This document shows, piece after piece, positions 1 through 39,745 of a DNA stretch of 39,745 nt. The stretch is taken from the IMG/VR virus record IMGVR_UViG_2579778884_000013. One strand, given 5' to 3'. Numbering within the stretch: position 1 is the stretch's first letter; each line of letters starts with the position of its first letter. Made by a program: the position numbers and the translations under genes. The stretch is from a virus. Taxonomy: Duplodnaviria > Heunggongvirae > Uroviricota > Caudoviricetes. The notes below the pieces were generated by a model. The model was not told the DNA's origin, did not search any database, and was given only the letters and a program-made list of their open reading frames with translations.

Positions 1-516
1 ATGAAATTTAAAAAATGTCTTCTGCCTGTGGCAATGTTAGCGTCATTCACTCTGGCAGGATGCCAGTCAAATGCTGATGATCATGCCGCCGATGTTTATC
101 AAACCGATCAACTGAATACCAAACAAGAAACTAAAACCGTTAATATTATTTCCATTCTTCCCGCAAAAGTTGCCGTAGACAACGCCCAAAATAAACGGAA
201 CGCACAAGCCTTCGGCGCGCTTATTGGCGCTGTCGCTGGCGGTGTTATCGGCCACAACGTCGGGTCTGGCAGCAATTCCGGAACGACGGCAGGTGCAGTT
301 GGCGGCGGAGCTGTAGGCGCGGCAGCGGGTTCTATGGTGAATGATAAAACCTTAGTGGAAGGTGTTTCTTTAACATATAAGGAAGGCACCAAAGTGTATA
401 CCTCCACCCAAGTGGGTAAAGAGTGCCAGTTTACGACAGGTTTAGCCGTTGTTATTACCACGACGTATAACGAAACGCGTATTCAGCCAAATACCAAATG
501 TCCTGAAAAGAGCTAA
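1..516 (+). CDS. Glycine-zipper outer-membrane lipoprotein (17-kDa surface antigen / YcfJ-like family); probable chromosomal flank
   Basis: ATG at 1; N-terminal signal peptide with lipobox LAGC; Gly/Ala-rich zipper GALIGAVAGGVIGHNVG; next gene has AGGAGG RBS 5 nt downstream of stop. Confidence 0.7.
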   Translation: MKFKKCLLPVAMLASFTLAGCQSNADDHAADVYQTDQLNTKQETKTVNIISILPAKVAVDNAQNKRNAQAFGALIGAVAGGVIGHNVGSGSNSGTTAGAVGGGAVGAAAGSMVNDKTLVEGVSLTYKEGTKVYTSTQVGKECQFTTGLAVVITTTYNETRIQPNTKCPEKS

Positions 517-531
517 TAATCAGGAGGAGTC

Positions 532-1071
532 ATGAAGAAAGTTTTTCTTTGCGCCATCTTAGCCTCCTTAAGCTATCCGGCTATCGCCTCATCATTGCAG
601 GATCAACTCTCGGCTGTCGCAGAAGCGGAACAGCAAGGTAAAAATGAAGAGCAAAGGCAGCATGACGAATGGGTCGCGGAGCGCAACAGGGAAATCCAGC
701 AAGAGAAGCAACGTCGCGCAAACGCCCAGGCCGCGGCTAATAAAAGAGCGGCAACGGCAGCAGCGAATAAGAAAGCTCGTCAGGATAAACTGGACGCCGA
801 AGCCACTGCGGACAAAAAACGCGATCAAAGTTATGAAGATGAGCTACGTAGCTTAGAGATTCAGAAACAAAAACTGGCGCTGGCGAAAGAAGAAGCCCGC
901 GTTAAGCGCGAAAACGAATTTATCGATCAGGAACTGAAGCACAAAGCTGCGCAAACCGATGTGGTGCAATCTGAAGCTGACGCAAACAGAAATATGACTG
1001 AAGGCGGTCGCGATCTGATGAAAAGCGTGGGTAAAGCAGAAGAGAATAAATCAGATAGCTGGTTTAACTAA
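532..1071 (+). CDS. Secreted Lys/Glu/Ala-rich coiled-coil protein, function unknown; probable chromosomal flank
   Basis: AGGAGG RBS at 522-527; signal peptide MKKVFLCAILASLSYPAIA; low-complexity charged helical repeats. Confidence 0.6.
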   Translation: MKKVFLCAILASLSYPAIASSLQDQLSAVAEAEQQGKNEEQRQHDEWVAERNREIQQEKQRRANAQAAANKRAATAAANKKARQDKLDAEATADKKRDQSYEDELRSLEIQKQKLALAKEEARVKRENEFIDQELKHKAAQTDVVQSEADANRNMTEGGRDLMKSVGKAEENKSDSWFN

Positions 1072-1110
1072 ACGATGTTAGTAACTTCAAACCTATAATT
1101 CTTTAGGATA

Positions 1111-1140
1111 AAAAACCCTCTGTAGTAACAGAGGGTTTTG
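1111..1140. terminator. Bidirectional rho-independent terminator separating flank genes from prophage lysis genes
   Basis: Perfect 12-bp inverted repeat AAAACCCTCTGT / ACAGAGGGTTTT (1112-1123 / 1128-1139), 4-nt loop, A-run before and T-run after. Confidence 0.7.
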
Positions 1141-1265
1141 TTCATTCATAGTGCAGGGTCAAATCATTCCCACTCAATTATTTACGATACACATAAACAA
1201 TTGACTGATAACAACTTTCTTCCAAATGATTTTCACCGTACCGTTTTATATACCGTCACCGGAAA

Positions 1266-1763
1266 TCAGTGCCACGATTTTTGCTTCTTCAGTGAATCGT
1301 ATTGCTGTTCGCAGGATTCTCCTGCAATCCGATACTTTTCAGCCTCAGCTGCTGTTGCGTTGTAAACTCGGTTGCTTTCTTCAAGCATGTCGGCGAGCAC
1401 ACCGATGACCTTGCTGGCTGGCGTGCCAGTGGGGAAAGATCCGGTATAGTGTTCGGCGAGTCGCTTGGTTTTGTCAAGCTCGGCGCGCAGGCTGTCAGCA
1501 GCGGCATTAGCATGCTCAGCATCAACACGCGCCACATCGATACGGGACTGTGCTTCACGTTCAATTTGTGTTTTCTCCTGATCACGTTGTGACCTGGCCT
1601 TATCATCAGCCTGTTTCTGATCTTCCTGTGCCTGCGCATACCCGGCGTCGTACTGACGACTGCCGTGTGCATTCCAGGCTACAACTCCTGATATGACCAG
1701 AACAGCAAGCATCGCCATGATAACCAACTGTTTCCAGTATGCTTTTGCGAATGCCCAGATCAT
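1266..1763 (-). CDS. Rz-like i-spanin (inner-membrane spanin)
   Basis: N-terminal transmembrane helix then charged coiled-coil; start ATG overlaps endolysin stop (ATGA at 1760-1763); last gene of lysis cassette. Confidence 0.75.
   Translation of the reverse strand: MIWAFAKAYWKQLVIMAMLAVLVISGVVAWNAHGSRQYDAGYAQAQEDQKQADDKARSQRDQEKTQIEREAQSRIDVARVDAEHANAAADSLRAELDKTKRLAEHYTGSFPTGTPASKVIGVLADMLEESNRVYNATAAEAEKYRIAGESCEQQYDSLKKQKSWH
1289..1537 (-). CDS. Rz1-like o-spanin lipoprotein embedded in +1 frame inside Rz
   Basis: Alternate frame fully inside Rz; signal peptide MWRVLMLSMLMPLLTAC with lipobox LTAC; proline-rich mature peptide; start uncertain (ATG at 1537, 1522, 1513 or 1507). Confidence 0.5.
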   Translation of the reverse strand: MWRVLMLSMLMPLLTACAPSLTKPSDSPNTIPDLSPLARQPARSSVCSPTCLKKATEFTTQQQLRLKSIGLQENPANSNTIH

Positions 1764-2389
1764 ACCGCCAGCACCTTACTGGCAGTGATGTACCGCGCGC
1801 GCCGGTCGTCGATGCCGTTCCGGCCACCATTGATAATCAGAGTTACACGTGCAATATCGCCGGTATACTTCATGCATCCTTTGCTGGCAAAGAACCACGC
1901 CGCGCTACGAGCCGCGTATTCGTCCTGCGCCAGCAGTTCAGGACTCTCCAGCAGGTCAACCTTAAGACCGTTTCCACAGTCACGATAGTTATTCAAACCG
2001 GTAATCTGGATAAGTCCGCGACCACGGTAATTCCAGCCATCACCAGAGGCATTGTTACCCATGCGTTTGCTGTACACCAGATTTGCGATCGCGCGCTGGC
2101 GCTCAAGTGGCAATGGTGGCTCACCAGCACGGCGGCCCAGTGCGTTAGCCTGTCCCTGGGTGAGACGCCCAGCCCGAACGAAGTTAGCCAGTCCGGTGAC
2201 GCTGTAGTTGAAATTTTCCTGCAACCGGTTGAAGCCACCAGACTCATGCCCGACCTGAGCAATAAACATTGCCTGATCTTCGGGTTTGCTGATACCAAAC
2301 TCTTTCATCGCAGAAGTTATATGCGAGAACCAGCGAGCGGCCAGCGCCTCGCTAATACCAGCAGCTCGCTGGAATTGTTTAATCTCCAT
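1760..2389 (-). CDS. Endolysin, glycoside hydrolase family 19 (chitinase-like lysozyme)
   Basis: Motifs QVGHESGGF, NYRGRGLIQITGLNNY, SAAWFF typical of GH19 phage endolysins; ATG at 2389 with GAGG RBS; ORF-track upstream extension rejected. Confidence 0.85.
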   Translation of the reverse strand: MEIKQFQRAAGISEALAARWFSHITSAMKEFGISKPEDQAMFIAQVGHESGGFNRLQENFNYSVTGLANFVRAGRLTQGQANALGRRAGEPPLPLERQRAIANLVYSKRMGNNASGDGWNYRGRGLIQITGLNNYRDCGNGLKVDLLESPELLAQDEYAARSAAWFFASKGCMKYTGDIARVTLIINGGRNGIDDRRARYITASKVLAV

Positions 2390-2687
2390 GTTTAGACCTC
2401 GATATTTTGAAAATATGAACAACGTTACCGCGTGTTTTAATAACCGCGGCAAGCATGACAGCGTTGATAATGACCTCAGATAAATCCACAGCCATTGGCG
2501 TGCGTAACCAGATTGCATAGACGACACGAACAGGAATACTTGCCGCAGCAACAATAAGGAAATAAGCAAGCCACCCTCCCCATCTTCGATGTTGAGAGCC
2601 GTTACGCCGGAATGTGACAACGCGAATTGCTATGCCAGTACAAATAACTGCATTGGTGATAAGCAAAAAAAACTCATGCGTTACCAT
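2379..2687 (-). CDS. Small membrane protein of lysis cassette (second holin or antiholin candidate)
   Basis: Three hydrophobic segments; GGGGAG RBS; start overlaps upstream holin stop; stop overlaps endolysin start. Confidence 0.5.
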   Translation of the reverse strand: MVTHEFFLLITNAVICTGIAIRVVTFRRNGSQHRRWGGWLAYFLIVAAASIPVRVVYAIWLRTPMAVDLSEVIINAVMLAAVIKTRGNVVHIFKISRSKHGD

Positions 2688-3078
2688 CGTCTTTTCTCCC
2701 CGGAATTAACTCGCGTGGATTATCGGAACGGTGATAGAGCCAGATGCCAATACGCACGGCGACAATTGCTGACACGAATGCGCCTGCAGAGAAAACAATC
2801 CCTTTTTCAAAAGAGTCCTGCGTGATGGTAGGGATCAGGCTGGCTATGCCGATAAGAATTGATGCTGCTGGTTTGTAAAAGAGAAGGCCGCAAAGAAAGC
2901 TGAGCATCGACAGGAGCACCCGGCGACGGATGGGGTACTCTACTGCAGAGGTAACAAAAATTACCGCCCCAGCCAAAGCCCCTAAAGCAACCTCCGGAGG
3001 GACACCTGCAATAACCGCAGCAAGAGAACTAACACTAAGCCACTGATTTGAAGTTTCATTGGTTAGTTGGAATGACAT
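2674..3078 (-). CDS. Putative holin (three predicted transmembrane helices)
   Basis: Hydrophobic segments separated by short charged loops, charged C-terminus; first gene of lysis cassette directly after tailspike. Confidence 0.55.
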   Translation of the reverse strand: MSFQLTNETSNQWLSVSSLAAVIAGVPPEVALGALAGAVIFVTSAVEYPIRRRVLLSMLSFLCGLLFYKPAASILIGIASLIPTITQDSFEKGIVFSAGAFVSAIVAVRIGIWLYHRSDNPRELIPGRKDDGNA

Positions 3079-3150
3079 AACGAAACCCGTTTATTTGCAA
3101 ACACCCTGCTTCAGGAAAAGTATACCGCGCAACAACACACCATTTACGGT

Positions 3151-5613
3151 TCAATTCCCTGTTAATTGCAAAACTTGCTCTTCCAGCTTTTTAACCCTGC
3201 GTCTCATCATCGCAGATTCCAGAATCAGAGCCTCTTCATAACGGATACCGTAACATTCACCAGCCTCGACGGCTTCGCGTACCAGAACCTTTGTCTGTAT
3301 AAGTGGGTAAACTCCTGCAGAATGCTCTTCTTCCGTCACATCCCTGTATTCTGCCGGGGTCTCATTCCACTTGTCATAACAGATAAATGCCAGTCGTGAC
3401 ACATCTATGCCTTCATTCTGAAATACACTGATAACATGCTGCGCAACTGCACCAAAGTGCCATCTTGCTCCGTCTTTACCTTTCACTTCGATCCTGTCAA
3501 GGTACTGGTATGAAACCCATTCCACTCTTTCCCATGCGTCCAGTATTTTCTCATCAATAACCTCTGGAGCAGTCTTGAAACGCGCATCGGACAGCACCGT
3601 AAACGCTGACTGGGTAAATCCCCCCGACCATGCACGACCAGCCAACCCAAGAGAATAAGTATTCGTTGTCGATGGTGTCATGGCTGAATCAGAAAACTGT
3701 ATATATTCTGAATTTCCAGTAGATATTCGAATATTTCCATTTATTAGCGACATAGTGCCTTTAGTATTATCACTATTGAATAATTTCAATTGCGAACTTA
3801 TACCGCCTCCCACAGCCAGAGATACATCGCCTTCAGCAAGCATTCTGAATTTATCTGCAGAAACAAGCGTCTGGTTAGCAAGGTTAAAATATTTAACCCA
3901 CCATTCAAAACGCCCTGACATAGTCCCAACGTACTGACCAAGCGCAGGGACGTGAACAACATTGCTATTTGTAGTGCCGTCTATACTGGAAATACCAGTC
4001 ACCGCTGATGCAGAACTCAGAATATTATTTCTGTCACCCGGATGTTTAATTTCAACAAAGTTCCTGATACACCCTTCCTCGAAGGTAACCACGCCGGAAG
4101 AACTATACATGGGGAATATTGACGCATAATTACTGCGTGCAGCATCTAAGAAACGAATGGTTGTAGATGTCTGCAGATCTCCTGATTCATTTTTCCCATC
4201 ACACCCAGTCATTAGAATATTACTGGCAATATTATTATTTCCCTGAACGGTGACTCCGTGCGCCTGCTTTGCGTCCGATTCAGAGTAATCAACCAGCACA
4301 TTCGAAATCAGGTTACCAGTCCCCTTGCCAACAACTACTGCGGCGTATTTTGGGTTGTTAGCCATTACACTGCTAATGATATTATTCGTTGGGGCAGTTT
4401 CCGTCTCAGTTCCATTGTAAACAACGTGCTTACACTCTTCACCAATAACATTGCTGACAATGTTATATTTTGCTGCTGTTTTAAGTTCCACTGCACCAAA
4501 CTGAGGATAATTTCTGGCTATCACACCATCAATTAGCGTATTTTGCGATGAATCAAAAAGCACACAACCTGCTTTTTTATTATTTGCGAACCCTAAATAC
4601 TCTCCTCTTATATCTCTAACAATGTAACCTGACGGAATACCATTATTCGGATAAGCGATCAAGCTAAATCCTGTTCCTCGCGTATTTGTAAATCTGATAT
4701 TTTTAACCGATACATCATGGCCACCTGAAAATGACACCTGGTGTCCCTGCACACTATCATCTGATTTATTTCCCATAATTGTTAGCGTACTAAGCATGCC
4801 ACCATCGGGCATGTTAAAAACCAGATGATTACCATCTCTGTCATACTGTTTTATCGTTCCCCCACCTGTTCCGTACAAGCCACAACGTGAAAGAGAAACT
4901 AAAGATGTATTGAATACCCCTTCCGGAACAAAAACACTGCTAAACGAATGTAATGATTTTGTAAAAGCATCCTTGTTATCATTTAAGATTCCATTTTGAG
5001 CTCCAAAATCCTTAATGCTGACACCATCACGCATCTTATCCTGGAACGTTCTGTATACCGCTCCAGAACCATACTGAATAAACCAACCAAAACCACCAAT
5101 AACTCCGGCGATTGCAGCATCGACATAATTACGCATTGAGCGATTATTTACAGCGTCCTGCTCAAGTGATGGATCGGCAAGGTTAGATATTCTGTTTTGC
5201 TTTGCATCGTAATATTTTGCAAGCAAAGATGGTTTCATCAATGCACGTCTGAACCACCCAAAACATCGCTGGATCAGCATCGTCAGGTAGTCAAATGCAT
5301 CCTCATGAACTTCGGGGAAAAATTTTCCCTGATTGCGAAGATCAGTCTCCTGCACCACATCAAGCACACGCTCTATCGTGATTCGCCAGCCAGCAGCAAG
5401 CGGCGACGGAAGAACCACTGCACCGCCACTATAAGTTCCCGCCCCTGTTACCGTATAACCAGCATCCAGCACTAGTTTTGTAACGTTACCGTTAAGGTCA
5501 GACACCTGAACAACCAGGTCGGATTTTTTGAAAATACGGAAGGTATACGGAAATGATGTCGTAACGCCGTTACCTGTGTATTCGTTGTGGTCAACTTCGG
5601 TTGAGACCGTCAT
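3151..5613 (-). CDS. Tailspike: T7 gp17-like N-terminal anchor, parallel beta-helix depolymerase-like centre, C-terminal intramolecular chaperone (peptidase S74-like)
   Basis: N-terminus YTGNGVTTSFPYTF...LVVQV resembles T7 tail-fibre N-domain; central repeats with N-x-I/V motifs; C-terminal LSDARFK (Ser about aa 675, nt about 3589-3591) then chaperone-like region; GGAG RBS. Confidence 0.85.
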   Translation of the reverse strand: MTVSTEVDHNEYTGNGVTTSFPYTFRIFKKSDLVVQVSDLNGNVTKLVLDAGYTVTGAGTYSGGAVVLPSPLAAGWRITIERVLDVVQETDLRNQGKFFPEVHEDAFDYLTMLIQRCFGWFRRALMKPSLLAKYYDAKQNRISNLADPSLEQDAVNNRSMRNYVDAAIAGVIGGFGWFIQYGSGAVYRTFQDKMRDGVSIKDFGAQNGILNDNKDAFTKSLHSFSSVFVPEGVFNTSLVSLSRCGLYGTGGGTIKQYDRDGNHLVFNMPDGGMLSTLTIMGNKSDDSVQGHQVSFSGGHDVSVKNIRFTNTRGTGFSLIAYPNNGIPSGYIVRDIRGEYLGFANNKKAGCVLFDSSQNTLIDGVIARNYPQFGAVELKTAAKYNIVSNVIGEECKHVVYNGTETETAPTNNIISSVMANNPKYAAVVVGKGTGNLISNVLVDYSESDAKQAHGVTVQGNNNIASNILMTGCDGKNESGDLQTSTTIRFLDAARSNYASIFPMYSSSGVVTFEEGCIRNFVEIKHPGDRNNILSSASAVTGISSIDGTTNSNVVHVPALGQYVGTMSGRFEWWVKYFNLANQTLVSADKFRMLAEGDVSLAVGGGISSQLKLFNSDNTKGTMSLINGNIRISTGNSEYIQFSDSAMTPSTTNTYSLGLAGRAWSGGFTQSAFTVLSDARFKTAPEVIDEKILDAWERVEWVSYQYLDRIEVKGKDGARWHFGAVAQHVISVFQNEGIDVSRLAFICYDKWNETPAEYRDVTEEEHSAGVYPLIQTKVLVREAVEAGECYGIRYEEALILESAMMRRRVKKLEEQVLQLTGN

Positions 5614-5717
5614 GTTAAATCTCCAGATAGTCGCAGCACCCGTTGCGCCGCATATCTGGTTATTCTATTACCAAAAAAACCATATATGGATAGAAAGACT
5701 GTGAATATGAATAGATA

Positions 5718-5732
5718 TTACCTTTCAGGTAA
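5718..5732. promoter_or_regulatory. Operator-like palindrome TTACC-N5-GGTAA (TTACCTTTCAGGTAA)
   Basis: Perfect 5-bp inverted half-sites with 5-bp spacer, in divergent intergenic region between tailspike and SOS-controlled small gene; same motif recurs at least 11 more times. Confidence 0.5.
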
Positions 5733-5771
5733 TTTGCAAAACGTGCTGGATAGCAAACAAATTATTTGCTA

Positions 5772-5787
5772 CTGTATAAATATACAG
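5772..5787. promoter_or_regulatory. LexA (SOS) box CTGT-N8-ACAG
   Basis: TACTGTATAAATATACAGTTA matches consensus TACTGT(AT)4ACAGTA; 8 nt upstream of ATG 5795 and 23 nt upstream of ATG 5810. Confidence 0.75.
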
Positions 5788-5809
5788 TTATTGCATGGAG
5801 AAGATTAAG

Positions 5810-6067
5810 ATGCAGCAGTATCACTATCCACTGGAAGAGGGATTTACCGAAAGGATTCACACGCCGGGAGGCGTCAGGTCACTGGTGGAGGGATCGCACT
5901 TGATGAAATTACTCCGGGATCTCGATAAGGATGGATTTAATGTCGATGGCCCACTTGCCGAACTGACTGCACTGATTAACTACGTCACCAGCTCACAGAT
6001 GTCTATGCAGGATCTGCAAACACATCTCGACTATTGTGCCGAACAATTACGAAAACAAACCAGATAA
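5810..6067 (+). CDS. Small SOS-controlled protein, paralog of C-terminal domain of adjacent AntA-like protein; candidate small antirepressor
   Basis: GGAG RBS 9 nt upstream of ATG 5810 (alternative ATG 5795 lacks RBS); aligns with C-terminus of 6385..7041 product (LMKLLRDLDKDGFNVDGPLAELT vs [24 protein letters not shown]; DLQTHLDY vs DIQTHAEY). Confidence 0.6.
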   Translation: MQQYHYPLEEGFTERIHTPGGVRSLVEGSHLMKLLRDLDKDGFNVDGPLAELTALINYVTSSQMSMQDLQTHLDYCAEQLRKQTR

Positions 6068-6098
6068 GGTTTGAAATTACCAAATGGAGTGCTTATAT

Positions 6099-6113
6099 TT
6101 ACCTTTGCGGTAA
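6099..6113. promoter_or_regulatory. Operator-like palindrome TTACC-N5-GGTAA (TTACCTTTGCGGTAA)
   Basis: Perfect half-sites; lies between small SOS gene and AntA-like gene. Confidence 0.45.
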
Positions 6114-6203
6114 ATTTACATCGCACTCCTCTTGTGCCATAGTAATCGGGCACTGGCAAAATCCAGTGCCGGGATTGGTCTCCCGGATTACTAAGTGGCG
6201 CAT

Positions 6204-6227
6204 ACCACGCCAGACGTGGTTTTTTTA
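6204..6227 (+). terminator. Rho-independent terminator after small SOS gene
   Basis: Stem ACCACG/CGTGGT with 5-nt loop followed by T7 run. Confidence 0.5.
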
Positions 6228-6384
6228 TGCGTATAGCACAGTCATGCCAGAATTATGGTGGGCTGAATGGGGGTCCGAAAGGACGCCGGTACCACTTAGG
6301 CCGGTAAGACCAACTCCGTTCAGTTCACCACCATCTGATTGGTCTCAGCGGTGGTGATGTAATTCGCTAAGTGGAGACGCCATC

Positions 6385-7041
6385 ATGAACGCTCAACTCA
6401 TCCCCGTATTCAACGGCACTATATCTAACGAAACAGCCCTACTTTGTAATGCCCGCGATCTGCACGCTTTTTTAGGTGTTAAAAAGGTGTTTGCAGCATG
6501 GATTACAAATCGCATATCAGAATACGAATTCATTGAAAATCAAGACTATATTTTGCTTTCCAATTTGGGAAAGCAAACATCTGGTAGAGGCGGCCACAAC
6601 CGCAAAGAGTACCACCTCACCCTTGATACAGCCAAAGAGCTGGCGATGGTCGAGCGTAACGAAAAAGGTCGCCAGGTGCGACGCTACTTCATTGAATGCG
6701 AGAAACGTTTAAGACAACAAGAAACAAAAGTGGAGAAGGTCTTGTCAGGCTTCATGCCCGCCATTATGGAGGCGATCAAGCTGGAAGACAAAAAAGAATA
6801 CAGTGCCCCACTGAAGCCCGGCTACCGCAGCCTGATTCACTCGCCGTCTGGTGTTCTCGGCCTGACGGAGAACTCACTGCTGATGAATCTGCTGAACCAG
6901 TTACAGGACGACGGGCACGACGTATCGGGCGCGGCGGCGGAGCTGACCACCATGTTCTGCTACATCGTTGGTGTGAGCAAATGCCTGCGTGATATCCAGA
7001 CGCACGCGGAGTACATCAACGACAAGGCAGGGTTCTTCTGA
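6385..7041 (+). CDS. AntA-family antirepressor-like protein with C-terminal domain shared with small SOS protein
   Basis: N-terminal region [32 protein letters not shown] resembles AntA/AntB antirepressor domain; GGAG RBS 8 nt upstream. Confidence 0.7.
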
Positions 7042-7085
7042 CGGGCGGCGGCACAGGGATGTGCCTTTAAATAATTCTGTACAGA

Positions 7086-7128
7086 TTGCAGACTGGGGGT
7101 GAATAGCGTACTATTACCTCAAGGGTAA
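7086..7128 (+). promoter_or_regulatory. Candidate sigma70 promoter (TTGCAG-17-TACTAT) with operator-like palindrome TTACCTCAAGGGTAA (7114-7128) at -10/+1
   Basis: -35/-10 hexamers with 17-bp spacer; palindrome starts at last base of -10; 60 nt upstream of 210-aa gene. Confidence 0.45.
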
Positions 7129-7187
7129 GAAAGCATTTTTAATCTTCCCTTCAAAACGCGTCCTGTAGCCAAACATGGGAGGACGAA

Positions 7188-7820
7188 ATGAGAACAAATA
7201 CAACAAGAAAAGCGATGCCATACATTATCCCAGAAGCAGATTTCGATAGAAAACTGAACATGTCTGAGAAGAACACTAGTCACACCGAAAGCTACTTAGC
7301 GAAAGGTGTGGTTGATTTCGTTCTTCCGGGATTCACAACACCTTATGGTTATCGCCTTGTAAAATCTTGTAATGGCGATCATTACAGAATGATTACTACC
7401 AGCGATACTCCAGAAACGGTGTATGCGGTTAAGTTAATCTTTCGGGAAGATATCGTCGAAGCCAAAAGAACATGTACGCAGATCATGGTATGGCGTACGC
7501 CTAATGTTATTCATGACCGTGCTGTTCATGGTTTGCCTCAGATTTTTTTTCAGTTCTTCCTAGAGCAATATGCGATCGTTGTATCTGATGAGCAACAAAC
7601 AATCGATGGGAGAAGATTCTGGGAAAGAATGATTTCTTGGGCTATAAACACCCCAGGATATAATGTATACGTTTCAGATGGCTCTGAAGAAGATAGACCT
7701 CTTAGCTTCATGACATCATGGGATGATTTCTATAGCCAGTGGGCTGATTTCTGTTGGGGCAGTGATAAAGATGTGCATACCCACAGACTACTGGTTATAA
7801 GCAAAGATAAACTGCATTAA
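7188..7820 (+). CDS. Hypothetical 210-aa cytoplasmic protein, no family recognised (orphan accessory gene)
   Basis: Strong GGGAGG RBS 5 nt upstream; own promoter/operator and terminator; appears AT-rich by eye relative to neighbours; no TM or signal peptide. Confidence 0.6.
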   Translation: MRTNTTRKAMPYIIPEADFDRKLNMSEKNTSHTESYLAKGVVDFVLPGFTTPYGYRLVKSCNGDHYRMITTSDTPETVYAVKLIFREDIVEAKRTCTQIMVWRTPNVIHDRAVHGLPQIFFQFFLEQYAIVVSDEQQTIDGRRFWERMISWAINTPGYNVYVSDGSEEDRPLSFMTSWDDFYSQWADFCWGSDKDVHTHRLLVISKDKLH

Positions 7821-7824
7821 TAGA

Positions 7825-7846
7825 AGCCCGCAGCGCGGGCTTTTTT
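7825..7846 (+). terminator. Rho-independent terminator after 210-aa gene
   Basis: GCCCGC-CAGC-GCGGGC stem-loop followed by TTTTTT. Confidence 0.65.
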
Positions 7847-7918
7847 GTGGACGAAACAAAAGTCAGTGCTACACTCATTGACGCCACATTGAGGTGGCTT
7901 ATAGATGGAAATTTCACA

Positions 7919-8080
7919 ATGAAAAAAGCATTTGCTGCACTGTTCGTTTTGTTGTCTCTGGTAGCTTCAACTCAGGCCTTTGCCGGTCGTTGTCAGCACG
8001 ACAGCGACACTGCTGCTGACGGCTCCCGCTGCGGTGGGCGTTCTGCGGATTCCCGCCCGGGTGGCGGTGGCATTCGTTAA
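7919..8080 (+). CDS. Possible small secreted peptide (53 aa) in GC-rich segment; alternatively a structured RNA
   Basis: Signal peptide MKKAFAALFVLLSLVASTQAFA then Gly/Arg/Cys-rich 31 aa; weak RBS; 9-bp hairpin at 7986-8008 inside ORF. Confidence 0.3.
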   Translation: MKKAFAALFVLLSLVASTQAFAGRCQHDSDTAADGSRCGGRSADSRPGGGGIR

Positions 8081-8102
8081 AAACAAGGCCGCGAAAGCGG
8101 CC
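8076..8102 (-). terminator. Rho-independent terminator of lipoprotein gene
   Basis: GGCCGC-GAAA-GCGGCC hairpin (8087-8102) followed on - strand by TTGTTTTTA; perfect palindrome GTGACATGTCAC (8104-8115) overlaps lipoprotein stop. Confidence 0.5.
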
Positions 8103-8111
8103 TGTGACATG

Positions 8112-8492
8112 TCACGCAACGCAATTATTACCGCGCCATGTAACATTTTTAATAATCTTATCAGCACCAAACTCAACGTAAACAGAGCAACTGAAATGGA
8201 GTGTATAACCGCCATCAGTTGTTGCGTATGTGTTTGAATATATAGTATTACCAATTAGATTAGACGTAGTATTATACGTTGTGGTTTGTGGTACGTTATA
8301 ACTACCAGAGCTTGAGTAAACATACACTCTGTTTCCATCTGGAGATGTAAGCTCTCCCTGAGGATACCCCCACTGCTGAACCATTGCGTCTATACTCTGC
8401 CCGCGCCACGTAAGCATATTTCTTTCAAACTGTGCAGCTGACTGGCATCCAACGAGAAGCATAAATCCAAAAATCAAAAATACTTTTCTCAT
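8112..8492 (-). CDS. Lipoprotein of unknown function (Ser/Thr/Asn/Tyr-rich mature domain); candidate lysogenic-conversion or superinfection-exclusion gene
   Basis: Signal peptide MRKVFLIFGFMLLVGC with lipobox LVGC; AGGGG RBS 5 nt upstream of ATG 8492; own terminator; encoded within accessory island between late genes. Confidence 0.6.
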   Translation of the reverse strand: MRKVFLIFGFMLLVGCQSAAQFERNMLTWRGQSIDAMVQQWGYPQGELTSPDGNRVYVYSSSGSYNVPQTTTYNTTSNLIGNTIYSNTYATTDGGYTLHFSCSVYVEFGADKIIKNVTWRGNNCVA

Positions 8493-8539
8493 AATTACCC
8501 CTATCATGGAAAAACAGCACCAATCCACAAATTAACTAG

Positions 8540-8728
8540 TTATTTTATTATTCTTCCGAACAATACAATTCCTAATACTACAAAGCCGAACCATGCCGCT
8601 GCACGCAACAGAGATTCCAATTGAAACCCATTTTTATCAAAATGTATGAATAGCATAAAAACGCTGCACATATTAGTACAATAAAAGTTATTTGAACCAT
8701 CATATCTCCTTTTATTGCGGAGTGACAT
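8540..8728 (-). CDS. Possible small membrane protein (62 aa)
   Basis: Start overlaps stop of upstream ejection-protein gene; C-terminal hydrophobic segment AAAWFGFVVLGIVLFG; AT-rich; weak support. Confidence 0.3.
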   Translation of the reverse strand: MSLRNKRRYDGSNNFYCTNMCSVFMLFIHFDKNGFQLESLLRAAAWFGFVVLGIVLFGRIIK

Positions 8729-11186
8729 CCTGTGGTCGCCACCAGTATGTCTGGTTAAACTCTTTCTTCGAACGTTGCTCCATTTTACGCAAATAGCCTG
8801 GTGAAAAATACTCCTGCATCTGGTTAAAGATCATGTGATCGAGAGCCGCCTTCAAGTACCAGAGATTCGCACCAGGCATCAAACCTTTCCCCAGCTTCAC
8901 CAGATCACCACCAGTCTGCTCACTCTTCCCTTCCACAGCATTTAACGGTATGCCCTGAGCAATCTTCACTACGTCATCAACCAGACCAGCTACCGGGCCA
9001 AGCATCGACGCCAGCGCGCCGCTTCCGTACCTAGTGTGATCTGACAATAAAAAGTCACCGTAAAGGCCAAGACCACCACCTTTCAGTAGAGCACCAAGCC
9101 AAAATTTAGCAGCATCTTCTCCTGTCATCTCGCGAGGATTACGACCAGACGCAAGGTCGTTAAGTTGCTGCGACAAAGCGCCAAGAATGGTCGTACTGGC
9201 AATAAACGTCGCAATATATGCCGCACGCCCACCAGCAGACGGCATACCCATAGCGCGTGACCAGTGACGCATAACCACCGAGATAGGGAACGATTTAAAC
9301 AGGAAAACACTTCTCGTTAATTCACCTTTCCATGTTCCACGCTGAATACCAGAACCGGTTATCAGTTGCTCACGTGCTCCCGGTGTAATAACAGCCATAT
9401 CAACTTCTTCAGTTACGGCACCGAGCAGTTTACGCATTGCCTCAAATTTCACGCGTTCAGGCTCACCAAGATGTTTAACTGCTGAATCAGGGATACGCAT
9501 AATGCTTTCCGGTGTCAGCATCGTATTATTGCCGTTCCCCCAGTCCTCCTGTTGCGCCAGCTTCCATACGCTCCAGTCTGTGTCAGTAATCCCTTTGCTT
9601 TTCAGGATACGAAAATCAGAATCATCGAGGCTACGAAGGTCTGGTGTCCGTGACACTACTTCTCCCAAGCTTCCCATCATGGTTACGCCATAGGCGCGCT
9701 TGTGCGCATCTGACCATGCTGTAAGCCCACTGGCACGCATTACCGCCGTTGCAGCCCAACGAGACACAGACGGCCCCATATTATCCATCGCCCAGCGGTT
9801 AACGCTGCCAAGTAGAGATTCCATCGCCAGACCAGCGCGGCGCGCCCGCGCAAGTTCTGTACGGTTCGTTGGGTCCATAGCTTCAAGCTGGTTGCGGAAT
9901 AACTGGTTCATTGGAAGGTTGGTAACCTTCGCAGACAGATACATGGTTCCAAGATCAGAGAACGATGACAGCAACGCGGATCCGAGTCTGCTGGCAACCA
10001 GCCAGTTGCGGATATTGTCAGACCATCGCGCGATGTGCGGATTCGCTACAGGCTGTGTCTTTCCGGAAATAAAGTTGTACAGATTCTCTGTGTTGTTCGC
10101 CAGCCGCTCGACTTTACCGGTTTTACTCGGGTTAGCTGTTGCCGTTTCTGCCTTCACCTGATCAAGAAGAGAGCGGAAAACATGATCGGGGTTTGGGCCA
10201 TATGTTTCCACCAGTGCAATATCTTTACTGATACCTTCCAGGTGACCGACCATGATTTCCCATAGAGAGCGATCGCCATAAAGTTGCTGATATTGAAGAT
10301 AGGAATCTGCATCTTTGAAATGTATCTGTCGTGATGCATTACCACGGTTAGCACGTGCGCCGGAAATTCGCATTCCGGTATCAGTAAGCTTATTCAACCC
10401 ACCAGTAGCGATCGTGTTATAAGCCTCTCCAAGAAATGCAGACAACTCGGCATCGTTCATCAGTTGTCCATCGGCTCGGGTATAATATTTGCGATCCAGC
10501 TTACCTATAACATCGCTAACCCATTTATCTTTTGATACCGCCCCAACCTTTTCCATAGAATGATGTTGAGGGATCCCCCAGTTTTCGAGATAGCCAATGT
10601 CCCCACCAGCATCATTAAACCGGCGGCGCAGCAGCTCTGTAACTTCTCTCCACGCCTTAGCACCTTTTCTTGCTTTAGCATTGCCAGTATTTTGCCCCCG
10701 CATTTCATATACCAGGTCACGTACGCCAGCTTCATCTTCAAACAGACCAAAAAAGCGAGGATCAACTGCTTCGAATGCCTCCTGCAATTGACTCAATGCA
10801 TAATCACGGGTGGCTTTTGTTCTGGATTCAACAGAGAGGAAATTCGATTTACCGTCTGCATTAAAAGCAATAGTACGGTTAAGAGCGCCAAGTTTCCCAT
10901 CAGCCCCTTGATAGCTATTGATAAATTTATCCAATCTCTGACGTGCGGCTATAGTGAGGGCCACACGACGTTTCTTTAATGCCGCTTCTCGCTGTAATTC
11001 TTCAGATGCCAATTGTGCTGCACGATATAGCCGCTCTGATTCGGAAAGTTGTCTCCACGACATCGGGTCATCACGAGCAATAGAGCGCATATTTCGATAA
11101 ATGCGGTCTTCAATGTTCTGTATTTCTCGCGCCGTTAACGTGCGCTGCGCCGCCTGCTGGACCGCTTGTATACATTCCTGTCTCAT
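8712..11186 (-). CDS. Large internal virion (ejection/core) protein, T7 gp16-position
   Basis: 824 aa; AGAGG RBS; C-terminal hydrophobic/Gly-rich segments; position between tail-tube genes and tailspike. Confidence 0.6.
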   Translation of the reverse strand: MRQECIQAVQQAAQRTLTAREIQNIEDRIYRNMRSIARDDPMSWRQLSESERLYRAAQLASEELQREAALKKRRVALTIAARQRLDKFINSYQGADGKLGALNRTIAFNADGKSNFLSVESRTKATRDYALSQLQEAFEAVDPRFFGLFEDEAGVRDLVYEMRGQNTGNAKARKGAKAWREVTELLRRRFNDAGGDIGYLENWGIPQHHSMEKVGAVSKDKWVSDVIGKLDRKYYTRADGQLMNDAELSAFLGEAYNTIATGGLNKLTDTGMRISGARANRGNASRQIHFKDADSYLQYQQLYGDRSLWEIMVGHLEGISKDIALVETYGPNPDHVFRSLLDQVKAETATANPSKTGKVERLANNTENLYNFISGKTQPVANPHIARWSDNIRNWLVASRLGSALLSSFSDLGTMYLSAKVTNLPMNQLFRNQLEAMDPTNRTELARARRAGLAMESLLGSVNRWAMDNMGPSVSRWAATAVMRASGLTAWSDAHKRAYGVTMMGSLGEVVSRTPDLRSLDDSDFRILKSKGITDTDWSVWKLAQQEDWGNGNNTMLTPESIMRIPDSAVKHLGEPERVKFEAMRKLLGAVTEEVDMAVITPGAREQLITGSGIQRGTWKGELTRSVFLFKSFPISVVMRHWSRAMGMPSAGGRAAYIATFIASTTILGALSQQLNDLASGRNPREMTGEDAAKFWLGALLKGGGLGLYGDFLLSDHTRYGSGALASMLGPVAGLVDDVVKIAQGIPLNAVEGKSEQTGGDLVKLGKGLMPGANLWYLKAALDHMIFNQMQEYFSPGYLRKMEQRSKKEFNQTYWWRPQDVTPQ

Positions 11187-11191
11187 TTAAT

Positions 11192-12994
11192 TTAACCTCT
11201 CAAGAAACACGCCACAGCGACATCAAACAGGCTGGAATCCTGTATTGCCTGCTCACTTTCCCTGTTCGCTTCATCCAGTACTTCACGCGCGCTGCGCGAT
11301 TGTGGATTACCATCATCATCCAGCACGGTGATTATCATGTCAGGTGATTCAAGCAGCGAGTCTTCAGCTATGCGCAGATCAATATCTCCTGCCTTATCTG
11401 ACATCATTTTTTGTTCTGCCTGTTGCAATATTTTATCAGGCTCAAAAGGAGCTACTTCGTCTGGCGTCCTGACCTCTGCTGTTTTATAGAATGAAACAGC
11501 CTGAGCATTAAGTTCACTTTCTGCCTGCTGTCTCCGAGCCAGTTCTGCTCGAGCTTCAAAAAGCTGACCGCCAGGCTCGTGCGGTGCCAACGCGTTACGG
11601 GAAAATTCCAGGCGTTCTTGTGCCTGCCGGATTCGTTGATCAATATCGCGAAGTCTGGCCTGTTTATCTGATCGAGCACGAGACAAAGCTTTACCGCTAC
11701 CGGTTGGCTCTTCTGCAAGAATTTGTGCACGCTGTTCAGTGAGATTTTCAATAATTCGTTGGCTATTAGCGATTTCAGACTGGTAAACCTGTCTATCTCC
11801 ACGCGGCAAAAGCTGCGCGGCCTGTTCTTCAAGCAACCGATTTTCTATAGCGCGCGCCGTTACTCCATCATCTACAGATGACAGAGCCTCATTAACTGCC
11901 TGAGACAGCAGACTCTTGCGCCCAGGAATTTCACTGAAAGATGCAGACTCAACAATGCTGGCAACGTCTACAGGTCTCCCCTGGCTAACATCAGACATAG
12001 CTTTTCGCAGAGCCTGAATGTGAGAATTGCGCGAAAGCACGTTGATCGGCACGCCGGGCGCAATATCAATTTCAGCATGATGAGCGGCATTCGCCGCCAG
12101 TGCAGCATCGATATCAACTGGTGAAAAATTTGGTGCGTTTGTAGACTCGCCGCGAGAGTTAATAAATCTGCCGACACCACCAAACGCCACCCCAAGAACA
12201 GCATCAATAGCAATTGCCTGTCGATCCAACACATCATACTGGTTAGCCATTTCGCTATAGCCACCATCACGAAGCGTTTTTGCAGTAAGCCCACGCTGTG
12301 CCATACCGAACGCAATATTTGTACCTGCGGCATAGGCAATATCTGGCGTTGCACGTACTGCTGTTGCTGCGGCGCGTCGTACTGAACTTTCACCCGTCCG
12401 CGCGAGCTGAGCCGCCACACCTTCCGCCAGCGCACCACCAGCACGTAACCCGAGGCTCATAGGGATCAATGTCCCGGCCCCAGCAGTAATGCCCTGCACT
12501 AATCCCGCTTCCTGCGCTGTCCTGAAATCAACACCCTGTGCTGTCAGCCGTTCAAACTCAGAAAAACCCTGTAGCGAAGTTACCGCCGCTGCACCTCCGA
12601 CAGGACCACCGAGCGTTGTACCGACAACAGCCTGCCCGCCCATATCGAACAACCCATAAAGAACCTGCCCGGCGGTTCCGGTTGTCGCGGCATCAGGCGT
12701 CAGCCGCTTAACCTGCTGCTCTGCTAGTTTTCTCTGCTCGGCAATGTATGAAACTGAAGTGTCATTGAGCGAGGTGTTTTCGTTAACAAACTGAGCAATC
12801 GGGGATACGATTTTATCCATCCCTGCCCATAGCAACTGATCTGGCTTTGCCACCAGCCCGGAGTACAAACCAGACAATGCCGCTCCTACAGCATTGTCGA
12901 AAAAACCAACATCGCTGTTAAAGCCAGCTGGATTTGATACTGCTTCGTCAAGCTGCTGATTCTGGTTTACTGGATTAAGGCCAAAGTAACTCAT
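11192..12994 (-). CDS. Internal virion (ejection) protein
   Basis: 600 aa, Ala/Gly-rich; start overlaps upstream stop (ATGA); position in ejection-protein block. Confidence 0.55.
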   Translation of the reverse strand: MSYFGLNPVNQNQQLDEAVSNPAGFNSDVGFFDNAVGAALSGLYSGLVAKPDQLLWAGMDKIVSPIAQFVNENTSLNDTSVSYIAEQRKLAEQQVKRLTPDAATTGTAGQVLYGLFDMGGQAVVGTTLGGPVGGAAAVTSLQGFSEFERLTAQGVDFRTAQEAGLVQGITAGAGTLIPMSLGLRAGGALAEGVAAQLARTGESSVRRAAATAVRATPDIAYAAGTNIAFGMAQRGLTAKTLRDGGYSEMANQYDVLDRQAIAIDAVLGVAFGGVGRFINSRGESTNAPNFSPVDIDAALAANAAHHAEIDIAPGVPINVLSRNSHIQALRKAMSDVSQGRPVDVASIVESASFSEIPGRKSLLSQAVNEALSSVDDGVTARAIENRLLEEQAAQLLPRGDRQVYQSEIANSQRIIENLTEQRAQILAEEPTGSGKALSRARSDKQARLRDIDQRIRQAQERLEFSRNALAPHEPGGQLFEARAELARRQQAESELNAQAVSFYKTAEVRTPDEVAPFEPDKILQQAEQKMMSDKAGDIDLRIAEDSLLESPDMIITVLDDDGNPQSRSAREVLDEANRESEQAIQDSSLFDVAVACFLRG

Positions 12995-15504
12995 TGCGGA
13001 ATATCTCCGGAGAATCTCTGACGCTTCTGTGTCAGATCAAGAACAACAGGAGAACCATCATCCTTCAGCAGATATCCAGTCCCAAGTTTTACCAGGTACT
13101 GACTATCGCCGTAACTTTGCAAACCATACTGACCAGGCGGTGTTTTTATCCCTGTGCCGACAACTTGTTCATTCCAAGCCTGATTAACCTGCTTATCGAA
13201 TTGCTCTGCAGACATTCCCCACGGCAAAAGGACATTCCCCATTCCGTTATAGTCATGCACGCCACCTGTAGCTACGTTAACAGCCTGTTTCCAGATATCA
13301 TTGTCAATTTCGCCTGATACCACGCCTTTTTTCGCCATCACACCAGCGTAATAGTCCTTTGCGATCTCGTATGCCATTGATGCCCCCTGAGCATCACCAG
13401 CAAATGCATCCTTCACCATGTGAGAAAACTCAAGGCGAAGATCAGCATCTTTAGGCATCGGAATACCTTTCGCATCATCAGTACCTTTACGAGCCGCCGC
13501 GCCAGCAAGAATTGTCTGCGCAGCGGTTTCAGGTGACACGGAAACATCCGGATTAAACCAGTTTTTTTCTGCCAAAATACCACCAGGTTTATCCATCAGT
13601 ATCCCGGCAACGGCAGCAGATGGAGCGTTGGCACTGATCTGCTGTAGTGCTGACATATACACCTGCCCACCACCAGTGCTTTGCCTGATGGTATCGAGAT
13701 ATGCTGCCTGTTGGGAAACGGGCGCATCACGAAAGAAAACACCGATCTGATTGGCCTCGTCTTTGGAAAAGAACGTCAGTGGAGTGCCATATGACTTGGC
13801 AAGGTCACTGACCTGAGCGGCACGCAAGGCAACGCTCTGTCCAAAGTTATCCTTATTGCTCATGTCGATAGGCTTTGCCTGTCCGGCGGCAAGAGAGAAC
13901 TGCACAGGATCCGACTGCCGCTGCTTTATCACCTGATTTGCAGCCGAAACAACGTTGTCATAAAGAGCTGCGCGTGCCGCATACCCCTCCCCTGTCTCAC
14001 CAGTATCCGGGCGTAATTGCTCAACATATGCTGTAATGCTGCTTGTCGGCATGTTGCGGAAAGAGCCTATATACTGTCCGGCGATCTGCGTATTTCTGAA
14101 CTCGGTATATCGCAGGTTTCCTTCTCTGACACCATAAGCTGCAATAAAATCAGCCTCACCAGGTGGATTAGGAAATTCAACGCCACGCATATACGCAGCC
14201 GTCGCATCGCGAACCTGGCTGTCAATCATCGTTTTATATTCAGCCTGCTGCTGCCGACGCAGTTGATCCGCCTGTCGCATATAACTTGCCTGCGCCTCAG
14301 GAGATGCCGCATCGAATGCTGCATTACCGGTATAGCGTTTGGTGTTGGTTGGAATTGTTGATAAACCAAGTGCTGCACTGACACCAGCAGTTAACTGCTG
14401 ATCACTGTATGGCTGGCTACCGTTCTCATGATGGATAATGGCTGCACAAAGCGCCTTCAGGGTATCAGGATTTGATGCATCGAGAGGCTCATCAGCAGAA
14501 ACGCCAAGTTGTTCGCACACTGCTTTGATATACGACATAGTGTCATTTTTATCAGTAGGCGGTGCCCAGCGATTAATTATCTCGCTGACTGTATCAATAC
14601 CCTGCCGCTGATACGACATCAGGTTCCGCCCTAATGCACGAATCCCGTGTTCAGGTGTTTCGAATTTAGCAAATCGACCATCATCACCGGTCTGGCCTAC
14701 CCACGGATTAGTTTTGCTGTATTCGAGATTTCCTGGGTTATTGTTGCGTATGCCACGGGCACGCTCGGAAGAGTCACTATCTGCTACAGCACGGCGAGCT
14801 CCAGCAGCAGTATCACTTAACTCGCCATTACTTTGGATGAATGCGGTCGCATTGTTTGCCGACCACTGGGACAATGCAGCATCAGCAACCTTCTCTTTAA
14901 ACTCGATTTTCTTGGCCTGGATTTGCTCGTCACTCCAGCCATGTGCAATGCCGTAATCCTCAATTTGCTGGAAAGTTTGCTTATTAGCCAATACGTATGC
15001 GGCGTTGTCGCCATACAATGCTGCGGCATTTTTACCATTGTTCAGCAGCGCAGCCTGAAACTGGCCTTCTTCGTAGGCATTTATTTGCCCTATCTCGTGC
15101 CGCCCTGCCTGCGTAGTGAACTGAATGCGCTGCTGCTGCGCCTGCTGCATGAAAGCATTACGAGCCTGTTCATCCGGCAGCGACATAGCCAGTTGTTCGA
15201 CCTGAGCATCAAACTGCTGCGTATACTCCTGACCTTTTCCAATAGCATTTTTCCCTTTCAGGTTAAGCAATCCTGTTTCAGGATTATTCAGCAGATCGCT
15301 GCTTATCTGGCTTAAGCTAAGAGAAGCATCCTGAGCCATAGCAACATTCGCACGCTGTTTTGCCTGCGCAATAATACCTGCATATTGCTCTGCAACATCG
15401 CCAAGTACATCACCGACATTTAGTGTCTGAAACGATGAGAATCCCTGCGTCGAAATCCCTCTGCTCTGAACCTGACGGCCCGATGTTGTTGGTACAACTG
15501 GCAT
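12991..15504 (-). CDS. Large internal virion protein with conserved RNNNPGNL region (possible cell-wall-targeting domain, unverified)
   Basis: 837 aa; AAGGGG RBS; motif ARGIRNNNPGNLEY...GIRALGRNL; gene order matches T7 gp15/gp16 region. Confidence 0.55.
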   Translation of the reverse strand: MPVVPTTSGRQVQSRGISTQGFSSFQTLNVGDVLGDVAEQYAGIIAQAKQRANVAMAQDASLSLSQISSDLLNNPETGLLNLKGKNAIGKGQEYTQQFDAQVEQLAMSLPDEQARNAFMQQAQQQRIQFTTQAGRHEIGQINAYEEGQFQAALLNNGKNAAALYGDNAAYVLANKQTFQQIEDYGIAHGWSDEQIQAKKIEFKEKVADAALSQWSANNATAFIQSNGELSDTAAGARRAVADSDSSERARGIRNNNPGNLEYSKTNPWVGQTGDDGRFAKFETPEHGIRALGRNLMSYQRQGIDTVSEIINRWAPPTDKNDTMSYIKAVCEQLGVSADEPLDASNPDTLKALCAAIIHHENGSQPYSDQQLTAGVSAALGLSTIPTNTKRYTGNAAFDAASPEAQASYMRQADQLRRQQQAEYKTMIDSQVRDATAAYMRGVEFPNPPGEADFIAAYGVREGNLRYTEFRNTQIAGQYIGSFRNMPTSSITAYVEQLRPDTGETGEGYAARAALYDNVVSAANQVIKQRQSDPVQFSLAAGQAKPIDMSNKDNFGQSVALRAAQVSDLAKSYGTPLTFFSKDEANQIGVFFRDAPVSQQAAYLDTIRQSTGGGQVYMSALQQISANAPSAAVAGILMDKPGGILAEKNWFNPDVSVSPETAAQTILAGAAARKGTDDAKGIPMPKDADLRLEFSHMVKDAFAGDAQGASMAYEIAKDYYAGVMAKKGVVSGEIDNDIWKQAVNVATGGVHDYNGMGNVLLPWGMSAEQFDKQVNQAWNEQVVGTGIKTPPGQYGLQSYGDSQYLVKLGTGYLLKDDGSPVVLDLTQKRQRFSGDIPQ

Positions 15505-15516
15505 CTTATTATCCCC

Positions 15517-16056
15517 TTATCGACCGGTTGGAGTGCCAACAGCAGCAGAAATCGGCGCAGCCTTCTGAGAGAACGGGCTCCACGTTCCTCCGCCCATCTG
15601 GTATGCACCGTATGCTTTTAGTGGTGCCGTTAACAAAGTGCTGGTCATCGATGATTTAGCAGCCGACTGAGCAGCAGCCCCCTGTGCCCGAGCATTCATT
15701 CCCTGAACCTGATACCCATATGCCTCACGCTGAGCGTTATTCACTGTCGTTAACGCATCAAGAGTGCCGAACTGAGCATTATCCGCAAAAACGTCAAGAG
15801 CTGTTCCGCTACTTAATTCCGCACCGGTAGCCCCCATAGTGGCCGCCGCAGTGCCTGAGCGTTGACGCATTTCACGACGACGCTGATCCGCTTCAATATT
15901 CCCACGATTGATTGAATCCTGTGCCTGAGCTTCAGCAATTTCAGCATTCCGATCAGCTATGGCTGACTGGTATTTTGCCTGCTTGCTCTGGCTGTACATT
16001 GACGCGGCTGTGGATGCCACTGTGACGGCAACCAAAGCGATGGCTGGGTTACACAT
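15517..16056 (-). CDS. Internal virion protein with N-terminal transmembrane helix (T7 gp14-position)
   Basis: N-terminal hydrophobic helix IALVAVTVASTAASM; Ala/Gln-rich; GGAGAG RBS; 1-nt overlap with upstream gene. Confidence 0.5.
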   Translation of the reverse strand: MCNPAIALVAVTVASTAASMYSQSKQAKYQSAIADRNAEIAEAQAQDSINRGNIEADQRRREMRQRSGTAAATMGATGAELSSGTALDVFADNAQFGTLDALTTVNNAQREAYGYQVQGMNARAQGAAAQSAAKSSMTSTLLTAPLKAYGAYQMGGGTWSPFSQKAAPISAAVGTPTGR

Positions 16057-16520
16057 TATTTTCTCTCCATGTGAAATCTGTGGAAATTAAGACCAAGAGC
16101 ACCATAAGGCGCGGCTTCTTCAAGCCTGAATCCAAGCCAGTGCAGCCATGCTTTGGCAACATGGTTTCGCTCGTCGACGTAGTTTTCCAGGCGCGGATAA
16201 ACTGCCAGCATCTGCTGCAATACAGGGCGGCAGTGGCGAAGAAATGTCTTCTGATATTTTTCGATACGGCTGGTTCCGACCAGCCAGGGCGTACCATTGC
16301 CACCGATCATTGACGCCGGAGATACGCCAAACATGGTTACCAGTTCTCCGTTCGCAAATCCTGACCAGGCCATAGTCGCAGTACGCAGACCAACACGCAG
16401 CGCATCTTCGGTAGTCATCAGCGATACCGCATACAGTTCGTCAATATCAGCCTGACGAACATCCGGCAAAATCATCTGAAGATGCTCTTCGGTTGCGGGA
16501 ATAATTTGAACATCGATCAT
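16056..16520 (-). CDS. Small virion protein (internal virion protein A-like, possibly GNAT-like fold)
   Basis: 154 aa; translationally coupled to tail tubular B-like gene; C-terminal WLHWLGFRLEE resembles acetyltransferase-fold proteins. Confidence 0.45.
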   Translation of the reverse strand: MIDVQIIPATEEHLQMILPDVRQADIDELYAVSLMTTEDALRVGLRTATMAWSGFANGELVTMFGVSPASMIGGNGTPWLVGTSRIEKYQKTFLRHCRPVLQQMLAVYPRLENYVDERNHVAKAWLHWLGFRLEEAAPYGALGLNFHRFHMERK

Positions 16521-18991
16521 CAGAACCCCCCAACAGTAAGGCGAGGAATAACGGCAAGAACAGACAGCGGCAACGGGTCAAGCTGACGGATTTTTACACG
16601 TCCGTTTTTGCCCCAGTTACTGTCCAGTTTCACTTCTACTTTTCCGGTAGCATCATCAACAGGATCATCGTAGAACTCGAATTCACGCTGTGGATATTCG
16701 TACCATTTACCGCCAGGCGTAGTCGCCCAGATGCCGCGGCTGGCATTCACAACCAGAGTAACGGAGGGGATCACCTGTTTTTTGTCCAGCAGCGTTTCCT
16801 GTCCGTTAATGTTGATATCCAGTGTTTCGAATTCAGCAGTTATTGGCAGGCCGATGTGCACTACAGCCCCCGGAGATTCCAGTGTGACGGCACCTCCGGA
16901 AACAACTTTCTGTGGCTCAACATTCGCATCAGAAAGAATGTTTACGGTCTGGCCTTCAAGATGAGACAGGCCTCCAAATGTCCGGCGCGCCATCTGCCAG
17001 TTCGTGGTGGCCACATTCCTGAGGGATGGCGGGACGTTCCTGTTAGCACGAACCACTACAGCGGTATTGCTGGTTACAGAAATAATGTCGCAACGTAATT
17101 CTTTTGACACTTCATCGCCAGTATCAGGATCAGTTCCGGTATAAGGGAACTGTAGTTGCGCGCCGACATCACTACTGGTGAAGTACGCACCACCAGAAAC
17201 ACTGATTGTATATTCCGCATGGTAATCCCATTCACCAGAACCACCAGTGATGGTCATCGTTCTGTCAGACGTATTTCTTCCATCATAGCTAAGGCCAGAA
17301 TCAACAAAGAAAGCATCTTCATCGCTGGTAAATAAACGGCTGGACAGTCGCTCGATGTATCTCACTGTTTGCCCGTTAACGGTTCGGTTAACGACGAAAT
17401 ACACCGCATCTTCATTGCCTTCGCTGATACTGCATGTGCTTTCATATTTTCCGGTACTGGATTGTGGTGCCCATGCAAAAACCTGCTGATCACGCAAATA
17501 GGTCATCACCAGTAATTTACCGTCATCACGAATGCAGAAGGCACTGGAGTAAGGGACAATCGAGAAGCACCAGTCAACAATGCTGTGCTTCTGAAAAAGA
17601 TGATTGGCAAGGATGGTCAGGTCGTTCCCCTGATAGCCGTCAACATCGAATGAGTAGGCCAGATCACGGACAACGCTGCCTTTCTCCTGGACGAACAGAG
17701 CAATATTCGCCACGGCAATTGGCGGGACGTTGCTTGAGCCATTTGATCCCTGAGAGCTGAATGCAAATGATGATGGGGTTAACACTTTGTTCTGGTCGCC
17801 GGTGATGACGTACTCACCTCCGGAAGTCAGCGCCACCAGAGAACCAACATCAATCAGGTGGCGGATCTCATTAACCTGACGTCCGGCATAGGTGTAGATA
17901 ATTCTGTCGTCATCCTGCGTAGGATTGCTTTTGCCAAAATCCTTATAATCCCCGGTACGGCTGGCCCAGATAGTCTGAGGAAACGCAGTCGATGCGGCGA
18001 AGTAAAGACGTTGTTGATAATAAACAACAGTGCCAGGATAACCATTAACACTGTTCCAGGCATATTTAGCCCATTTATAGCTGGCATTATCCTCGCCAAC
18101 GACCTGCGAAGGGATATAGGAAATCACCTCAGCAGTTGCAGTAGTGCCATTTGCAGCAGTGATACGGGCAATGCCAAAACCACTGTGCAGATACTCCCAC
18201 TCAATGCCAGTATCATCATCACCGGATCCGCCCCAGCCATCCCATGATGTGCCTTCTGTATGCGAAGGGCGCAAAGTACCTGTTTTGCCTGCTGTAACGG
18301 CGCGATAGTAGTTACTGTCTGCACGGCGAATATCGCCAATCGACGTACTCTTACTGGTTTCCCATACCGGCACAGAATCCACTGCAGGCTGTTCCAGATA
18401 GAACAATTTGCCTACCTGCTCCGCGCCAAAAATAGAGGCGCTTGCCGTTAACGTAATTGTCCCGGTGCTGGCGCTGGCATAAACCGTCACTGACTCGTCA
18501 ATATTGATATCTTCAAATGGCCCGTTCTTCGTTACCACATCAACCAGTTGCCAGTTGTCATGCGCATAGCGGCGCAACTCTTTCGGCGGGTATGCCGGAT
18601 GAACCAGCGTAAGCACGTCTGCGCTTTGCGTGAATTTAATTCGGAACAGATCGGCTTCAGTATATGGCGTGGAAATTTCATAAATAACATTGCTGCTGTT
18701 CAGCACCAACGCACCATCTTTGATAACGCGCATGTACTGGTGTCCGAACTCCAGAGCATAGGTCTGAACCGTCGAGAACTGGAACGGGATCAGGCGGCAT
18801 TTCCGATTTGGGTATTTGGCGGCACCGACAAAACGCGTACCAGGTCGATTCTCAACGCCGCCATACTGCCGCACGATAAAGTTATCGCACTTGCGCAATG
18901 CCACCTGGTACTTCGCCATGTCGATACGACCGTACAACGACGGTCCAATCTCACCACCGGCAAAGCTGGGCTGTATCCAACTGATAGCCAT
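16520..18991 (-). CDS. Tail tubular protein B-like (nozzle; T7 gp12-like)
   Basis: 823 aa, size and position as T7 gp12; follows gp11-like gene with 1-nt overlap. Confidence 0.55.
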   Translation of the reverse strand: MAISWIQPSFAGGEIGPSLYGRIDMAKYQVALRKCDNFIVRQYGGVENRPGTRFVGAAKYPNRKCRLIPFQFSTVQTYALEFGHQYMRVIKDGALVLNSSNVIYEISTPYTEADLFRIKFTQSADVLTLVHPAYPPKELRRYAHDNWQLVDVVTKNGPFEDINIDESVTVYASASTGTITLTASASIFGAEQVGKLFYLEQPAVDSVPVWETSKSTSIGDIRRADSNYYRAVTAGKTGTLRPSHTEGTSWDGWGGSGDDDTGIEWEYLHSGFGIARITAANGTTATAEVISYIPSQVVGEDNASYKWAKYAWNSVNGYPGTVVYYQQRLYFAASTAFPQTIWASRTGDYKDFGKSNPTQDDDRIIYTYAGRQVNEIRHLIDVGSLVALTSGGEYVITGDQNKVLTPSSFAFSSQGSNGSSNVPPIAVANIALFVQEKGSVVRDLAYSFDVDGYQGNDLTILANHLFQKHSIVDWCFSIVPYSSAFCIRDDGKLLVMTYLRDQQVFAWAPQSSTGKYESTCSISEGNEDAVYFVVNRTVNGQTVRYIERLSSRLFTSDEDAFFVDSGLSYDGRNTSDRTMTITGGSGEWDYHAEYTISVSGGAYFTSSDVGAQLQFPYTGTDPDTGDEVSKELRCDIISVTSNTAVVVRANRNVPPSLRNVATTNWQMARRTFGGLSHLEGQTVNILSDANVEPQKVVSGGAVTLESPGAVVHIGLPITAEFETLDININGQETLLDKKQVIPSVTLVVNASRGIWATTPGGKWYEYPQREFEFYDDPVDDATGKVEVKLDSNWGKNGRVKIRQLDPLPLSVLAVIPRLTVGGF

Positions 18992-19596
18992 CAGGACAAC
19001 CTCGCAATGGTAAACTCGTCAACCGGTGGCTGTGGTTCCTGTGATTCATTCTGGCTATGCGAGCCAGCACTAAGAATCACGCGATTGTACATATTGAGGG
19101 CAAACGTACCGAGGTCTGCATTCCCAGTCAGCGCCATGTTAATAGCTGCCGCAAGACGCCAGGCCAACGCCTCCATAAAAATGGCATCAAACATGTTCAC
19201 ATCTGTAACGCGAGAGACATACTTGAGCCATGCCTGAGGCTGGTCTGTGTAGATCAACTTTCCTGTTCCGTTGGTGTCTACACCTACTTCGTACTGAACG
19301 CGCATTGCTGCTGTTGGATTGCGTACACCAGGAAGCATAATTTCAGTAATGCGCAGACAATCGGACGGGTACTGATACGCATATTCCCAGTCAGGCGGTG
19401 GATTGCTCGTATCTGCCAGCGCCACGCGTTTGGTAGCAAAGTTCCAGTCAAAATCAGAAAGCACAGCATCACGGCAGGCCTCAAAGTGCAGCGAACATTC
19501 CCCCGCTTCCTTGCTGGCTTCCGTCAGGCTGTTAATGCTGCGGCTATTGCCAATATTGGACAGCGCACGATTGCAGATCTCTACTACAGAGGCCAT
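18991..19596 (-). CDS. Tail tubular protein A-like (adaptor; T7 gp11-like)
   Basis: 201 aa; N-terminus VVEICNRALSNIGNSRSINSLTE resembles T7 gp11 N-terminus; precedes gp12-like gene. Confidence 0.5.
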   Translation of the reverse strand: MASVVEICNRALSNIGNSRSINSLTEASKEAGECSLHFEACRDAVLSDFDWNFATKRVALADTSNPPPDWEYAYQYPSDCLRITEIMLPGVRNPTAAMRVQYEVGVDTNGTGKLIYTDQPQAWLKYVSRVTDVNMFDAIFMEALAWRLAAAINMALTGNADLGTFALNMYNRVILSAGSHSQNESQEPQPPVDEFTIARLS

Positions 19597-19919
19597 TACT
19601 CACCCCCATTGCCGTACAGGGTTTCAGCCGCTGATTTTTCTACATCCCCGGAAACAGGAGCGATCGCCATATCAGTGATCTGCAGATCGGCGCTGCGATT
19701 AACACCATCGTCAGTTTCTCTGGCAGACAGGCCTCGAATAACAGCCTTTGCAGTTATCATCACTTCTGTTCCGACGCCCTGAGGTTGCGCCTTCAGCTTA
19801 TTCAATGTGTCGTTATTAAGAGTGATGCACAGCCCCCACGGGTATTCATCGCGAGTTCTGGTTTCTCCGCTCTCATCCTGGTAGCTGTCAGTGCCGGTTT
19901 TGAGGTTTACGAGTTCCAT
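19596..19919 (-). CDS. Hypothetical virion/head-tail protein
   Basis: ATG at 19919 with AGGAG RBS (track start 19925 is GTG); hairpin with UUCG-type loop just upstream (19936-19953). Confidence 0.5.
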   Translation of the reverse strand: MELVNLKTGTDSYQDESGETRTRDEYPWGLCITLNNDTLNKLKAQPQGVGTEVMITAKAVIRGLSARETDDGVNRSADLQITDMAIAPVSGDVEKSAAETLYGNGGE

Positions 19920-19969
19920 ATACACTCCTGCAATAAAGGGGCCGAAGCCCCTTGTCTGATCCGCGAGGC

Positions 19970-20305
19970 TTACACGCCCAGTTCTTTACGCTTATCTGCG
20001 ATCTTCTCGCGGAGCGTTTCGGCTTTGGCGTTATGGTGTGGCTTCTCGTTAAAGAGCAATTCGTACTCTTCACGGAGCTTATCCAGTTCACCATCATCTG
20101 ACACATCGTTGATGATTTTGGTGCTGGTTGCTGCCATTGACTCTTTTCCTGCAACTTTTGCTTTTGCCTGTCTGGCTGCATCGTTAACAGGTTCCAGTGC
20201 GCTACCAGGCTCACCTTCGTATTCGATTTCTGCCCCCTCCGGCCACAGAGTGTTATGGATATGAGAGAGGCGCAGAACGCGGTATCTTGGTTTCTCACCT
20301 GACAT
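19970..20305 (-). CDS. Hypothetical virion protein
   Basis: ATG at 20305 with AAGGTGA RBS (track start 20314 is GTG). Confidence 0.5.
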   Translation of the reverse strand: MSGEKPRYRVLRLSHIHNTLWPEGAEIEYEGEPGSALEPVNDAARQAKAKVAGKESMAATSTKIINDVSDDGELDKLREEYELLFNEKPHHNAKAETLREKIADKRKELGV

Positions 20306-20315
20306 AAATATCACC

Positions 20316-20753
20316 TTAACCAGTTACTTTTGAGCGGATCGGATACGGCGTATTGGCATCAACATCAAGATTGATACCCGCAGTGAATTTGCCAGCCGTT
20401 AGTGGGCCAGTTGCGACGGAGTAGTTAACACGCAGATATCGCTGAACACCGGCTGGCACCTTTGCAGAAACAACTCGCTTACCTGCTGTCAGGGTGGCCT
20501 TTGCCAGTGCGCCACTATCATAAATAGTGGACCATGAGCTGTTATCCTCACTCGTCTGCAACTGGATGTTTACAGTTGCATCACCGCTTGCTGCGGCGGC
20601 TGTGTTAACCAGCGCCCAAAACTCAAGCGGGTAACCCACGCCGATATCACGACGTTTTCCGTCAATTGGACCGAGATCGATTACGTCAGTAGAAGCCGCG
20701 GTATCAGTTACCGCCTGTGCTTCGGAGAACATCAACAGTTTGTCGGTGATCAT
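20316..20753 (-). CDS. Putative capsid decoration/accessory protein
   Basis: 145 aa immediately downstream of major capsid gene; GGAG RBS; preceded by 7-bp hairpin (20769-20788). Confidence 0.45.
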   Translation of the reverse strand: MITDKLLMFSEAQAVTDTAASTDVIDLGPIDGKRRDIGVGYPLEFWALVNTAAAASGDATVNIQLQTSEDNSSWSTIYDSGALAKATLTAGKRVVSAKVPAGVQRYLRVNYSVATGPLTAGKFTAGINLDVDANTPYPIRSKVTG

Positions 20754-20804
20754 CTTCTTTCTCCATTAGTGGGTCTGTTACGACCCACAGGTTAATAACA
20801 GGCG

Positions 20805-21797
20805 TTACACCACGCAGGCTTCTGTTTCCAGAAGCGCATCAGTTTCACGGATTGGTACACCACGGAATGAAGTCCACCACTCGCCTTCTGTCTCTTTTAC
20901 GCTGATCGCCAGAGATGTTTTCTCCAGAGATTGCAGATCAAGAGCCTGGCCTACAGTGCGGTTCATGTAGAACACCGGGCGACCCATGCCACGATTTGGA
21001 ATGCGATGCAGTGCTTTAACCATCAACTTCGCAATATTTGCGGCAGAGGAAGGTTCTGAAAGATTGCTGACATCGATGTTTGCAATGCGAACAACATAAC
21101 GCCAGTCACGCAGAGCAAGTCCGTTATCCCATTTGTAATGGGTGCGATAGCCTTCGTACTTGCCGCCATTAGCATCTTCCAGTGTCACCTGGCCTTTATC
21201 TTCCATCTGGATGCCAGCCTTCTGCCCTTTCGGGAAGATGCCATGCACGGTGTTTTCGCCCCACACCACTAACCAGATTGAGGTGTTATCTGTACCCGTG
21301 CCACCAGCATCAATGATGTTCTGAGCATTACCCGCAGACAGGCTGGAATAGCGGGAGGACAGTCCCATAAACTGCTGAGGGTTAACGCTGGAATCACCAT
21401 AAAACAGCGTCTGCGCCATCTGCTGATTCATCGCTTCAATAAATGCGCGGTCTTCAGACAGGCGGAATTCGGCGGTATTGCCGTTCAGATCAGCCAGTGA
21501 CTTATCGACTTCCGCATAGGTTTCCAGCATGCCAACGGAATCGGTTACCTGTACTGTGGTTGATTTGCTTGGCTGTACGCCATAGTTCAGCAAACGCCAG
21601 GTAGCTGAAGGTAAACCAGAACGAATGGTGGTTCGGTGTCCGGTAGGAAGATTCCCTTCGACAAAAGGCATATCCTGAAGGATCGGGTTAGTTTGACCGA
21701 GAAGCTCGATAATCTTATCGACTTTCCCGTTTGGATCGACGCGCTTACCCCAGTCAGCCAGCGTTAGCGCAGTTAAGCCTTTAACAGCCATTGTCAT
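20805..21797 (-). CDS. Major capsid protein
   Basis: 330 aa; strong GAGAGG RBS; position after scaffolding-like gene and before decoration/tail genes. Confidence 0.7.
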   Translation of the reverse strand: MTMAVKGLTALTLADWGKRVDPNGKVDKIIELLGQTNPILQDMPFVEGNLPTGHRTTIRSGLPSATWRLLNYGVQPSKSTTVQVTDSVGMLETYAEVDKSLADLNGNTAEFRLSEDRAFIEAMNQQMAQTLFYGDSSVNPQQFMGLSSRYSSLSAGNAQNIIDAGGTGTDNTSIWLVVWGENTVHGIFPKGQKAGIQMEDKGQVTLEDANGGKYEGYRTHYKWDNGLALRDWRYVVRIANIDVSNLSEPSSAANIAKLMVKALHRIPNRGMGRPVFYMNRTVGQALDLQSLEKTSLAISVKETEGEWWTSFRGVPIRETDALLETEACVV

Positions 21798-21805
21798 TTC
21801 CTCTC

Positions 21806-22501
21806 TTATTTGCCATAGAGCACTTCGGCCGCACTACGCTGGCCTTCATTACCACCGGTGACCATGCCATCTTCAGACATCGCCTTTCCGATTTTCACGA
21901 ACGTTTTGACCAGATCAGGGTGATTACCCAGTCCGGTGGTGTTCAGATATTCTTTGAGTTCAGGTGTCCCGAACTGGTCAAGCGCACGCTGTGCGGCGCT
22001 AAGGTTAGAAATCAACTTGTCGCCACCGATTTCTTTGTCAGCTTTTACATCCGCAGCCCACTGCTCGGTTGTTTTCTGCCAGGCTTCTGCCTGGCGCTGC
22101 TGAACACCTGCCAGAATCTTCGGATAAGCATCAACCAGCTTTTGCGCTTGCTCGTTGGTCAGGTTTAGTTCTCGCGCCACCGGCTCGAATTCCTTCAACG
22201 CTTCTGTATCCAGCTCTACGCCTTCGGCAGCCTGAAACTCGTACTTCTCCGGCGCACCCTCCGGTTTATCGCCGCCCTTTTTTTCATCCTGCTTATCGTT
22301 TTCAGGCTTTTTGTCATCAGCAGGTTTATCGCCATCAGCAACAGGTTGTGGCTTATCACCTTCCTGTTGTGATGGTTCACCAACTGGAGCAGGGGTATCA
22401 CCTGCAGGCGCTGACGGTTCTGACGCAGCCGGAGCTGCTCCACCATCGACTGGTTGCTCATTGCAAAGACGGCGATACAGCAAACGCTCAAATAAATTCA
22501 T
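21806..22501 (-). CDS. Scaffolding protein
   Basis: Acidic/Pro/Lys-rich low-complexity N-half, helical C-half; between portal and capsid; ATG 22501 with AGGAG RBS (track start 22507 is GTG). Confidence 0.6.
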   Translation of the reverse strand: MNLFERLLYRRLCNEQPVDGGAAPAASEPSAPAGDTPAPVGEPSQQEGDKPQPVADGDKPADDKKPENDKQDEKKGGDKPEGAPEKYEFQAAEGVELDTEALKEFEPVARELNLTNEQAQKLVDAYPKILAGVQQRQAEAWQKTTEQWAADVKADKEIGGDKLISNLSAAQRALDQFGTPELKEYLNTTGLGNHPDLVKTFVKIGKAMSEDGMVTGGNEGQRSAAEVLYGK

Positions 22502-22503
22502 GA

Positions 22504-22800
22504 TCACTCCTGTTCACTGGCCTCTTTGGCCATCTTCAAATACTGTTCAGGGCAATGCGCCATAACGCGCTGAAACAGTTCCAGCGCCAGATTGCGTTGC
22601 CCCTCATTAAATGCCATTGCCATAGCGTCCATCGGTGAGATAGCGGAAAACACACGGCCTTTCTCCAGCACCGACCAGACAACGCGACGCCCCTGTTCAC
22701 TGCTCATGACAAAGCGAATGTCATCAATTTCACGCTGCGCCATGTCACGTTGCTTACGGGCGTTTTCTTCTTTCAGTTGATCGTCTTCGTAATCAGTCAT
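22504..22800 (-). CDS. Hypothetical protein between portal and scaffold
   Basis: 98 aa; start overlaps portal stop (ATGA). Confidence 0.5.
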   Translation of the reverse strand: MTDYEDDQLKEENARKQRDMAQREIDDIRFVMSSEQGRRVVWSVLEKGRVFSAISPMDAMAMAFNEGQRNLALELFQRVMAHCPEQYLKMAKEASEQE

Positions 22801-24476
22801 TGTGATTGCCCACCCTGACCACTAACTGCATTCGCCATAGCTGACAAAACACTCGGATCCGAAGTTTTAGCTTCGCTTAGCGTCTTGGCGCCCTGTGCCG
22901 CCGCCATCCCCATCGCCATCATTTGTTGCTGCTGTTGCTGCTGTGCCCGTTGCTGGCGAGCCTGCTCAACCTGTTCCTGCGGAACAATGACGGTTGGAGA
23001 CACTCCGGACATATCAGCGAATGCATCGATCGCCTGATCAACGTTGAGTTTGTCGAGAGCTTCTGGTTTCGCTTGCGCAAGTTGACCAATGAAGTTGACC
23101 GTAGACGCCAGACTGGACAGGCCGATAGACTTCTGCGCCTGAGCCATGACGGAAATGTATTCGACCTTCAGGGGCATACCTTCCATCACGTCTGGCGGTG
23201 GCGGCAGCATGTTTTTACGCACCATCATTGAGAAAGCGCGGTCAATGAGAGGATTAAGACATTCGTCGTTCAGACGCTCCAGAACCGGCCCCAACATCAG
23301 AAGTTTTTCTTCTTTCATTTCGATCACTGCTTCAACAGGCATCGAGCGGGTATTGATGTTCTGCAACATCATGAACAGATCGACAAAGTAGGCGCTGTTA
23401 ATGATTTGACGAGTGTCCTGAATGTCTGCTACCAGATCTGCTGTACTGGGGTTAACCAGATAAGCAGGCCTGAAGCCATCCTGACCAGTAATCTGATCGA
23501 TATACGTGATGTCGCCAGGAAGAAGGGAGGCGCGCTGATTCTTGAGGGAAGTCGGAGCAACCATCGGCGGATTGGTGGCTTTATCAATCAACTGCGACTT
23601 GCGCTTCTGGAGAAGTTGCAATGCCTTAACAGGTCCAAGCGCCAGCATACCCGGGCATGATGATCCATAAACATCTTCGCCATTAACTTCCCAGCGCGGA
23701 GCCATAATTGGAAACTCATCAAATCCGGACTCACGCAACAACTTGTCGTTATCGCCACCAACCTCGTAATAAACCGATTTGAATGGCTTGTTCTTGCTAT
23801 CCAGCTTCGATGTATCGCGGTCAATGTTCGGGTAAACCGAATGCATCACGTCAATCCACTTCTCGTAGGTGCCGCTTTCCCACATGCTTTTTACGGATTC
23901 GCTGACGTTATTTAGCCCGAACTCCTGAACAAGCTGACGAACAGTCATAGAGAACTTGCGAAAACAGGTGTCCACACTGCCACGAGGTGAGTTAGCCAGG
24001 TAGTAACTGCCTATCGGGAATGGCATTGTGCGAATGATGTCCTCGTCATCCTCCAGCACCGCCATTGCACCAGTGCTGTATGTGCCGAGGCTTCCGTATA
24101 ACTGCGGAAGAGACTGGTAGAGATTCGACTTATTGAACATATCGTTCATGCGGTTCTGCACCGCCTCGAGCCACAACTTAACAGGACCATAATCCATCAT
24201 TTCAGGATCTGGCGTAGCCAGGCGAAACCACGGACGCGCGGGGCTTGTGATGCCTGACATCATGCCGCTGGCGAGAGTGCGCGCCGCCATAGTCCCGGTC
24301 GAATCAATAATGCGTGTATTGCGTCGATCGTTACGGTTGACCTCAGAAGTCAGAAAGCGGGAACCACGCGGGTTGATGTAATCACTCAACTCGCGCCAGT
24401 GCGGCTCAAACGACTGACGCTCGCTTTCAAGTTGTGCGAACTGTTTGTTCAATCGCTCTTTAGTTGTTTCCGCCAT
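22797..24476 (-). CDS. Portal protein
   Basis: 559 aa; GGAG RBS; C-terminal Gln/Ala-rich tail; first large gene of structural block after terminase. Confidence 0.75.
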   Translation of the reverse strand: MAETTKERLNKQFAQLESERQSFEPHWRELSDYINPRGSRFLTSEVNRNDRRNTRIIDSTGTMAARTLASGMMSGITSPARPWFRLATPDPEMMDYGPVKLWLEAVQNRMNDMFNKSNLYQSLPQLYGSLGTYSTGAMAVLEDDEDIIRTMPFPIGSYYLANSPRGSVDTCFRKFSMTVRQLVQEFGLNNVSESVKSMWESGTYEKWIDVMHSVYPNIDRDTSKLDSKNKPFKSVYYEVGGDNDKLLRESGFDEFPIMAPRWEVNGEDVYGSSCPGMLALGPVKALQLLQKRKSQLIDKATNPPMVAPTSLKNQRASLLPGDITYIDQITGQDGFRPAYLVNPSTADLVADIQDTRQIINSAYFVDLFMMLQNINTRSMPVEAVIEMKEEKLLMLGPVLERLNDECLNPLIDRAFSMMVRKNMLPPPPDVMEGMPLKVEYISVMAQAQKSIGLSSLASTVNFIGQLAQAKPEALDKLNVDQAIDAFADMSGVSPTVIVPQEQVEQARQQRAQQQQQQQMMAMGMAAAQGAKTLSEAKTSDPSVLSAMANAVSGQGGQSQ

Positions 24477-24490
24477 TTCAATGACTCCGG

Positions 24491-24697
24491 TTACTGACCA
24501 AGCAGCGTTTTACCGCTGGTATTAGCGGTTGATGTGTCGCCCTGAGAACCGGTAAGCAGCGTAGAACTACGACCAGCAGCAGCGCGACGGCGACGTGTTT
24601 CTTCGTCGCGGGCATCAACAACGGCGACATCCTGCTCCTGTGGTGCTGCCTGAACTTCTGGTGTTGCAGGCACTGATGGTGAGCTACCCATGCACAT
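24491..24697 (-). CDS. Possible small protein preceding portal (68 aa)
   Basis: GGAG RBS about 9 nt upstream of ATG 24697; overlapping alternate frame exists; weak support. Confidence 0.3.
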   Translation of the reverse strand: MCMGSSPSVPATPEVQAAPQEQDVAVVDARDEETRRRRAAAGRSSTLLTGSQGDTSTANTSGKTLLGQ

Positions 24698-24787
24698 ATC
24701 AATGACTCCGTACGCAATTAAATTATTACCAATTTAACCACATATGTTTTATTTATCGTAGAAGGTTGACATTTAACGCGCTAATTA

Positions 24788-24802
24788 TTACCTTTCAGGT
24801 AA
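24788..24802. promoter_or_regulatory. Operator-like palindrome TTACC-N5-GGTAA (TTACCTTTCAGGTAA, identical to 5718 site)
   Basis: Lies between - strand late operon start and + strand tRNA unit; TTGACA hexamer at 24766-24771. Confidence 0.45.
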
Positions 24803-25124
24803 CTAAAGAGTTCATTCCGGTTACTAACCTGACTGGCTTGTCGTTAAATTGAACAGGTGGAGTGAGCTTTTATTTTGAGCAGTACGGCGTATGGCACATG
24901 CGCCGATAGCGGTCTGGATACGTTTAAGGGGCACCCTCCCTTGCTCGGGCAAACGAACCAGGTAGCCGGAATGTGCAAGTCGAGCGGTTTTATTCCGCGC
25001 ACGGGGATTCACCATCCCGGCGATTCGGTGTGACGCCTCGGAAGAGACGAGGGTACAACGATGAGAGCATTTATGGAGCCGCGACAAAGTGTGGCGCCTT
25101 AACAGGCTAAGTGCTCTCAGCGTT

Positions 25125-25201
25125 GTGGCATTAGCTCAGTTGGACAGAGCAACCGCCTTCTAAGCGGTTGGTCGCAGGTTCGAATCCTGCATGCCACGCC
25201 A
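25125..25201 (+). tRNA. tRNA-Arg (anticodon UCU, reads AGA)
   Basis: Cloverleaf read directly: acceptor GTGGCAT/ATGCCAC, D-arm GCTC-AGTTGGACA-GAGC, anticodon arm ACCGC-CTTCTAA-GCGGT, T-arm GCAGG-TTCGAAT-CCTGC, discriminator G, encoded CCA. Confidence 0.85.
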
Positions 25202-25244
25202 GAATCACGCCTAAGGACCGTGATGCCAGAAGTTCCAGGGGGTT

Positions 25245-25287
25245 GGCGGTGATGGTTTCCCTTGAAGGACTATCACCGCCCTTTTTA
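25245..25287 (+). terminator. Rho-independent terminator after tRNA
   Basis: 9-bp stem GGCGGTGAT/ATCACCGCC around 18-nt loop, followed by CTTTTT. Confidence 0.55.
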
Positions 25288-25364
25288 CAGCAGGACGCCA
25301 TTGCGATGACTTCATGCTGTAAACCAGTACAGCCACGGAAGGCATAACTCATTGCTTCCAGTTC

Positions 25365-25388
25365 GCCCGGTTCGCCGGGCATTTTTTT
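25365..25388 (+). terminator. Strong hairpin with U-tract abutting RBS of Gp49-like gene (terminator or attenuator)
   Basis: GCCCGG-TTCG-CCGGGC (UUCG tetraloop) followed by ATTTTTTT, then AAGGTGAG RBS and ATG 25400. Confidence 0.55.
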
Positions 25389-25399
25389 AAGGTGAGATT

Positions 25400-25756
25400 A
25401 TGAACGACCAGCAAATCGAAAAAGAAATCGTTGAGAAAGGCAAAACCGCTCCGCGAGTTACGCCTCAATATATCGAAAGCATCATTCTTGAAGAGCATTT
25501 CTTTACTGCTTATGACGGCATTCGTGCTGCCAATATGGGCGTTGGCGATTCATGGACAGCGCATAAATCTACAGACCTCCTGACTTTCTGCGTATTGGTA
25601 CTGAAGAATGGCTTCACCGTCACCGGAGAGAGTGCCTGTGCAAGTCCGGAAAATTTTGATGCAGAAATTGGTCGGAAGATTGCCCGGCAGAATGCTGTAA
25701 ACAAAATCTGGATGCTCGAAGGTTACTTGCTGAAGCAGAAGTTAAGCGAGCAATAA
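25400..25756 (+). CDS. Gp49-like phage protein (N4 Gp49 / Sf6 gene 66 family), function unknown
   Basis: Motifs TAPRVTP, LKNGFTVTGES, WMLEGYLL recalled from this family; encoded antisense to flanking late genes. Confidence 0.55.
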   Translation: MNDQQIEKEIVEKGKTAPRVTPQYIESIILEEHFFTAYDGIRAANMGVGDSWTAHKSTDLLTFCVLVLKNGFTVTGESACASPENFDAEIGRKIARQNAVNKIWMLEGYLLKQKLSEQ

Positions 25757-25846
25757 CACCGTGGCATGTCACAAACAGCAAGCCTATGAACTGGCTTTGT
25801 TTTATCCTCACCAGAAGATATCAACGACATTATCCCCACCAGCGAA

Positions 25847-27322
25847 TTAAGCATAAGGGTCATAATCCGTTATGGCCCTTCCCTGCTGGCTTTGCTGTCC
25901 TGGTATATTTATGCGTTTCGAGACCGGGAAAGCAAACGTCAGCAGTAGCGCATCGCCTTTACCAGGAGAACGCCCAAGACGCTCTTTGATATCTTCCTTC
26001 GGTTCGATAACGATTTTACCGTCCACACGAACTTTGTACTCTGCCGCAGACAGGTCGTCCGCTGTTTCCTGGTCATCCAGCATGCCGCCCAGCCTCAGCC
26101 ATGTCTTGCATGAGTTGAACATCTCCCCACGCTTGTTGAGCATCTGCGGGTCAGTAGACGCGCCACCGAACGGAACAAGTTGCCATGTGCGCCCCCAACC
26201 ATCACCGATTGACTTCAGACCGGTACCGTAACCGAAGTCGATGAACACCGCGTCAGCCTGATACTGGTCTTCAAAGTCAGCGATACGCTTCGCCATAATC
26301 AGATCGTCGGTAGTCTTGTTGCCAGTCCACAGCACCTTACTGTGTAGCCCCTGCCGCAGGTATATCACCGCGTCATCAACGCCTGAATATGCCGGGTCAA
26401 CACCGATTATCACCGGAGCATGCGCCACCTGCGCAGCGGTTACCACCCGTTTCATTGCCTCATCAGTAAGACCGGTAGGGATAAACTGCAATTCAGATGC
26501 ATCAGGGAATATGCCGCGCACACGGATTTTAACGAAGTCGCTGTCTTCCCCGTAGTCATCGACCCATTTCTGCAACTGCTGTTTGTTAGTGCCTTCCACC
26601 GTCCGGCTGTCAATCTGCGCAGTTTTCCAGCGGTGTTTATATTTGCGGAAACATTCGCGGAAACGCCCGGTGTTACGTGTAGGGTTTCCGAACGCCACCC
26701 AGATAATCTCAGTGTCTTCGTCCGTAAGCGCACCCTCAGCAACTTCCCACACCAGATCCGCAATGTTCGACGCTTCATCGAATACCACGATGATGCGTTT
26801 GCGCTCGTTGTGTAGTCCGGCGAATGCCTCAGTGTTGTGCTCAGACCAGGGGATTGCGTCAGCTCGCCACCGCTTGTCGTGCCCAGGATCATTGCTGTAC
26901 ATCGCGGTAGCGGTACAGGTAAACCAGTCTTTCGTGATAGCAAGGTTCGACCACTTGATAATTTCCGGCCAGGTCTTCGTTTGTAGCTGGTTTTCGGTGT
27001 TGGCGGTCACCACGACCTTACAATCCTCGCAAGTGGACATGCCCCAGTTGATCAGCATTGAGATGAATGCGGATTTACCAATACCGTGACCAGAAGCACG
27101 TGCCAGCATAAGCGGCTGATAGCGCGTCTCTGGATTCTGCAGGTGATCACGTATCTCTCGGAACGCATCAGCCTGCCACTGACGTGGACCGGTGGCATGT
27201 GCCAGTTCAGTCCCCTCTTCCCCCCACGGGAACGCATAGATGGCATAGCCAAGCGGATCGTGAGTGAACCCTGCAATATCCTCGATCAACTGCTCTTCAG
27301 GAGATAACGCTGTATCTGTCAC
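25847..27322 (-). CDS. Terminase large subunit
   Basis: 491 aa; ATPase-like N-half and nuclease-like C-half with acidic motifs; GTG start overlapping small-subunit stop. Confidence 0.85.
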   Translation of the reverse strand: MTDTALSPEEQLIEDIAGFTHDPLGYAIYAFPWGEEGTELAHATGPRQWQADAFREIRDHLQNPETRYQPLMLARASGHGIGKSAFISMLINWGMSTCEDCKVVVTANTENQLQTKTWPEIIKWSNLAITKDWFTCTATAMYSNDPGHDKRWRADAIPWSEHNTEAFAGLHNERKRIIVVFDEASNIADLVWEVAEGALTDEDTEIIWVAFGNPTRNTGRFRECFRKYKHRWKTAQIDSRTVEGTNKQQLQKWVDDYGEDSDFVKIRVRGIFPDASELQFIPTGLTDEAMKRVVTAAQVAHAPVIIGVDPAYSGVDDAVIYLRQGLHSKVLWTGNKTTDDLIMAKRIADFEDQYQADAVFIDFGYGTGLKSIGDGWGRTWQLVPFGGASTDPQMLNKRGEMFNSCKTWLRLGGMLDDQETADDLSAAEYKVRVDGKIVIEPKEDIKERLGRSPGKGDALLLTFAFPVSKRINIPGQQSQQGRAITDYDPYA

Positions 27323-27915
27323 TGATTACCATCCTGACGTTCTTTGAGTCGCTTCCTGGCTGCTGCTATGCGATCAGCAATTGTCACATTCACATTAACA
27401 TCCAGGCGTTCTTTGAATGCGTTGACGTCGACGTGCTTACCAATCAGTTCGAGGTTCTTCACCTTGTCAGGCCATTTAATTTTTTTGAGGATTGTCTCTA
27501 TCGAATCCTCGTTCATGTTCATGATGGTCGATGACAGATCAAAGCCACTAAGCGTAGTGCGCCAGATTTTCGGCCACTCACGGATTGGTTTAAGGCTCCC
27601 ATCGTCGTTGAGGATGTCGATCACGTCCATCTGGTCGATCTCCACCAGGCGCATGAGAACGTAATCAGCACTGACGCGCATTCGTTTGTTGCGCTCCTCC
27701 ATCAACTCGGCAATCCGTTTTTGAATGCGTTCATCGCGCATCATGACACTGGCTTTAACTGCCGCTGTATTTGGAGAGAATCCTGCGTTAATCGCTGCCT
27801 GAGTCTGGTTTTCAGGCGTTTTGATGTATGACTGGCAATAAGCCTCCTGCATTGCTGTTAGTGGCTTAAATTGCGTTGATTTGCGTTTATAGGTTTTAGG
27901 TTCAGCAGGCATCAT
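27319..27915 (-). CDS. Terminase small subunit
   Basis: Terminase_2-like N-terminus (LTAMQEAYCQSYIKTPENQTQAAINAGFS); start set to ATG 27915/27912 rather than TTG 27993. Confidence 0.75.
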   Translation of the reverse strand: MMPAEPKTYKRKSTQFKPLTAMQEAYCQSYIKTPENQTQAAINAGFSPNTAAVKASVMMRDERIQKRIAELMEERNKRMRVSADYVLMRLVEIDQMDVIDILNDDGSLKPIREWPKIWRTTLSGFDLSSTIMNMNEDSIETILKKIKWPDKVKNLELIGKHVDVNAFKERLDVNVNVTIADRIAAARKRLKERQDGNQ

Positions 27916-28033
27916 AACCACCGTGGTAATAGTTACCGTTGTGGTAATAGTACCATGCAAAATAAAGCCGCCATAGTTGGCGGCAGTATTCAAAACCCAT
28001 CAAATTCATCATGCATAATCTACTCGTGACATG

Positions 28034-28372
28034 TCACACTATTAATTTCGTTTCATGCCAGCCTTTAGTCACCCAGCATTGCGAGTCACCATTACACGGG
28101 CATGAATTAACTGGAACTCTCTCGCCGCACTTACCGCAACATTTTCTGCTGATCGATTTTATACGCCCGCGCACGCGTGCATCATCCTGGCGGATCAGTA
28201 ACGCTATATACTCACCAAATTCGTAAGGCGCACGCCCGGGGCGACGCGTGGCACAGTTACGCTCCAGCATTTCAATTTCCTGAGCATCAAGCACAATTTC
28301 CAGCTTACGCACACCAGATGCAGCTTGTCTGGCTCTCTGAGCGGCTTTGCGCTCTGCTGCTGATTTAGCCAT
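28034..28372 (-). CDS. Hypothetical protein with C-terminal Cys cluster (possible zinc ribbon)
   Basis: C-terminus CCGKCGERVPVNSCPCNGDSQC; basic helical N-terminus; ATG 28372 (track start is TTG). Confidence 0.45.
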   Translation of the reverse strand: MAKSAAERKAAQRARQAASGVRKLEIVLDAQEIEMLERNCATRRPGRAPYEFGEYIALLIRQDDARVRGRIKSISRKCCGKCGERVPVNSCPCNGDSQCWVTKGWHETKLIV

Positions 28373-28646
28373 CAATATTTACCTTTATCGCGAACACATT
28401 TACCGGTTTATCGCCGATGTGCGGATGTGTGATTGTCTTGATTTCATATCCGTCATACGGAACATCAATTCTACGGCTGGAATCGTCGCGCTTCGGATAT
28501 CCCTTTGTGATAATCAGGCGGTCATATTCCCGGAACATAATTCGCTTATTCCAGTAGTCATTACACAGGCGATACTCTTCCGTTTTATCTCCGCGAATCA
28601 TGGCATCGAAGTATTCACCTTTGACGGCAAGTTGCAGGTTAGCCAT
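28365..28646 (-). CDS. Hypothetical protein (possibly ASCH/PUA-like fold)
   Basis: ATG 28646 with GGAGGTG RBS; 1-nt overlap with upstream gene; fold assignment unverified. Confidence 0.45.
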   Translation of the reverse strand: MANLQLAVKGEYFDAMIRGDKTEEYRLCNDYWNKRIMFREYDRLIITKGYPKRDDSSRRIDVPYDGYEIKTITHPHIGDKPVNVFAIKVNIDG

Positions 28647-28906
28647 TACCGCACCTCCAGTCTCCATACCGCCTGACCAATCCGGCTGGCATGGTTATCT
28701 TTAGATACTGTTCCGTCTTTAGCAATCTCCATAAGAATTTTGCGCAAATCTTCCGAACGCCATTCTTCATCAGGAAATTCCTTCTCCATTGCCAACCGCA
28801 AATTCCAGGTTGCCATCCTGAATGGATATTCCCCGCCGAGAGCTTTATCTTGCAGGGCAGCCCGGGAACGCATCACCTGCAAAACCTTCTCTTTTACATC
28901 CATCAT
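28646..28906 (-). CDS. Hypothetical early protein
   Basis: AGGAGG RBS; translationally coupled to neighbours. Confidence 0.45.
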   Translation of the reverse strand: MMDVKEKVLQVMRSRAALQDKALGGEYPFRMATWNLRLAMEKEFPDEEWRSEDLRKILMEIAKDGTVSKDNHASRIGQAVWRLEVR

Positions 28907-29862
28907 TTCGCCTCCTGCGGCGGTTCCGGTAGCGGAATCCAGTGAGTTGCTTGCTCAATACCATTACCCGGCTTAATCGTTGCATCTCCGCGCCGAAAGG
29001 TGCTTCCGGTATAGCGTGCGGAGCATATTAGCGGCTCAACCAGATCACTATCGAAATTCACCGAAATAAGTACGTTCTGATTCTTTTTCGGCATTCGCTC
29101 ACTACAGCTTATCCAACCATCCGGAGTTACCGGAGTTGGTCCATCGAATTCGGGCATGTCAGGACCTTTTCTGATAGCTTTAGCCAGCTCCAGCGGGTCA
29201 TCGTAAAGCCAGTCGCCAGTTTGTGGGTGATTTGCTTCTGCAAGCTGCGCAGCCCATTCAAGACCATCTTTTTGACCTTGGAGATAATCAAGCGGCAACT
29301 CTTCATGATTACTTACAGGTTCGGCACCATGAAGCATGGCGCCGCTCCGCTCTATGCCATCCAGCGCGATTCGCAGTGCCTGAATTGTGGTAGAGCTATC
29401 GTTTGGGGCTATTCCATATCGCTCGAATACAGCTAAATGGTTGCGCATAATCTCAGGCGTAAGCTCTTTGTAAGCATAAGCAAGAGGCTCTGATGCATTA
29501 TCCAGCACAACCGACGCAGGCGCGGCAGCATAAACAGGAATAACGTCCGCTTGCTCTTTATTGCTTTCATCCGTTAAAGCCCAGAATAATTTCCCGGCCG
29601 GATGTTTGAAAATATAAGCAACTGGATCTGCTTCCAGCGATGCCAGCGCAATCCGTGCCAGTTCCATTTGTTCACCACGGGTAAGCCCGTTTTCAAGCGG
29701 GTTTTTAATGAACAATTCAATACGTTCTTTGGTAATAGTGGTCATGACCCACTGCTTCCCCTGAAAGTCTGTAACGCCTTTTTTCACGTAGCGATATCGC
29801 CATGCCACTGGTTTTGCCTGCCCTGCCTTTTCATGCCCTTCCTGATAATTAATCTCGCTCAT
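28903..29862 (-). CDS. Phage protein with C-terminal DUF551-like domain
   Basis: C-terminal motif ATHWIPLPEPP typical of DUF551; start overlaps upstream stop (ATGA). Confidence 0.6.
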   Translation of the reverse strand: MSEINYQEGHEKAGQAKPVAWRYRYVKKGVTDFQGKQWVMTTITKERIELFIKNPLENGLTRGEQMELARIALASLEADPVAYIFKHPAGKLFWALTDESNKEQADVIPVYAAAPASVVLDNASEPLAYAYKELTPEIMRNHLAVFERYGIAPNDSSTTIQALRIALDGIERSGAMLHGAEPVSNHEELPLDYLQGQKDGLEWAAQLAEANHPQTGDWLYDDPLELAKAIRKGPDMPEFDGPTPVTPDGWISCSERMPKKNQNVLISVNFDSDLVEPLICSARYTGSTFRRGDATIKPGNGIEQATHWIPLPEPPQEAK

Positions 29863-30035
29863 TCATCGCCCCACTCATCACAATATGCTTCGACCGGTGT
29901 TTTCCCTGCTTCATAATCATCACGCCATGCTTCAGCATCAGCGGCACTTCCACCGCGTAACTCTGCATAATCCATTAACAGTTCATGCCATTCTTCAAAA
30001 CTGGCGTTATATTTAGTTGAACCAAAATCAGCCAT
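29859..30035 (-). CDS. Small acidic protein (58 aa), not in ORF track
   Basis: GAGGAAG RBS 6 nt upstream of ATG 30035; stop overlaps next start (ATGA); translation read manually. Confidence 0.4.
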   Translation of the reverse strand: MADFGSTKYNASFEEWHELLMDYAELRGGSAADAEAWRDDYEAGKTPVEAYCDEWGDE

Positions 30036-30210
30036 TTTGTTCTTCCTCTTCGTCTTTTATTTCGTGGTATGAGTAATTGCAGTAGTTAAAGAAAATATCT
30101 TTAGCTTCATCCTGTATTTCATCTGGTGTTGCATCATCATCCACTTCGAATTCATCCTCGAAATCTCCACCGGCTATTCCCGTTTCAATAATTATTTTGA
30201 ATTTTCGCAT
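30028..30210 (-). CDS. Small acidic hypothetical protein
   Basis: 60 aa; overlaps downstream gene start by 8 nt. Confidence 0.4.
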   Translation of the reverse strand: MRKFKIIIETGIAGGDFEDEFEVDDDATPDEIQDEAKDIFFNYCNYSYHEIKDEEEEQNG

Positions 30211-30338
30211 TTCACTACCGCCCTTTCGGACGGCCTCCTGATGTTCTGAGGGTGCAGGAATCCCTCCGGTTAAGGATTTAATAAAAATCGTTTCTGATTT
30301 AAATCTTCAGTATTTAGTTGTTAGTCGGTTTATAGCCT

Positions 30339-30650
30339 TTATGCTTCGGCCTTATTTCTCAGCCATACACAAACCGGGCCATCTTCGGTGTCATGTATTG
30401 AACCAATAAACCATCCATTGCCCTCTGGTCGTTCCGGTTCCCATGCAGAAATATCAGCATCACACGCATCAAGGTCAGCACATCCTTCATCTCTGAAGCA
30501 GAGGACGTATTGAAGATTATTTTCCTCCATCCAGGCGTTAAACTCTTCCGTTGAAATATATTCCCGACCGTCACAGAATTTTTCATATTCAGGATGCGTC
30601 CAGTAGCCATATTCATCACGTACTACTGGTATTTCTTTAATTTCATTCAT
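30339..30650 (-). CDS. Hypothetical early protein
   Basis: GGGAG RBS; overlaps upstream gene by 8 nt. Confidence 0.45.
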   Translation of the reverse strand: MNEIKEIPVVRDEYGYWTHPEYEKFCDGREYISTEEFNAWMEENNLQYVLCFRDEGCADLDACDADISAWEPERPEGNGWFIGSIHDTEDGPVCVWLRNKAEA

Positions 30651-30933
30651 TTCTGTTCTCCCACGTTTTCAGACTTTCACCACAGAACGGACAAAATGAA
30701 ACCCGAACTGGTAATTTAGAAAATTCACCGGAACGCAACATCACAAAATCAGGACCGCGAGTTAAACTCTCATTCCAGATTTTGTATATCAGCAGACCTT
30801 TTCGCATCGTGTATTCAGCATCACGCTCAAGGGACTTTGCCACACTGCGCATATCAACGGCACCACATTCTGCTTTCAGTTCCGAAGCCATCTCATGCCC
30901 GGCGGCAACTAACCCTTTGATATTACTTTCCAT
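30643..30933 (-). CDS. Hypothetical protein with CxxC motif
   Basis: GAGGG RBS; FCPFCGE motif. Confidence 0.45.
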   Translation of the reverse strand: MESNIKGLVAAGHEMASELKAECGAVDMRSVAKSLERDAEYTMRKGLLIYKIWNESLTRGPDFVMLRSGEFSKLPVRVSFCPFCGESLKTWENRNE

Positions 30934-30994
30934 CTTTACCCTCGCTTATCCACATAACTTATTGATTACATTGATAACTAAAAAGATCGTCGAT

Positions 30995-31339
30995 TCAGAA
31001 CTCTTCGATTTTCCATCCGCCACCTGCTTTCTTTGGCTTAACAGTTACCCCGATGATTCGGAACGGATACTGATCTGCGGCGACTTTTGTTTTCACTCTG
31101 GCGTCGTCGGTCCAGAAACCTTTCACTTCGTGCAGTTCCATCTCGCCGGTAGCGAGCATCACAGCGAAATCTGGCGTATAGAACGTGTTATCAGCTAACC
31201 GCAGCTTGATACCCTCGAATCGATACCAGGCGATTTCCCCTGCACGTTTACGCAGCTCAAGGTGCTGGCAATACGCAGATTCTGTTTTGTTCATCTGGCC
31301 TGTTTTGAGTCGACCAAGAGCCTGTATCTGTTTTCTCAT
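30995..31339 (-). CDS. DUF1064-like protein (PD-(D/E)xK nuclease fold)
   Basis: Motifs YTPDFAV and ELHEVKGF consistent with DUF1064; AAGGG RBS overlapped by operator-like site. Confidence 0.6.
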   Translation of the reverse strand: MRKQIQALGRLKTGQMNKTESAYCQHLELRKRAGEIAWYRFEGIKLRLADNTFYTPDFAVMLATGEMELHEVKGFWTDDARVKTKVAADQYPFRIIGVTVKPKKAGGGWKIEEF

Positions 31340-31342
31340 GAT

Positions 31343-31419
31343 TTACCCTTGAGGTAATTAAAAACCACATAAGACACGAAATCAATAGATTTTAGAATAT
31401 TTTATTACCCAACAGGTAA
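31343..31419. promoter_or_regulatory. Two operator-like palindromes TTACC-N5-GGTAA (31343-31357 and 31405-31419)
   Basis: TTACCCTTGAGGTAA overlaps RBS of DUF1064-like gene; TTACCCAACAGGTAA 48 nt upstream; both in intergenic gap after P-like gene. Confidence 0.45.
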
Positions 31420-31456
31420 TTATCAAGACGTAAAAAAATGCGCTATCGCGCTGGTA

Positions 31457-32257
31457 TTACTTGATAAATCCTGCCGCCTTTCCCCGCCTGTATTCCTCCA
31501 TCAGCCACTGCGCCGGTGTTATTCCCCCAAGGGTGGCGGCGTTAGGCATGCACCCGAAACTTCGCCCTGGTGGATGGTAAACGTCTCTCCCTGTGTCCGG
31601 AGGTGTACTCATGGGCTCTCGCTTTGCCTGTATGCTGATCACCGGATCGGGTATCTGCTGTCCGGAAGCTACCTTTTTCGCCCAATCATCGAGCAGCCTG
31701 CGCGCGTGTTTCTCAACCTCAATCTCGCTAAGCTGGCGCTGATACATTGCACGGCGGGTATCACATACGACCCAGTACATAACCGGATGTCGCCACGGGA
31801 ATCTTTCGGGACCACCAGGATATAAACTTTTTTCCTTGCTGTACCGGTGAAACTCCGCCATCACATCGTCAATGGTGACGCCAAGAACCATCTTGCTGTC
31901 TTTGCACCACTTGATAAATTGCCCTGGAGACGGCCAGAACGGAGATTCACTGGCGCGGGCGTGGCGCATACCAGCAGAAACCTGTTCACGGGTTCGGATC
32001 CCCCCTTCGGCAAACGCAGCAATCCACTGCTGTTTTGCAGCAACTTCCTGCTCTGGCGTCTTCAGGTTGGTTACCACTGCCGCCGGAAACAGTTGTTTCA
32101 GCTGTTTAAAAAGGGCATCAACAAGCCTCTCTGCTGACATGTTCACCACATTGTCATTGTTGACGTACTGATGCTCATAACCTGACATGCGAGAAAGGGC
32201 TTCTCCGTCACGGTTTTGTATCTCGGTAAAAACGTTGTTCACAAGAAATCCTCCCAT
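31457..32257 (-). CDS. Replication protein P-like (DnaB helicase loader)
   Basis: PSPGQFIKWCKD matches lambda P PSPGQFVAWCRE; start overlaps O-like gene stop. Confidence 0.75.
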   Translation of the reverse strand: MGGFLVNNVFTEIQNRDGEALSRMSGYEHQYVNNDNVVNMSAERLVDALFKQLKQLFPAAVVTNLKTPEQEVAAKQQWIAAFAEGGIRTREQVSAGMRHARASESPFWPSPGQFIKWCKDSKMVLGVTIDDVMAEFHRYSKEKSLYPGGPERFPWRHPVMYWVVCDTRRAMYQRQLSEIEVEKHARRLLDDWAKKVASGQQIPDPVISIQAKREPMSTPPDTGRDVYHPPGRSFGCMPNAATLGGITPAQWLMEEYRRGKAAGFIK

Positions 32258-33078
32258 GCTTCAGGGCTGTTCCAGTGCGGAACGTTGTTATCAGGTAATG
32301 TTGATTGCTTCTGTCTGCTAATCTGCAGCCGCCTTGCCAGCTTCTGCTCCCACTGTGCCTGATGGTATGCCTTACCCTCAGCCATCCAGTAAATTCTGAA
32401 CTCTGCAAGTTCCTGTGCCGTTGGCAGACTGTCCAGGTAGATCCCCTGCAATGAGCTTTTCCGAAGAAAGTCATCTGATGGCTGCCATTGTTCATGCATG
32501 ACAAATTTGCCTAATTGCCCTGGCCCACCAGGAGGAACAAAGTTATTCATCACGGCGTTGTTTGCTCCGGGGTCATGAGGCACAGAATCCCCGCTTTTTG
32601 TCCTGCTCTCCCTCTCTTGGTTAAATGACTGGTTATATGACTGGTTCTGGATCCCGTTTTTGGGATCATTCAACATCCCGTTTTTGGGATCATTCAACAT
32701 CCCGTTTTTGGGATCATTCAACATCCCGTTTTTGGGTATATTCCCGTTTTCGGGTATATTCCCGTTTTCGGGTTCATTGCCCCCCTCCCGGTTGCCTTTA
32801 ATGTTCCCGTTTTTGGTTATATTAAGAGAGAAAACCCGCACTCTTTTTGTCGCTCCCTTTCTCTCTCCGGTATCTGAAATAATCCCCATTTTCATGAGCG
32901 ATATAAGCCCGGCCTGCACGGTTTTTTTATTCAGGCAAGTGTCTTTAACGAGGCGTTCTATGCTGGGGTAGCAGAGGTTATATTCATCGGCTCTGTCAGC
33001 CATCGAGAGCAGTATGAGCTTTAATGATGAGCTACCTGGATCTGTCTCCCAAGCCCAATCTGTTGCATGTCTGCTCAT
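32239..33078 (-). CDS. Replication initiator (lambda O-like), ori iterons inside coding sequence
   Basis: Winged-helix-like N-terminus; internal peptide repeats PKNGMLND x3 encoded by DNA iterons; GGAG RBS; followed by P-like gene. Confidence 0.7.
   Translation of the reverse strand: MSRHATDWAWETDPGSSSLKLILLSMADRADEYNLCYPSIERLVKDTCLNKKTVQAGLISLMKMGIISDTGERKGATKRVRVFSLNITKNGNIKGNREGGNEPENGNIPENGNIPKNGMLNDPKNGMLNDPKNGMLNDPKNGIQNQSYNQSFNQERESRTKSGDSVPHDPGANNAVMNNFVPPGGPGQLGKFVMHEQWQPSDDFLRKSSLQGIYLDSLPTAQELAEFRIYWMAEGKAYHQAQWEQKLARRLQISRQKQSTLPDNNVPHWNSPEAWEDFL
32651..32820. repeat. Phage origin of replication: array of about 7 palindromic iterons (core ATCCCGTTTTTGGGAT) followed by AT-rich segment
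   Basis: Three identical 24-bp units at 32651, 32675, 32699, then degenerate 18-bp units to 32776 and one at about 32805; each contains inverted repeat ATCCC/GGGAT. Confidence 0.75.
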
Positions 33079-33093
33079 GATTAATCTCCGCTA

Positions 33094-33294
33094 TCAGCTT
33101 GAATGTTGTGGGGAGGAATTAATCATGATCTGCTTAATCTCTGCCCTGATGCGACGGTTTGACTCCATGGTGCACTCAACACAGTGTCCGTTGTAAACCC
33201 AGCGTTCACTGTCATGTCCGTGCTTACATGGTTTTCCGGTGTAGTAGCGTTTAAGTCCGCGCTTTGCGGCATCAATACGTGTAATGATTTCCAT
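33094..33294 (-). CDS. Small Cys/His-rich protein at cII-equivalent position, function unknown
   Basis: ATG 33294 with AGGG RBS; pattern CKHGH...HCVEC. Confidence 0.4.
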   Translation of the reverse strand: MEIITRIDAAKRGLKRYYTGKPCKHGHDSERWVYNGHCVECTMESNRRIRAEIKQIMINSSPQHSS

Positions 33295-33396
33295 GGTAAG
33301 CCCTGTTATTAGTATTGGGATTACGGTTATTTTGTGCTGACACAAAAAAAAGATCAACCAGATTTGGTTTTTTATTACCTTTGAGGTACGAATAGA

Positions 33397-33423
33397 TATG
33401 AAAAGACCGCCGGATGGCGGTCT
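33397..33423 (-). terminator. tR1-like terminator downstream of cro-like gene
   Basis: Stem AGACCGCC/GGCGGTCT with 4-nt loop; on - strand followed by TTTTCAT; adjacent degenerate operator-like site 33375-33389. Confidence 0.45.
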
Positions 33424-33444
33424 ACAGAGGGTTGTTGCCAGATA

Positions 33445-33675
33445 TCATGAGTAGAAGAAGTATGCCAGTTCCGCTTTTGAGCGCAGCCATTGTCTTGTTT
33501 TACAGGCTTTAAAAAGCCCATTCATCAATACCTTACCTGGCATTTTGCGCTTACCTGTTAAGTGAGTCTGGATATAGTGACTCGTCGTTCCGGCTTCCTG
33601 TGCGAAGGCTTCACGCTCATCCGGAGTAAGTGCAAGCCAGTGCTTTTTGAAATCGAAATGTCCGTTATCGCTCAT
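33445..33675 (-). CDS. Cro-like HTH regulator
   Basis: Divergent from repressor gene; HTH segment REAFAQEAGTTSHYIQTHLTGKRKMPGK; first gene of - strand early operon. Confidence 0.6.
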   Translation of the reverse strand: MSDNGHFDFKKHWLALTPDEREAFAQEAGTTSHYIQTHLTGKRKMPGKVLMNGLFKACKTRQWLRSKAELAYFFYS

Positions 33676-33711
33676 AGCTATTGCCTGATATTTATTTCAG
33701 ATAATAAATAT

Positions 33712-33774
33712 TCACCCATAAGGTAACAAAAATCAAGGATAGTTACCTATGAGGTGCATTTACCTGTTGGGTAA
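33712..33774. promoter_or_regulatory. Tripartite operator cluster between cro-like and repressor genes
   Basis: Three 15-bp sites: TCACCCATAAGGTAA (33712-33726), TTACCTATGAGGTGC (33743-33757), TTACCTGTTGGGTAA (33760-33774). Confidence 0.6.
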
Positions 33775-33829
33775 TATTGCTTTAAATTGAATCATCTACT
33801 GATTCATATATGAGGCGATTTTCCAGAAA

Positions 33830-34414
33830 ATGAAAAGTATCCAGGACGTCCGCAGGCAAAATCTCAACGACTTGATCGACCGTGAATTCAATGGTGTTCA
33901 GACGCGGATGGCAGAAAAACTTGGAACTCAGGCAAATCTGGTAAACCGCTGGGCTCTTGGAAAGAAGGTTATCGGCGACCAGGTTGCGCGAAAAATTGAA
34001 GCTGCCGCCAATAAACCCCGTAACTGGCTTGATATCGATCGCTCGCTTTCTCAGGAAGGTTTTCAGCCTGTCGGCCCAAGCGACATTGGTCAGCTGGCGG
34101 CTCACAACCTGGAACGCTGGATGAGCGAAAGCCGCGACCTTTCAACGCAGGGAAAACTACACCGCGCATCCGGCGTCGCCCAGGTGACAATCAGCCGCCT
34201 GTTAAACAATGAAGTCAGCGTTTCCATTTCCACCCTGGAGAATGTTGCATCCGCATTCGGGCGTCACGGCTATGAATTACTGATTCACCCGCACGACCCT
34301 GCGACTATCAACTATGATCGCTCGCGCTACGCATTGTTACCTGAAACAGAGAAGGCAAAGATCGAAAGTTACATTGAATTTGTCATCAACCAGAACGAAA
34401 AAAGAAAACAATAA
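33830..34414 (+). CDS. Prophage repressor with two XRE-type HTH domains and no S24 peptidase domain
   Basis: Two HTH-like segments (TRMAEKLGTQANLVNRWALGKK and HRASGVAQVTISRLLNNEVSVS); no Ala-Gly ... Ser ... Lys autocleavage module; divergent from cro-like gene across operators. Confidence 0.7.
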   Translation: MKSIQDVRRQNLNDLIDREFNGVQTRMAEKLGTQANLVNRWALGKKVIGDQVARKIEAAANKPRNWLDIDRSLSQEGFQPVGPSDIGQLAAHNLERWMSESRDLSTQGKLHRASGVAQVTISRLLNNEVSVSISTLENVASAFGRHGYELLIHPHDPATINYDRSRYALLPETEKAKIESYIEFVINQNEKRKQ

Positions 34415-34435
34415 AATCATATTTTTCAGTAAGTA

Positions 34436-34458
34436 AGCCGCCTCATGGCGGCTTTTTT
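34436..34458 (+). terminator. Rho-independent terminator after repressor gene
   Basis: GCCGCC-TCAT-GGCGGC stem-loop followed by TTTTTT. Confidence 0.6.
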
Positions 34459-34471
34459 ATTGCCTATACGA

Positions 34472-34548
34472 TTACCTTATGGGTAATTTTTTTAACTCAT
34501 ATCTATTGACATCAAACCAGATACGCATAATTATTACCTCAACGGTAA
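34472..34548 (+). promoter_or_regulatory. Early-left promoter region with two operator-like palindromes flanking a TTGACA -35 hexamer
   Basis: TTACCTTATGGGTAA (34472-34486), TTGACA at 34506-34511, -10-like CATAAT/AATTAT around 34526-34534, TTACCTCAACGGTAA (34534-34548) at -10/+1. Confidence 0.5.
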
Positions 34549-34567
34549 CAGACCGAGGTAACAAGTT

Positions 34568-34720
34568 ATGCAGTGGAAAATCATCAACGGTTGGTACTGC
34601 GTTACTGCATGCGGATTCATGAGCTGGAAGTTCCGCACCTTACAGGAAGGCATTAAGTGGGCTTTCGTCAGCAAAGAAGCTCGCGATGTAGCCAACGATA
34701 ACGAGATATGGGAGGGCTGA
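34568..34720 (+). CDS. Small hypothetical protein (50 aa), not in ORF track
   Basis: GAGGT RBS 8 nt upstream; first ORF after early promoter; translation read manually. Confidence 0.35.
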   Translation: MQWKIINGWYCVTACGFMSWKFRTLQEGIKWAFVSKEARDVANDNEIWEG

Positions 34721-34722
34721 TA

Positions 34723-35022
34723 ATGAACGTTAATCAGCAGAAAAATCTTCAAAAAATCATGCTGGCATTCGACAAGGACTACCCCCTGTCAGAACAGCTA
34801 TATGACCGACAAGTTGAACTGATTGAGAGCATCCGACTTCATCAACTGTCCTCAACTTTCGACGTTGTAACAGGCAAAGGCGTTCGTCAGGAAGTGCTGG
34901 AGGCTGCTAAAGACAGCCCTGAGTTCGAAGAACTGATGGATGCCTACCGGCGCGAGGCAATGGCAATTATAGCGCGCTGGGATCTGGCGGATCAGCTTGA
35001 TGGGCAGAGGGACGCGGCATGA
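34723..35022 (+). CDS. Hypothetical early protein
   Basis: GGAGGG RBS 6 nt upstream of ATG 34723; stop overlaps exonuclease start. Confidence 0.5.
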   Translation: MNVNQQKNLQKIMLAFDKDYPLSEQLYDRQVELIESIRLHQLSSTFDVVTGKGVRQEVLEAAKDSPEFEELMDAYRREAMAIIARWDLADQLDGQRDAA

Positions 35023-35918
35023 TGCGGAACGCTGGAATCATGGATAGAACAAAATACATCGGAGGAAGCGATGTTGCAGGGATTCTTGGAATTAGCCCAT
35101 GGCGCACCCCGCTTGAGGTTTATCTGGATAAGGTACAGCCACGTGTCAAACCAGTAGACCCAAGCAAGCAGAAAGTTTTCACGCGTGGCCAGCGTATGGA
35201 GCCATACGTAATAGACCTGCTTTCTGAGGAAACAGGGATGGAAATCGTTCATCGCGGAAACCGCTATATCCACCGTGATTACGATTTTATTGCAGCTGAG
35301 ATCGATGCAGAAGCAGCGTCAGGCGAGAACATTGAGATCAAAACAGTTAGTCCGTTCAAAGCCAAAGAATGGGGAGAAATCCAGACAGATGCAATTCCTG
35401 TGCATTACACGGCCCAGGCCATGCACGGGTTGATGGTTACAAACAAACAGGTATGCGTTTTCGGTGTGCTTATCGGTGGCGACGACTTCCGAATCTATCG
35501 GGTTGAGCGTGATGAAGAAACTATCCAGGCGATCTTAGAAAAAGAAATCGCTTTCTGGGACCGAGTGAAAAATCTTAACCCGCCGGAAGCTACCAGCGTA
35601 AGCGATGTATCGCTGATGTTTGAGAAAGATGCCGGGACAAGTATCGAGGCTGACGGAAAGGCACTCGCACTATTCAACGATCTACGAGACATGAAATCAC
35701 GCAGAAAATCACTGGAAGAAGAAATAGCTATATCAGAAGAGAAGCTGAAGATGTACATGCAAGAGCACTCAGTCCTGACCCTGGACGGAAAGCCGCTCTG
35801 CACATGGAAATCTCAGATCAGCAACAGATTCGACCAGAAGCTATTCCAGTCAGTACACCCTGAGTTATTCGAAAAATTCAAAACAACAACGACACAACGC
35901 GTCTTCAGAATGAAGTAA
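35019..35918 (+). CDS. YqaJ-like viral recombinase exonuclease (lambda Exo-fold)
   Basis: N-terminal motif YIGGSDVAGILGISPWRTPLEVY typical of YqaJ domain; immediately upstream of recT. Confidence 0.8.
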   Translation: MMRNAGIMDRTKYIGGSDVAGILGISPWRTPLEVYLDKVQPRVKPVDPSKQKVFTRGQRMEPYVIDLLSEETGMEIVHRGNRYIHRDYDFIAAEIDAEAASGENIEIKTVSPFKAKEWGEIQTDAIPVHYTAQAMHGLMVTNKQVCVFGVLIGGDDFRIYRVERDEETIQAILEKEIAFWDRVKNLNPPEATSVSDVSLMFEKDAGTSIEADGKALALFNDLRDMKSRRKSLEEEIAISEEKLKMYMQEHSVLTLDGKPLCTWKSQISNRFDQKLFQSVHPELFEKFKTTTTQRVFRMK

Positions 35919-35927
35919 GGAGAAAAA

Positions 35928-36950
35928 ATGTCTATCAATGCACTTAAGGCAGCGGCTACCGGTAACCAAGTTGCACATCATAATGAGAAACCAACAACTC
36001 TGGCCGGACTTCTGGCAGACCCAAAAATTAAAGCTCAGATGGCTTTGGCACTTCCAAAGCACATGACAGCAGACCGTCTGGCGCGCATAGCAACCACAGA
36101 GATCAGAAAGGTTCCAAAACTTGCATCATGCGACCAAGCCAGCTTCCTGGGGGCAATTATGCAATGTGCCCAATTGGGTCTTGAACCAGGCGGAGCTCTT
36201 GGACACGCTTACCTGATACCGTTCGACAAACGCCAGAAAGTAAATGGAAGATGGGAAACCGTATCTACAGAAGCACAGCTGATTATCGGCTATCGCGGAA
36301 TGATTGACCTTGCCCGCCGCTCTGGGCAGATCCTGAGTATCTCGGCTCGTACCGTACATACAAACGACAAATTCAGCTACTCATACGGCCTGGAAGAAAC
36401 GCTCGAGCATTTACCTTGCGAAACAGGTGACCGCGGAGAATTAACGCACGTTTACGCCGTTGCACGACTGAAAGATGGCGGAGTCCAATTTGAAGTTATG
36501 AGCCGGGCAGACGTTGAGAAAGTTCGTGCACTGAGCAAAGCCGGTAGCAGTGGCCCATGGGTTGATCACTTCGATGAGATGGCTAAAAAAACAGTAATTC
36601 GCCGACTGTTCAAATATCTTCCTGTTTCTATTGAAATGCAGAAGGCTGTTGTTATGGATGAGCGCGCTGAAGCTGGACTTAGCCAAGATAACGCAGCTGT
36701 TATCACTGGTGAATATTCCGTAGTTGACGATGAGCGTCAACACCTGTCGCCAATTTCAGATTCAGAACGAGAAGAAGCTCGAGAATATATCATCGCGATA
36801 CTTAATAGCCTGGATCCATCTGCTGAAGATGCAAAAACGATGTTCAAGCGCGCTGAAAATGAAATTAACACCATGGCTGAAAAGCTCGGTGATGAATATC
36901 ACCAAAAATTCATGATGACGCTTAACGATATGCGTCCAGAATTCGAGTAA
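35928..36950 (+). CDS. recT: RecT-family single-strand annealing recombinase
   Basis: Extended similarity to E. coli RecT (HMTADRLARIATTEIRKVP, LGLEPGGALGHAYLIPF, IIGYRGMIDLARRSGQI, HVYAVARLKDGG). Confidence 0.9.
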   Translation: MSINALKAAATGNQVAHHNEKPTTLAGLLADPKIKAQMALALPKHMTADRLARIATTEIRKVPKLASCDQASFLGAIMQCAQLGLEPGGALGHAYLIPFDKRQKVNGRWETVSTEAQLIIGYRGMIDLARRSGQILSISARTVHTNDKFSYSYGLEETLEHLPCETGDRGELTHVYAVARLKDGGVQFEVMSRADVEKVRALSKAGSSGPWVDHFDEMAKKTVIRRLFKYLPVSIEMQKAVVMDERAEAGLSQDNAAVITGEYSVVDDERQHLSPISDSEREEAREYIIAILNSLDPSAEDAKTMFKRAENEINTMAEKLGDEYHQKFMMTLNDMRPEFE

Positions 36951-36999
36951 CCACCACCGCGGCGCCACGTGCGCCGCACTGCAACCAAGAGAGGTATTC

Positions 37000-37248
37000 A
37001 TGAAAGGTGCATTAGGTAAGAAAGAACTCCTGGCGGTGGTGCCACTGTCATGGAGCACTATCGACCGTATGGAGCGCGCAGGGGAATTTCCTAAACGCTG
37101 GTATATCACCGATAAACGCTGCGCATGGAACCGTGATGAAGTTGAGCGTTGGCTTGATGAACGTCAGGCAGCAAGCCCGGCAGAGTTCCAGGGTAAAAAG
37201 CCTCCTGTTCAGCAACGTGTATATCGTCCTGTGAGCAACGCGGCATGA
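37000..37248 (+). CDS. AlpA-family DNA-binding protein (excisionase/regulator candidate)
   Basis: Pattern LLAVVPLSWSTIDRMERAGEFPKRWYI...AWNRDEVERWL matches AlpA-type HTH; preceded by 7-bp GC hairpin (36959-36977). Confidence 0.65.
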   Translation: MKGALGKKELLAVVPLSWSTIDRMERAGEFPKRWYITDKRCAWNRDEVERWLDERQAASPAEFQGKKPPVQQRVYRPVSNAA

Positions 37249-37357
37249 GTGTGCTGCTAAGGCACTGGAGCAAATGGTCAGGATGGTACTTATTCCTGGC
37301 CTCTGTTTCAGCATGGCTTTATCTGCTGGCATTAATTTTCAGAGAGGGTTGGATTAA

Positions 37358-37657
37358 GTGAGAAAGTTAAGCCGACTTGAAAAATATCACATGAACAAGG
37401 TTTCAATGCGCAGCCCTTCAAAGGTTGTTGCCGTTACTCCTGCGGCGATAGAGATCGAAAAACGCGCGATTGAAAGAGAGAAAAAATGGCAGTTCCGCAT
37501 TGCCGCCCACCTTTGGCTTCAGTGTATGGATGTTGCTTCTGGTGATGTTGAGCGTGCAAGGATCGCGGTTCGCAGGGACCAATGTATCACAAAAGGTAAC
37601 GGCCTTCGCCGTGGAGACTATAGCGGTATAGGATGTTGCGGGGTGGTTTATGACTAA
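37358..37657 (+). CDS. Hypothetical protein
   Basis: GTG start with GAGGG RBS; stop overlaps methyltransferase start. Confidence 0.4.
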   Translation: MRKLSRLEKYHMNKVSMRSPSKVVAVTPAAIEIEKRAIEREKKWQFRIAAHLWLQCMDVASGDVERARIAVRRDQCITKGNGLRRGDYSGIGCCGVVYD

Positions 37658-38300
37658 GAAATACACGCTAATCTATGCAGATCCACCATGGGTATACCGG
37701 GACAAAGCCGCAGATGGTAATCGCGGTGCCGGTTTTAAATATCCAGTTATGAGTGTGCTGGATATCTGCCGCCTTCCTGTGTTGGATTTGGCCGCTGAAA
37801 ACTGTCTGTTGGCCATGTGGTGGGTGCCAACACAACCACTCGAAGCACTAAAAGTTGTTGAAGCCTGGGGATTTCGTCTTATGACCATGAAGGGCTTCAC
37901 GTGGATAAAATGTGGTAGTCGACAACCAGATAAACTGGTTATGGGTATGGGACACATGACTCGCGCCAATAGTGAAGATTGCCTGTTTGCGGTAAAGGGA
38001 AAACTACCTCCGCGCATTAATGCAGGGATCGTTCAGTCATTTACCGCACCGCGGCTTGAGCATTCAAGAAAGCCAGATATCGTTCGTGAAAAACTTGTGC
38101 AATTATTAGGCGATGTTTCTCGCATTGAACTGTTCGCCCGCCAGACGTCTCATGGCTTCGATGTTTGGGGTAATCAGTGCGAAGACTCGGCAGTGCAACT
38201 ACACCCTGGATACGCGTTGGATATTGGCGGATTAACAAATGCATTCAGCAATTCTCCGCTGTCACCAACAGACAACCAGGGGCGGGAGCGTGCTGCATGA
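37650..38300 (+). CDS. MT-A70-family DNA N6-adenine methyltransferase (orphan)
   Basis: Catalytic motif IYADPPW near N-terminus; no adjacent restriction endonuclease gene. Confidence 0.8.
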   Translation: MTKKYTLIYADPPWVYRDKAADGNRGAGFKYPVMSVLDICRLPVLDLAAENCLLAMWWVPTQPLEALKVVEAWGFRLMTMKGFTWIKCGSRQPDKLVMGMGHMTRANSEDCLFAVKGKLPPRINAGIVQSFTAPRLEHSRKPDIVREKLVQLLGDVSRIELFARQTSHGFDVWGNQCEDSAVQLHPGYALDIGGLTNAFSNSPLSPTDNQGRERAA

Positions 38301-38491
38301 ACATGGCATCACCAGCAGATTTAAGAAAATGCCTTGAAACTGCAAACATGCTTGCACACAGCGGGATCAGGTTTGTTCCAATTCCCGCTGTCACTGATGC
38401 TGAATTTGCAACACTGTCAGCAATATTCGAAAACAAAATTGAATCACTGGCAGCAGAAGCAGAGATGGAAGAAAATCAGCAGAACTATTAA
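38297..38491 (+). CDS. Small hypothetical protein (64 aa)
   Basis: ATG overlaps methyltransferase stop (ATGA); convergent with integrase. Confidence 0.4.
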   Translation: MNMASPADLRKCLETANMLAHSGIRFVPIPAVTDAEFATLSAIFENKIESLAAEAEMEENQQNY

Positions 38492-38494
38492 ACG

Positions 38495-39745
38495 TTATTC
38501 CCCCGCCATCCACTTCTCAAACTTCGACGGGGAGAACGGAATCAGATCCGTATGCTCCCCGTTAATCCAGGAATCAATCATATCGGCCCACTGCTGCAAC
38601 ATGTAGGCGCGCTGTCTGGCGTATTCCGCTTTGTTATATACGGCGCGCACACCTTTCTGCTCATGTGCCAGAGCCTTTTCAATCCAGTCTGAAGGATAAC
38701 CAGCCTCATGCAACAACGTACTGGCTGTACGGCGCATATCGTGTACGGTGAAGCCCTGAATATGCTCACCATCTTCATTTATTATTTTCACCGTTCTGTC
38801 GATCAGAGAGTTCAGCGCGGCATTAGATAATGGCTTCCGGAAATTGTAACGACCAGGAACCAGATATTCACTTCCACCAGCGCACATCTGCAACCCAACC
38901 AATATATCCTGTGCCTGTTTAGGCAGGTAAATAACGTGCGCCCGGCTTCCCTTCATGCGGTCTGAAGGAATTGTCCATGTCCATTTTTTAAAATCTATTT
39001 CATCCCACGTTGCATTGGTGAATTCGCCTTTACGAACCATAGTGATAAGCACCAGCTTTAAAGCCATTTTCATAGTGCCCATAGCACCAATGGCATCCAG
39101 CGTGCGGAAGAACAGACCAATTTCTTCTGGTGTCAGTGTTCGCTCTCGTGGTTTAAATATGGCGATAGACGAAGGTTTAATGTCAGCCGCAGGATTAAAC
39201 AAACCATGACCACGGTCATTGGCATGACGGTATACGCTGCTGATGATCTCCCTGGCCTGCACTGCTGTTGCCCGGCCGCCGCGTTCGACAATCCGGTCAC
39301 ACAAATCACGAACCATCGATGTGGTAATTTCAGTCATCATTTTGTTGCCAAGAACCGGAAGTATGTCACGGTCGATCACCACCTGCTTCATTGCGCGGGT
39401 ACTGTCAGCTAGGATGACATGTTTCATATAACTGTCGGTATGTACCGCAAACGTCTCGGCACCACGAATCTTTTTGATACCGTCACGTTTAGCCGCAGCC
39501 GGTGACTGGCCTGCTTTAAGCAGCTTCTTTGCAGCAATCAGTTCTTCTCGCGCTTCTGCCAGGCTGATACCGTCACGCCCATACTGCCCGATTACCAGTG
39601 TTTCGCGGCGACCGTTGATACGGTAGTCATAGCGAAACGAGACCGTGCCTGACGTAAGCACAGCTACATACAGCCCGTCACGATCGGAGACCTTGTACAG
39701 TTTGTCCTGCGGCTTGAGGTTTTTTAATTTTGTATCGGTAAGCAC
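38495..39745 (-). CDS. int: Tyrosine integrase (P4-type); 5' end abuts window edge
   Basis: N-terminus LTDTKLKNLKP typical of P4-like integrases; C-terminal catalytic residues (HDMRRT ... AHE ... VYNKAEY); first codon at window edge is GTG. Confidence 0.9.
   Translation of the reverse strand: MLTDTKLKNLKPQDKLYKVSDRDGLYVAVLTSGTVSFRYDYRINGRRETLVIGQYGRDGISLAEAREELIAAKKLLKAGQSPAAAKRDGIKKIRGAETFAVHTDSYMKHVILADSTRAMKQVVIDRDILPVLGNKMMTEITTSMVRDLCDRIVERGGRATAVQAREIISSVYRHANDRGHGLFNPAADIKPSSIAIFKPRERTLTPEEIGLFFRTLDAIGAMGTMKMALKLVLITMVRKGEFTNATWDEIDFKKWTWTIPSDRMKGSRAHVIYLPKQAQDILVGLQMCAGGSEYLVPGRYNFRKPLSNAALNSLIDRTVKIINEDGEHIQGFTVHDMRRTASTLLHEAGYPSDWIEKALAHEQKGVRAVYNKAEYARQRAYMLQQWADMIDSWINGEHTDLIPFSPSKFEKWMAGE

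Follow-up and report, generated by a model that had tools for sequence, protein, structure and literature searches.

A predicted K5 capsule lyase tailspike on an epsilon15-type anchor in an Escherichia coli prophage

Which host polysaccharide does the tailspike encoded at positions 3151 to 5613 of the window recognize, and how was this protein assembled from its parts? The window is the whole stretch of viral DNA analyzed here, 39,745 nucleotides in length. We conclude that the gene is very probably the tailspike of an epsilon15-like E. coli prophage, predicted from its sequence to combine a docking anchor, a lyase for the K5 capsule, and a folding chaperone. Tailspikes of this type are real, yet ordinary and already well understood from the K5 lyases ElmA and KflA.

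The tailspike gene and its prophage

The gene is an uninterrupted open reading frame on the minus strand, beginning with ATG and encoding 820 amino acids followed by a stop codon, as seen in the list of open reading frames and the translation. RefSeq labels the product only as a "tail fiber domain-containing protein." A scan for promoters and terminators around the gene gave counts at background level. Within the gene, the following parts and residues were assigned:

3151..5613, minus strand: whole tailspike gene (open reading frame list and translation; precursor of 89.7 kDa)
5344..5613, minus strand: residues 1 to 90, N-terminal beta-sandwich, predicted virion-docking (particle-binding) domain (AF2, Foldseek, phmmer)
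5044..5343, minus strand: residues 91 to 190, helical neck, holding the YDAKQNRISNLADPSLEQDAV and GGFGWFIQYGSGA motifs (AF2 helices, BLASTP motif)
3934..5043, minus strand: residues 191 to 560, right-handed parallel beta-helix, predicted catalytic domain of a K5 heparosan lyase (phmmer, AF2, Foldseek)
4486-4488, 4480-4482, and 4417-4419, minus strand: proposed catalytic residues E376, K378, and Y399, respectively (alignment with 2x3h)
3589..3933, minus strand: residues 561 to 675, C-terminal stem ending at the predicted cleavage serine S675 (alignment with 2x3h)
3154..3588, minus strand: residues 676 to 820, Peptidase_S74 C-terminal intramolecular chaperone (Pfam PF13884, matches to 3gw6 and 3gud)
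3589-3591 and 3574-3576, minus strand: S675, predicted cleavage serine, and K680, general-base lysine (alignment with the chaperone dyad)

The gene is carried not by a T7-like phage but by an integrated temperate podophage of the epsilon15-like (Uetakevirus) type, with yfgI as its neighbor. This prophage, about 38.6 kb long, is complete within the window, its open reading frames are intact, and its genes include those for an integrase, RecET, terminase, portal, capsid, adaptor, nozzle, ejection proteins, the tailspike, holins, and an endolysin. The portal, a gp14-like protein, the adaptor, and the nozzle are of the T7 type in layout. The initial annotation had pointed to gp11/gp12-like genes upstream of the tailspike, and homologues of both exist 11 to 14 kb upstream, with ejection-protein genes and a gene block on the opposite strand lying in between:

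18991..19596, minus strand: adaptor (T7 gp11 equivalent), predicted docking partner of the anchor (phrog_394; 8ck1_E, Carin-1 connector, E = 8e-26)
16520..18991, minus strand: nozzle (T7 gp12 equivalent), predicted docking partner of the anchor (phrog_376; 8ck1_A, Carin-1 nozzle, E = 1e-217 over the full length)

The solved tail complex of Cobetia phage Carin-1 (8ck1) contains homologues of the anchor, the adaptor, and the nozzle alike.

Anchor, lyase, and chaperone

The N terminus had been read from the sequence as a T7-type anchor of about 120 residues. An anchor is indeed present, but the conserved unit is longer, at about 185 to 205 residues, and its likeness to T7 holds for the fold and is weak in sequence. 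Against Pfam family PF03906, the anchor reached 12.8 bits (E = 0.099) over residues 135 to 161 only, below the cutoff of 25.2. BLASTP against T7 gp17 yielded a single motif of 22 residues, YDAKQNRISNLADPSLEQDAV, matching gp17 residues 128 to 149; hhalign of the anchor profile against gp17 gave a probability of 13%, and searching the PDB with this profile did not recover gp17. The anchor is widespread, with 25,126 representative clusters matching at an E value of at most 1e-3 in an exhaustive HMMER search, and this search found no bridge to T7 among the 150 relatives listed, all of them at least 59% identical. Because the sequence tests against gp17 either fail or return only a motif of 22 to 25 residues, it is the predicted fold that relates the anchor to T7.

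In the AF2 model of the anchor, only residues 9 to 82 are confident, with a pLDDT of about 90 for the strands, and neck helices are predicted, at low confidence in the monomer, at residues 103 to 125, 130 to 139, and 154 to 172; GGFGWFIQYGSGA is a conserved junction motif within this helical neck. Foldseek matched the model to the Carin-1 fiber in situ (8ck1_B, E = 1e-11) and to the N terminus of T7 gp17 (7ey9_a/b, E of about 4e-4; 7boz, E of about 1e-3; probability 1.0 and TM(target) 0.49 to 0.51), the structural alignments with gp17 having 12 to 16% identity. Nearly all of the best 23 matches were N-terminal parts of podophage fibers or spikes. As far as the model can tell, the anchor resembles gp17 in its fold and otherwise shares just one short motif with it. 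Judged by sequence, its true relatives are the N termini of the tailspikes of phage Carin-1 and of the epsilon15-like phages, with residues 1 to 179 matching Carin-1 Dpo31 (28lx/8ck1) at E = 6.5e-30 in phmmer and at E = 4e-40 in a profile search.

For the central region, a beta-helix depolymerase had been proposed, and structure prediction and homology to 2x3h agree with this proposal. Using phmmer, we found that residues 199 to 675 match 2x3h, the crystal structure of the K5 lyase KflA, at E = 2e-184, and that residues 192 to 814 match 9vvr, the tailspike of coliphage E1004, at E = 4e-225. Over residues 200 to 560, the AF2 model consists of regular short strands with pLDDT values of 73 to 97, and its top Foldseek match is 2x3h_A (E = 5e-42, TM 0.75, 60% identity). 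In the 2x3h chain, the counterparts of E376, K378, and Y399 are E242, K244, and Y265; the catalytic residues proposed for KflA are reportedly Glu206, Lys208, and Tyr229 (Thompson et al. 2010), and an offset of +36 in the chain numbering fits this assignment. E376 and K378 are invariant in 17 of 17 K5-lyase-type homologues, and Y399 is kept in 16 of them. Identity to KflA amounts to 55 to 57% overall, 63 to 69% in the catalytic core, and 35 to 49% over residues 191 to 300, and since it is modest, especially in this last segment, the fine specificity could differ. We assign the enzyme, as a sequence-based prediction, to the K5 heparosan lyases of the KflA/ElmA family. Where the initial annotation had left the choice between capsule and O-antigen, the capsule is retained as the predicted receptor, with K5 indicated by homology to KflA and ElmA, and the O-antigen is set aside.

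The stem aligns with 2x3h residues 465 to 542 and has low pLDDT values in the monomer model, which is no surprise because this fold forms only in the trimer; in KflA, the stem is an intertwined triple-stranded beta-helix (2x3h). Beyond it, the endosialidase-type chaperone of about 145 residues that had been suspected at the C terminus was recovered, both as a Pfam match above the cutoff (Peptidase_S74, PF13884, residues 675 to 735; 51.3 bits against a cutoff of 22, E = 1.4e-13) and through matches to the chaperones of endoNF (3gw6, E = 8e-21) and phi29 gp12 (3gud, E = 2.5e-20). An S-x4-K dyad lies at the domain boundary, S675 being aligned with the mutated alanine of 3gw6 and K680 with its lysine, and both residues are invariant in 20 of 20 aligned homologues. 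The endosialidase dyad itself presumably consists of Ser911 and Lys916 of endoNF; the 3gud chain begins with SDERHK. Self-release of a chaperone fragment is predicted, with computed masses of 16.9 kDa for the fragment D676-N820 (145 residues) and 72.9 kDa for the remaining spike chain. In Dpo31, which has a similar domain layout, an 18-kDa D4 fragment is released (PMC13317679).

Taken together, the parts suggest the following course of maturation and action. The precursor would trimerize, and by homology the S74 domain would template the folding of the intertwined stem and then cleave itself off after S675 by means of the S675/K680 dyad, leaving the 72.9-kDa chain and the 16.9-kDa fragment. 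As in the Carin-1 tail complex, the beta-sandwich and helical neck (residues 1 to about 190) may dock the trimers at the adaptor-nozzle junction, and the beta-helix (residues 191 to 560, approximately) would bind K5 heparosan and cut it by beta-elimination, allowing the virion to drill through the capsule. We infer the K5 specificity from homology to KflA and ElmA, from the conserved catalytic residues, and from co-occurrence with kfi genes.

Exchange of the lyase-chaperone cassette

A swapped receptor-binding module had also been suggested, and comparison with the Uetakevirus ZX5 bore this out, with one cassette exchanged between conserved flanks:

~3050..4998, minus strand: cassette exchanged relative to ZX5, comprising the lyase, stem, chaperone, and about 100 nt of 3' flank (blastn, no DNA similarity)

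The left flank is 92% identical to ZX5 from 744 nt upstream of the gene through gene nucleotide 615 (window 6358..4999), and on the right, 95.8% identity resumes at 3049..1890, across the holin and endolysin genes. The anchor and the genes beside it are thus collinear with, and homologous to, those of Uetakevirus genomes. In other Uetakevirus-like phages, the break point falls at gene nucleotides 536 to 615; DNA matches were also obtained to phiv142-3, HEMP4, TL-2011b, and Salmonella phage VB_ST_E15. The expectation of an AT-rich center was upheld by windowed GC content, although the low GC is limited to the lyase and the chaperone is ordinary in composition. Residues 191 to 675 have a GC content of 0.412 (GC3 0.34), compared with 0.465 for the N-terminal part and 0.462 for the C-terminal part; the window mean is 0.487 (standard deviation, 0.027), and no other nonoverlapping stretch of 1,455 nt is as low as the lyase.

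Judging from these alignments, the unit of recombination is bipartite, with lyase and chaperone traveling together and a left junction at about residues 185 to 205. An arrangement in which the chaperone is exchanged by itself, as a third module, was also considered and was rejected, given that alignments run through the chaperone in every K5-lyase homologue and that ZX5 shows a single cassette. The anchor is kept at 80 to 96% identity in hundreds of tailspikes with other, unrelated C-terminal modules, and it precedes PF12708, PF11962, PF12218, and GDSL modules in other proteins. A phage tail fiber (H21) that has only this N-terminal anchor in common is annotated as an "eliminase." In other phage groups, among them Kayfunavirus, Vectrevirus, and Kagunavirus phages, the lyase-plus-chaperone unit (53 to 57% identical) follows N termini of at least five further kinds, and the lyase occurs in architectures of 843, 784, 778, 755, 632, and 1,012 residues. 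Knowing where this cassette begins and ends should help in building engineered tailspikes on an anchor of the epsilon15 type.

Capsule type of carrier strains and relation to known K5 lyases

Copies of the tailspike gene were found in 68 complete E. coli chromosomes, and in many of these the gene is at least 99.9% identical over its full length. By raw genome counts, which ignore clonal relatedness, 36 of the 68 carriers are positive for kfiC (K5), compared with 233 of 5,358 noncarriers (odds ratio, 24.7). Expressed as shares, and again ignoring clonal relatedness, this is 53% against 4.3%, a 12-fold enrichment. In carrier strain 4/0, the K5 locus (kpsFEDUCS-kfiDCBA-kpsTM) is complete. Nissle 1917, a K5 strain in which the gene had been expected and which is positive for kfiC, is not among the 60 of 68 carriers that were listed, and the entries shown for it match kfiC only. 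In the remaining 32 carriers kfiC is absent, the examples being K1 strains or strains with no kps locus.

Most probably, this tailspike is either an allele of ElmA, the "eliminase" encoded on the chromosome of E. coli K5, or ElmA itself. We base this equation on length and chromosomal origin, as we take ElmA to be a chromosomally encoded protein of 820 residues. ElmA, an N-acetylheparosan lyase, was reportedly first noticed through its activity in cultures of E. coli K5 and cloned by Legoux et al. in 1996. All chromosomal E. coli homologues of K5 lyases that we found are 820-residue proteins, the length that we take active ElmA to have; a second variant of this length (P0016) is 89% identical. 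The name ElmA appeared on no record retrieved, the names of cluster members and homologues all being generic, and the papers that mention elmA give neither its sequence nor its length.

An alternative that we consider improbable is that the beta-helix is a diverged K5-lyase paralogue acting on another polysaccharide and retargeted to another group 2 capsule. An identity of only 53 to 57% to the phage K5 lyases, with the low values over residues 191 to 300, and the 32 carriers without kfiC would accord with such a shift. However, 104 of the 486 central positions, and likewise the proposed catalytic triad, do not vary within the K5-lyase family, the carriers are enriched in kfiC, and the only chromosomal homologues found share the ElmA length. 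The exceptions among the carriers also speak against it: the acapsular carrier, one ST131 isolate, has lost kps through a secondary IS1 deletion, and the K1 carriers examined belong to ST1193, consistent with the K5-to-K1 capsule switch documented for this lineage (PMC11488385).

Less probable still is a bacterial "eliminase" domesticated in a defective prophage and trimming or releasing the host's own K5 capsule. The reported discovery of ElmA as a culture activity would suit such an enzyme, as would the fact that the gene is conserved at a level of at least 99% in 67 of the 68 carrier genomes, among them members of lineages in which K5 production has ceased. ElmA of E. coli K5 also appears among the K5 lyases listed as encoded by prophages (PMC3594737). 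This reading is countered by a complete prophage with intact open reading frames and by an anchor and flanks that are 92 to 96% identical in DNA to isolated, plaque-forming Uetakevirus phages, including ZX5; moreover, the protein could be expressed in the lysogen and still serve as a tailspike.

We therefore retain the phage tailspike directed at K5, whose substrate can be predicted with good confidence despite the generic RefSeq label. On this reading, the presence of a K5-specific prophage in K1 genomes of ST1193 and in a genome of ST131 that lacks a capsule points independently to a K5 capsule that these lineages once had. It is a long shot that the tailspike doubles as an enzyme expressed in the lysogen and trimming its own K5 capsule, and that the conflict between lyase and capsule could help drive the loss or replacement of K5 (K1 in ST1193, the IS1 deletion of kps in ST131); if so, a K5-lyase prophage would mark the ancestral K5 type like a fossil and might itself drive the switching of capsules. 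K5 lyase tailspikes, chaperone-assisted maturation, and modular cassette exchange are all well documented, and there is little new here in these respects. ElmA has been employed as a heparosan lyase (PMC12834895) and is already in use for cutting heparosan in heparin biomanufacturing.

Among known systems, KflA of coliphage K5A (2x3h) and the K5 lyase of phage K1-5 are homologous throughout the beta-helix, stem, and S74 chaperone and keep the proposed catalytic Glu, Lys, and Tyr, and the mature KflA chain seen in the crystal stops at the serine that corresponds to S675. Megablast detected no nucleotide similarity to either gene. KflA is a protein of 632 residues with a short N terminus of about 30 residues, which presumably suits an SP6-like adaptor system, whereas the tailspike described here has a 190-residue epsilon15-type anchor and belongs to a temperate phage. 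ElmA shares with it the setting, an E. coli chromosome- or prophage-borne K5 lyase, and presumably the length. The lyase-plus-chaperone cassette also aligns with the E1004 tailspike (9vvr, 843 residues, as in Kayfunavirus), which was solved within a tail structure; a literature search on phage E1004 found nothing relevant. E1004 differs as a virulent T7-like phage, and the N terminus of its tailspike, comprising a Pfam-recognized T7 tail-fiber domain and PF18668, is unrelated in sequence to the present anchor.

The chaperones of endoNF and phi29 gp12 are homologous domains that follow a trimeric beta-stem, with the dyad aligned; identity is about 25 to 36%, and the endoNF chaperone is attached to a sialidase, whereas this one is attached to a lyase. 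The N-terminal domain of T7 gp17 resembles the anchor in predicted fold and in the 22-residue motif and sits at the adaptor-nozzle junction, the position proposed here for the anchor, which differs in lying below the PF03906 threshold. Carin-1 Dpo31 (PDB 28lx/28mg; in situ, 8ck1) has a homologous beta-sandwich and helical neck, and the Carin-1 adaptor and nozzle are homologous as well; the receptor-binding modules of Dpo31 and of Uetakevirus tailspikes such as that of ZX5 are unrelated to the lyase that the anchor carries here.

The tailspike and its three modules

The tailspike gene is a single, unbroken minus-strand ORF with an ATG start (window 3151..5613) encoding 820 aa, which RefSeq labels only as a "tail fiber domain-containing protein". 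The initial annotation divided the product into anchor, beta-helix and self-cleaving chaperone; the ORF and all three modules were confirmed, and the interpretation was supported with refinements. Residues 199 to 675 aligned over their whole length with crystallised KflA, the K5 lyase tailspike of coliphage K5A (2x3h; E=2e-184), and residues 192 to 814 matched the tailspike chain in the solved tail of phage E1004 (9vvr; E=4e-225). A full-length AF2 monomer contained a regular beta-helix at residues 200 to 560 (pLDDT 73 to 97), and its top Foldseek match was again 2x3h (E=5e-42, TM 0.75), followed by generic right-handed beta-helix enzymes and tailspikes, bearing out the central beta-helix. Low confidence at residues 567 to 682 is expected, because the stem intertwines only in the trimer. 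E376 and K378 were invariant across 17 K5-lyase-type homologues and Y399 was kept in 16 of them; these align with Glu206, Lys208 and Tyr229, the proposed catalytic residues of KflA, a numbering that agrees with the 2x3h chain once shifted by 36. A second, likewise chromosomal 820-aa variant (P0016), 89% identical overall, had its divergence concentrated in aa 191 to 450 (75 to 83% identity), while the anchor, the stem and the start of the chaperone were 92 to 96% identical, a sequence pattern that suggests recombination or diversification in the half of the lyase barrel nearer the N terminus.

Pfam Peptidase_S74 matched residues 675 to 735 above cutoff (E=1.4e-13). In the alignment to the endoNF chaperone 3gw6, a Ser-to-Ala mutant, S675 fell at the mutated position and K680 at the lysine, and neither residue varied among the 20 homologues aligned. 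In phi29 gp12 the chaperone chain starts with SDERHK, the equivalent of SDARFK in the tailspike, and the KflA crystal chain ends at the serine aligned with S675. Cleavage is predicted to yield products of 72.9 kDa (residues 1 to 675) and 16.9 kDa (residues 676 to 820), and the original estimate of ~145 aa from LSDARFK and ~16 kDa was accurate.

The anchor (residues 1 to about 185) matched 25,126 representative clusters at E<=1e-3, with 59 to 99% identity among the best 150 representatives, and occurs fused to proteins of many lengths and to enzymatic domains, including PF12708, PF11962, PF12218 and GDSL. The solved relative is Dpo31, the tailspike of Carin-1, a phage of Cobetia (E=6.5e-30, profile E=4e-40; Foldseek E=1e-11). 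Sequence tests against T7 gp17 failed except for one motif (YDAKQNRISNLADP..DAV versus LDARGRRIVNLANA..DAV). In an AF2 model, residues 9 to 82 form a confident beta-sandwich (pLDDT about 90), whose best Foldseek matches were almost exclusively the tail-proximal portions of fibres and spikes from podophages, including T7 gp17 (7ey9, 7boz; E=4e-4 to 1e-3, probability 1.0) and proteins of LME-1, PhiM1, Kp7/Kp9, HRP29 and E1004. We conclude that the anchor would function as the T7 gp17 N terminus does, and it probably shares its fold. The proposed T7-type anchor stands as to predicted fold and role but not as to PF03906, membership of which was rejected by that family's own criterion.

Cassette boundaries and prophage context

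Compared with phage ZX5, the window showed 92% DNA identity over a stretch that begins 744 nt ahead of the start codon and runs through gene nucleotide 615, and then none, until identity returned at 95.8% in the holin gene, about 100 nt beyond the stop codon. In other relatives similarity broke at gene nucleotides 536 to 615. The junction lies at about aa 185 to 205, just past a conserved GGFGWFIQYGSGA motif. Among the K5-lyase homologues compared, the lyase was never seen without the chaperone, and alignments to homologues began near residue 190 and continued to near residue 818 (53 to 57% identity) in all of the following architectures:

Kayfunavirus-type, 843 aa
Vectrevirus-type, 632-640 aa
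Kagunavirus-type, 778 aa
72-76 kb phages, 784 aa
Further architectures, 755 aa and 1012 aa

The exchange unit is therefore the anchor versus lyase plus stem plus chaperone, and the ZX5 identity gap and the occurrence of the lyase behind other N termini bear out the suggested swapped receptor-binding module. The AT richness ascribed to the central module held for the lyase part, which had a GC content of 0.412 (GC3 0.34), the lowest among non-overlapping 1455-nt stretches of the window (mean 0.487, sd 0.027); GC was ordinary in anchor (0.465) and chaperone (0.462). An 800-aa protein (P0057, from a cluster of 74 E. coli members) had the same anchor (94 to 97% identity over aa 1 to 190), a related S74 chaperone (about 50%) and an essentially unrelated central region (20 to 33%); by sequence, it is a putative sister tailspike of different specificity.

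The window opens with host DNA, after which comes a nearly complete temperate podophage. On the strength of DNA matches to vB_EcoP_ZX5 (classified as Uetakevirus), phiv142-3, HEMP4, TL-2011b and Salmonella phage VB_ST_E15, we assign it to the epsilon15-like group. Lysis genes are followed by the tailspike and then an opposite-strand block, and ZX5 has a three-gene block laid out likewise.

Features of the window
1-1071: host genes yfgH and yfgI
Lysis genes: Rz-like DUF2514 protein, GH19 endolysin, two holins
6034-7820, plus: three-gene block splitting tailspike and lysis genes from the remaining virion operon
In block, plus: 107-aa ORF, function not assigned
6385-7041, plus: AntA/BRO-type anti-repressor, in block
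In block, plus: 210-aa phrog_1349 protein, function not assigned, low GC (0.408)
8112-8528, minus: small 138-aa ORF (phrog_3716) downstream of the last large ejection-protein gene, low GC (0.403; GC3 0.345)
Virion genes: three large ejection proteins, T7 gp14-family protein, nozzle, adaptor, capsid genes, T7-type portal
8712-15504, minus: the three large ejection/internal-virion proteins (824/600/837 aa)
16520-18991: nozzle, 823 aa, full-length homologue of Carin-1 tail nozzle 8ck1_A (E=1e-217)
18991-19596: adaptor, 201 aa, homologue of Carin-1 connector 8ck1_E (E=8e-26)
25125-25201, plus: tRNA-Arg(TCT) between portal and terminase genes, opposite in strand to the structural genes
35019-36950, plus: RecE-like exonuclease and RecT-like annealing protein
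Other prophage genes: terminase, replication genes, methyltransferase, integrase

Given the Carin-1 homologies, the call of gp11/gp12-like genes upstream was right in function, but these genes lie 11 to 14 kb off and the phage overall is not T7-like. Through its RecE-like and RecT-like genes the prophage encodes a homologous-recombination system of its own, a point of relevance to the cassette exchanges in the tailspike. The otherwise similar prophage of E. coli strain 4/0 (L001 10028-16897) carries a nearly identical tailspike, whereas its ejection proteins measure 849/565/873 aa; these prophages are thus mosaic outside the tailspike too.

Capsule type of carrier genomes

Many complete E. coli chromosomes carried the same tailspike gene at >=99.9% identity; of 5426 complete genomes, 68 contained its central part, 67 of them at >=99% identity. 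kfiC was present in 269 of the 5426. A chimeric query (500 nt lyase plus 500 nt kfiC) matched 301 genomes, from which it follows that 36 of the 68 carriers are kfiC positive (53%, versus 4.3% of non-carriers; odds ratio 24.7, naive Fisher p 7e-30, uncorrected for clonality). Repeating this with kpsE set an upper limit of 66 on how many of the 68 carriers have a group 2 kps region 1. In carrier strain 4/0 the K5 locus is complete, with annotated kfiA, kfiC and kfiD between kpsFEDUCS and kpsTM. The kfiC enrichment and the KflA homology fit the suggested capsule specificity, with K5 as the predicted capsule.

About half of the carriers are not K5, and the exceptions that we looked into can be accounted for. 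Region 2 of MS8320 is of the K1 (neu) type, and this strain belongs to ST1193, in which a recombinational K5-to-K1 capsule switch has been described (PMC11488385). ST1193 carriers comprise MS10711 (K5) and MS8320, MS10858, MS8324, MCJCHV-1 and 09-02E (all K1) (PMC11488385 and our genome search); ST1193 strain MS10860 (K5) gave a kfiC match only. An example carrier locus is NZ_CP059339.1 3238614-3254611. The prophage in ST1193 looks like a relic of a K5 ancestor predating the published switch. In one ST131 carrier (NZ_OX637964.1, about 766665-772600 and 772000-797937), an IS1-bounded deletion has removed glc, sslE, gsp and kps: IS1 abuts a fatty acyl-AMP ligase gene and everything from glc to kps is missing up to the pheV island, leaving a lysogen without a kps locus at the usual site.

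Relation to ElmA and known tailspikes

The tailspike can very probably be equated with ElmA, the heparosan "eliminase" encoded on the chromosome of E. coli K5. ElmA is presumably 820 aa long, as is the tailspike; the chromosomal E. coli K5-lyase homologues found were only 820-aa proteins, and a phage fibre with only the anchor in common is annotated "eliminase". Together these observations support the equation. A review places ElmA on a prophage (PMC3594737), and heparosan engineering has made use of the enzyme (PMC12834895). Overall the tailspike is an ordinary feature of a known kind; only mild novelty attaches to the explicit prophage type, to the limits of the cassette and to the finding that a K5-specific prophage persists in lineages whose K5 capsule has since been lost or replaced. 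The architecture has already been described for K5 lyases and endosialidases, and the tailspike has the same.

Follow-up and report, generated by a model that had tools for sequence, protein, structure and literature searches.

A likely two-tier antirepression switch in an E. coli uetakevirus prophage, combining a LexA-box antirepressor gene with a predicted RNA-gated chimeric paralog

The closest described relative of the locus reported here is the Ant/Rep system of the epsilon15-like Salmonella podovirus SPC32H (Kim and Ryu, 2013; Kim et al., 2016; PDB 5D4Z, 5D50), in which a LexA box precedes the gene for the antirepressor Ant, and the repressor Rep is a non-cleavable protein with two HTH domains. 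Self-cleavage of LexA leads to production of the antirepressor and to inhibition of the repressor, as stated in a passage of PMC7380047 that cites Kim and Ryu (2013), and SPC32H Ant has been described as a tetramer (PMC9638917). In this phage, ant lies divergent from the tailspike gene, with a terminator and convergent structural genes immediately after it, and TTACC-N5-GGTAA palindromes are spread through the genome. Tum of phage 186 and GfoA and GftA of the Gifsy phages follow a similar logic, in which a non-cleavable repressor is inactivated by a LexA-repressed small protein.

Another type of control is represented by the immI locus of P1 and P7 (c4, icd, ant; Citron and Schuster, 1990), the antirepressor gene of which is gated by C4, an RNA with a' and b' regions complementary to a1/b1 and to a2/b2 over the ribosome-binding site. 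The a/b specificity varies between related phages, and the promoter carries an operator of the main repressor, one of many in the genome. The isrK-orf45-anrP locus of Gifsy-1 (Hershko-Shalev et al., 2016, PMC4825925) produces from one promoter both a short sRNA, IsrK, and a read-through mRNA with a C4-like processed RNA (STnc1160) and an antirepressor-like gene; IsrK was shown to activate translation of the downstream antirepressor AnrP, which induces the prophage. A separate LexA-controlled antirepressor is also present in the Gifsy phages. The linear plasmid-prophage N15 has an SOS-controlled AntC together with an immA locus, in which antA and antB are under a small processed RNA.

In the present study, we analyzed a stretch of 39,745 nucleotides (IMG/VR record IMGVR_UViG_2579778884_000013; hereafter, the window), in which positions 5718-7041 are likely to serve a uetakevirus (epsilon15/phiV10-like) prophage of E. 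coli as an antirepression switch with two tiers (Table 1). Judged by its homologies, tier 1 (5718-6067) is an SPC32H-type SOS system and is already known, while tier 2 (6099-7041) joins known parts, those of P1 immI and Gifsy-1 isrK-anrP, in an undescribed way; the core of the locus had thus been described before, and it is the combination alone that is novel. The window shares with SPC32H the orthologous Ant and the non-cleavable two-HTH Rep, the site of the LexA box, the tailspike gene divergent from ant, and the dispersed palindromes, whereas SPC32H lacks a second antirepressor gene and isrK/C4, and between the two phages Rep is much more divergent than Ant. With P1/P7 immI, tier 2 has in common a putatively C4-gated antirepressor gene, the a/b complementarities and their variation between related phages, and a promoter with a probable operator of the type found throughout the genome. 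Unlike immI, however, it has no icd-like ORF, its b2 lies over the SD of the antirepressor gene itself, its antirepressor is unrelated to P1 Ant1/2, and a terminator between a1b1 and c4 would give rise to an IsrK-like short RNA. The order of IsrK, C4-type RNA, and antirepressor gene, the predicted short and read-through transcripts from one promoter, and the additional antirepressor under presumed LexA control recall Gifsy-1 and its relatives, but the orf45 frame is broken in the window, which makes translational coupling inapplicable, no link to AntQ is evident, and paralogy between the second antirepressor and the SOS-controlled Ant of the same phage, as found here, has not been reported for AnrP. 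N15 also resembles the window, at the level of control, in having one antirepressor input in the LexA regulon and one under a small RNA; we know of no paralogy between its two antirepressors.

Table 1. Features of the antirepression locus and of the rep region in the window
Feature	Position	Strand	Basis or remark
Palindrome TTACCTTTCAGGTAA, probable Rep operator	5718..5732	none	ends 1 nt before the -35-like TTGCAA
LexA box TACTGTATAAATATACAGTT	5770..5789	none	18/20 consensus, unique in window
LexA box core CTGT-N8-ACAG, CTGTATAAATATACAG	5772-5787		
ant (Ant1), SPC32H-type antirepressor, 85 aa	5810..6067	+	5D50_E match; SD GGAG at 5797-5800
Palindrome TTACCTTTGCGGTAA, probable Rep operator	6099..6113	none	ends 1 nt short of the -35 in the IsrK-like promoter
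Predicted promoter TTTACA, 17 nt, CATAGT (upstream TG)	6115..6143	+	promoter scan; start near 6150
IsrK-like sRNA with a1, b1, and intrinsic terminator	6150..6227	+	Rfam RF01394, 67.7 bits
a1 TTGGTCT	6175-6181	+	in IsrK-like sRNA
b1 CTAAGTGG	6191-6198	+	in IsrK-like sRNA
Intrinsic terminator of IsrK-like sRNA	6204..6227	+	terminator scan; stem 6204-6220, T-run to 6227
C4-type antisense RNA	6251..6335	+	Rfam RF01695, 61.2 bits
b' CCACTTAG	6292-6299	+	hairpin loop of C4
a' AGACCAA	6307-6313	+	single-stranded junction of C4
Downstream C4 targets a2 and b2	6339..6376	+	exact complementarity to a'/b'
a2 TTGGTCT	6339-6345	+	
b2 CTAAGTGG	6367-6374	+	overlaps ant2 SD GGAG (6373-6376)
ant2, chimeric antirepressor, 218 aa	6385..7041	+	AntA N-domain and Ant-like C-terminal domain
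AntA N-domain of Ant2	aa 22-92, nt 6448-6660	+	Pfam PF08346
Ant-like C-terminal domain of Ant2	aa ~135-216, nt 6787-7032	+	5D50_E and phrog_450 matches
Operator-like palindromes 33712-33726 and 33760-33774	33712..33774	none	between cro-like gene and rep
rep, SPC32H-type repressor, presumed target of both antirepressors	33830..34414	+	5D50_A match
Operator-like palindromes 34472-34486 and 34534-34548	34472..34548	none	flank TTGACA, a leftward-early-type promoter downstream of rep

The original prediction had placed a near-consensus LexA box upstream of an ORF of 85-90 aa, which was borne out, and regarded the small protein as an antirepressor, a view that its close homology supports. The 20-mer TACTGTATAAATATACAGTT differs from TACTG(TA)5CAGTA at two positions and is the only match with three or fewer mismatches in the window; it ends 20 nt 5' of the ant start codon, aligning with the box CTGTATGTTTATACAG that SPC32H carries at the equivalent site. 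The position of the box is kept in eight related phages, SPC32H among them. It is highly improbable that the box is an AT-rich palindrome arisen by chance and that ant is not SOS-regulated here: none of 100 shuffles gave a match with three or fewer mismatches (i.e., 17/20), short of the 18/20 observed, and phages of Escherichia, Salmonella, and Enterobacter keep the box in place, although Klebsiella relatives have a degenerate ATGT-N8-ACAG at this site, as a chance origin would allow. A one-base change in the LexA box of SPC32N reportedly renders Ant constitutive, which we also count against chance. Without the requirement for an AT-rich core, CTGT-N8-ACAG occurs three times in the window against 0.56 expected, and the occurrences at 20775 and 25317, which lack such a core and lie inside long minus-strand ORFs, were dismissed as chance matches. 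Upstream of ant, a -35-like TTGCAA is found at 5734-5739, and the best promoter candidate by alignment to TTGCAT-17-TGATAT of SPC32H is TTGCAA-17-ACAAAT, a weak candidate that is not confidently placed; ACAAAT is the best -10 for ant in the window and is itself weak. Prophages of the phiV10 species have been shown to be induced by a DNA-damaging microcin (bioRxiv 10.64898/2026.05.26.727859).

The SD of ant lies 9 nt 5' of its ATG. Ant1 residues 2-84 match PDB 5D50_E, "Anti-repressor protein" (E=1.6e-47), and Ant1 is 89.2% identical to the product of SPC32H ant in a tblastn comparison, which identifies it as the ortholog of the crystallized and experimentally characterized LexA-controlled Ant. 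The original prediction had pointed to 186 Tum and the Gifsy antirepressors as analogues; the logic holds, but the closest relative is the orthologous SPC32H Ant/Rep system. Database searches with Ant1 (PDB, Pfam, PHROGs, and NCBIfam) gave only SPC32H Ant and no relation to Tum, GfoA, or GftA.

Rep matches PDB 5D50_A, "Repressor", over its full length (E=3.5e-42; 41% identity), which identifies it as the ortholog of SPC32H Rep, and shares 99.5% identity with its counterparts in phiV10 and ZX5. It had been predicted to contain two HTH domains and no S24 domain, in agreement with a Pfam search that detected HTH_3 at residues 106-147, a weak YdaS-like HTH at 21-61, and no Peptidase_S24. Allowing one mismatch, the window contains 14 copies of TTACC-N5-GGTAA, clustered around rep, where 0.59 would be expected, and SPC32H contains 18, where 0.74 would be expected; because of this abundance and clustering, the palindrome is probably the operator to which Rep binds. 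The half-sites of the palindrome upstream of ant are invariant in eight phages. Those of the palindrome before the IsrK-like promoter, where an operator-like site had been claimed, are invariant in seven phages, with a variable 5-nt spacer, and no such palindrome was found upstream of the isrK/C4 cassettes in APSE, Yersinia, and Hafnia phages. At both antirepressor promoters, the palindrome is centred near -44, just 5' of the -35, a position that is compatible with activation as well as repression and that leaves any sign assigned to the effect of Rep presumptive.

The spacer between the two genes had been described as an operator-like site and a terminator, suggesting two control layers. Both elements are present and the layers are apparent as a LexA-box ant1 and a separate, putatively RNA-gated second gene, but the description was incomplete, missing a full IsrK/C4 antisense cassette. 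The IsrK-like sRNA covers positions 1-77 of RF01394 and exceeds its gathering score of 50, and the c4-a1b1 model RF03163 scores 39.9 bits on it (gathering score 46.7). The C4-type RNA covers the whole RF01695 model (gathering score 45), to which six relatives match at 66-78 bits. The promoter is invariant in seven phages, and the end of its -10 lies 7 nt upstream of position 1 in the Rfam isrK model. The a' and b' regions are exact 7- and 8-nt complements of a1/b1 upstream and of a2/b2 downstream, and a1/a'/a2 and b1/b'/b2 covary three ways in seven phages that fall into four specificity classes. Pairing was judged by duplex energies, which were -20 to -22 kcal/mol for cognate and -7 to -17 kcal/mol for non-cognate duplexes, as MAFFT aligns the b regions one column apart from one specificity class to another. 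The window and phiV10 belong to different C4 classes though their Reps are 99.5% identical. Each of the seven related phages with the second gene has both isrK and C4, while SPC32H, without that gene, has neither. It is quite likely from these features that the cassette gates translation of ant2, in which case ant2 is not simply SOS-controlled. The equivalent of orf45/icd, the ORF on which translational coupling depends in Gifsy-1 and P1, is an intact 37-codon ORF in phiV10-type relatives but is broken in the window, where the frame opened by the ATG at 6255 meets a TGA as codon 4, and, thus, the mechanism of Gifsy-1 is not literally transferable. In the minimum-free-energy fold of the read-through RNA, a1/b1 pair with a'/b' in cis, which makes the regulatory sign on the long transcript uncertain. 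The terminator scan detected no plus-strand terminator between the ant1 stop codon and the IsrK-like element in the window or in most relatives.

The downstream protein, Ant2, had been predicted to be AntA-like and to share its C-terminus with the small protein, and both claims were confirmed. The AntA domain is assigned at 91.8 bits (E=4e-26; gathering score 27), while residues 137-213 match 5D50_E (E=8e-14) and the C-terminal domain matches phrog_450 (E=6e-36). In a BLASTP comparison, Ant1 and Ant2 are 42% identical over 83 aa (E=4e-17), and the Ant1 and Ant2-domain clades have 17 invariant positions in common, which identifies the C-terminal ~82 aa of Ant2 as a true paralog of Ant1. The N-domain is ~95% identical to those of Stx-phage antirepressors such as Stx2a_WGPS6 Ant, the C-termini of which are unrelated; by this comparison, Ant2 is a chimera of a generic AntA N-domain and a uetakevirus Ant-like C-terminal domain. 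The latter is portable, being found fused to five N-domains (AntA, Bro-N, P22_AR_N, Rha, and ORF6N), among which it is the only common part, and an SPC32H-type Rep is encoded in every one of the 32 phage records in which an Ant domain occurs. This shared domain offers a testable answer to the question of which half of Bro-N/AntA-type antirepressors recognizes the repressor. A word-index search for the Ant domain returned 24 mostly fragmentary matches, and an exhaustive profile search was more informative. The "standalone" 95-aa Ant2 proteins (P0009 and P0010) were considered as a small-Ant lineage and rejected, being N-terminally truncated fusions on a Klebsiella/Raoultella island. An AF2 model of Ant2 (218 aa, 14-sequence alignment) had a pLDDT of 46 and a pTM of 0.31 and was judged unusable, and PADLOC gave no matches for Ant2 and two adjacent ORFs.

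Taken together, LexA at its box would silence ant, and DNA damage would cause LexA to cleave itself and Ant1 to be produced. As homology to PDB 5D50 suggests, a tetramer of Ant would bind two Rep dimers and strip the non-cleavable Rep tetramer from its operators, leading to lytic growth; this pathway from LexA through Ant1 to Rep, including the predicted binding of LexA, is very probable. In tier 2, the promoter adjoining the Rep-operator-like palindrome would start the IsrK-like RNA, mostly ending at its terminator, and read-through transcripts would carry the C4-type antisense RNA and then ant2. Pairing of a'/b' with a2/b2 would mask the ribosome-binding site and leave Ant2 untranslated, while a1/b1 RNA, as the IsrK-like short form, would compete for C4 and relieve the block. 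Ant2 may then act on the same Rep through its C-terminal domain as a second anti-immunity input, in infection or superinfection and/or as a reinforcement once Rep begins to fall. Any coupling between the tiers is inferred. Since SPC32H works with Ant1 alone, the basic switch can do without Ant2. A more speculative version, which we consider rather doubtful, is that the Ant fold is a portable Rep-capturing module behind exchangeable N-domains, two copies of which are wired as a feed-forward circuit. Since no terminator lies between ant1 and the IsrK-like element, SOS-induced ant1 mRNA would end in an a1/b1 decoy and titrate C4, the fused Ant2 would be translated, and the loss of Rep would alter the output of the operator-bearing promoter. 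If this is true, a short pulse of SOS induction would become an irreversible lytic commitment.

On balance, we favor an action of Ant2 on Rep via its C-terminal domain, as suggested by its homology to Ant1. The domain might instead be an oligomerization module only, for self-tetramerization or co-assembly with Ant1, with the AntA/Bro-N N-domain doing the real work, such that Ant2 would strengthen or poison Ant1 and not bind Rep itself. The tetrameric state of SPC32H Ant (PMC9638917), the occurrence of one C-terminal domain behind five unrelated N-domains, as is often seen with tetramerization modules, and the ~95% conservation of the N-domain with Stx-phage antirepressors, as if this domain had an activity in itself, are consistent with this alternative. 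We nevertheless consider it unlikely, because many of the invariants shared by the two clades are polar (Y4, H17, S29, D41, E51, Y58, T71, and H72) and not just core hydrophobics, and because Ant domains strictly co-occur with SPC32H-type Rep. Overexpression of the ZX5 fusion protein brought the lysogen titre down from 1e9 to 1e6 and cut transcription of the repressor by 75% (PMC9782041), an experiment that used a GST-tagged protein during infection and did not single out the acting domain. That protein, ORF4, has a Bro-N N-domain and shares with Ant2 only the C-terminal domain (91% identical), yet it was antirepressor-like on a Rep 99.5% identical to that of the window. The conservation of the N-domain is also in line with a role of Ant2 in cross-talk, acting through AntA against the repressors of other prophages (lambdoid or Stx), and antirepressor cross-talk in trans is on record for Salmonella (Lemire et al., 2011, cited in a passage of PMC7380047). 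However, relatives exchange AntA for Bro-N, P22_AR_N, or Rha and keep the C-terminal domain, so that the conserved, lineage-tracking part is the Ant-like domain, and Stx-phage homologs differ at the C-terminus, where specificity would be expected; cross-talk is, therefore, quite improbable.

The role of tier 2 in SOS induction may be viewed differently. It is possible, albeit short of an even chance, that tier 2 has no such role and is an anti-immunity device in the style of P1/P22 immI that operates on cell entry only, with a transient burst of Ant2 before C4 builds up serving the lysis/lysogeny decision or the overcoming of a homoimmune prophage. The architecture is homologous to that of P1 immI, as indicated by the C4 match and the a/b targets, and the difference in C4 class between the homoimmune window phage and phiV10 parallels the heteroimmunity of P1 and P7; furthermore, TL-2011b and KpST512 have genes inserted between the tiers, which shows that these are separable. 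In contrast, without a plus-strand terminator after ant1, SOS-driven transcripts should reach the IsrK-like element, and the IsrK locus of Gifsy-1 contributes to prophage induction (PMC4825925). An entry-stage role does not conflict with the two-tier switch that we prefer and is in part included in it.

The locus would represent a compact natural case in which control by LexA at the protein level and by C4/IsrK at the RNA level meets at one repressor, and SPC32H provides a natural one-tier comparator. There is also a gap in annotation, as the LexA-controlled small Ant is unnamed in RefSeq and PHROGs and has no Pfam or NCBIfam model: searches of Ant1 against these two collections gave no family, phrog_450, into which it falls, is of "unknown function", and its label in RefSeq E. 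coli genomes is "hypothetical protein". The one experimental study of the switch of an E. coli uetakevirus, that on ZX5 (PMC9782041), overlooked the small Ant, the LexA box, and the RNAs. The exact two-tier arrangement is present in ~1.5% of complete E. coli genomes.

The window represents an E. coli uetakevirus, an epsilon15/phiV10-like podovirus, in essentially complete form. Its antirepressor locus is flanked by the tailspike gene (3151-5613, minus strand) on one side and the convergent virion genes on the other, which is also where ant is located in the Salmonella phage SPC32H. The stretch 5600-7128 shares 98.4% identity with Escherichia phage phiv142-3, and at least 80% of the region is carried by 79 of 5426 complete E. 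coli genomes (approximately 1.5%). Everything that the original prediction described was present; its observation was confirmed and its interpretation supported.

Features of the antirepressor locus and candidate operator sites in the window
Feature	Sequence or model	Coordinates	Remark
LexA box	TACTGTATAAATATACAGTT	5770-5789	two mismatches to consensus TACTG(TA)5CAGTA
ant1 ORF	SD GGAG	ATG 5810; SD 5797-5800	85 aa
Palindrome	TTACCTTTGCGGTAA	6099-6113	directly upstream of the 6115-6143 promoter
Predicted promoter	TTTACA-17-CATAGT, upstream TG	6115-6143	invariant in seven phages
c4-a1b1	RF03163	6137-6189	39.9 bits, just below gathering score 46.7
isrK	RF01394	6150-6226	67.7 bits (gathering score 50)
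a1	TTGGTCT	6175-6181	
b1	CTAAGTGG	6191-6198	
C4 antisense RNA	RF01695	6251-6335	61.2 bits (gathering score 45)
b'	CCACTTAG	6292-6299	C4 hairpin loop
a'	AGACCAA	6307-6313	C4 single-stranded junction
a2	TTGGTCT	6339-6345	
b2	CTAAGTGG	6367-6374	
Palindrome sites	TTACC-N5-GGTAA	5718-5732, 6099-6113, 7114-7128, 24788-24802, 27915-27947, 31343-31419, 33375-33389, 33712-33774, 34472-34548	

Regarding the first tier, the LexA box with the small antirepressor gene ant1, the predicted box was borne out as the sole match with three or fewer mismatches to the LexA consensus in 39.7 kb (0 of 100 shuffles), and its position is kept in the aligned ant upstream sequences of eight phages, with the SPC32H box (CTGTATGTTTATACAG) at the same place. 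The bare motif CTGT-N8-ACAG occurs three times in the window against 0.56 expected; the other two occurrences (20775-20790 and 25317-25332) lie inside long listed minus-strand ORFs, have GC-rich centres without an AT-rich core, and are probably chance matches. In two Klebsiella phages (ST512-KPC3phi13.3, 1320-1420; L009, 1941-2040), the ant1 box has the sequence ATGT-N8-ACAG; CTGT has thereby lost its conserved C, and LexA control may be weaker there. Ant1 matched chain E ('Anti-repressor protein') of the SPC32H structure PDB 5D50 (E=1.6e-47) and is 89% identical to the annotated SPC32H Ant; its family, phrog_450, is labelled 'unknown function', its RefSeq label is still 'hypothetical protein', and no Pfam or NCBIfam model was found for it. 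The repressor Rep (33830-34414) matched chain A ('Repressor') over its full length (E=3.5e-42) at only 41% identity and, as had been proposed, has two HTH domains (HTH_3 at 106-147 and a weak YdaS-like HTH at 21-61), with no S24 domain found. The SPC32H Ant, which is LexA-repressed, inactivates a repressor that is not cleaved by the SOS response (Kim and Ryu, 2013, as related in PMC7380047); this Ant is a tetramer (Kim et al., 2016, as related in PMC9638917). A DNA-damaging microcin induces phiV10-species prophages (bioRxiv 10.64898/2026.05.26.727859). Based on the Ant/Rep homology, this LexA-Ant biology, and the microcin induction, the first tier was assigned as an ortholog of the SPC32H Ant/Rep system; the SOS tier is thus already known, and the window provides a new ortholog. 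The proposed reading as a LexA-controlled antirepressor is supported, whereas SPC32H is a closer match than the 186 Tum and Gifsy antirepressors with which it had been compared.

The second tier consists of an RNA cassette and the second antirepressor gene, ant2 (6385-7041). Three Rfam matches were obtained in 5500-8600: isrK, C4, and c4-a1b1. The terminator noted between the two genes (stem 6204-6220 and a T-run) is that of IsrK. The downstream target b2 overlaps the SD (GGAG, 6373-6376) of ATG 6385. isrK and C4 precede the second antirepressor gene in 7/7 related phages (phiv142-3, phiV10, TL-2011b, ZX5, Tyrion, and two Klebsiella phages) and are absent from SPC32H, which has no such gene. 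In an alignment of seven cassette regions (window, Tyrion, KpST512, phiV10, TL-2011b, ZX5, and KpST11), changes in the upstream targets, C4 loops, and downstream targets compensate each other three ways: the first three have TTGGTCT/AGACCAA/TTGGTCT as a1/a'/a2 and the other four TTGGCGT/ACGCCAA/TTGGCGT, while b1/b'/b2 take four forms (GTGG, AAAGG, CAAAGG, and ACGG types). Summed duplex energies were -20 to -22 kcal/mol for cognate and -7 to -17 kcal/mol for non-cognate combinations, giving four C4 specificity classes among the seven phages, with that of the window shared by none of the others.

This three-way complementarity has the same design as P1/P7 immI, which Citron and Schuster reportedly described in 1990. 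[quoted passage not shown] Unlike the orf45/icd-like ORF of Gifsy-1 and P1, its 'ash'-like counterpart overlapping C4 is broken in the window (ATG 6255, TGA at codon 4; 6255-6266), which argues that control acts directly on the ant2 SD and not via translational coupling. The same ORF is intact (37 codons) in phiV10, TL-2011b, and ZX5, and is annotated 'ash family protein'. The MFE structure of 6150-6400 has unusually high stability (z=-4.6) and pairs a1/b1 with a'/b' in cis, so regulation on the full-length transcript may be of either sign. The APSE paper noted earlier that isrK and C4 lie upstream of a Bro-N gene in APSE phages and an sRNA-Xcc1 family RNA upstream of an ORF6N gene. In Stx2a_WGPS6, the antirepressor gene, with an AntA N-domain as in the window, has no isrK/C4 before it and is preceded by an sRNA-Xcc1 RNA (RF02221, 69 bits; 1365-1453), suggesting that a second RNA family accompanies genes of the antirepressor type.

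The 218-aa Ant2 is chimeric and has a portable Ant domain as its basis. The AntA-like identity proposed for it was substantiated by Pfam AntA at residues 22-92, and BLASTP reproduced its C-terminal alignment with the small protein (42% identity over 83 residues, E=4e-17); residues 137-213 matched 5D50 chain E (E=8e-14) and residues 135-216 phrog_450 (E=6e-36). Its N-terminal ~110 residues are ~95% identical to Ant of Stx2a_WGPS6, the C-terminus of which is unrelated, and its C-terminal domain is found in relatives at 74-98% (Escherichia and Enterobacter phages) or 53% identity (Klebsiella phages), with Bro-N in place of AntA in some relatives and P22_AR_N in TL-2011b gp42 (89% identity). TL-2011b (gp42 at 7277-8221) and HEMP4 carry three Ant-domain genes: small Ant, Bro-N-Ant2, and P22_AR_N-Ant2 or AntA-Ant2. 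Only 60 clusters came out of an exhaustive profile search across 1.84 billion representatives, and their members were either standalone (~82-95 aa) or had the domain fused C-terminally to AntA, Bro-N, Phage_pRha, or ORF6N; standalone and fused clades have 17 invariant positions in common. Rep of this type is encoded in 32/32 phage records with the Ant domain, and identities to the window for Rep/Ant1/Ant2 C-terminal domain are ~99/97/90-98% in E. coli, ~79/84/74% in Tyrion, ~45/60-64/53% in Klebsiella, and ~41/89%/none in Salmonella. Direct functional evidence comes from ZX5, whose Rep is 99.5% identical to that of the window and whose ORF4 joins Bro-N to a 91%-identical Ant2 domain: ORF4 overexpression lowered lysogen titre ~1000-fold and repressor transcription by 75%, in a study that did not mention LexA, small Ant, or the RNAs (PMC9782041). 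An AF2 model of Ant2 was set aside because of its poor quality. A Klebsiella/Raoultella chromosomal island (3652-4433) encodes an N-terminally truncated Ant2 (linker and Ant domain only) directly after an AlpA-like gene, without isrK/C4 upstream and with a TTACC-N5-GGTAA site 131 bp downstream; possible explanations are a prophage remnant or a satellite retaining only the repressor-binding half.

The operator-like site noted at 6099-6113 is one of 14 TTACC-N5-GGTAA sites (one mismatch or fewer) in the window against 0.59 expected, and SPC32H has 18 against 0.74. In both genomes, the sites are concentrated in two places, the interval from rep to the cro-like gene and the surroundings of the early promoter past rep, with single sites ahead of other operons, most of which are so served in the window; half-sites are invariant and the spacer is free in the seven- and eight-phage alignments. 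At the isrK/C4 cassettes of APSE, Yersinia, and Hafnia phages, the promoters differ and the site is missing. From these sequence patterns, we infer that the palindrome is a putative Rep operator, spread over the genome like that of P1 C1, and the set resembles a Rep regulon of that type covering the whole genome. The predicted cassette promoter ends 7 nt before IsrK model position 1, and the palindrome at 5718-5732 abuts a -35-like TTGCAA upstream of ant1 (a candidate promoter). Since both palindromes are centred ~44 nt ahead of the likely start, they could serve in either repression or activation.

Taken together, we conclude that the first tier is the SOS trigger, and the second is an RNA-gated antirepressor most likely aimed at the same Rep via its Ant-like domain. 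Since no plus-strand terminator was found from the end of ant1 (stop codon, 6067) up to the IsrK-like element, SOS-driven transcripts would end at 6227 with a1/b1 and could couple the tiers by titrating C4. The tiers are separable modules because other genes lie between them in TL-2011b and KpST512. The RNA tier and paralogous fusion represent a new combination of known parts. In ST512-KPC3phi13.3 (1760-2218), two small ORFs between ant1 and isrK/C4 have a HicB/HicA-type toxin-antitoxin look.

The similarity to phiv142-3 ends exactly at the palindrome 7114-7128, followed by a 210-aa ORF (7188-7820; phrog_1349, unknown function) with no Pfam, NCBIfam, or PADLOC match, pointing to an operator site as the place of a mosaic junction and to an accessory gene under the same control. 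A 138-aa minus-strand ORF (8112-8528), for which no family match was found, opens with a signal of lipoprotein type (LLVGCQS) and is a possible moron or exclusion gene.

Follow-up and report, generated by a model that had tools for sequence, protein, structure and literature searches.

Why a 15-bp palindrome, TTACC-N5-GGTAA, should recur at scattered intergenic positions along a tailed-phage genome, and which protein would read it, is the question raised by the window analyzed here (the whole stretch of viral DNA under study, 39,745 nt), which, judged by its sequence, is a phiV10/ε15-like podovirus prophage of the genus Uetakevirus. Motif search finds 10 perfect copies, at 5718, 6099, 7114, 24788, 27933, 31343, 31405, 33760, 34472 and 34534, against 0.01 expected from shuffles, and 14 copies when up to one mismatch is allowed (0.59 expected), the additional ones being 27915, 33375, 33712 and 5486. 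The last of these, which lies within the tailspike gene and is not conserved, is probably a chance occurrence. All 10 perfect copies fall in the non-coding DNA, which makes up only 8.2% of the window (P ~1e-11), and no perfect copy was found in its 36.5 kb of coding DNA; with up to two mismatches, 14 palindromes are intergenic. The first-pass annotation, which had described a dispersed palindrome at 12 or more sites, all of them intergenic, was therefore right on both counts. The nine perfect sites that it listed were all recovered, but it missed the perfect site at 27933 and its degenerate neighbor at 27915, and of the three sites to which it gave one degenerate half-site each, 33375 and 33712 do carry one mismatch while 33743 carries two (GGTGC).

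The motif does not owe its prominence to having been searched for, as an unbiased scan of every 5-mer palindrome with spacers of 0–10 placed TTACC-N5 at rank 1 in the window, phiV10, ε15 and ZX5. By comparison, 150 kb of E. coli K-12 DNA contained one perfect and three one-mismatch sites, as many as chance would give. The central base of the spacer is A or T in 76 of 78 site strands, the palindrome has an extended 17-bp form (ATTACC-NNWNN-GGTAAT), and its half-site centers are spaced 10 bp apart, a distance suited to two helix-turn-helix (HTH) domains that sit as a pair on the same DNA face. Read in this way, the palindrome is almost certainly the operator of the phage's own repressor.

Conservation across the genus follows the half-sites. 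The palindrome is top-ranked and orthologously placed in phiV10, ZX5, Tyrion, BUCT711, ε15, SPC32H and a Scandinavium prophage, and it is also retained in about 80 IMG/VR relatives. When phages of E. coli, Enterobacter, Klebsiella and Salmonella were aligned, 92 of 100 half-site columns were invariant, as were 10 of 50 in the spacer and 298 of 852 in other intergenic DNA. The GenBank record of ε15 (AY150271.2; Kropinski et al. 2007) contains seven dispersed 'protein_bind repressor' features with the sequence (A)TTACC-N5-GGTAAT, and the window carries the 17-bp form, ATTACC-N5-GGTAAT, at places orthologous to these annotated sites. Site occurrence tracks the boundaries of transcription units, sites being gained and lost with them. 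Only the four phages in which a conversion gene on the reverse strand separates the tailspike gene from the lysis cassette carry a site in front of that cassette; the site is absent from the window, ZX5 and BUCT711, where tailspike and lysis genes are contiguous. This pattern constitutes a natural experiment for the operator-per-unit reading.

In the immunity region, the sites have the layout proposed earlier, with three between the cro-like and repressor genes and two flanking the early-left promoter. The rep-proximal OR3 (33760..33774) is perfect, OR2 (33743..33757), located 17 bp from OR3, has two mismatches but is perfect in ε15, SPC32H and BUCT711, and OR1 (33712..33726, one mismatch, TCACC) lies between the -35 and -10 elements of the cro-side promoter and keeps its weakened half-site in every genome compared. 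On the other side of rep, the predicted early-left promoter PL (34506..34534, + strand, TTGACA-17-AATTAT, 10/12 matches), whose -35 and -10 are invariant genus-wide, is bordered by two perfect operators. OL1 (34534..34548) is fused to the -10 AATTAT (34529-34534), the last base of which is the first T of TTACC, so that its center is near +1, and it is invariant in 6 genomes. Its distal partner OL2 (34472..34486) comes directly after the rep terminator (34435-34454), 62 bp upstream of OL1 from center to center, a spacing that is retained in the ~80 IMG/VR relatives.

The same arrangement is found at two other early promoters. The DUF1064 operon has a perfect distal operator following a terminator (31405..31419) and, 62 bp away, a perfect proximal one (31343..31357), which covers the Shine-Dalgarno region of the DUF1064-like gene, as had been noticed before; between them are a -35 TTGATT (31385-31380) and a -10 TTTAAT (31362-31357) fused to the proximal operator, and this architecture is invariant in 7 genomes. 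The predicted promoter that serves p42, the DnaT-like gene and the P-like gene has its distal operator (33375..33389, one mismatch) after the cro terminator (33404-33423), a conserved TTGATC (33357-33352) and, 17 bp on, a -10 CAAAAT (33334-33329) fused to a half-site only, TAACC (33329-33325). The cassette common to PL, P_DUF1064 and P_p42 thus consists of a terminator, a distal operator at about -62, the -35, 17 bp and a -10 fused to the proximal operator. In the commonest register, shared by PL, P_isrK/antA, P_210aa, P_TerS and P_DUF1064, the last base of the -10 hexamer is also the first T of TTACC, and both register and cassette are conserved across genera.

Ahead of the small terminase gene (TerS), a perfect operator (27933..27947), orthologous to the annotated ε15 site 12..27, is fused to an extended -10, TGgTACTAT (27955-27947), and a one-mismatch operator (27915..27929) located 18 bp from it overlaps the TerS Shine-Dalgarno sequence. 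Both fall inside a long TTG-start ORF (27319..27993), but the start shared with ε15 is ATG 27912, and they are therefore intergenic. The perfect site 24788..24802, orthologous to the ε15 repressor site 2931..2947, lies where the tRNA-Arg/p03 unit (+ strand) diverges from the gp3/portal late operon (- strand), and here an invariant TTGACA (24766-24771) stands 17 nt before a TACCTT within the operator. A further divergent region, between ant and the tailspike gene, holds the perfect site 5718..5732 (ε15 repressor site 19895..19911), some 55–60 bp upstream of the predicted ant transcription start. Two perfect operators belong to neighboring units: 6099..6113 is fused to the -10 of a predicted promoter (TTGAAA-17-TATATT, 6071-6099) and 7114..7128, ahead of a 210-aa gene, to the -10 TACTAT (7109-7114), with a -35 TTGCAG (7086-7091). 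The first of these promoters drives an isrK-like sRNA (6150-6226, + strand, Rfam 67.7 bits), a C4 antisense RNA (6251-6335, + strand, Rfam 61.2 bits), both above the gathering score and sitting between the operator-fused promoter and antA, and an AntA-type antirepressor (6385..7041, + strand, PF08346), whose C-terminal domain (phrog_450, residues 135-216) belongs to a family shared with the small antirepressor Ant.

Two regulators encoded in the immunity region are candidates for reading these sites. Rep (33830..34414, + strand, 194 aa) is a full-length homolog of the SPC32H repressor (PDB 5D50_A, E 3.5e-42, residues 1-191 against 2-198) and would share its layout, with an N-terminal HTH DNA-binding domain, a middle dimerization domain and a C-terminal domain for tetramerization and Ant binding. 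Domain searches of Rep returned HTH hits only (HTH_3/Cro-C1-type), with no Peptidase_S24 or autocleavage domain. Its recognition helix, NLVNRW, is invariant even though overall identity falls to 42% (42–45% against ε15 and SPC32H). The Cro-like regulator (33445..33675, - strand, 76 aa, phrog_35 transcriptional repressor) is 76% identical to ε15 gp39, with residues 28-40 (AGTTSHYIQ.HLT) invariant save one T/V position. The better conserved of the two is the Cro-like protein and, therefore, conservation cannot tell which of them, or whether both, occupies the sites; the Cro-like protein may bind the same ones. We infer occupancy of each site by Rep, alone or together with the Cro-like protein, from the DNA and protein sequences. 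Rep would be controlled by Ant (5795..6067, + strand, 85–90 aa, homologous to SPC32H Ant, PDB 5D50_E, E 1.7e-47), the true start of which is likely ATG 5810, giving 85 aa. A consensus LexA box, CTGTATAAATATACAG (5772..5787), lies over the ant promoter and is conserved in 7 genomes, so that the window has what marks the SPC32H type, a small antirepressor (about 86 aa in that type) with a LexA box in its promoter.

From these elements, a highly probable model is that tetrameric Rep silences the lytic units separately and that Ant frees them all together. The genome would be divided into about 12 short transcription units, each with its own sigma-70-type promoter, many of them after a rho-independent terminator, and a Rep operator would be built into nearly every lytic promoter. 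With transcription starts taken from prediction, bound Rep would cover -7 to +8 in the commonest register, and at the cro-side promoter it would sit between the -35 and the -10. The operator pairs, at 62 bp or at 17–18 bp, would suit a tetramer with two DNA-binding pairs, although bridging of a pair by one tetramer is our inference and a 62-bp protein-bridged loop is very tight. In the lysogen, Rep would shut early-left, cro, replication, the DUF1064 operon, terminase, head/tail, tailspike/lysis and the second antirepressor module independently, and the site-less units, two left-end genes, would stay free of it. After DNA damage, LexA would leave the ant promoter, Ant would be made and would dismantle the Rep tetramers, and every unit would be derepressed at once. 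Secondary accounts of SPC32H describe its Rep as binding palindromic sites as a tetramer, one tetramer being enough for repression, and overexpression of the ZX5 repressor, which is 99.5% identical, abolished holin and endolysin transcription. The earlier suggestion of a single repressor over many scattered units is supported by the promoter register, the genus-wide conservation and the homology of Rep to SPC32H Rep. Against the model, the tailspike and gp3/portal late promoters have their full operator ~50–85 bp upstream of the apparent -10, too far out for simple occlusion, and their core holds only the half-site GGTAAT.

In a different, possible but rather unlikely, scheme, the operators would be no independent switches but anchors of a tetramer-bridged cooperative repressosome over the whole prophage that Ant collapses in one step. 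The 62-bp pairs, invariant throughout the genus, would then hold the -35/-10 elements of the three early promoters within very tight Rep-bridged micro-loops, each tandem 17–18-bp pair would be gripped by a single tetramer, and the lone late and antirepressor operators would pair with half-sites (the GGTAAT of the late cores, the TAACC of P_p42) or, at distances of hundreds of bp, with one another. The identity of the bound protein is a separate matter. Because the Cro-like protein is 76% identical between window and ε15 with a near-invariant motif, while Rep is at 42–45%, the sites could, although this is improbable, be primarily or exclusively Cro-like protein targets, with Cro as a regulator of the lytic phase throughout the genome and Rep acting only at OL/OR or through other sequences; Cro and repressor have operators in common in λ-type switches, and an OR1 half-site weakened in every genome is what two proteins with different preferences among the sites would lead one to expect. 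Exclusive use by the Cro-like protein is nevertheless unlikely, since the unbiased scan offers Rep no other repeated palindrome in the immunity region or elsewhere, the summaries of the SPC32H work have Rep binding palindromes as a tetramer (which the paired geometry fits), the depositors of ε15 attribute the sites to the repressor, and a lysogen needs these units off, whereas nothing obvious would require Cro where terminase or the antirepressors are transcribed from. That both proteins use the sites is more credible, although we hold it only tentatively.

Readings that dispense with a transcriptional operator fare worse. The overlap of 31343 and 27915 with Shine-Dalgarno regions, and the position of several palindromes after terminators, might suggest RNA hairpins working in translation, processing or termination, but the hairpins are predicted to be weak (-1 to -7 kcal/mol), the loop is unconstrained except for its central A/T, OL2, the distal sites and OR precede the promoters with which they are associated and would not be transcribed from them, and the palindromes read alike on either strand and keep a fixed phase with the -10/-35 elements, so that this explanation has next to no probability. 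It is scarcely more probable that the repeats are module-boundary or recombination, restriction-modification or packaging sequences without a transcriptional role. They do stand at the borders of mosaic modules that vary among relatives (the antirepressor module, the lysis cassette, the early genes), and one pair adjoins the terminase gene; however, restriction targets are avoided rather than enriched in phage genomes and would not be confined to promoters, a fixed -10 register and a conserved 62-bp cassette are properties of promoters, and recombination at operators, perhaps a by-product, leaves the half-site constraint unexplained.

Separate silencing of the units by Rep would explain how a prophage family common in E. 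coli, Salmonella, Klebsiella and Enterobacter, including the O157-specific phiV10 and the serotype-converting ε15, is kept silent, by unit-by-unit repression instead of a λ-style cascade. No operators are annotated in the phiV10 record, and a full operator/promoter map would therefore improve it, for example with a TerS start relocated so that the operators fall outside the gene; the map would also supply compact, well-defined promoter-operator cassettes for synthetic use.

Among known systems, λ and P22 resemble the window in having a three-part OR flanked by divergently transcribed repressor and cro-like genes, with operators over PL and PR and one weaker OR site, but the Rep of the window has no S24 self-cleavage domain, operators exist beyond OL/OR, and each downstream unit is served, behind a terminator, by a repressed promoter of its own where λ and P22 use antitermination. 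A lambdoid CI/Cro switch, in which a LexA-like S24 peptidase domain of the repressor is cleaved with RecA, operators keep to OL/OR and N/Q antitermination gives access to the downstream genes, was rejected on the lack of the S24 domain, the 9 of 14 intergenic sites outside OL/OR and the terminator-promoter cassettes before downstream units. In P1 and P7, one repressor, C1, has operators dispersed genome-wide, each for a separate operon, and its targets include the antirepressor operon (immI), which starts with the C4 antisense RNA. The counterpart in the window is the 6099 operator with the C4 match and AntA, as a functional analogy only: the operators of P1 are asymmetric and 17 bp long and Rep and C1 are unrelated proteins, whereas the window has palindromes, a tetrameric HTH repressor and induction by way of a small Ant under LexA control. 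A C1-type network was rejected because the sites of the window are perfect palindromes and its Rep matches only HTH_3/Cro-C1-type models and SPC32H Rep. The stoperators of mycobacteriophage L5, bound by gp71, are asymmetric, orientation-dependent 13-mers that block elongation within transcribed regions. Many prophage-wide repressor sites in short intergenic gaps, some just after terminators, recall them, but the sites of the window are symmetric and in register with -10/-35 hexamers, and this class was also rejected.

The closest likeness is to the relatives themselves. In the SPC32H Rep-Ant switch (Kim & Ryu 2013; Kim et al. 2016; PDB 5D50, 5D4Z), the repressor architecture is the same and the small Ant likewise has a LexA box at its promoter. 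The window and these relatives also agree in half-sites, spacing and 17-bp extended form, with sites in orthologous positions at TerS, gp3/portal, ant-tailspike, PL and the promoter that follows the replication genes. The ε15 record marks only 7 of the 11 perfect sites of that phage and leaves OR without any. The operators for the isrK/C4/AntA module (6099) and the 210-aa gene (7114) are found in the window and not in ε15 or SPC32H; these two have a third PL operator, and the site ahead of the lysis cassette is missing from the window. The layout had been called unusual for a lambdoid control region, which is true in comparison with λ, but the region is not lambdoid, and the layout is not new because dispersed sites already carry a repressor-binding annotation in the ε15 record. 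Dispersed operators open no new class of regulation, the design being already known from the ε15 sites and the SPC32H-type Rep-Ant switch, and on the present sequence comparison the immunity system of the window appears to be of the ε15/phiV10/SPC32H type, with a non-cleavable repressor and a LexA-controlled antirepressor.

The palindrome TTACC-N5-GGTAA has ten perfect copies in the 39.7-kb window where 0.01 would be expected, and 14 copies when up to one mismatch is allowed (0.59 expected), and it ranks first in an unbiased scan of all 5-mer palindromes with spacers of 0-10. According to a curated gene map, non-coding DNA, which represents 8.2% of the window, holds all ten perfect sites (P ~1e-11), together with three sites that have one mismatch and one that has two. 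The first-pass annotation had described nine perfect and three degenerate sites, all of them intergenic; these sites are correct and every perfect one lies in non-coding DNA, although a perfect copy at 27933 and the adjoining one-mismatch copy at 27915 had been missed. Coding DNA contains no perfect copy, and 150 kb of E. coli K-12 contain one perfect and three one-mismatch copies, which is the chance level. The palindrome is a real feature of this DNA. The only coding match (5486, one mismatch, inside the tailspike gene) was rejected as an operator, being not conserved in relatives and within the chance expectation. In 76 of 78 site strands the spacer has A or T at its centre and, with the flanks included, the motif extends to ATTACC-NNWNN-GGTAAT.

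The window belongs to a phiV10/ε15-like temperate podovirus of the genus Uetakevirus, with about 97% identity to phiV10, phiv142-3 and ZX5 in the shared regions and an orientation reversed relative to phiV10. The palindrome is equally enriched, at orthologous positions, in phiV10, ZX5, Tyrion (Enterobacter), BUCT711 (Klebsiella), ε15 and SPC32H (Salmonella) and a Scandinavium prophage, and some 80 IMG/VR relatives retain it. Across six alignments of intergenic DNA, each with 6-7 genomes, 92 of 100 half-site columns are invariant, against 10 of 50 in the spacer and 298 of 852 in the remaining intergenic DNA. The presence of sites tracks transcription units: a site precedes the lysis cassette in all four relatives whose tailspike and lysis genes are separated by a reverse-strand conversion gene, and none does in the window, ZX5 and BUCT711, where these genes are contiguous, while site 6099 is found only in phages with a second antirepressor module. 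The window ends exactly at gene starts (an ATG at position 1 and the integrase start at 39745), and a one-mismatch site conserved upstream of int in relatives falls outside it because of this cut. Positions 1-1161, outside the phiV10-like synteny, carry no operator and two plus-strand genes, for a glycine-zipper/TraT-like lipoprotein (1..516) and a DUF5384 protein (532..1071), which are likely to be morons or flanking DNA.

In five promoters the last base of the -10 hexamer is also the first T of TTACC. These are the early-left promoter PL (TTGACA-17-AATTAT, -10 at 34529-34534, operator at 34534), the isrK/antA promoter (TTGAAA-17-TATATT, 6094-6099, operator at 6099), that of the 210-aa gene (TTGCAG-17-TACTAT, 7109-7114, operator at 7114) and, on the minus strand, those of TerS (extended -10 TGgTACTAT, 27955-27947, operator starting at 27947) and of the DUF1064 gene (TTGATT-17-TTTAAT, -10 at 31362-31357, operator starting at 31357). 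For the latter gene, the TTGATA-16-TAAAAT found by a promoter scan at 31426-31399 was rejected because it is not conserved, whereas TTGATT-17-TTTAAT is. PL, the DUF1064 promoter and P_p42, the promoter of the p42, DnaT-like and P-like genes (distal operator at 33375), share a cassette composed of a terminator, a distal operator, about 27 bp, a -35, 17 bp and a -10 fused to the proximal operator, which in P_p42 is a half-site only. The cassette operators are 62 bp apart, a spacing that is invariant from E. coli to Salmonella phages.

Between the cro-like and repressor genes there are three sites (OR3 33760, OR2 33743 and OR1 33712) with spacings of 17 and 31 bp; OR1 lies between the -35 and -10 of the cro-side promoter, and its weakened half-site is kept in every genome compared. 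The TerS promoter carries a tandem operator pair, 18 bp apart. Operator 24788 overlaps a candidate rightward promoter toward tRNA-Arg and p03, in a region with an invariant TTGACA 17 nt before TACCTT. In the tailspike and gp3 promoters the full operator precedes the apparent core by 50-85 bp, and the core itself contains only a GGTAAT half-site; repression there may need bridging, or these operators may serve divergent promoters. The tRNA-Arg(TCT) itself (25125-25201, plus strand) overlaps a minus-strand ORF (25131..25382), counterpart of phiV10 p04, which for this reason is probably not a gene.

Sites 27933 and 27915 are within a long TTG-start ORF, upstream of an ATG at 27912 that is the counterpart of the TerS start in ε15, SPC32H and Tyrion. 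The start codon of the phiV10 record puts both operators and a terminator inside the CDS (window 27913-27993; L001 41-112), and the ε15-type start is likely to be the true one.

Other repeated elements were observed in the window. A conserved late-promoter-like block, CCATATRTGG-N9-TAWWAN, probably an activator site, precedes the tailspike and gp3/portal genes and, in phiV10, ε15, SPC32H and Tyrion, the lysis cassette as well; this block or a related one is at 5662-5689 (minus), 24706-24745 (minus) and 33358-33367, and at L001 24735-24765, and the related sequence CCAAATCTGG abuts the -35 of P_p42. The octamer ATCTGGTT has 12 copies against 1.1 expected (for example at 2506, 4819, 21271, 23454, 29038, 33356, 34515, 37924 and 38858), 10 of them on the minus strand whatever the gene direction, with similar enrichment in phiV10 and ZX5 and lower in ε15; the 12 window copies gave no extended consensus. 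Three exact tandem copies of a 24-bp repeat, TGGGATCATTCAACATCCCGTTTT, within the DnaT-like gene (32661-32728) are probably origin iterons, and were scored as terminator-like hairpins in the terminator/promoter scan.

The 194-aa prophage repressor, Rep (33830..34414, plus strand), is homologous over its full length to the SPC32H repressor (PDB 5D50_A, E 3.5e-42). The SPC32H antirepressor, Ant, likewise has a homologue in the window, encoded at 5795/5810..6067 (5D50_E, E 1.7e-47); a consensus LexA box (5772-5787) covers the promoter of this gene. An imperfect second LexA-like box, CTGTGAATATGAATAG (5699-5714), adjoins operator 5718; it is absent from relatives other than ZX5, and was rejected as part of the conserved design because it is confined to the window and ZX5 type. 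The second antirepressor module, P1 immI-like (6071-7041), starts at a putatively Rep-controlled promoter and contains an isrK-like sRNA (6150-6226) with its terminator (6204-6228), a C4 antisense RNA (6251-6335) and an AntA-domain antirepressor (6385..7041); the last 80 residues of this antirepressor and the small LexA-controlled Ant fall into one PHROG family.

Rep identity drops to 42-45% among relatives, with an invariant recognition helix, NLVNRW, and all full-length relatives in the genome scan retain both this helix and the palindrome. Distant homologues of the N-terminus only, which belong to other systems, have other helices and lack TTACC-N5-GGTAA, and no alternative operator motif was identified for them in the genome scan set; nor was a clear palindrome found for the S24-type CI repressor of Pseudomonas PseuP_224. 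A search with the Rep DNA-binding domain matched only fragments of close relatives, and the C-terminal-domain scan was dominated by 99% relatives. The 76-aa Cro-like regulator (33445..33675, minus strand) is conserved even better than Rep, and therefore conservation alone cannot assign the sites to Rep over Cro, which may share them.

The repressor-operator interpretation proposed initially is sound. The palindromes could instead act as RNA hairpins, a reading that was rejected: such hairpins would be weak (-1 to -7 kcal/mol), and many sites lie outside the transcript of the adjacent promoter. They could also be restriction, packaging or recombination sequences; the location of the sites counts against the restriction and packaging roles, both rejected, and none of the three explains the promoter register. 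As repressor operators built into each lytic promoter, they would be bound by Rep tetramers silencing every unit separately; LexA inactivation would lead to Ant synthesis, and Ant would disassemble Rep, releasing all units at once.

The immunity system follows the known ε15/SPC32H-type design, for which annotation already exists in the type phage. In the ε15 record (AY150271.2) seven features are labelled 'protein_bind, repressor, lysogeny'. Three of them are at the early-left promoter; of the others, one each precedes TerS, gp3/portal and the gene that follows the replication genes, and one lies between gp19 and the tailspike gene. These features read (A)TTACC-N5-GGTAAT, and the phiV10 record has no operator site annotated. 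According to secondary sources, SPC32H Rep is a tetramer on palindromic sites, with DNA-binding pairs drawn from different dimers, that Ant breaks; these sources describe its repression mechanism as characterised to a limited extent so far. Overexpression of the ZX5 repressor (99.5% identical) removes more than 99.9% of the holin and endolysin transcripts. To this known design, the present analysis adds a map of all sites, the fusion of -10 and operator, the conserved 62-bp cassette and the finding that sites correlate with transcription units.

Follow-up and report, generated by a model that had tools for sequence, protein, structure and literature searches.

An exchangeable cargo slot with a predicted repressor operator in epsilon15-like prophages of Escherichia coli, and a 210-aa candidate counter-defence gene carried in it

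Morons are accessory genes that sit between conserved genes and bring a promoter and a terminator of their own; the concept reportedly arose from comparisons of HK97 and HK022, and the classical expectation is that such genes are expressed from the repressed prophage. In the immI region of phages P1 and P7, a c4 antisense RNA is followed by icd and ant, and the operators controlled by C1 are dispersed in P1. The acr-aca loci and the anti-defence genes of plasmid leading regions are switched on at entry, when repressor is absent, and are then shut at an operator overlapping their promoter. The GNATs (GCN5-related N-acyltransferases) of mobile elements include AcrVA5, and mom is under translational control (Com/mom).

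We analysed a 210-aa ORF in a window of 39,745 nucleotides (the whole stretch of DNA under study, IMG/VR record IMGVR_UViG_2579778884_000013), an E. coli prophage of the epsilon15/phiV10 type (Uetakevirus). The locus resembles morons in that an AT-rich insert, dispensable in sister phages, lies between backbone genes and has a promoter at one end and an intrinsic terminator at the other. Unlike in morons, the promoter, operator and terminator of the slot are backbone common to many cargos, only the leader and the ORF being exchanged, and the promoter bears a predicted operator of the prophage repressor. A C4 RNA and its target upstream of ant are shared with P1/P7 immI (RF01695, RF03163), as is, with P1, the use of a single repressor whose operators, predicted ones here, are scattered genome-wide to control ant and accessory genes; the operator here is a palindrome of 15–17 bp, whereas that of P1 is an asymmetric 17-mer. 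The likeness to acr-aca and leading-region genes is one of working only (small, solitary, accessory genes that occur on diverse mobile elements and have an operator-overlapped promoter), the repressor here being the main lysogeny repressor of the phage and not a dedicated Aca; the 210-aa protein has no homology to known anti-defence proteins and is a candidate for such a role only. From the GNATs AcrVA5, Mom and TacT/AtaT/KacT it differs in having no sequence-level match, a non-canonical pyrophosphate-binding motif and extra helices at residues 107–127. With the cargo hotspots reported in P2-like prophages and in P4-like satellites (bioRxiv 10.1101/2021.01.21.427644), the slot shares a fixed backbone position, sharp borders and many mostly unannotated cargos; unlike the hotspots in that description, it belongs to Uetakevirus, lies downstream of ant, holds short cargos of 0.6–0.9 kb and itself supplies an operator-controlled promoter, and no scanned slot cargo credibly matches a known defence family.

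The slot and its exchangeable cargos

An earlier note on this DNA had placed the 210-aa ORF between the ejection genes and the tailspike gene. It does lie in the interval between the tailspike gene (3151–5613, minus strand) and the gene for an 824-aa virion protein (8712–11186, minus strand), where a plus-strand module is placed, but its immediate neighbours are an AntA-type antirepressor gene (6385–7041) and a gene for a 53-aa secreted protein (7919–8080). The features of the module up to the end of the slot are as follows.

6071–6113, plus strand: immI/Ant promoter TTGAAA-17-TATATT (6071–6099) with predicted operator TTACCTTTGCGGTAA (6099–6113), from promoter and operator scans
6137–6335, plus strand: P1-type c4 system upstream of ant (Rfam)
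6137–6189, plus strand: a1/b1 target of the c4 system (Rfam, below gathering score)
6150–6226, plus strand: isrK (Rfam, 67.7 bits, above gathering)
6251–6335, plus strand: C4 antisense RNA (Rfam, 61.2 bits, above gathering)
6385–7041, plus strand: AntA/Bro-N-type antirepressor gene, the left backbone of the slot (PF08346, 4e-26; phrog_377)
7051–7066, plus strand: hairpin GGCACAgggaTGTGCC 3' of the ant stop codon, then UUUAAAUAAUU; kept in all slot variants
7086–7114, plus strand: putative slot promoter, TTGCAG (7086–7091), 17-nt spacer and TACTAT (7109–7114); conserved backbone, not cargo
7114–7128, no strand assigned: predicted repressor operator TTACCTCAAGGGTAA, exact TTACC-N5-GGTAA, starting on the last base of the -10 element
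7129–7824, plus strand: cargo segment, a 5' leader carrying a Shine-Dalgarno sequence of its own, then the ORF, 40.9% GC (slot alignments)
7188–7820, plus strand: ORF of 210 aa (24.6 kDa, pI 6.0, soluble; PHROG 1349), ATG start and double stop TAA-TAG
7822–7846, plus strand: intrinsic terminator, stem 7822–7831/7835–7844 and U-tract to 7846 (folding)

The cargo here is an AT-rich segment of 696 bp, and different E. coli prophages fill the slot with unrelated cargos, of which there are at least seven. When seven prophages and phages with seven different cargos were aligned, the breakpoints coincided, the left one exactly after the GGTAA of the operator and the right one at the terminator hairpin, which from 7825 on is conserved backbone. 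The slot flanks were found in 478 of 5426 complete E. coli genomes (about 9%), and the 210-aa gene was the cargo in 93. The locus thus shows two marks of a moron or cargo cassette, namely replacement in close relatives with conserved flanks (93 against 478 genomes) and promoter and terminator flanks around a segment of deviant composition, and the neighbourhood comparison that had been proposed for related prophages gave conserved flanks with the cargo swapped at identical breakpoints. The impression by eye that the gene is AT-rich was borne out by the GC content of the ORF, 40.8% against 48.7% for the window, which falls in the 2nd percentile of equal-sized windows; its GC3 was 37%, against 60% in Ant.

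Most of the alternative cargos were small-plus-large gene pairs resembling toxin-antitoxin pairs, one of them with a YafO-family toxin. PADLOC gave no credible match for 10 alternative cargo proteins, the single match being a weak one to Cas8b (E = 0.009), and nothing on the slot was found in the literature. Because the promoter, operator and terminator are common to at least seven unrelated cargos, they are, to judge from the alignments, conserved borders of the slot and not the gene's own. The self-contained unit that the earlier note had described is therefore real in that a promoter and a terminator are present and that the leader with its Shine-Dalgarno sequence belongs to the cargo, but the promoter, operator and terminator go with the slot backbone.

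Operator, slot promoter, leader and terminator

The palindrome at 7114–7128, described earlier as an operator-like site, turned out to be an exact copy of a phage repressor operator motif with 5-bp arms, TTACC and GGTAA, and a 5-nt spacer. TTACCn5GGTAA occurred at 14 sites in the window (with at most one mismatch) against 0.59 expected, and none of 100 shuffles reached 14. The epsilon15 genome has 15 copies against 0.58 expected, 7 of which are sites annotated as 'protein_bind repressor, lysogeny' in its record. In the window, the operators at 33712 and 33760 lie between a cro-like gene and an HTH repressor gene, and those at 34472 and 34534 lie just downstream of the latter. The operator is also found at late operons (terminase, portal). 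At the strong Ant promoter the -10 element likewise ends on the first T of TTACC, and a third site of like geometry is the promoter TTGACA-17-AATTAT beside the repressor gene. On sequence grounds, we regard the palindrome as a genuine Uetakevirus repressor operator; a literature search for an epsilon15 operator consensus found no match. Experiments on the related phage ZX5 have demonstrated the roles of repressor and antirepressor (PMC9782041). The trans-acting partner proposed here and the elements of the leader are listed below.

33830–34414, plus strand: gene for a 194-aa HTH repressor, the putative trans-acting partner of the operator
7159–7185, plus strand: possible RBS-sequestering hairpin, CGUCCU (7159–7164) with AGGACG (7180–7185)
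7177–7182, plus strand: Shine-Dalgarno sequence GGGAGG, 5 nt 5' of the ATG

A promoter whose -10 element abuts the operator had also been proposed. The arrangement is as described, the palindrome starting on the last base of the -10 element, but the promoter is weak, with matches at 7 of 12 consensus positions, is absent from the list of the consensus promoter scanner and, taken alone, is not above chance. The TTG-17-TACTAT pattern with the operator is kept in a lambdoid copy despite a diverged spacer, and in one slot variant 7 bp are missing between the proposed -35 and -10 elements. Alternatively, cargo transcripts might arise by read-through from the ant promoter; the hairpin at 7051–7066 past ant is a weak terminator at best.

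Both the ribosome-binding site GGGAGG and the clean terminator noticed before were confirmed. The terminator hairpin folds at -16.7 kcal/mol (z = -3.4) and none of 200 shuffles folded as well; the promoter/terminator scanner did not list it at 7822–7846. In the leader, a hand-drawn anti-SD helix was paired in 75% of cells, compared with about 45% after sliding, and it cannot show covariation because the Shine-Dalgarno sequence is invariant. RNAalifold gave no consensus structure for the leaders, and neither the cargo nor the Serratia-type leader had an Rfam match.

Since a true copy of the operator sits where bound repressor would occlude the -10 element and +1, we infer on good grounds that the gene is silent in the lysogen and on when repressor is absent. 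The operator is a sign of 'off in lysogen' and not of 'immediate-early', because the late operons also carry it. Of the earlier claim that the gene is silent in the lysogen and switched on immediately at induction or infection, the operator at -10/+1 supports the silent half and does not speak for immediate expression.

The protein family, its carriers and its predicted fold

The ORF had been called an orphan, which it is not: it matches PHROG 1349 (function not annotated) at E = 3e-113, with residues 1–210 on profile positions 1–210, and a profile search gathered 913 family representatives (clusters at 50% identity). A set of 63 close homologues had 25 invariant columns in common, which marks the ORF as a real gene under selection. 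The view that no family can be recognised held for characterised families, the ORF having no match in Pfam, NCBIfam, PADLOC (0 families of PADLOC-DB v2) or PDB sequence searches. PDB sequence searches with the protein and two profiles gave noise only, and in a broad-profile homologue search all of the names were 'hypothetical' or 'phage protein'. Pfam searches of 136 diverse relatives returned fusion partners only (an MqsA N-terminal Zn ribbon, DUF5397 and a weak SRA), the SRA-like fusion being confined to one relative and scoring below the Pfam cut-off. The protein has no transmembrane segment (maximum KD19 1.05), as had been stated, and neither its accession nor PHROG 1349 was matched in the literature.

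Carriers of the family include temperate phages, phage-plasmids, plasmids and a jumbo phage, and the gene is carried singly, with tandem paralogues on some contigs. The member in the jumbo phage, a Burkholderia phage of 227 kb, was found at 2.8e-35, and structural relatives occur in other large phages. Classical moron sites that hold a homologue lie after the lambdoid lysis cassette and between the genes for the tail chaperone and the tape measure. Because these lambdoid and siphovirus copies sit in late-operon moron sites under different control, expression on entry is not a rule for the whole family. The copies in lambdoid prophages are without the cognate repressor and without any other operator copy. 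Homologues in Serratia prophages adjoin P22-type Ant plus Arc, where a palindrome ACAACn4GTTGT occurs as a single copy in the 12.6-kb locus, and others lie near a KilA-N gene or a Rha gene. Across about 20 homologue contexts there was no conserved neighbour gene, and no small partner or antitoxin gene was seen beside the ORF or its homologues in the contexts examined. P1 had no relative of the gene at E ≤ 1e-3, and no P1 C1 operator was found near the P1-like homologue.

The fold check that the earlier note had suggested gave a remote GNAT-like predicted fold, but a Foldseek search against PDB yielded nothing significant, including no solved GNAT; the best match had E = 0.027 and a TM of about 0.3, and KacT, AtaT and TacT3 were among the weak structural matches (E ≥ 0.03). 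None of the 136 family members matched a GNAT Pfam model, and hhalign of the family profile against one bona fide GNAT gave a probability of 1.3%. A strand-loop-helix, I-V-V-S-D134-x-x-Q-T-x-x-G-R-R-F144-W145, is conserved family-wide, and two helices (107–127) lie between a four-stranded sheet and the putative beta4. The conserved loop DEQQTIDGRRFW, which reads S-D134-E-Q-Q137-T138-I-D-G141-R-R143-F-W, does not, as judged by inspection only, fit the pattern Q/R-x-x-G-x-G/A of motif A, which in GNATs lies in the beta4-alpha3 loop and binds the CoA pyrophosphate, since the G stands four residues past Q137 (Q-T-x-x-G) and not three, and there is no second G/A.

Possible functions of the gene

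The best overall explanation, to which we give a probability of about 0.4, is that the gene is a cargo of a repressor-wired slot with a counter-defence or host-takeover function. In the lysogen, the 194-aa HTH repressor would sit on the operator and keep the cargo off, as it would ant and other phage promoters; when repressor is absent, at entry into a naive cell or at induction, the cargo would be transcribed, its translation possibly damped by the hairpin that pairs with the Shine-Dalgarno sequence. The 210-aa protein would then act on a cytoplasmic host or defence target and favour the incoming or induced element, either by binding or by acyl transfer from a GNAT-like core centred on the conserved strand-loop-helix. 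The functional step, which we infer, is the weakest part of this explanation. That the carriers range from phages, phage-plasmids and plasmids to a jumbo phage speaks for a role of use to the mobile element.

The gene could instead protect the lysogen or the infected cell from other phages as a defence or superinfection-exclusion gene, a possibility that we take seriously while thinking it rather unlikely. The slot behaves like a cargo hotspot with at least seven alternatives, many of them toxin-antitoxin-like, a pattern that suits defence cargo no less than other kinds, and hotspots of P2 and P4 prophages are reported to carry antiviral systems (bioRxiv 10.1101/2021.01.21.427644). The lambdoid and plasmid copies without the cognate repressor would be constitutive, and one relative has an added SRA-like DNA-reader domain of the sort seen in type IV restriction enzymes, although this weak match concerns one protein only and is below the Pfam cut-off. 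A gene whose operator overlaps -10/+1 should, however, be off in the lysogen, PADLOC has no credible match for this cargo or the 10 alternative cargo proteins, the protein has no recognisable effector domain, and the family reaches into the 227-kb jumbo phage, with structural relatives in other large phages. A further candidate role is that of a lone GNAT-type toxin or killer in abortive infection, comparable to TacT, AtaT and KacT, for which the weak matches to KacT, AtaT and TacT3 and the YafO-family toxin in the same slot of other phages could be cited. Those matches are not significant and no GNAT Pfam model matches, no antitoxin gene adjoins the family in any context examined, such as the RHH/DUF1778 gene that shares an operon with the toxin in TacAT, AtaRT and KacAT, and a lone toxin is disfavoured because lambdoid prophages and plasmids stably carry the gene by itself and lack the cognate repressor; of the readings considered here, we find this one the least probable.

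A special case of counter-defence would be a Mom-like transferase of GNAT fold that modifies phage DNA or RNA against restriction. The predicted fold and the weak SRA-like fusion in one relative agree with this reading, and the possible SD-occluding hairpin recalls the translational control of mom. Mom itself, a GNAT, modifies adenine in DNA by means of Gly-tRNA and is encoded by a tightly controlled accessory gene (PMC13219725). Homology to Mu Mom was nonetheless rejected (hhalign probability 0.4%, nothing by BLASTP), the Mom family PF25680 (catalytic R111 and S124) was matched by Mu Mom at 2e-75 but by neither the 210-aa protein nor any of its relatives, and no solved GNAT was significant in Foldseek-PDB, which makes the reading quite improbable. 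Slightly less probable again is an accessory regulator of lysis and lysogeny that would partner Ant and might, for instance, modify or stabilise the repressor or antirepressor: the gene comes immediately downstream of the c4/ant module and has homologues near P22-type Ant plus Arc, a KilA-N gene and a Rha gene, but sister prophages with the same Ant carry unrelated cargos in its place, and homologues occur far from antirepressors in P1-like elements, lambdoid late regions, plasmids and the jumbo phage.

A bolder form of the counter-defence explanation, which we regard as unlikely, is that a new and widespread GNAT-like family on mobile elements disarms host immunity by acylating a defence protein or nucleic acid, delivered here from a repressor-wired socket that fires at entry or induction and is silent in the lysogen, and that the other unannotated cargos are further genes for counter-defence or inter-phage warfare.

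Returning to the slot cargo with a counter-defence or host-takeover role, the way in which regulation is laid out is familiar, and the gene is a good, if unproven, candidate for helping the phage against host defences. If the explanation is true, about 9% of complete E. coli genomes would hold a precisely bounded cargo slot whose backbone supplies promoter, operator and terminator, and with at least seven cargos, none of those examined having a known function, the slot would be a compact hunting ground for new genes of phage-host conflict. Its two conserved borders would offer a simple experimental entry point for swapping or deleting cargos, and an unannotated family of 913 clusters at 50% identity would be placed in a regulatory context and given a lead to its structure, in the form of a GNAT-like core whose loop D-x2-Q-T-x2-G-x2-F-W is conserved.

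The 210-aa gene and its phage

The sequence features described in the earlier note for the 210-aa gene were confirmed with few changes. The ORF spans 7188-7820 on the plus strand with a GGGAGG ribosome-binding site 5 nt before its ATG, and it is AT-rich, at 40.8% GC compared with 48.7% in the whole window (2nd percentile) and with a GC3 of 37% against 60% in the upstream antirepressor gene ant. The protein has no hydrophobic segment, in line with the reported lack of a transmembrane segment, and searches of Pfam, NCBIfam, PADLOC and PDB sequences likewise returned no recognised family. The terminator is a hairpin (7822-7844) followed by a U-tract (-16.7 kcal/mol, z = -3.4). With 6 G-C pairs, a 3-nt loop and 6 U (7822-7846), it fits the stated rule of the promoter/terminator scanner yet was missed by it, so negatives from this scanner are to be taken with care. 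The proposed promoter, TTGCAG (7086)-17-TACTAT (7109-7114), is present, but it matches only 7 of 12 consensus positions and was not listed by the consensus scanner.

The window represents a prophage of the podovirus genus Uetakevirus, of the epsilon15/phiV10 type. Around the gene, the DNA shares 99-100% identity with prophages of many E. coli chromosomes, and its flanks match phages TL-2011b, phiv142-3, phiV10 and ZX5.

Features around the 210-aa gene
3151-5613, minus: tailspike, 820 aa, epsilon15-type N-terminus and endosialidase-chaperone C-terminus
5795-6067, plus: 90-aa ORF (phrog_450, 3.5e-48; phrog_1760 'anti-repressor', 5e-7)
6137-6189, plus: c4 a1/b1 target (Rfam, just below gathering score)
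6150-6226, plus: isrK (Rfam 67.7 bits, above gathering score)
6251-6335, plus: C4 antisense RNA (Rfam 61.2 bits, above gathering score)
6385-7041, plus: ant, AntA/Bro-N-type antirepressor gene
7188-7820, plus: 210-aa gene
7919-8080, plus: 53-aa secreted protein with signal peptide (phrog_14503 'membrane associated protein')
8112-8528, minus: 138-aa lipoprotein-like ORF
8712-11186, minus: 824-aa protein (PHROG 'virion structural protein')

With an operator-controlled promoter (6071-6099) on their left and ant on their right, the isrK, C4 RNA and c4 target elements form a P1/P7-type immI module inside a Uetakevirus, and the site of the 210-aa gene is directly behind this module. The match of the 90-aa ORF is confined to the C-terminal part of antirepressors and resembles the C-terminus of the 218-aa Ant; the ORF also has an operator copy to itself, at 5718. 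It may encode an Ant C-domain that stands alone or is a remnant. The 53-aa and 138-aa products may be further accessory genes of the region. In the prophage of E. coli strain E8 (L028 1-32), the annotation places a TacA-family antitoxin gene immediately 5' of the Bro-N antirepressor gene and overlapping its start, which suggests a GNAT-toxin toxin-antitoxin module near immI in that prophage.

A shared cargo slot under probable repressor control

The promoter, operator and terminator had been taken as the gene's own, but all three belong to a slot common to other cargos, as judged from the breakpoints in an alignment of the window and TL-2011b with five E. coli prophages carrying other genes at this position. 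On the left, the sequences match from the 3' end of ant onward, across a hairpin (7051-7066), TTGCAG, TACTAT and a palindrome, and part exactly after GGTAA (7128). On the right, the match restarts exactly at AGCCCGCnnnGCGGGCTTTTTT (7825) and runs on into the gene for the 53-aa secreted protein, which is kept to the right of the slot in all variants. The palindrome arms are constant in all slot variants and the 5-nt spacer is variable; in one variant whose upstream region has diverged, the arms still keep their register with a -10-like TAAAAT. In one variant, 7 bp are missing between TTGCA and the -10, which counts against the -35 assignment, and the cargo may instead be transcribed from the ant promoter by read-through of the weak 7051-7066 hairpin. 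The slot flanks were found in 478 of 5426 complete E. coli genomes, 93 with the 210-aa cargo.

Alternative cargos of the slot
59-aa protein and YafO-family toxin
DUF4760 protein
55-aa and 146-aa proteins
62-aa and 110-aa proteins
72-aa and 125-aa proteins
108-aa protein and DUF2335 membrane protein

Most of these (L002, L025-L030) consist of a small ORF (55-108 aa) followed or overlapped by a larger one (110-182 aa), a layout typical of toxin-antitoxin pairs, which they look like. Ten alternative cargo proteins gave no credible PADLOC match (one weak Cas8b, E = 0.009) and no known family except DUF4760, DUF2335 and the YafO annotation. In PHROGs, all those scanned were of 'unknown function' bar the DUF2335 protein, a moron/host-takeover 'membrane protein'. 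Morons or cargo cassettes in prophage hotspots are a known kind of element, to which the 210-aa gene belongs; our literature search found no published description of the slot architecture or the protein family.

The operator-like site noted earlier proved to be a genuine operator, TTACCTCAAGGGTAA at 7114-7128, one of 14 copies of TTACC-N5-GGTAA in the window with up to one mismatch (0.59 expected; 0 shuffles reach 14). The copies are at 5486, 5718, 6099, 7114, 24788, 27915, 27933, 31343, 31405, 33375, 33712, 33760, 34472 and 34534. Those at 33712 and 33760 separate a cro-like gene (33445-33675, minus) from the gene for a 194-aa protein with an HTH_3 match at 1e-9 (33830-34414, plus), and those at 34472 and 34534 flank a TTGACA-17-AATTAT promoter just past the latter gene; the spacing is exactly 62 bp both in this pair and in 31343/31405. 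Epsilon15 has the palindrome 15 times (0.58 expected), with 7 of the 15 given in GenBank as 'protein_bind: repressor, lysogeny'. At 34534, 6099 (the strong ant promoter TTGAAA-17-TATATT, detected by the scanner) and 7114, the -10 ends on the palindrome's first T, so that a bound repressor would mask the -10/+1 region. In the window, operators are also found ahead of the terminase and portal operons (minus strand), as they are in epsilon15, and from this distribution the repressor appears to touch nearly every phage promoter.

In the related Uetakevirus ZX5, transcription of lytic genes was lost on over-expression of the repressor, and the antirepressor promoted lytic development (PMC9782041). 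Given these data and a genuine operator over the -10/+1 region, we can soundly infer that the gene is off in the lysogen, as had been proposed; the proposed immediate-early expression is not supported, since the terminase and portal operons have operators in front of them as well.

The site recurs upstream of lambdoid copies of the gene, where TTGgct-17-TACTAT and TTACCcagaaGGTAA are retained despite a diverged spacer. In phage LLS (L020/L039 42020-42140) and an Enterobacter prophage (L031), the Uetakevirus -10 and operator read TACTAT/TACCcagaaGGTAA. The repressor of LLS is unrelated, and the exact palindrome occurs nowhere else in that phage; therefore, the -10 and operator travelled with the gene. 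They may be left over from a transfer out of a Uetakevirus or may allow cross-control by a co-resident Uetakevirus prophage.

Protein family and predicted fold

The protein had been called an orphan, but it matches PHROG 1349 end to end (3e-113) and has many relatives. Its 63 close relatives in Enterobacterales share 25 invariant residues, and a profile search of 1.84 billion representatives gave 913 hits with E <= 1e-3, of which 276 reach E <= 1e-10; almost all are ~200 aa long. Across 136 diverse members, Y79, W102, D134, F144, W145 and I204 are at least 90% conserved, and N29, Q98, R103, Q137, T138, G141, Y161, W190 and G191 strongly so. No member matches Pfam, fusion partners aside. Fusions are rare (P0153, P0146, P0135, P0141) and add a Zn ribbon of the MqsA type at the N-terminus (3e-20), DUF5397 at the C-terminus (2.5e-7), an N-terminal SRA/YDG-like domain with a weak, below-cut-off score (E = 0.002) or an unmatched N-terminal region of 300 aa.

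Contexts of relatives
Serratia siphovirus prophages: between tail chaperone and tape-measure genes, beside P22-type Ant and Arc
P1-like phage-plasmids: opposite strand, between baseplate genes and a Sit-like transglycosylase
Lambdoid phages (phage LLS, Enterobacter prophages): after the lysis cassette
Large plasmids: Shewanella, Aeromonas, Pantoea and others
Phage-like metagenomic contigs: sometimes tandem paralogues
Burkholderia phage BCSR5 (227 kb): hmmsearch 2.8e-35

In the phages, phage-plasmids, plasmids and metagenomic contigs examined, relatives were always solitary, with no conserved partner gene. Tandem members lie 15-50 nt apart (L011 851-2148; L012 4186-5480; L015-L017 1587-2807; hmmsearch 1e-34 to 1e-67), and all of 20 diverse IMG/VR homologues have their own strong terminator directly 3'.

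An AF2 model from 37 sequences (pLDDT 80, pTM 0.76) gave no significant Foldseek match in the PDB (best E = 0.027, TM ~0.3, in a list of mostly GNATs). The best BFVD matches were uncharacterised ~190-aa phage proteins, such as one of Agrobacterium phage Atu_ph07 (E = 1e-9 to 4e-7), followed by NAT_SF/acyl-CoA N-acyltransferase proteins (E = 5e-5 to 2e-3). In the model, the C-terminal half comprises strand 129-132, the conserved loop SDEQQTIDGRRFW, helix 139-154, strand 159-163, helix 178-189 and strand 201-205, an order that would resemble GNAT beta4-alpha3-beta5-alpha4-beta6. The loop differs from the canonical GNAT motif Q/R-x-x-G-x-G/A. We call the predicted fold only 'remotely GNAT-like' and leave the protein outside the GNATs. 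Mom of phage Mu is a GNAT that modifies DNA via Gly-tRNA (PMC13219725); kinship with it was rejected, the two being unrelated at the sequence level.

Leader RNA and possible function

Diverse homologues carry a CUCC/GUCCU element 12-15 nt upstream of an invariant GGAGGAC Shine-Dalgarno (SD) sequence, with which it can pair. In the window, CGUCCU (7159-7164) pairs with AGGACG (7180-7185) in a helix within the minimum-free-energy fold. The pairing is found in 75% of cells compared with ~45% when the partner is slid; covariation is impossible because the SD does not vary, and RNAalifold found no consensus structure in the leaders. The element is a possible extra control of the gene. Serratia/Yersinia-type homologues (L067, L073, L075, L076, L078, L080) have a terminator-like hairpin and U-tract ~60-90 nt upstream of the ATG, with stems that vary by lineage yet are self-complementary (GCCGAAGC/GCTTCGGC, GCCGAAAC/GTTTCGGC, CCGAA/TTCGG, TCGAAA/TTTCGA). 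Just after their promoter is a palindrome whose symmetry is kept by paired changes (ACAAC..GTTGT versus ATAAC..GTTAT). These could be an attenuator and a lineage-specific operator, and the leader has no Rfam match.

The main rival to a function for the element's own benefit is that the 210-aa gene is a defence gene, in favour of which are the likeness of the slot to defence hotspots of prophages and the toxin-antitoxin-like look of its other cargos. The spread over phages, phage-plasmids, plasmids and a jumbo phage, the lack of a partner gene and the tolerance of the unrepressed gene point weakly to action that benefits the element. Less likely are a Mom-like modifier, a helper of Ant and a lone toxin; with the unrelated repressor of LLS, the gene is presumably not repressed in the lambdoid host, and this speaks against toxicity of the protein by itself.

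The analysis establishes the slot with its borders, the operator's identity, the terminator, and the protein family with its range. It supports and sharpens the regulatory part of the earlier interpretation, the operator being real and part of a shared slot. In the lysogen, the 194-aa HTH repressor probably silences the cargo, which would be expressed when the repressor is absent. The functional half we put forward as a hypothesis, in which the 210-aa protein may act in the cytoplasm on a host or defence target, to the benefit of the element that carries it.

Follow-up and report, generated by a model that had tools for sequence, protein, structure and literature searches.

A structured leader RNA in the early tRNA-Arg(UCU) unit of a phiV10/epsilon15-type prophage represents an unannotated, putatively mobile phage RNA family

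Introduction

The described elements closest to the RNA considered here are the putL and putR RNAs of phage HK022 and the "putL-like antiterminator RNA" of HK639, protein-independent structured RNAs that follow an early promoter in N-less lambdoid phages and have terminators after them. They are short, about 70 nt in HK022 and 126 nt in HK639, and comprise two or three stem-loops; HK639 carries a single copy, located in its left operon. The hallmark of the put type is terminator read-through dependent on the zinc-binding domain of the RNA polymerase beta-prime subunit. Put RNA acts untethered (PMC9378689), and N-less relatives of lambdoid phages have been noted in the literature (PMC12315714).

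Other comparable RNAs are released from longer transcripts. The antisense RNAs C4 of P1 and CI of P4, members of the Rfam C4/isrK clan, are excised by RNase P from operon leaders. The T4 tRNA cluster includes the species 1 and 2 RNAs, stable RNAs co-transcribed with phage tRNAs. In this cluster and in the P1 trnA/trnT/trnI group, RNAs lie beside phage tRNAs in one transcript and are probably freed by tRNA-processing enzymes, the tRNA matching a codon that the phage over-uses. GOLLD and ROOL are ornate phage and prophage RNAs of 500-800 nt, known from other bacterial phyla and often found beside tRNAs.

Here we analyse a 39,745-nt stretch of Caudoviricetes DNA (IMG/VR record IMGVR_UViG_2579778884_000013; hereafter the window), in which a tRNA-Arg(UCU) gene of a phiV10/epsilon15-type prophage is preceded by a structured RNA. 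This core RNA shares with the put elements the setting listed above and the single copy seen in HK639, but it is 172 nt long, has two pseudoknots (one covarying, one candidate), shows no sequence or structure similarity to them, and occurs also outside lambdoids (in P1 and epsilon15-like phages) and in mid-operon positions. The arrangement beside a tRNA for an over-used codon is that of the T4 and P1 clusters; unlike the T4-type RNAs, the core belongs to another sequence family, to temperate enterobacterial phages, and is placed under direct repressor control. Like C4 and CI it is a small structured RNA in the leader of a repressor-controlled operon, although no similarity to C4 was detected and no complementary target sites were identified. 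Like GOLLD and ROOL it is an ornate RNA often adjacent to tRNAs, but it is shorter and has no Rfam match. What is new at this locus is the leader RNA and not the tRNA.

Results

The unit lies between the portal gene (22,797-24,476) and the gene for the terminase large subunit (25,847-27,322), both on the minus strand, and is a repressor-controlled early transcription unit composed mostly of RNA genes. Its elements follow on the plus strand in the order promoter/operator, leader of about 80 nt, 172-nt RNA, 69-nt hairpin, tRNA-Arg(UCU), two terminators and an ORF of the gp49/66 family. The initial annotation, made from the sequence alone, had recognized a tRNA with a 300-nt GC-rich leader and a terminator; its observation was confirmed as a whole and its interpretation supported, with three amendments, which concern the orientation of the unit, an added ORF and the independence of the leader family from the tRNA. 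Calling the unit "antisense to the late operon" is not quite exact, as it runs away from the gp3-portal block and towards the terminase gene, from which a weak bidirectional hairpin (25,780-25,797) separates the convergent gp49-family ORF. The region upstream of the tRNA is indeed GC-rich (0.60) and structured, but the proposed length of 300 nt did not hold, the conserved part being a core of 172 nt plus the 69-nt hairpin. The tRNA, leader and terminator all stand as members of the unit, to which the overlooked co-oriented ORF at 25,400-25,756 has to be added.

A sigma-70-type promoter occupies 24,766-24,794 of the plus strand, with the -35 hexamer TTGACA (24,766-24,771), a 17-nt spacer and the -10 hexamer TACCTT (24,789-24,794), and transcription would start near 24,802. 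This arrangement is retained in epsilon15; a consensus scanner missed it because the -10 hexamer matches at only three of six positions. Overlapping the -10 hexamer is the operator of the prophage repressor, the 15-bp palindrome TTACCTTTCAGGTAA (24,788-24,802), which recurs in 12 copies with at most one mismatch in the window; allowing two mismatches gives 19 matches in all against 0.86 expected. The copies cluster near the HTH repressor gene (33,830-34,414) and the isrK/C4 region, and the homologous site in epsilon15 bears the annotation "repressor, lysogeny". The operator-like site and TTGACA hexamer had been taken as signs of a regulated unit, and the recurrence of the operator bears this out.

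The 5' leader that follows (24,803-24,884, plus strand) is common only to epsilon15-type phages. Homology to the lambdoid and P1 copies begins at 24,884 and to Uetakevirus copies at about 24,837. The structured core itself spans 24,885-25,056 on the plus strand and scores 143 bits (E = 3e-43) with the new family model R1. It consists of hairpin H1 (24,885-24,905, loop GGCAC), the long-range helix H2 (24,909-24,916 with 24,959-24,966), an invariant strand (24,961-24,979), a variable hairpin near 24,984-24,998, hairpin H4 (25,004-25,018), whose loop CACC (25,010-25,013) pairs with GGUG at 25,027-25,030, and hairpin H5 (25,036-25,052). Across 25 diverse copies, 97.4% of the cells at predicted pairs are paired, compared with 25-47% in slid controls, and double changes affect 11 pairs, a result matched by none of 500 shuffles. 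About 80 of the cells are G-U pairs, which assigns the RNA to the plus strand.

The pseudoknot between CACC and GGUG covaries, being replaced by AACC/GGUU in the cdtI group and in Kosakonia; the Kosakonia change apparently arose independently, since its sister copy L164 has CACC/GGUG. A second pseudoknot, between the H1 loop and GUGC, is an unproven candidate that fits all sequences and has both sides nearly invariant. A 19-nt single-stranded block is nearly invariant across unrelated phages and occurs in 22 of the 23 genome copies that were not selected by it. Searches of Rfam 15 returned no family for the core at gathering score, none for 24,700-25,400 at E up to 10 besides the tRNA and noise, and none for the core at its sister loci, and no description of the RNA was found in the literature on put/HK639, the P1 ban operon or phiV10/epsilon15. 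By the comparative evidence, the core is an unannotated structured RNA family, real and encoded on the plus strand, and the initial suggestion that the leader may be a second functional RNA gains strong support from conservation and covariation.

A coding function on either strand was rejected. No Pfam or PHROG family matches, including for an 87-aa minus-strand ORF over the upstream region; core lengths range from 146 to 178 nt and fall into all three modulo-3 classes (11, 8 and 6 copies); and substitutions are spread over the codon positions (13, 12 and 11) with no 3-nt periodicity. The initial annotation had likewise seen no convincing ORF upstream of the tRNA.

Between core and tRNA lies a 3' hairpin module (25,056-25,124, plus strand; CAACGAUGAGAGCA ... 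UGCUCUCAGCGUUG), the base of which, in the MFE fold, abuts tRNA nucleotide G1 with no spacer. The module, which has a variable tip and 17-21 flanking pairs, recurs in 11 of 38 lineages, each time with UGG after it, and the cdtI and mEp460 copies are homologous to the window as far as 25,124. A co-oriented tRNA is directly adjacent to the core in 43 of 129 loci, the other 86 having no tRNA within 1.5 kb; at sister loci cloverleaf-like RNAs occupy the slot of the tRNA.

The tRNA-Arg(UCU) gene (25,125-25,201, plus strand) is genuine but ordinary. ARAGORN calls it as tRNA-Arg(tct), CCA is encoded at 25,199-25,201, and the covariance-model check that the initial annotation had proposed gave 73.3 bits with the Rfam tRNA model against a gathering score of 29. 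An alignment with host argU shows differences at 13 of 77 positions; those in the stems are all compensatory, with double-sided changes at pairs 2-71, 4-69 and 6-67 and at two anticodon-stem pairs, and the loops are nearly identical, as had been described. Arginine identity resides in A20, C35 and G73, all of which are the same in the phage tRNA and argU, and the 3' CCA is intact. The proposed codon check was positive as well: AGA is used 7.6 times per 1000 codons in the window and 2.2 times in the host (p = 2e-11), 3.5 times its frequency in host core genes, an excess that is the usual rationale for a phage-borne tRNA. AGA-rich genes lie at 3151-5613 and 7188-7820. Over 500 E. coli genomes have the tRNA gene in mid-prophage, and it is also carried by free phages, among them phiV10, ZX5 and the typing phages 9 and 10. 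An attachment-site remnant is excluded, in agreement with the original reading of an intact, distinct gene: the full-length gene is flanked by portal and terminase and occurs in free phages, and phages of this group have their attP at guaA (PMC9782041).

Downstream of the tRNA, where a terminator had been noted, there are two. Trailer and intrinsic terminator 1 occupy 25,202-25,286 (plus strand), with a 14-bp stem at 25,245-25,280 of about -22 kcal/mol followed by CUUUUU. Homologues of both exist in the sister cassettes that Uetakevirus and lambdoid phages carry; the cassette thus retains its own terminator across contexts. Intrinsic terminator 2 (25,365-25,388, plus strand) combines a GC-only 6-bp stem (25,365-25,380) with U7, ends 1 nt before the ribosome-binding site of the last element, and is retained in epsilon15. 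That last element is the plus-strand ORF at 25,400-25,756, of 118 aa, which belongs to the Phage_gp49_66 family (Pfam PF13876, 118.6 bits; PHROG 322; RefSeq name "Gp49 family protein"). A promoter scan saw no promoter between the terminators and this ORF in the window, so that some read-through mechanism is called for. Between loci the spacing from core to terminator varies from 190 to 450 nt. With an RNAfold-based detector a terminator was found downstream of the core in 25 of 35 lineages, with a background as high as 1.6 per kb; a stricter detector overlooked terminators with large loops.

The terminator-plus-ORF layout also occurs without the core. Epsilon15 keeps terminator 2 and gp50 and lacks both the core and the strong terminator, SfV keeps cargo RNA and terminator, and in phage yong2 the same early-left operon lacks core and terminator alike. 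In view of these natural core-less variants, the terminators are not obviously dependent on the core.

About a third of the complete E. coli genomes (1839 of 5426) and the textbook phage P1 carry the core, unannotated and outside any Rfam family. At least 120 viral contigs and 23 species of Enterobacterales have it too, and its carriers include Stx-converting phages and a prophage of the O104:H4 outbreak strain. A pattern scan of the genome collection gave 56 matches; the model confirmed 23 of them, and the other 33, from unrelated GC-rich genomes, were due to chance. The core is present in podo-, sipho- and myovirus backgrounds, once per phage, with recombination junctions at its ends, and six unrelated protein families follow it, which means that it has no conserved protein partner. 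As judged from these contexts, it behaves as a mobile RNA gene. The leader and the tRNA, earlier treated as one unit, do share a transcription unit here, but the core forms a mobile family independent of the tRNA.

In every context the core lies inside a repressor-controlled early phage operon, and it would be among the first sequences transcribed on derepression of these prophages. It stands directly downstream of operator-controlled early promoters associated with at least six different CI-type repressors, and in lambdoid prophages without N it comes directly after PL. In cdtI, PL with an OR-type operator (2921-2948) is followed by the core (3002-3172) and a terminator (3365-3411); at loci L037 and L117 the inferred transcription start is core nucleotide 1. 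In epsilon15-like phages the core precedes tRNA-Arg. Its place in P1 is between trnI and ban, where it starts 15 nt after trnI and 2.3 kb into the operon transcribed from Pban, with no terminator before ban.

Discussion

With a probability of roughly 40%, we prefer to read the core as a processed stand-alone early RNA rather than a put-like cis antiterminator. The phage tRNA would decode AGA, over-used by the phage relative to the host, and the upstream RNA would be a gene product in its own right, made once the repressor is lifted. Because the 69-nt hairpin abuts tRNA nucleotide 1, an RNase P cut at the tRNA 5' end should release the upstream RNA; in P1, where no obvious processing site was seen at the RNA 3' end, processing of the preceding tRNA-Ile may do the same job. 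The compact fold and terminal hairpin would keep the RNA stable, and it may target a conserved host component in trans during early lytic growth, "acts in trans" serving as a placeholder. Most transcripts would stop at terminator 1, and leak-through would express the gp49/66-family ORF. The plus-strand fold, the apparent mobility as an RNA gene, the tRNA-type neighbours, the early control, the codon use and the core-less variants all point in this direction. Against it stand the lack of an obvious 3' processing site in P1, the two terminators with no promoter behind them that precede the ORF in the window, and the location of the core in N-less lambdoid prophages, exactly at the place of nutL/putL, which fits a cis role at least as well.

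Such a cis role would be that of a processive antiterminator of the HK022 put kind, the nascent RNA binding its own RNA polymerase or blocking Rho, so that an untranslated cassette is transcribed through intrinsic terminators into the downstream ORFs; we regard this as possible rather than probable. The likeness to put is one of location: in cdtI and in the window the core lies as a put element would, between an operator-controlled early promoter and terminators that precede the first ORF with no promoter between, and P1 is the exception, its core being deep in the operon with no terminator before ban. The repeated placement behind such promoters, the start at core nucleotide 1 in two loci, the lack of any N-like ORF in these lambdoids, the missing protein partner and the joint loss of core and strong terminator in epsilon15 speak for this mechanism, and invariant single-stranded segments would suit binding to a conserved host enzyme. 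It is weakened by the lack of detectable similarity to the HK639 RNA or the HK022 put region, by the single copy per phage, by the terminator travelling with the cassette, and by SfV, epsilon15 and yong2, which between them keep terminators and ORFs without a core or need neither. It is tempting, if somewhat speculative, to suppose that the core is a third RNA class, with a structure unrelated to that of put, that it reprograms RNA polymerase or Rho, and that it replaced N/nut at PL in many lambdoid prophages and was borrowed by P1 and epsilon15-like phages for untranslated RNA-gene cassettes.

Less likely still is a passive precursor leader that only aids folding, stability or RNase processing of a neighbouring RNA or of the operon mRNA. 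Many loci have a tRNA or tRNA-like RNA next to the core, and this, the hairpin abutting the tRNA and an RNase III site proposed nearby by the epsilon15 annotators would agree with such a helper, but two thirds of the loci (86 of 129) have no tRNA within 1.5 kb, and the almost invariant 19-nt block and the covarying and candidate pseudoknots far exceed what processing needs. The compact, pseudoknotted, highly conserved and aptamer-like fold in a 5' leader with a terminator behind it might also suggest a ligand- or tRNA-sensing attenuator gating the early operon in the manner of a riboswitch. We consider this improbable: the terminator is 190-450 nt away, P1 has none, no known aptamer in Rfam matches, and, as the hairpin, the 77-nt tRNA and the trailer (or another RNA module) intervene before terminator 1, no alternative pairing of core and terminator is possible. 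Finally, the minus strand folds well too (z = -2.65) and hypothetical proteins are annotated on it over the element in some phage records, so that one could envisage a structure acting there, such as a site at which the terminase-portal late mRNA is processed, or expression of the 87-aa ORF. This is very improbable and was rejected, as the roughly 80 G-U cells become A-C mismatches on that strand and the element is co-oriented with its operon in lambdoids and P1, while the ORF has no family match, indels in all three frame classes and no codon periodicity.

If the core is an antiterminator, it would explain how the early-left operon is expressed in a large class of N-less lambdoid phages; if it is a trans-acting RNA, it would be an effector that many phages direct against a conserved host target. 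In either case it is a defined RNA, and recognizing it puts right the annotation of hypothetical proteins across the core.

Several more specific resemblances were evaluated. Antitermination of the N/nut type was dismissed: the first ORF after the core comes from one of six unrelated families, none of them N, and just 1 of 38 lineages has a canonical boxA close to the core. Loop GAAGAGA of H5 and strand UGCUCU(C/U) of the 3' hairpin recall nut elements, but the strand is base-paired and covarying, and an N gene is absent. A search with model R1 gave no match in HK639 at E up to 10 and, with filters off, none in the HK022 immunity region; the sole nhmmer --max match in HK022, of 16 nt, lies inside the nun coding sequence and was attributed to chance, and two short stretches that looked similar to HK639 by eye (CGGCG...AUGCGUCG and CUCNGGAAGAG) did not score. 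DicF is unrelated to the core RNA, and an identity of terminator 1 with DicF (RF00039) is not supported, with no match at E up to 10 in 25,195-25,300. The sister terminator in L085, homologous to terminator 1, reaches 27.7 bits on the Rfam DicF model against a gathering score of 48. In cdtI, the cargo and terminator share 75-81% identity with a stretch of P1/P7 that follows closely on Pban and overlaps an annotated dicF-like feature. Elsewhere in the window, Rfam identifies a C4/isrK pair.

Prophage context and the tRNA-Arg gene

Sequence identity and gene order place the window in an epsilon15/phiV10-type (Uetakevirus) prophage, an assignment made by comparison with sequenced relatives. Positions 24700-25400 are 98-100% identical to phiV10, TL-2011b, vB_EcoP_ZX5 and O157 typing phages 9 and 10, as well as to prophages of more than 500 complete E. 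coli genomes. In the RefSeq annotation of an identical prophage, from which gene order was taken, the major capsid, protease and portal (22797-24476) genes and a 68-aa ORF (24491-24697) lie on the minus strand, followed by tRNA-Arg (+), a “Gp49 family protein” ORF of the Phage_gp49_66 family (25400-25756, +), and the terminase large (25847-27322) and then small subunit genes on the minus strand.

The tRNA-Arg(UCU) gene (25125-25201, CCA encoded) is called concordantly by ARAGORN and Rfam (73.3 bits), in agreement with the initial annotation, and is already known, being annotated in RefSeq and some phage records. Its closest host gene, argU, differs at 13 of 77 positions. Both sides are altered in two anticodon-stem pairs and in acceptor pairs 2-71, 4-69 and 6-67. 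The loops (D, anticodon and T) match except for one D-loop base and two variable-loop bases, so the alignment reads as originally described, with like loops and compensated stems. An attachment-site remnant, which the initial annotation had also rejected, is ruled out by the mid-prophage position, the presence of the gene in free phage genomes and the integration of the phiV10/epsilon15 group at guaA (PMC9782041). Codon use was compared by running one crude ORF picker alike on the window and on 50 kb of host core genes, giving 7.6 versus 2.2 AGA and 4.7 versus 1.7 AGG per 1000 codons. The AGA excess over the host reaches 3.5-fold for the window (odds ratio; p = 2e-11); the portal, capsid and terminase genes contain no AGA codon. 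Because of this excess, tRNA-Arg is regarded as an ordinary codon-compensating phage tRNA. AGA-rich stretches lie at 3151-5613, 7188-7820, 8712-11186 and 11192-12994, and the likely main clients are the ORFs at 7188-7820 (+; 10 AGA in 210 codons, PHROG 1349 match) and 3151-5613 (-; 13 AGA in 820 codons).

A widespread leader RNA

The leader upstream of tRNA-Arg (BLAST query 24830-25124) is 99-100% identical in phiV10-like phages. Identity is 80-84% over 24884-25124 in the lambdoid phages cdtI, mEp460, 2H10 and Ayreon and in Stx2c- and Stx2a-converting phages, and 77-81% over 24884-25046 in P1, P7, D6, SJ46 and RCS47; lower-scoring matches come from Klebsiella, Salmonella and Enterobacter phages and from one phage with Stenotrophomonas as recorded host. 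Because homology ends at these boundaries, two modules are distinguished, a core from 24884/5 to about 25056 and a hairpin reaching 25124.

At least 120 IMG/VR contigs contain an invariant 17-mer, GTAGCCGGAATGTGCAA; they comprise 111 distinct sequences in 38 clusters at 93% identity. A search of a species-genome collection with a second, independent pattern, followed by a covariance model as confirmation, yielded full-length cores at 23 loci, 22 of them in Enterobacterales (Escherichia, Citrobacter, Klebsiella, Enterobacter, Kosakonia, Phytobacter, Kluyvera, Pseudescherichia, Pseudocitrobacter, Superficieibacter and Ca. Erwinia dacicola). With the core alone as query, 1839 of 5426 complete E. 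coli genomes carry it at 2470 places (554 plasmid-borne), and among the matches listed no annotated feature lies beneath it. As a conserved element, the leader is thus independent of tRNA-Arg. It matches no Rfam 15 family at E up to 10 and is annotated neither by PGAP nor in phage records; our literature search, of incomplete coverage, found no description, and an earlier one may exist elsewhere.

The one remaining full-length core of the 23 (156.9 bits) lies on a 1753-bp MAG contig assigned to Bacillota, probably a binning contaminant. Hypothetical-protein CDSs overlying the RNA on either strand, as in mEp460 (mEp460_037), Tyrion (BI095_gp54), Ayreon, phiSTEC1575-Stx2k and JL22, are probably spurious gene calls.

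Structure and strand

Helices H1 (24885-24905), long-range H2 (24909-24916/24959-24966), H4 (25004-25018) and H5 (25036-25052) and two pseudoknots were proposed on 25 diverse copies aligned with MAFFT, without fitting to any structure. Standard pairs fill 97.4% of 774 cells, and 11 of 31 pairs change on both sides (60 cells); none of 500 column shuffles equalled these values, and sliding the partner by 1-3 columns left only 25-47% pairing. Covariation replaces GGGA/UCCC in H4 by ACGC/GCGU, ACGA/UCGU and further forms, and CCUCG/CGAGG in H5 by CCUGG/CCAGG, GCCGG/CCGGC and CCCGG/CCGGG; H1 pair 5-17 swaps G-C for A-U, and H2 C-G for U-A, in nine sequences each. The pseudoknot between the H4 loop CACC and downstream GGUG changes to AACC/GGUU twice, in the cdtI group and in one Kosakonia copy whose sister retains CACC/GGUG. 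The second, pairing the H1 loop GGCAC with GUGC, fits all sequences but, being invariant, is no more than a candidate. The blocks between helices are near-invariant (AGCGGUC, GGCG, GGUGUGAC and the 19-mer GGUAGCCGGAAUGUGCAAG), and the 19-mer is intact in 22 of the 23 genome copies, which were chosen independently of it. The covariance model built from the alignment scores 143 bits on the window.

The RNA lies on the + strand, since some 80 G-U cells would turn into A-C mismatches if the opposite strand were read. A protein-coding leader is excluded: core lengths (146-178 nt) spread over all three modulo-3 classes, and neither codon periodicity nor a protein family match was found. The earlier suggestion of a second functional RNA is strongly supported by this conserved, covarying + strand structure.

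A mobile RNA-gene cassette

The 3' hairpin (25056-25124) abuts nucleotide 1 of tRNA-Arg with no gap. A co-oriented tRNA lies directly beside the core cassette at 43 of 129 loci. Several distinct core lineages have tRNA-Arg(UCU) immediately downstream, and P1-like phages have tRNA-Ile2 immediately upstream. At other loci the tRNA-Arg slot (homologous to 25125-25201) holds RNAs of 83-133 nt, located after ...GCGUUG and before a common trailer, AAUCACGCCUNAGGACCGUGAU, and common terminator, UUGGCGGU...ACCGCCCUUUUUACA. These cargo RNAs (L002 3241-3373; L003, the cdtI locus, 3232-3344; L007 ~2783-2910; also L104 and L085) start with GUGG, end with CCAC-AAC(A/C) and have predicted cloverleaf-like folds closed by a terminal stem; ARAGORN and Rfam make no call on them, and they could derive from tRNAs or be RNase P substrates of the C4/CI type. 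As tRNA and cargo RNA share slot, trailer and terminator across loci, the unit is most aptly viewed as a mobile cassette of RNA genes, comprising core, hairpin, an RNase-P-type RNA (tRNA-Arg in the window), trailer and terminator. The cdtI cargo (3249-3344) is 75-81% identical to the P1/P7 stretch just downstream of Pban (P1, NC_005856 68739-68832). Since this stretch of P1 coincides in part with an annotated “dicF-like region”, P1 has the cassette parts in another order, namely Pban, dicF-like region, tRNAs, trnI, core and ban. One sister terminator gives a weak Rfam score for DicF (27.7 bits), and terminator 1 of the window (25245-25280) gives no DicF match.

Natural variants delimit the cassette. 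In epsilon15 the promoter, operator and leader remain, together with H1 and half of H2; the rest of the core, tRNA-Arg and terminator 1 are gone, and terminator 2 and gp50 are kept. Through its deletion (2551-2634 of the extracted locus) the spacer beyond terminator 1 directly follows the initial third of the core, and an annotated “RNaseIII” feature adjoins the truncated core. SfV retains PL, the hairpin 3' strand, a tRNA-like RNA, the terminator and a yfdP homologue, with a ~650-bp insertion, orf33, in place of the core (locus positions 1500-2170). In Hafnia phage yong2, cI, PL and the yfdP operon occur without core or terminator, and Citrobacter phage phiNP has the same repressor-to-yfdP operon without the core. 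These variants show that the cassette is an insertion between promoter and operon, that the terminator belongs to it, and that terminator-plus-ORF layouts persist in the absence of the core.

Repressor-controlled early expression

The commonest E. coli context is a lambdoid prophage with a CI-type repressor gene, an unannotated gap and yfdP-yfdQ-yfdR-yfdS. At the cdtI locus the cI stop (2882) is followed by a terminator (2894-2911), a promoter, TTGACA-16-CATAAT (11/12; 2921-2948), the core (3002-3172), the hairpin (to 3232), a further RNA of ~130 nt, a strong terminator (3365-3411) and the first ORF (3549). An operator present three times between cI and cro also has a copy overlapping this promoter. 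Across lineages at least six different repressor types lie upstream of the core, and at two loci (L037, L117) the inferred transcription start, judged from promoter spacing, coincides with core nucleotide 1. Six unrelated protein families are represented among the ORFs that come first after the core; excisionase, ParB-like, YfdP-like and PHROG 2479 are four of them, and none of the six is N-like. In P1-like phage-plasmids the core extends from 15 nt after trnI (tRNA-Ile2) to ~90 nt before ban, within the C1-controlled ban operon; CRISPRi mapping found trnI and ban non-essential in P1 (PMC10695390).

The window promoter, TTGACA-17-TACCTT, is overlapped by the palindrome TTACCTTTCAGGTAA, which has 12 window copies with at most one mismatch and 19 with at most two, versus 0.86 expected. 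Sites of the 15-bp palindrome, TTACCTNNNAGGTAA, include 5718, 6099, 7114, 24788, 31343, 31405, 33375, 33760, 34472 and 34534; the copies flank the isrK/C4 region as well as the HTH repressor gene (33830-34414) and further intergenic sites. In the annotation of epsilon15 itself, the corresponding operator is marked “repressor, lysogeny”. The regulated unit originally read from an operator-like site and a TTGACA hexamer is upheld by this recurrence and annotation. The dispersal of 19 matches over the prophage points to a repressor of the P1 C1 kind, whose operators are numerous and scattered instead of confined to one immunity region. Given the operator/repressor context in each, the core RNA is part of a repressor-controlled early unit in lambdoid, P1-like and Uetakevirus types.

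Rfam places isrK (6150-6226, +; 67.7 bits) next to C4 antisense RNA (6251-6335, +; 61.2 bits), an arrangement shared with the immI antirepressor control region of P1/P7. Operator copies 5718 and 6099 lie just upstream of this pair, and the right operons of cdtI and mEp460 contain the pair too.

Possible functions of the core RNA

Beyond demonstrated anatomy, conservation, structure, strand, early-promoter control and codon bias, all statements on core RNA activity are conditional. There is a genuine possibility that the leader RNA, rated as a phage early-operon structured RNA, represents a new mechanistic class. Ranked first, with a probability of about 0.4, is that the core would be a processed, stand-alone early RNA, because it clusters with tRNA and tRNA-like genes, has processing-competent boundaries, occupies different operon positions and travels with its own terminator, and because core-less variants retain terminators. 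A somewhat less probable second choice is a cis antiterminator, anti-Rho or resembling put, the HK022/HK639 antiterminator RNA. It best accounts for a PL-proximal core in lambdoids without N and for an ORF behind two terminators without a promoter: terminator 2 (25365-25380 plus U7) ends 1 nt before the RBS of the Phage_gp49_66 ORF, and no promoter-like site was found between terminators 1 and 2. The core failed a homology test for put, for which Rfam holds no family for comparison; this failure lowers the claim that the core is a put RNA, not that it works like one. A passive precursor leader is unlikely, a riboswitch-like attenuator still more so, and a minus-strand or coding reading of the leader highly improbable.

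At three loci (L089, L033, L046) the core is followed directly by a minus-strand terminator. About +128 from the anchor, L089 carries an exact rrn-type boxA, UGCUCUUUAACAA, which, in one of 38 lineages and not significant, is curious given the antitermination hypothesis.

What the first reader, a model, noticed from the sequence alone, without database searches (positions are those of the whole stretch)
32651..32835. Origin of replication inside the O-like gene: seven palindromic iterons plus AT-rich tract
Three identical 24-bp units and about four shorter degenerate units, each built around the inverted repeat ATCCC-N6-GGGAT, are followed by an AT-rich stretch at about 32815-32835. They lie in frame inside the initiator gene and encode a PKNGMLND peptide repeat linking its two domains. 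This matches the lambda arrangement in which O binds iterons within its own coding sequence.
Basis: partly seen in the sequence, partly recalled or inferred. Interest (0 to 1): 0.5.

Follow-up and report, generated by a model that had tools for sequence, protein, structure and literature searches.

The report
Phage replication origin inside initiator gene
Seven short repeated DNA sites inside the replication-initiator gene of a phiV10-like E. coli phage are almost certainly the phage's replication origin, built on the lambda plan with a different initiator family; this is an expected kind of feature, not yet annotated or tested for this phage group.

Summary
The repeats are real. The 12-mer CCCRAAAACGGG occurs 7 times (6 exact, 1 mismatch), only at 32653-32817, against 0.32 expected. 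The units lie in frame in the minus-strand gene 32239-33078, between an HTH_36 winged-helix domain and a DnaT-like domain. A lambda-P-type helicase-loader gene follows.

The constraint is on DNA, not on the peptide. In 12 distinct initiator lineages from Vibrio, Edwardsiella, Acinetobacter, Burkholderia and E. coli phages, the motif YCCRAAAAYGG recurs at the same linker position in all three reading frames. It is about 500-fold denser there than in the rest of the loci. In the P[KE]NG copies the proline codon is CCC in 21/21 cases.

Edwardsiella phage GF-2 fuses this N-terminal-plus-repeat module to a lambda-O C-terminal domain (62% identity), as a natural swap for lambda's ori module.

So the lambda-like origin reading is well supported by comparison, though not shown experimentally. 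The gene is not a Pfam Phage_rep_O member. The claimed AT-rich tract is modest and lies on the opposite side from lambda's. A better conserved flank is a second tandem repeat (AACCAGTCATWT, 32618-32646) just after the last iteron. Verdict: new member of a known kind, moderate interest.

The parts
32239..33078 (-). Replication initiator gene (279 aa): N-terminal winged helix (HTH_36), iteron-encoded linker, C-terminal DnaT-like domain
   Evidence: ORF list. Pfam HTH_36 E=2e-10 and DnaT E=1e-15. PHROG 1032 'replication initiation protein' E=5e-112. 93-96% nt identity to phiV10-group phages, with no origin feature listed in the phiV10 stretch retrieved.
32824..33078 (-). Part of the gene coding for the N-terminal winged-helix DNA-binding domain (aa 1-85), the presumed iteron reader
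   Evidence: AlphaFold2 with a 53-sequence alignment gives mean pLDDT 89 and topology H-H-H-H-beta-beta. Residues 90-100, where the iteron-encoded linker begins, fall below 50. Foldseek finds generic winged-helix DNA binders, including plasmid Rep N-terminal domains, all weak.
32806..32817 (-). Iteron 1 (nearest the N-terminal domain), degenerate core ACCAAAAACGGG
   Evidence: One-mismatch match. It lies 45 nt from the next unit and encodes TKNG.
32761..32772 (-). Iteron 2, core CCCGAAAACGGG (18-bp unit)
32743..32754 (-). Iteron 3, core CCCGAAAACGGG (18-bp unit)
32725..32736 (-). Iteron 4, core CCCAAAAACGGG (arms ATCCC / GGGTA on the + strand)
32699..32714 (-). Iteron 5, full dyad ATCCC-N6-GGGAT (24-bp unit)
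32675..32690 (-). Iteron 6, full dyad ATCCC-N6-GGGAT (24-bp unit)
32651..32666 (-). Iteron 7 (last in gene direction), full dyad ATCCC-N6-GGGAT
32618..32646 (-). Second tandem repeat, AACCAGTCATAT x2.4 on the gene strand, directly after the last iteron. Candidate unwinding element or second binding site.
   Evidence: TRF. It lies inside the second least stable 40-bp stretch of the gene, 32612-32652. A repeat of period 9-14 nt with a GAAC(C) core sits at the same place in relatives, sometimes in shifting frames.
32796..32836 (.).
   Evidence: GC 0.286 over 21 nt, 5.7th percentile of the window. Least stable 40-bp stretch of the gene. Less consistently the minimum in relatives than the downstream flank.
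32299..32505 (-). Part of the gene coding for the C-terminal DnaT-like domain (aa 192-260)
   Evidence: Pfam PF17948. E about 1e-20 to solved E. coli DnaT C-terminal domain chains 4ou6, 6aep, 2ru8, 9zbt.
31457..32257 (-). Lambda-P-type helicase loader gene immediately downstream. The ORF finder takes the first ATG; the phiV10 annotation starts about 15 nt later and overlaps the initiator stop.
   Evidence: Pfam Phage_lambda_P E=1.5e-56. PHROG 109 'P-like helicase loader'. phiV10 annotation.

Best explanation
The window is a phiV10-like (Uetakevirus) temperate E. coli phage. Its replication origin lies inside its initiator gene, on the lambda plan.

Inferred mechanism:
1. Dimers of the initiator's N-terminal winged-helix domain bind the 6-7 dyad-symmetric sites (core CCC-R-AAAA-C-GGG, spaced 18 and 24 bp). 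This builds an O-some-like complex on A-tract-rich DNA.
2. The duplex opens in a flanking low-stability stretch. The family-conserved 12-bp repeats just after the last iteron (32612-32652) are the most likely place. The AT-richer stretch on the other side (32796-32836) is the alternative.
3. The C-terminal DnaT-like domain recruits the P-like loader with host DnaB, and possibly holds single-stranded DNA.

Because the sites are embedded in a disordered linker, the unit number can drift (5-9 or more) as long as the frame is kept.

Shown here: the sequence features, the DNA-level conservation, the modular co-inheritance with the N-terminal domain, and the gene context. Inferred: binding, unwinding site and origin activity.
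For: (1) The motif is unique to this spot and far above chance.

(2) The constraint is on DNA. Thirteen representative loci were counted; two of them are the same phage, AP22, so they give 12 distinct lineages (E. coli, Vibrio, Edwardsiella, Acinetobacter and Burkholderia phages). The 11-mer YCCRAAAAYGG occurs 37 times in the 240-nt linker windows (11.9 per kb) against once in the remaining ~43 kb (0.023 per kb, both strands scanned). It is always on the coding strand, in frames 0, 1 and 2 (26, 9 and 2 copies). Burkholderia phage units are spaced 17 nt.

(3) Synonymous sites are fixed. Within P[KE]NG, Pro is CCC 21/21 against 45/173 elsewhere in the same genes (p=1e-11). Lys is AAA 13/13 and Asn is AAC 20/21.

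(4) Family-wide, the N-terminal domain finds 3581 50%-identity clusters at E<=1e-3. Of 123 full-length top representatives, 109 carry the motif's peptide 'shadows' (PKNG, xQKR, PKTx) in the linker. There are 378 in the linker against 11 elsewhere.

(5) The C-terminal domain varies while the N-terminal domain and repeats stay together: DnaT, Phg_2220_C, or no Pfam match. In phage GF-2 the C-terminal 144 aa are 62% identical to lambda O 156-299 (E=2e-67). There the module replaces exactly the lambda segment that carries ori.

(6) Lambda's annotated iterons (ATCCCTCAAAACGAGGGA and variants) share the TCCC...AAAAC...GGGA pattern. They sit in frames 0, 2, 2 and 1 of O, between its two domains. This layout is described in PMC7466680.

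(7) A P-type loader gene follows, and a cro-like and repressor-like pair lies upstream.

(8) Unit number varies among 78 near-identical loci and among E. coli prophage proteins (263-311 aa), always in frame. This parallels the 4 versus 6 iterons of lambda and Stx phages.

(9) The N-terminal model is a confident winged helix and the linker is disordered.
Against: - No experiment or replication-profile data were available; binding and origin firing are inferred by analogy.
- There is no strongly AT-rich tract like lambda's (GC 0.22 over 41 nt). The flanks here are 0.29-0.44 GC and not exceptional genome-wide.
- The initiator is not in Pfam Phage_rep_O, and my profile comparison with the lambda O N-terminus was not significant. 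Homology of the readers is therefore not established here, although PMC5509034 reports an HTH_36 match for lambda O by HHpred.
- The tandem copies within one gene are not independent, so the codon and count statistics overstate significance. The 12 lineages are the real sample size.
- In most close relatives two of the short units are degenerate (GGT, ACC). Not all seven sites need be functional.
Confidence: 0.8

Rival explanations
1. The repeats are initiator-binding sites with a mainly regulatory role, such as autoregulation of the operon, titration or handcuffing-type copy control, or exclusion of related phages. The site of strand opening and helicase loading would then lie elsewhere, for example in an AT-rich intergenic region.
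For: No pronounced AT-rich tract adjoins the array. Lower-GC intergenic stretches exist nearby at 33326-33369 and 33665-33700. Iterons of plasmids are known to serve both initiation and control (established knowledge). In Stx phages some extra iterons are bound only weakly yet matter for replication.
Against: The array plus the adjacent 12-mer repeats travel with the N-terminal domain into unrelated genomes, whatever lies upstream. In GF-2 the module replaces the lambda segment that contains ori itself. The two least stable stretches of the gene are exactly the two flanks of the array.
Confidence: 0.12
2. The repeat is selected at the protein level as a flexible low-complexity linker (PKNGMLND)n. 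The DNA palindromes would be a by-product of slippage-driven expansion with no DNA function.
For: The units are in frame and their number varies. The region is predicted disordered. In this particular window all seven copies are in frame 0.
Against: In relatives the same DNA motif occurs in all three frames, giving unrelated peptides (PKNG, TQKR, VPKTE), with 17-nt spacing in Burkholderia phages. Synonymous positions are fixed. The motif is conserved from Acinetobacter (gene GC 0.37) to Burkholderia (0.61) phages.
Confidence: 0.03
3. The sites are read by some other protein, such as a host nucleoid protein, SeqA at the GATC cluster, or another phage regulator, and not by the initiator's own N-terminal domain.
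For: Four GATC sites at 32650-32712 form the densest GATC cluster of the window. No binding data exist.
Against: The GATC is absent from the Vibrio and Burkholderia versions of the motif. The only gene that always accompanies the motif is the winged-helix domain encoded immediately upstream on the same DNA. The dyad symmetry fits a dimeric winged-helix reader.
Confidence: 0.05

Closest known systems
ori-lambda inside gene O of phage lambda (and P22, 933W, P27 relatives)
   Same: Several dyad-symmetric repeats lie inside the initiator ORF between an N-terminal DNA-binding domain and a C-terminal domain. The half-sites have the same flavour (lambda ATCCCTCAAAACGAGGGA; here ATCCCAAAAACGGGAT). The A-run is on the coding strand, and the repeats need not keep one reading frame. 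A P-type loader gene is next. The position downstream of a cro-like gene is the same. Iteron number varies between relatives, 4 versus 6 in lambda and Stx phages.
   Different: The initiator is HTH_36 + DnaT, not Phage_rep_O + O C-terminal domain. The sites are shorter (12-16 against 18-19 bp, arm spacing 6 against 9-10 nt) and more numerous. There is no 40-bp tract of about 78% AT after the last iteron; a 12-bp tandem repeat sits there instead.
DopC/DopE of Cellvibrionales and Oceanospirillales (Brezellec et al. 2017, PMC5509034)
   Same: The protein architecture is the same: HTH_36 N-terminus + DnaT C-terminal motif, paired with a lambda-P-like partner. The authors interpret the pair as derived from phage O and P.
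   Different: DopC is a resident chromosomal gene, and the authors report finding no iteron-like sequences in it. The phage gene here carries a full iteron array, as expected for the undomesticated form.
Edwardsiella phage GF-2 'replication protein O' (AP014629, ORF-62)
   Same: The N-terminal domain is of the same family (about 58% identity). Three perfect palindromic units GATCCCAAAATTGGGATT are followed by a 12-bp repeat at the same place.
   Different: Its C-terminal 144 aa are lambda-O type (62% identity to lambda O 156-299), not DnaT-like. This shows that the N-terminal-plus-repeat unit is an exchangeable module.
Iteron-type plasmid origins (e.g. RK2 oriV, pPS10, R6K gamma) with winged-helix Rep proteins
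   Same: Arrays of repeated initiator sites lie next to short tandem repeats where the duplex opens. Rep proteins can read one strand of those 13-mers (PMC4081077, seen by title and abstract only). The readers have a winged-helix fold; Foldseek lists staphylococcal plasmid Rep N-terminal domains among weak hits.
   Different: Plasmid iterons are normally outside the rep gene, are direct and not dyad repeats, and are accompanied by DnaA boxes. Here the sites are inside the gene and dyad-symmetric. The only DnaA box in the window is 1.7 kb away and at chance level.

Membership tests
Lambda-type phage origin (ori inside the initiator gene) | Three or more repeated sites with internal dyad symmetry inside the initiator ORF, between its two domains | tested here: met
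   Seven core copies at 32653-32817, between HTH_36 (aa 18-67) and DnaT (aa 192-260).
Lambda-type phage origin (ori inside the initiator gene) | The repeats are constrained as DNA, independently of the reading frame | tested here: met
   The motif is found in frames 0, 1 and 2 in relatives, is about 500-fold enriched in the linker, and has fixed synonymous sites. Lambda's iterons are in frames 0, 2, 2 and 1.
Lambda-type phage origin (ori inside the initiator gene) | Strongly AT-rich unwinding tract (about 40 bp) directly after the last iteron | tested here: not met
   Downstream flank: GC 0.44 over 41 nt and 0.34 over the 29-nt 12-mer repeat. Lambda: 0.22 over 41 nt. The flanks are only the locally least stable stretches of the gene.
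Lambda-type phage origin (ori inside the initiator gene) | Helicase-loader gene of the lambda P family immediately downstream | tested here: met
   PF06992 E=1.5e-56 for 31457-32257.
Lambda-type phage origin (ori inside the initiator gene) | The initiator binds the repeats, and the fragment supports replication | not testable with these tools
   Needs EMSA or footprinting and an ori-cloning assay. The only indirect hints are circular records carrying this module: 41-kb pHL15EC-2, and an 8.46-kb E. coli record with no other replication gene in its (incomplete) PLSDB gene table.
Phage_rep_O protein family (Pfam PF04492) | Significant match of the N-terminal domain to the Phage_rep_O profile | tested here: not met
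   Only HTH_36 and DnaT are reported for the window protein at E<=0.01. Lambda O itself matches PF04492 at 6e-36. hhalign of the N-terminal alignment against the lambda O N-terminus gives probability 6%.
HTH_36 + DnaT_C 'O-like' initiators (phage 'primosomal protein I', DopC-like) | N-terminal HTH_36 winged helix, C-terminal DnaT DNA-binding domain, adjacent P-like gene | tested here: met
   The architecture is described in PMC5509034.
Iteron plasmid origins (Rep_3 / RepA type) | Direct repeats outside the rep gene, with DnaA box(es) and AT-rich 13-mers | tested here: not met
   The repeats are inside the gene and dyad-symmetric. No DnaA box lies within 1.7 kb. No Rep_3 match was found.

The most novel reading that the evidence does not exclude
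The window shows one instance of a widespread, undescribed two-part origin signature that travels with one winged-helix module through thousands of phage and prophage initiator clusters in gamma- and beta-proteobacteria. The first part is an array of YCCRAAAAYGG dyads. The second is 2-4 tandem copies of a roughly 12-nt GAACC(A)-type unit, immediately downstream. In this reading the second repeat, not a generic AT-rich tract, is a sequence-specific opening or helicase-loading element. The conserved 'peptide motifs' of these proteins (PKNG, QKR, PKTE, QNQSLEPVIEP) would be translation shadows of DNA sites. Origins of this class could then be called from protein sequence alone.
Probability: 0.3. 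Interest if true: 0.55.

Novelty: new member of a known kind. Interest (0 to 1): 0.35.

Why it matters
It gives a concrete, testable origin for the phiV10 (Uetakevirus) group and for a prophage replication module present in 424 of 5426 complete E. coli genomes. No origin feature is listed in the phiV10 stretch retrieved here.

HTH_36-type replication modules also occur in Shiga-toxin phages (Eru5, 6, 8, 11, 13; PMC8951638), where replication type has been linked to virulence.

The frame-independence test separates 'DNA site' from 'peptide repeat' without experiments and can be reused for other initiator genes.

For phage engineering, including phiV10-based reporter phages, recoding or truncating this gene would probably destroy the origin.

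Tried and rejected
- The search for homologous proteins with the N-terminal alignment returned only truncated proteins of <=155 aa. They were useful only as an alignment for structure prediction.
- With the full protein, the 120 hits listed were all E. coli-group variants (Escherichia and close Enterobacteriaceae) at 88-99% identity.
- Single-sequence AlphaFold gave pLDDT 38 and was discarded.
- hhalign against the lambda O N-terminus was not significant, so I do not claim homology of the readers.
- Foldseek against the PDB gave only generic winged-helix hits (E about 1e-2, TM about 0.5).
- DnaA-box search found one site 1.7 kb away, below chance expectation.
- The promoter/terminator scan found nothing above shuffles. 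Its three 'terminators' in the array are inter-iteron hairpins on the antisense strand.
- In SPN1S (same genus, different N-terminal domain, same DnaT C-terminal domain) I looked for a different iteron set. I found only clusters of GTCCGC/GCGGAC hexamers, which are suggestive and not conclusive.
- Literature searches for phiV10 or epsilon15 with origin or iterons, for HTH_36 with phage replication, and for the motif sequence itself found no prior description. The library lacks many subscription-journal papers, including the original phiV10 and epsilon15 genome papers, so an earlier mention cannot be excluded.
- Small circular 'plasmid' records carrying a related module could be excised prophage fragments or assembly artefacts. 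I treat them as weak evidence only.

Full report
**What is there.** The region 32651-32835 lies inside a minus-strand ORF, 32239-33078 (279 aa). Tandem Repeats Finder reports a 24-bp unit x3.6 (32651-32736, 100% identical) and an 18-bp unit x2.8 (32724-32773). The shared core CCCRAAAACGGG (gene strand) occurs six times exactly and once with one mismatch. All copies lie between 32653 and 32817, and none occurs elsewhere in 39.7 kb. The expected count is 0.32, and none of 100 shuffles reaches 7. The full 5+5 dyad ATCCC-N6-GGGAT is present in three units only. The others keep CCC/GGG or CCCG/CGGG arms. The units are in frame and encode TKNG, PENG x2 and PKNG x4 (aa 88-142).

**Gene context.** The protein has a Pfam HTH_36 domain (aa 18-67) and a DnaT DNA-binding domain (aa 192-260). 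It gives no Phage_rep_O match. The C-terminal domain matches solved E. coli DnaT C-terminal structures at E about 1e-20. The next gene downstream (31457-32257) is a lambda-P-family loader at E=1.5e-56. Upstream lie a small ORF, a cro-like gene and a divergent repressor-like gene. The window as a whole is a phiV10-like Uetakevirus genome, 96-98% identical to phiV10, phiv142-3 and relatives. No origin feature is listed in the phiV10 stretch I retrieved, where the gene is called 'replication initiation protein'. The gene is found at >=90% identity in 424 of 5426 complete E. coli genomes, where it is annotated 'DnaT-like ssDNA-binding domain-containing protein'.

**DNA sites or a peptide repeat?** This was the key question. 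I collected relatives of the N-terminal domain from annotated phages and IMG/VR contigs. Every true relative, from Vibrio, Edwardsiella, Acinetobacter, Burkholderia and other E. coli phages, has copies of the same DNA motif just after the winged helix.
- The copies are not confined to one reading frame. CCCAAAAACGG is read as P-K-N-G, as T-Q-K-R, or as (V/D)-P-K-T-E. In Burkholderia phages the units are spaced 17 nt apart.
- I counted 13 representative loci, two of which are the same phage (AP22), giving 12 distinct lineages. The 11-mer YCCRAAAAYGG occurs 37 times in the 240-nt linker windows and once in the other ~43 kb (both strands scanned). It is always on the coding strand.
- Within P[KE]NG the proline codon is CCC in 21 of 21 cases, against 45 of 173 elsewhere in the same genes. 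Lys is always AAA, and Asn is AAC in 20 of 21.
- An exhaustive HMMER search with the N-terminal domain finds 3581 50%-identity clusters at E<=1e-3. Of 123 full-length top representatives, 109 carry the motif's translation products in the linker, 378 in the linker against 11 elsewhere.

A peptide-level explanation cannot account for this. The copies within one gene are not independent, so the 12 lineages, not the raw counts, are the real sample.

**Why an origin.**
- First, the layout is that of lambda. In NC_001416 the four annotated iterons sit in O between its two domains, in frames 0, 2, 2 and 1. They are ATCCCTCAAAACGAGGGA, ATCCCCTAAAACGAGGGA, ATCCCTCAAATTGGGGGA and ATCCCTCAAAACAGGGGG. A 41-nt tract of 22% GC follows. 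The same layout is described in PMC7466680. The half-sites here (TCCC...AAAAC...GGGA) look like lambda's with a shorter spacer.
- Second, the N-terminal domain and the repeats are inherited together, while the C-terminal domain changes: DnaT, Phg_2220_C, or none recognised.
- Third, in Edwardsiella phage GF-2 the C-terminal 144 residues are 62% identical to lambda O 156-299 (E=2e-67). Everything before that point is the module studied here. Nature has therefore swapped this module for exactly the lambda segment that carries ori-lambda, next to a P gene.
- Fourth, an AlphaFold model of aa 1-100 built on 53 sequences is a confident winged helix (pLDDT 89). Its confidence collapses where the repeat-encoded linker begins. 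That explains why the unit number can vary.
- Fifth, the unit number does vary. The 78 near-identical loci carry 5 to 9 units, and E. coli prophage proteins range from 263 to 311 aa, always in frame. This resembles the 4 versus 6 iterons of lambda and Stx phages.

**The AT-rich tract.** The stretch 32815-32835 has GC 0.286, which 5.7% of all 21-nt windows match or undercut. It overlaps the degenerate first unit. In gene orientation it lies upstream of the array, the opposite side from lambda's tract. By nearest-neighbour energy, the two least stable 40-bp stretches of the whole gene are the two flanks of the main array: 32796-32836 and 32612-32652. Across relatives, the downstream flank ranks among the three least stable stretches in 7 of 12 genes, and the upstream flank in 4 of 12.

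That downstream flank is the second tandem repeat (AACCAGTCATAT x2.4). Relatives have a repeat of period 9-14 nt with a GAAC(C) core at the same place:
- Vibrio H20: AGAACCAGTCATT x2.5
- L102: AGAACCACCCAAT x2.5
- Bcep176: GAACAGTAG x3.8
- GF-2: a 12-mer x3.4

The widely conserved peptide QNQSLEPVIEP is simply a 13+12-nt repeat read in shifting frames. I therefore consider 32612-32652 the better candidate for the opening or loading site. This is inference.

**Comparison with known systems.** The feature works like ori-lambda, but the initiator fails the Phage_rep_O membership test. Its architecture, HTH_36 + DnaT C-terminal motif with a P-like partner, is the one Brezellec et al. described for the domesticated bacterial pair DopC/DopE. 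They report finding no iterons in dopC (PMC5509034). HTH_36 proteins are also listed in several Shiga-toxin phage replication modules, without origin analysis (PMC8951638). I found no paper describing these iterons or the motif sequence. The library does not hold many subscription-journal papers, so an earlier mention cannot be ruled out.

**Verdict.** It is wrong or weak in three details: the family of the gene, the extent of the palindromes, and the role and side of the AT-rich tract. This is a new member of a known kind. It is of moderate interest because the module is common in E. coli prophages and the family-wide two-part signature appears undescribed.

Noticed in passing
window 32618-32646 (and L006, L007, L010, L096, L102, L103 just after their last iteron): A second tandem repeat (AACCAGTCATAT x2.4 on the gene strand) follows the iteron array. 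Its position is conserved across the family, with periods of 9-14 nt and a GAAC(C) core. It yields the conserved peptide QNQSLEPVIEP by frame-shifting translation. It is a candidate unwinding or second binding element.
   Followed up: partly
window 32650, 32664, 32688, 32712: Four GATC sites lie within 66 nt, created by the GGGATC arms of the iterons. This is the only place in the window with >=4 GATC in 80 nt. It could link the origin to Dam methylation or SeqA. The GATC is absent from the Vibrio and Burkholderia versions of the motif.
   Followed up: partly
window 32661-32728, + strand: Neighbouring iterons pair with each other (TGGGAT-N8-ATCCCG followed by a T-run) and score as three terminator-like hairpins on the strand antisense to the gene. 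This is probably a by-product of tandem palindromes, but it would block antisense transcription through the origin.
   Followed up: no
L011-L090 (IMG/VR) and proteins P0118-P0237: The iteron number is polymorphic among near-identical phages and prophages: 5 to 9 units among the IMG/VR loci, and initiator lengths of 263, 271, 277, 279, 287, 295 and 311 aa across both sets. The most common form has one long unit fewer than this window. The 12-bp repeat also varies (three copies in phiV10).
   Followed up: yes
L007 1501-2343 (Edwardsiella phage GF-2): A natural chimera: the HTH_36 N-terminal domain, three perfect 16-bp palindromes (ATCCCAAAATTGGGAT) and a 12-mer repeat are fused to a lambda-O C-terminal domain (62% identity, E=2e-67). 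The junction lies right after the repeats.
   Followed up: yes
L136 1102-1416 (Salmonella phage SPN1S initiator gene): SPN1S is in the same genus and has the same DnaT-like C-terminal domain, but an unrelated N-terminal part. It lacks the CCCRAAAACGG motif. Instead it has two clusters of GTCCGC/GCGGAC hexamers (10 of 12 occurrences in the locus), one at the equivalent linker position. This may be a different iteron set.
   Followed up: partly
L138 (NZ_CP148379.1, 8461-bp circular E. coli record) and L139 (41,027-bp circular pHL15EC-2): These circular extrachromosomal records carry this type of initiator/P pair. In the 8.46-kb record it is the only replication gene in the PLSDB gene table, which is incomplete. 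They may be autonomously replicating excised prophage pieces or assembly artefacts.
   Followed up: partly
window 30946-30954, + strand: The single perfect DnaA box TTATCCACA of the window lies 1.7 kb from the iterons. The count is below chance expectation (1 found, 3.7 expected).
   Followed up: yes
window 33094-33357, - strand: A small ORF between the cro-like gene and the initiator (87 aa as listed; 66 aa in the phiV10 annotation) matches PHROG 1081 of unknown function. It is conserved in epsilon15-like phages and contains CxxH/CxxC-like motifs.
   Followed up: no
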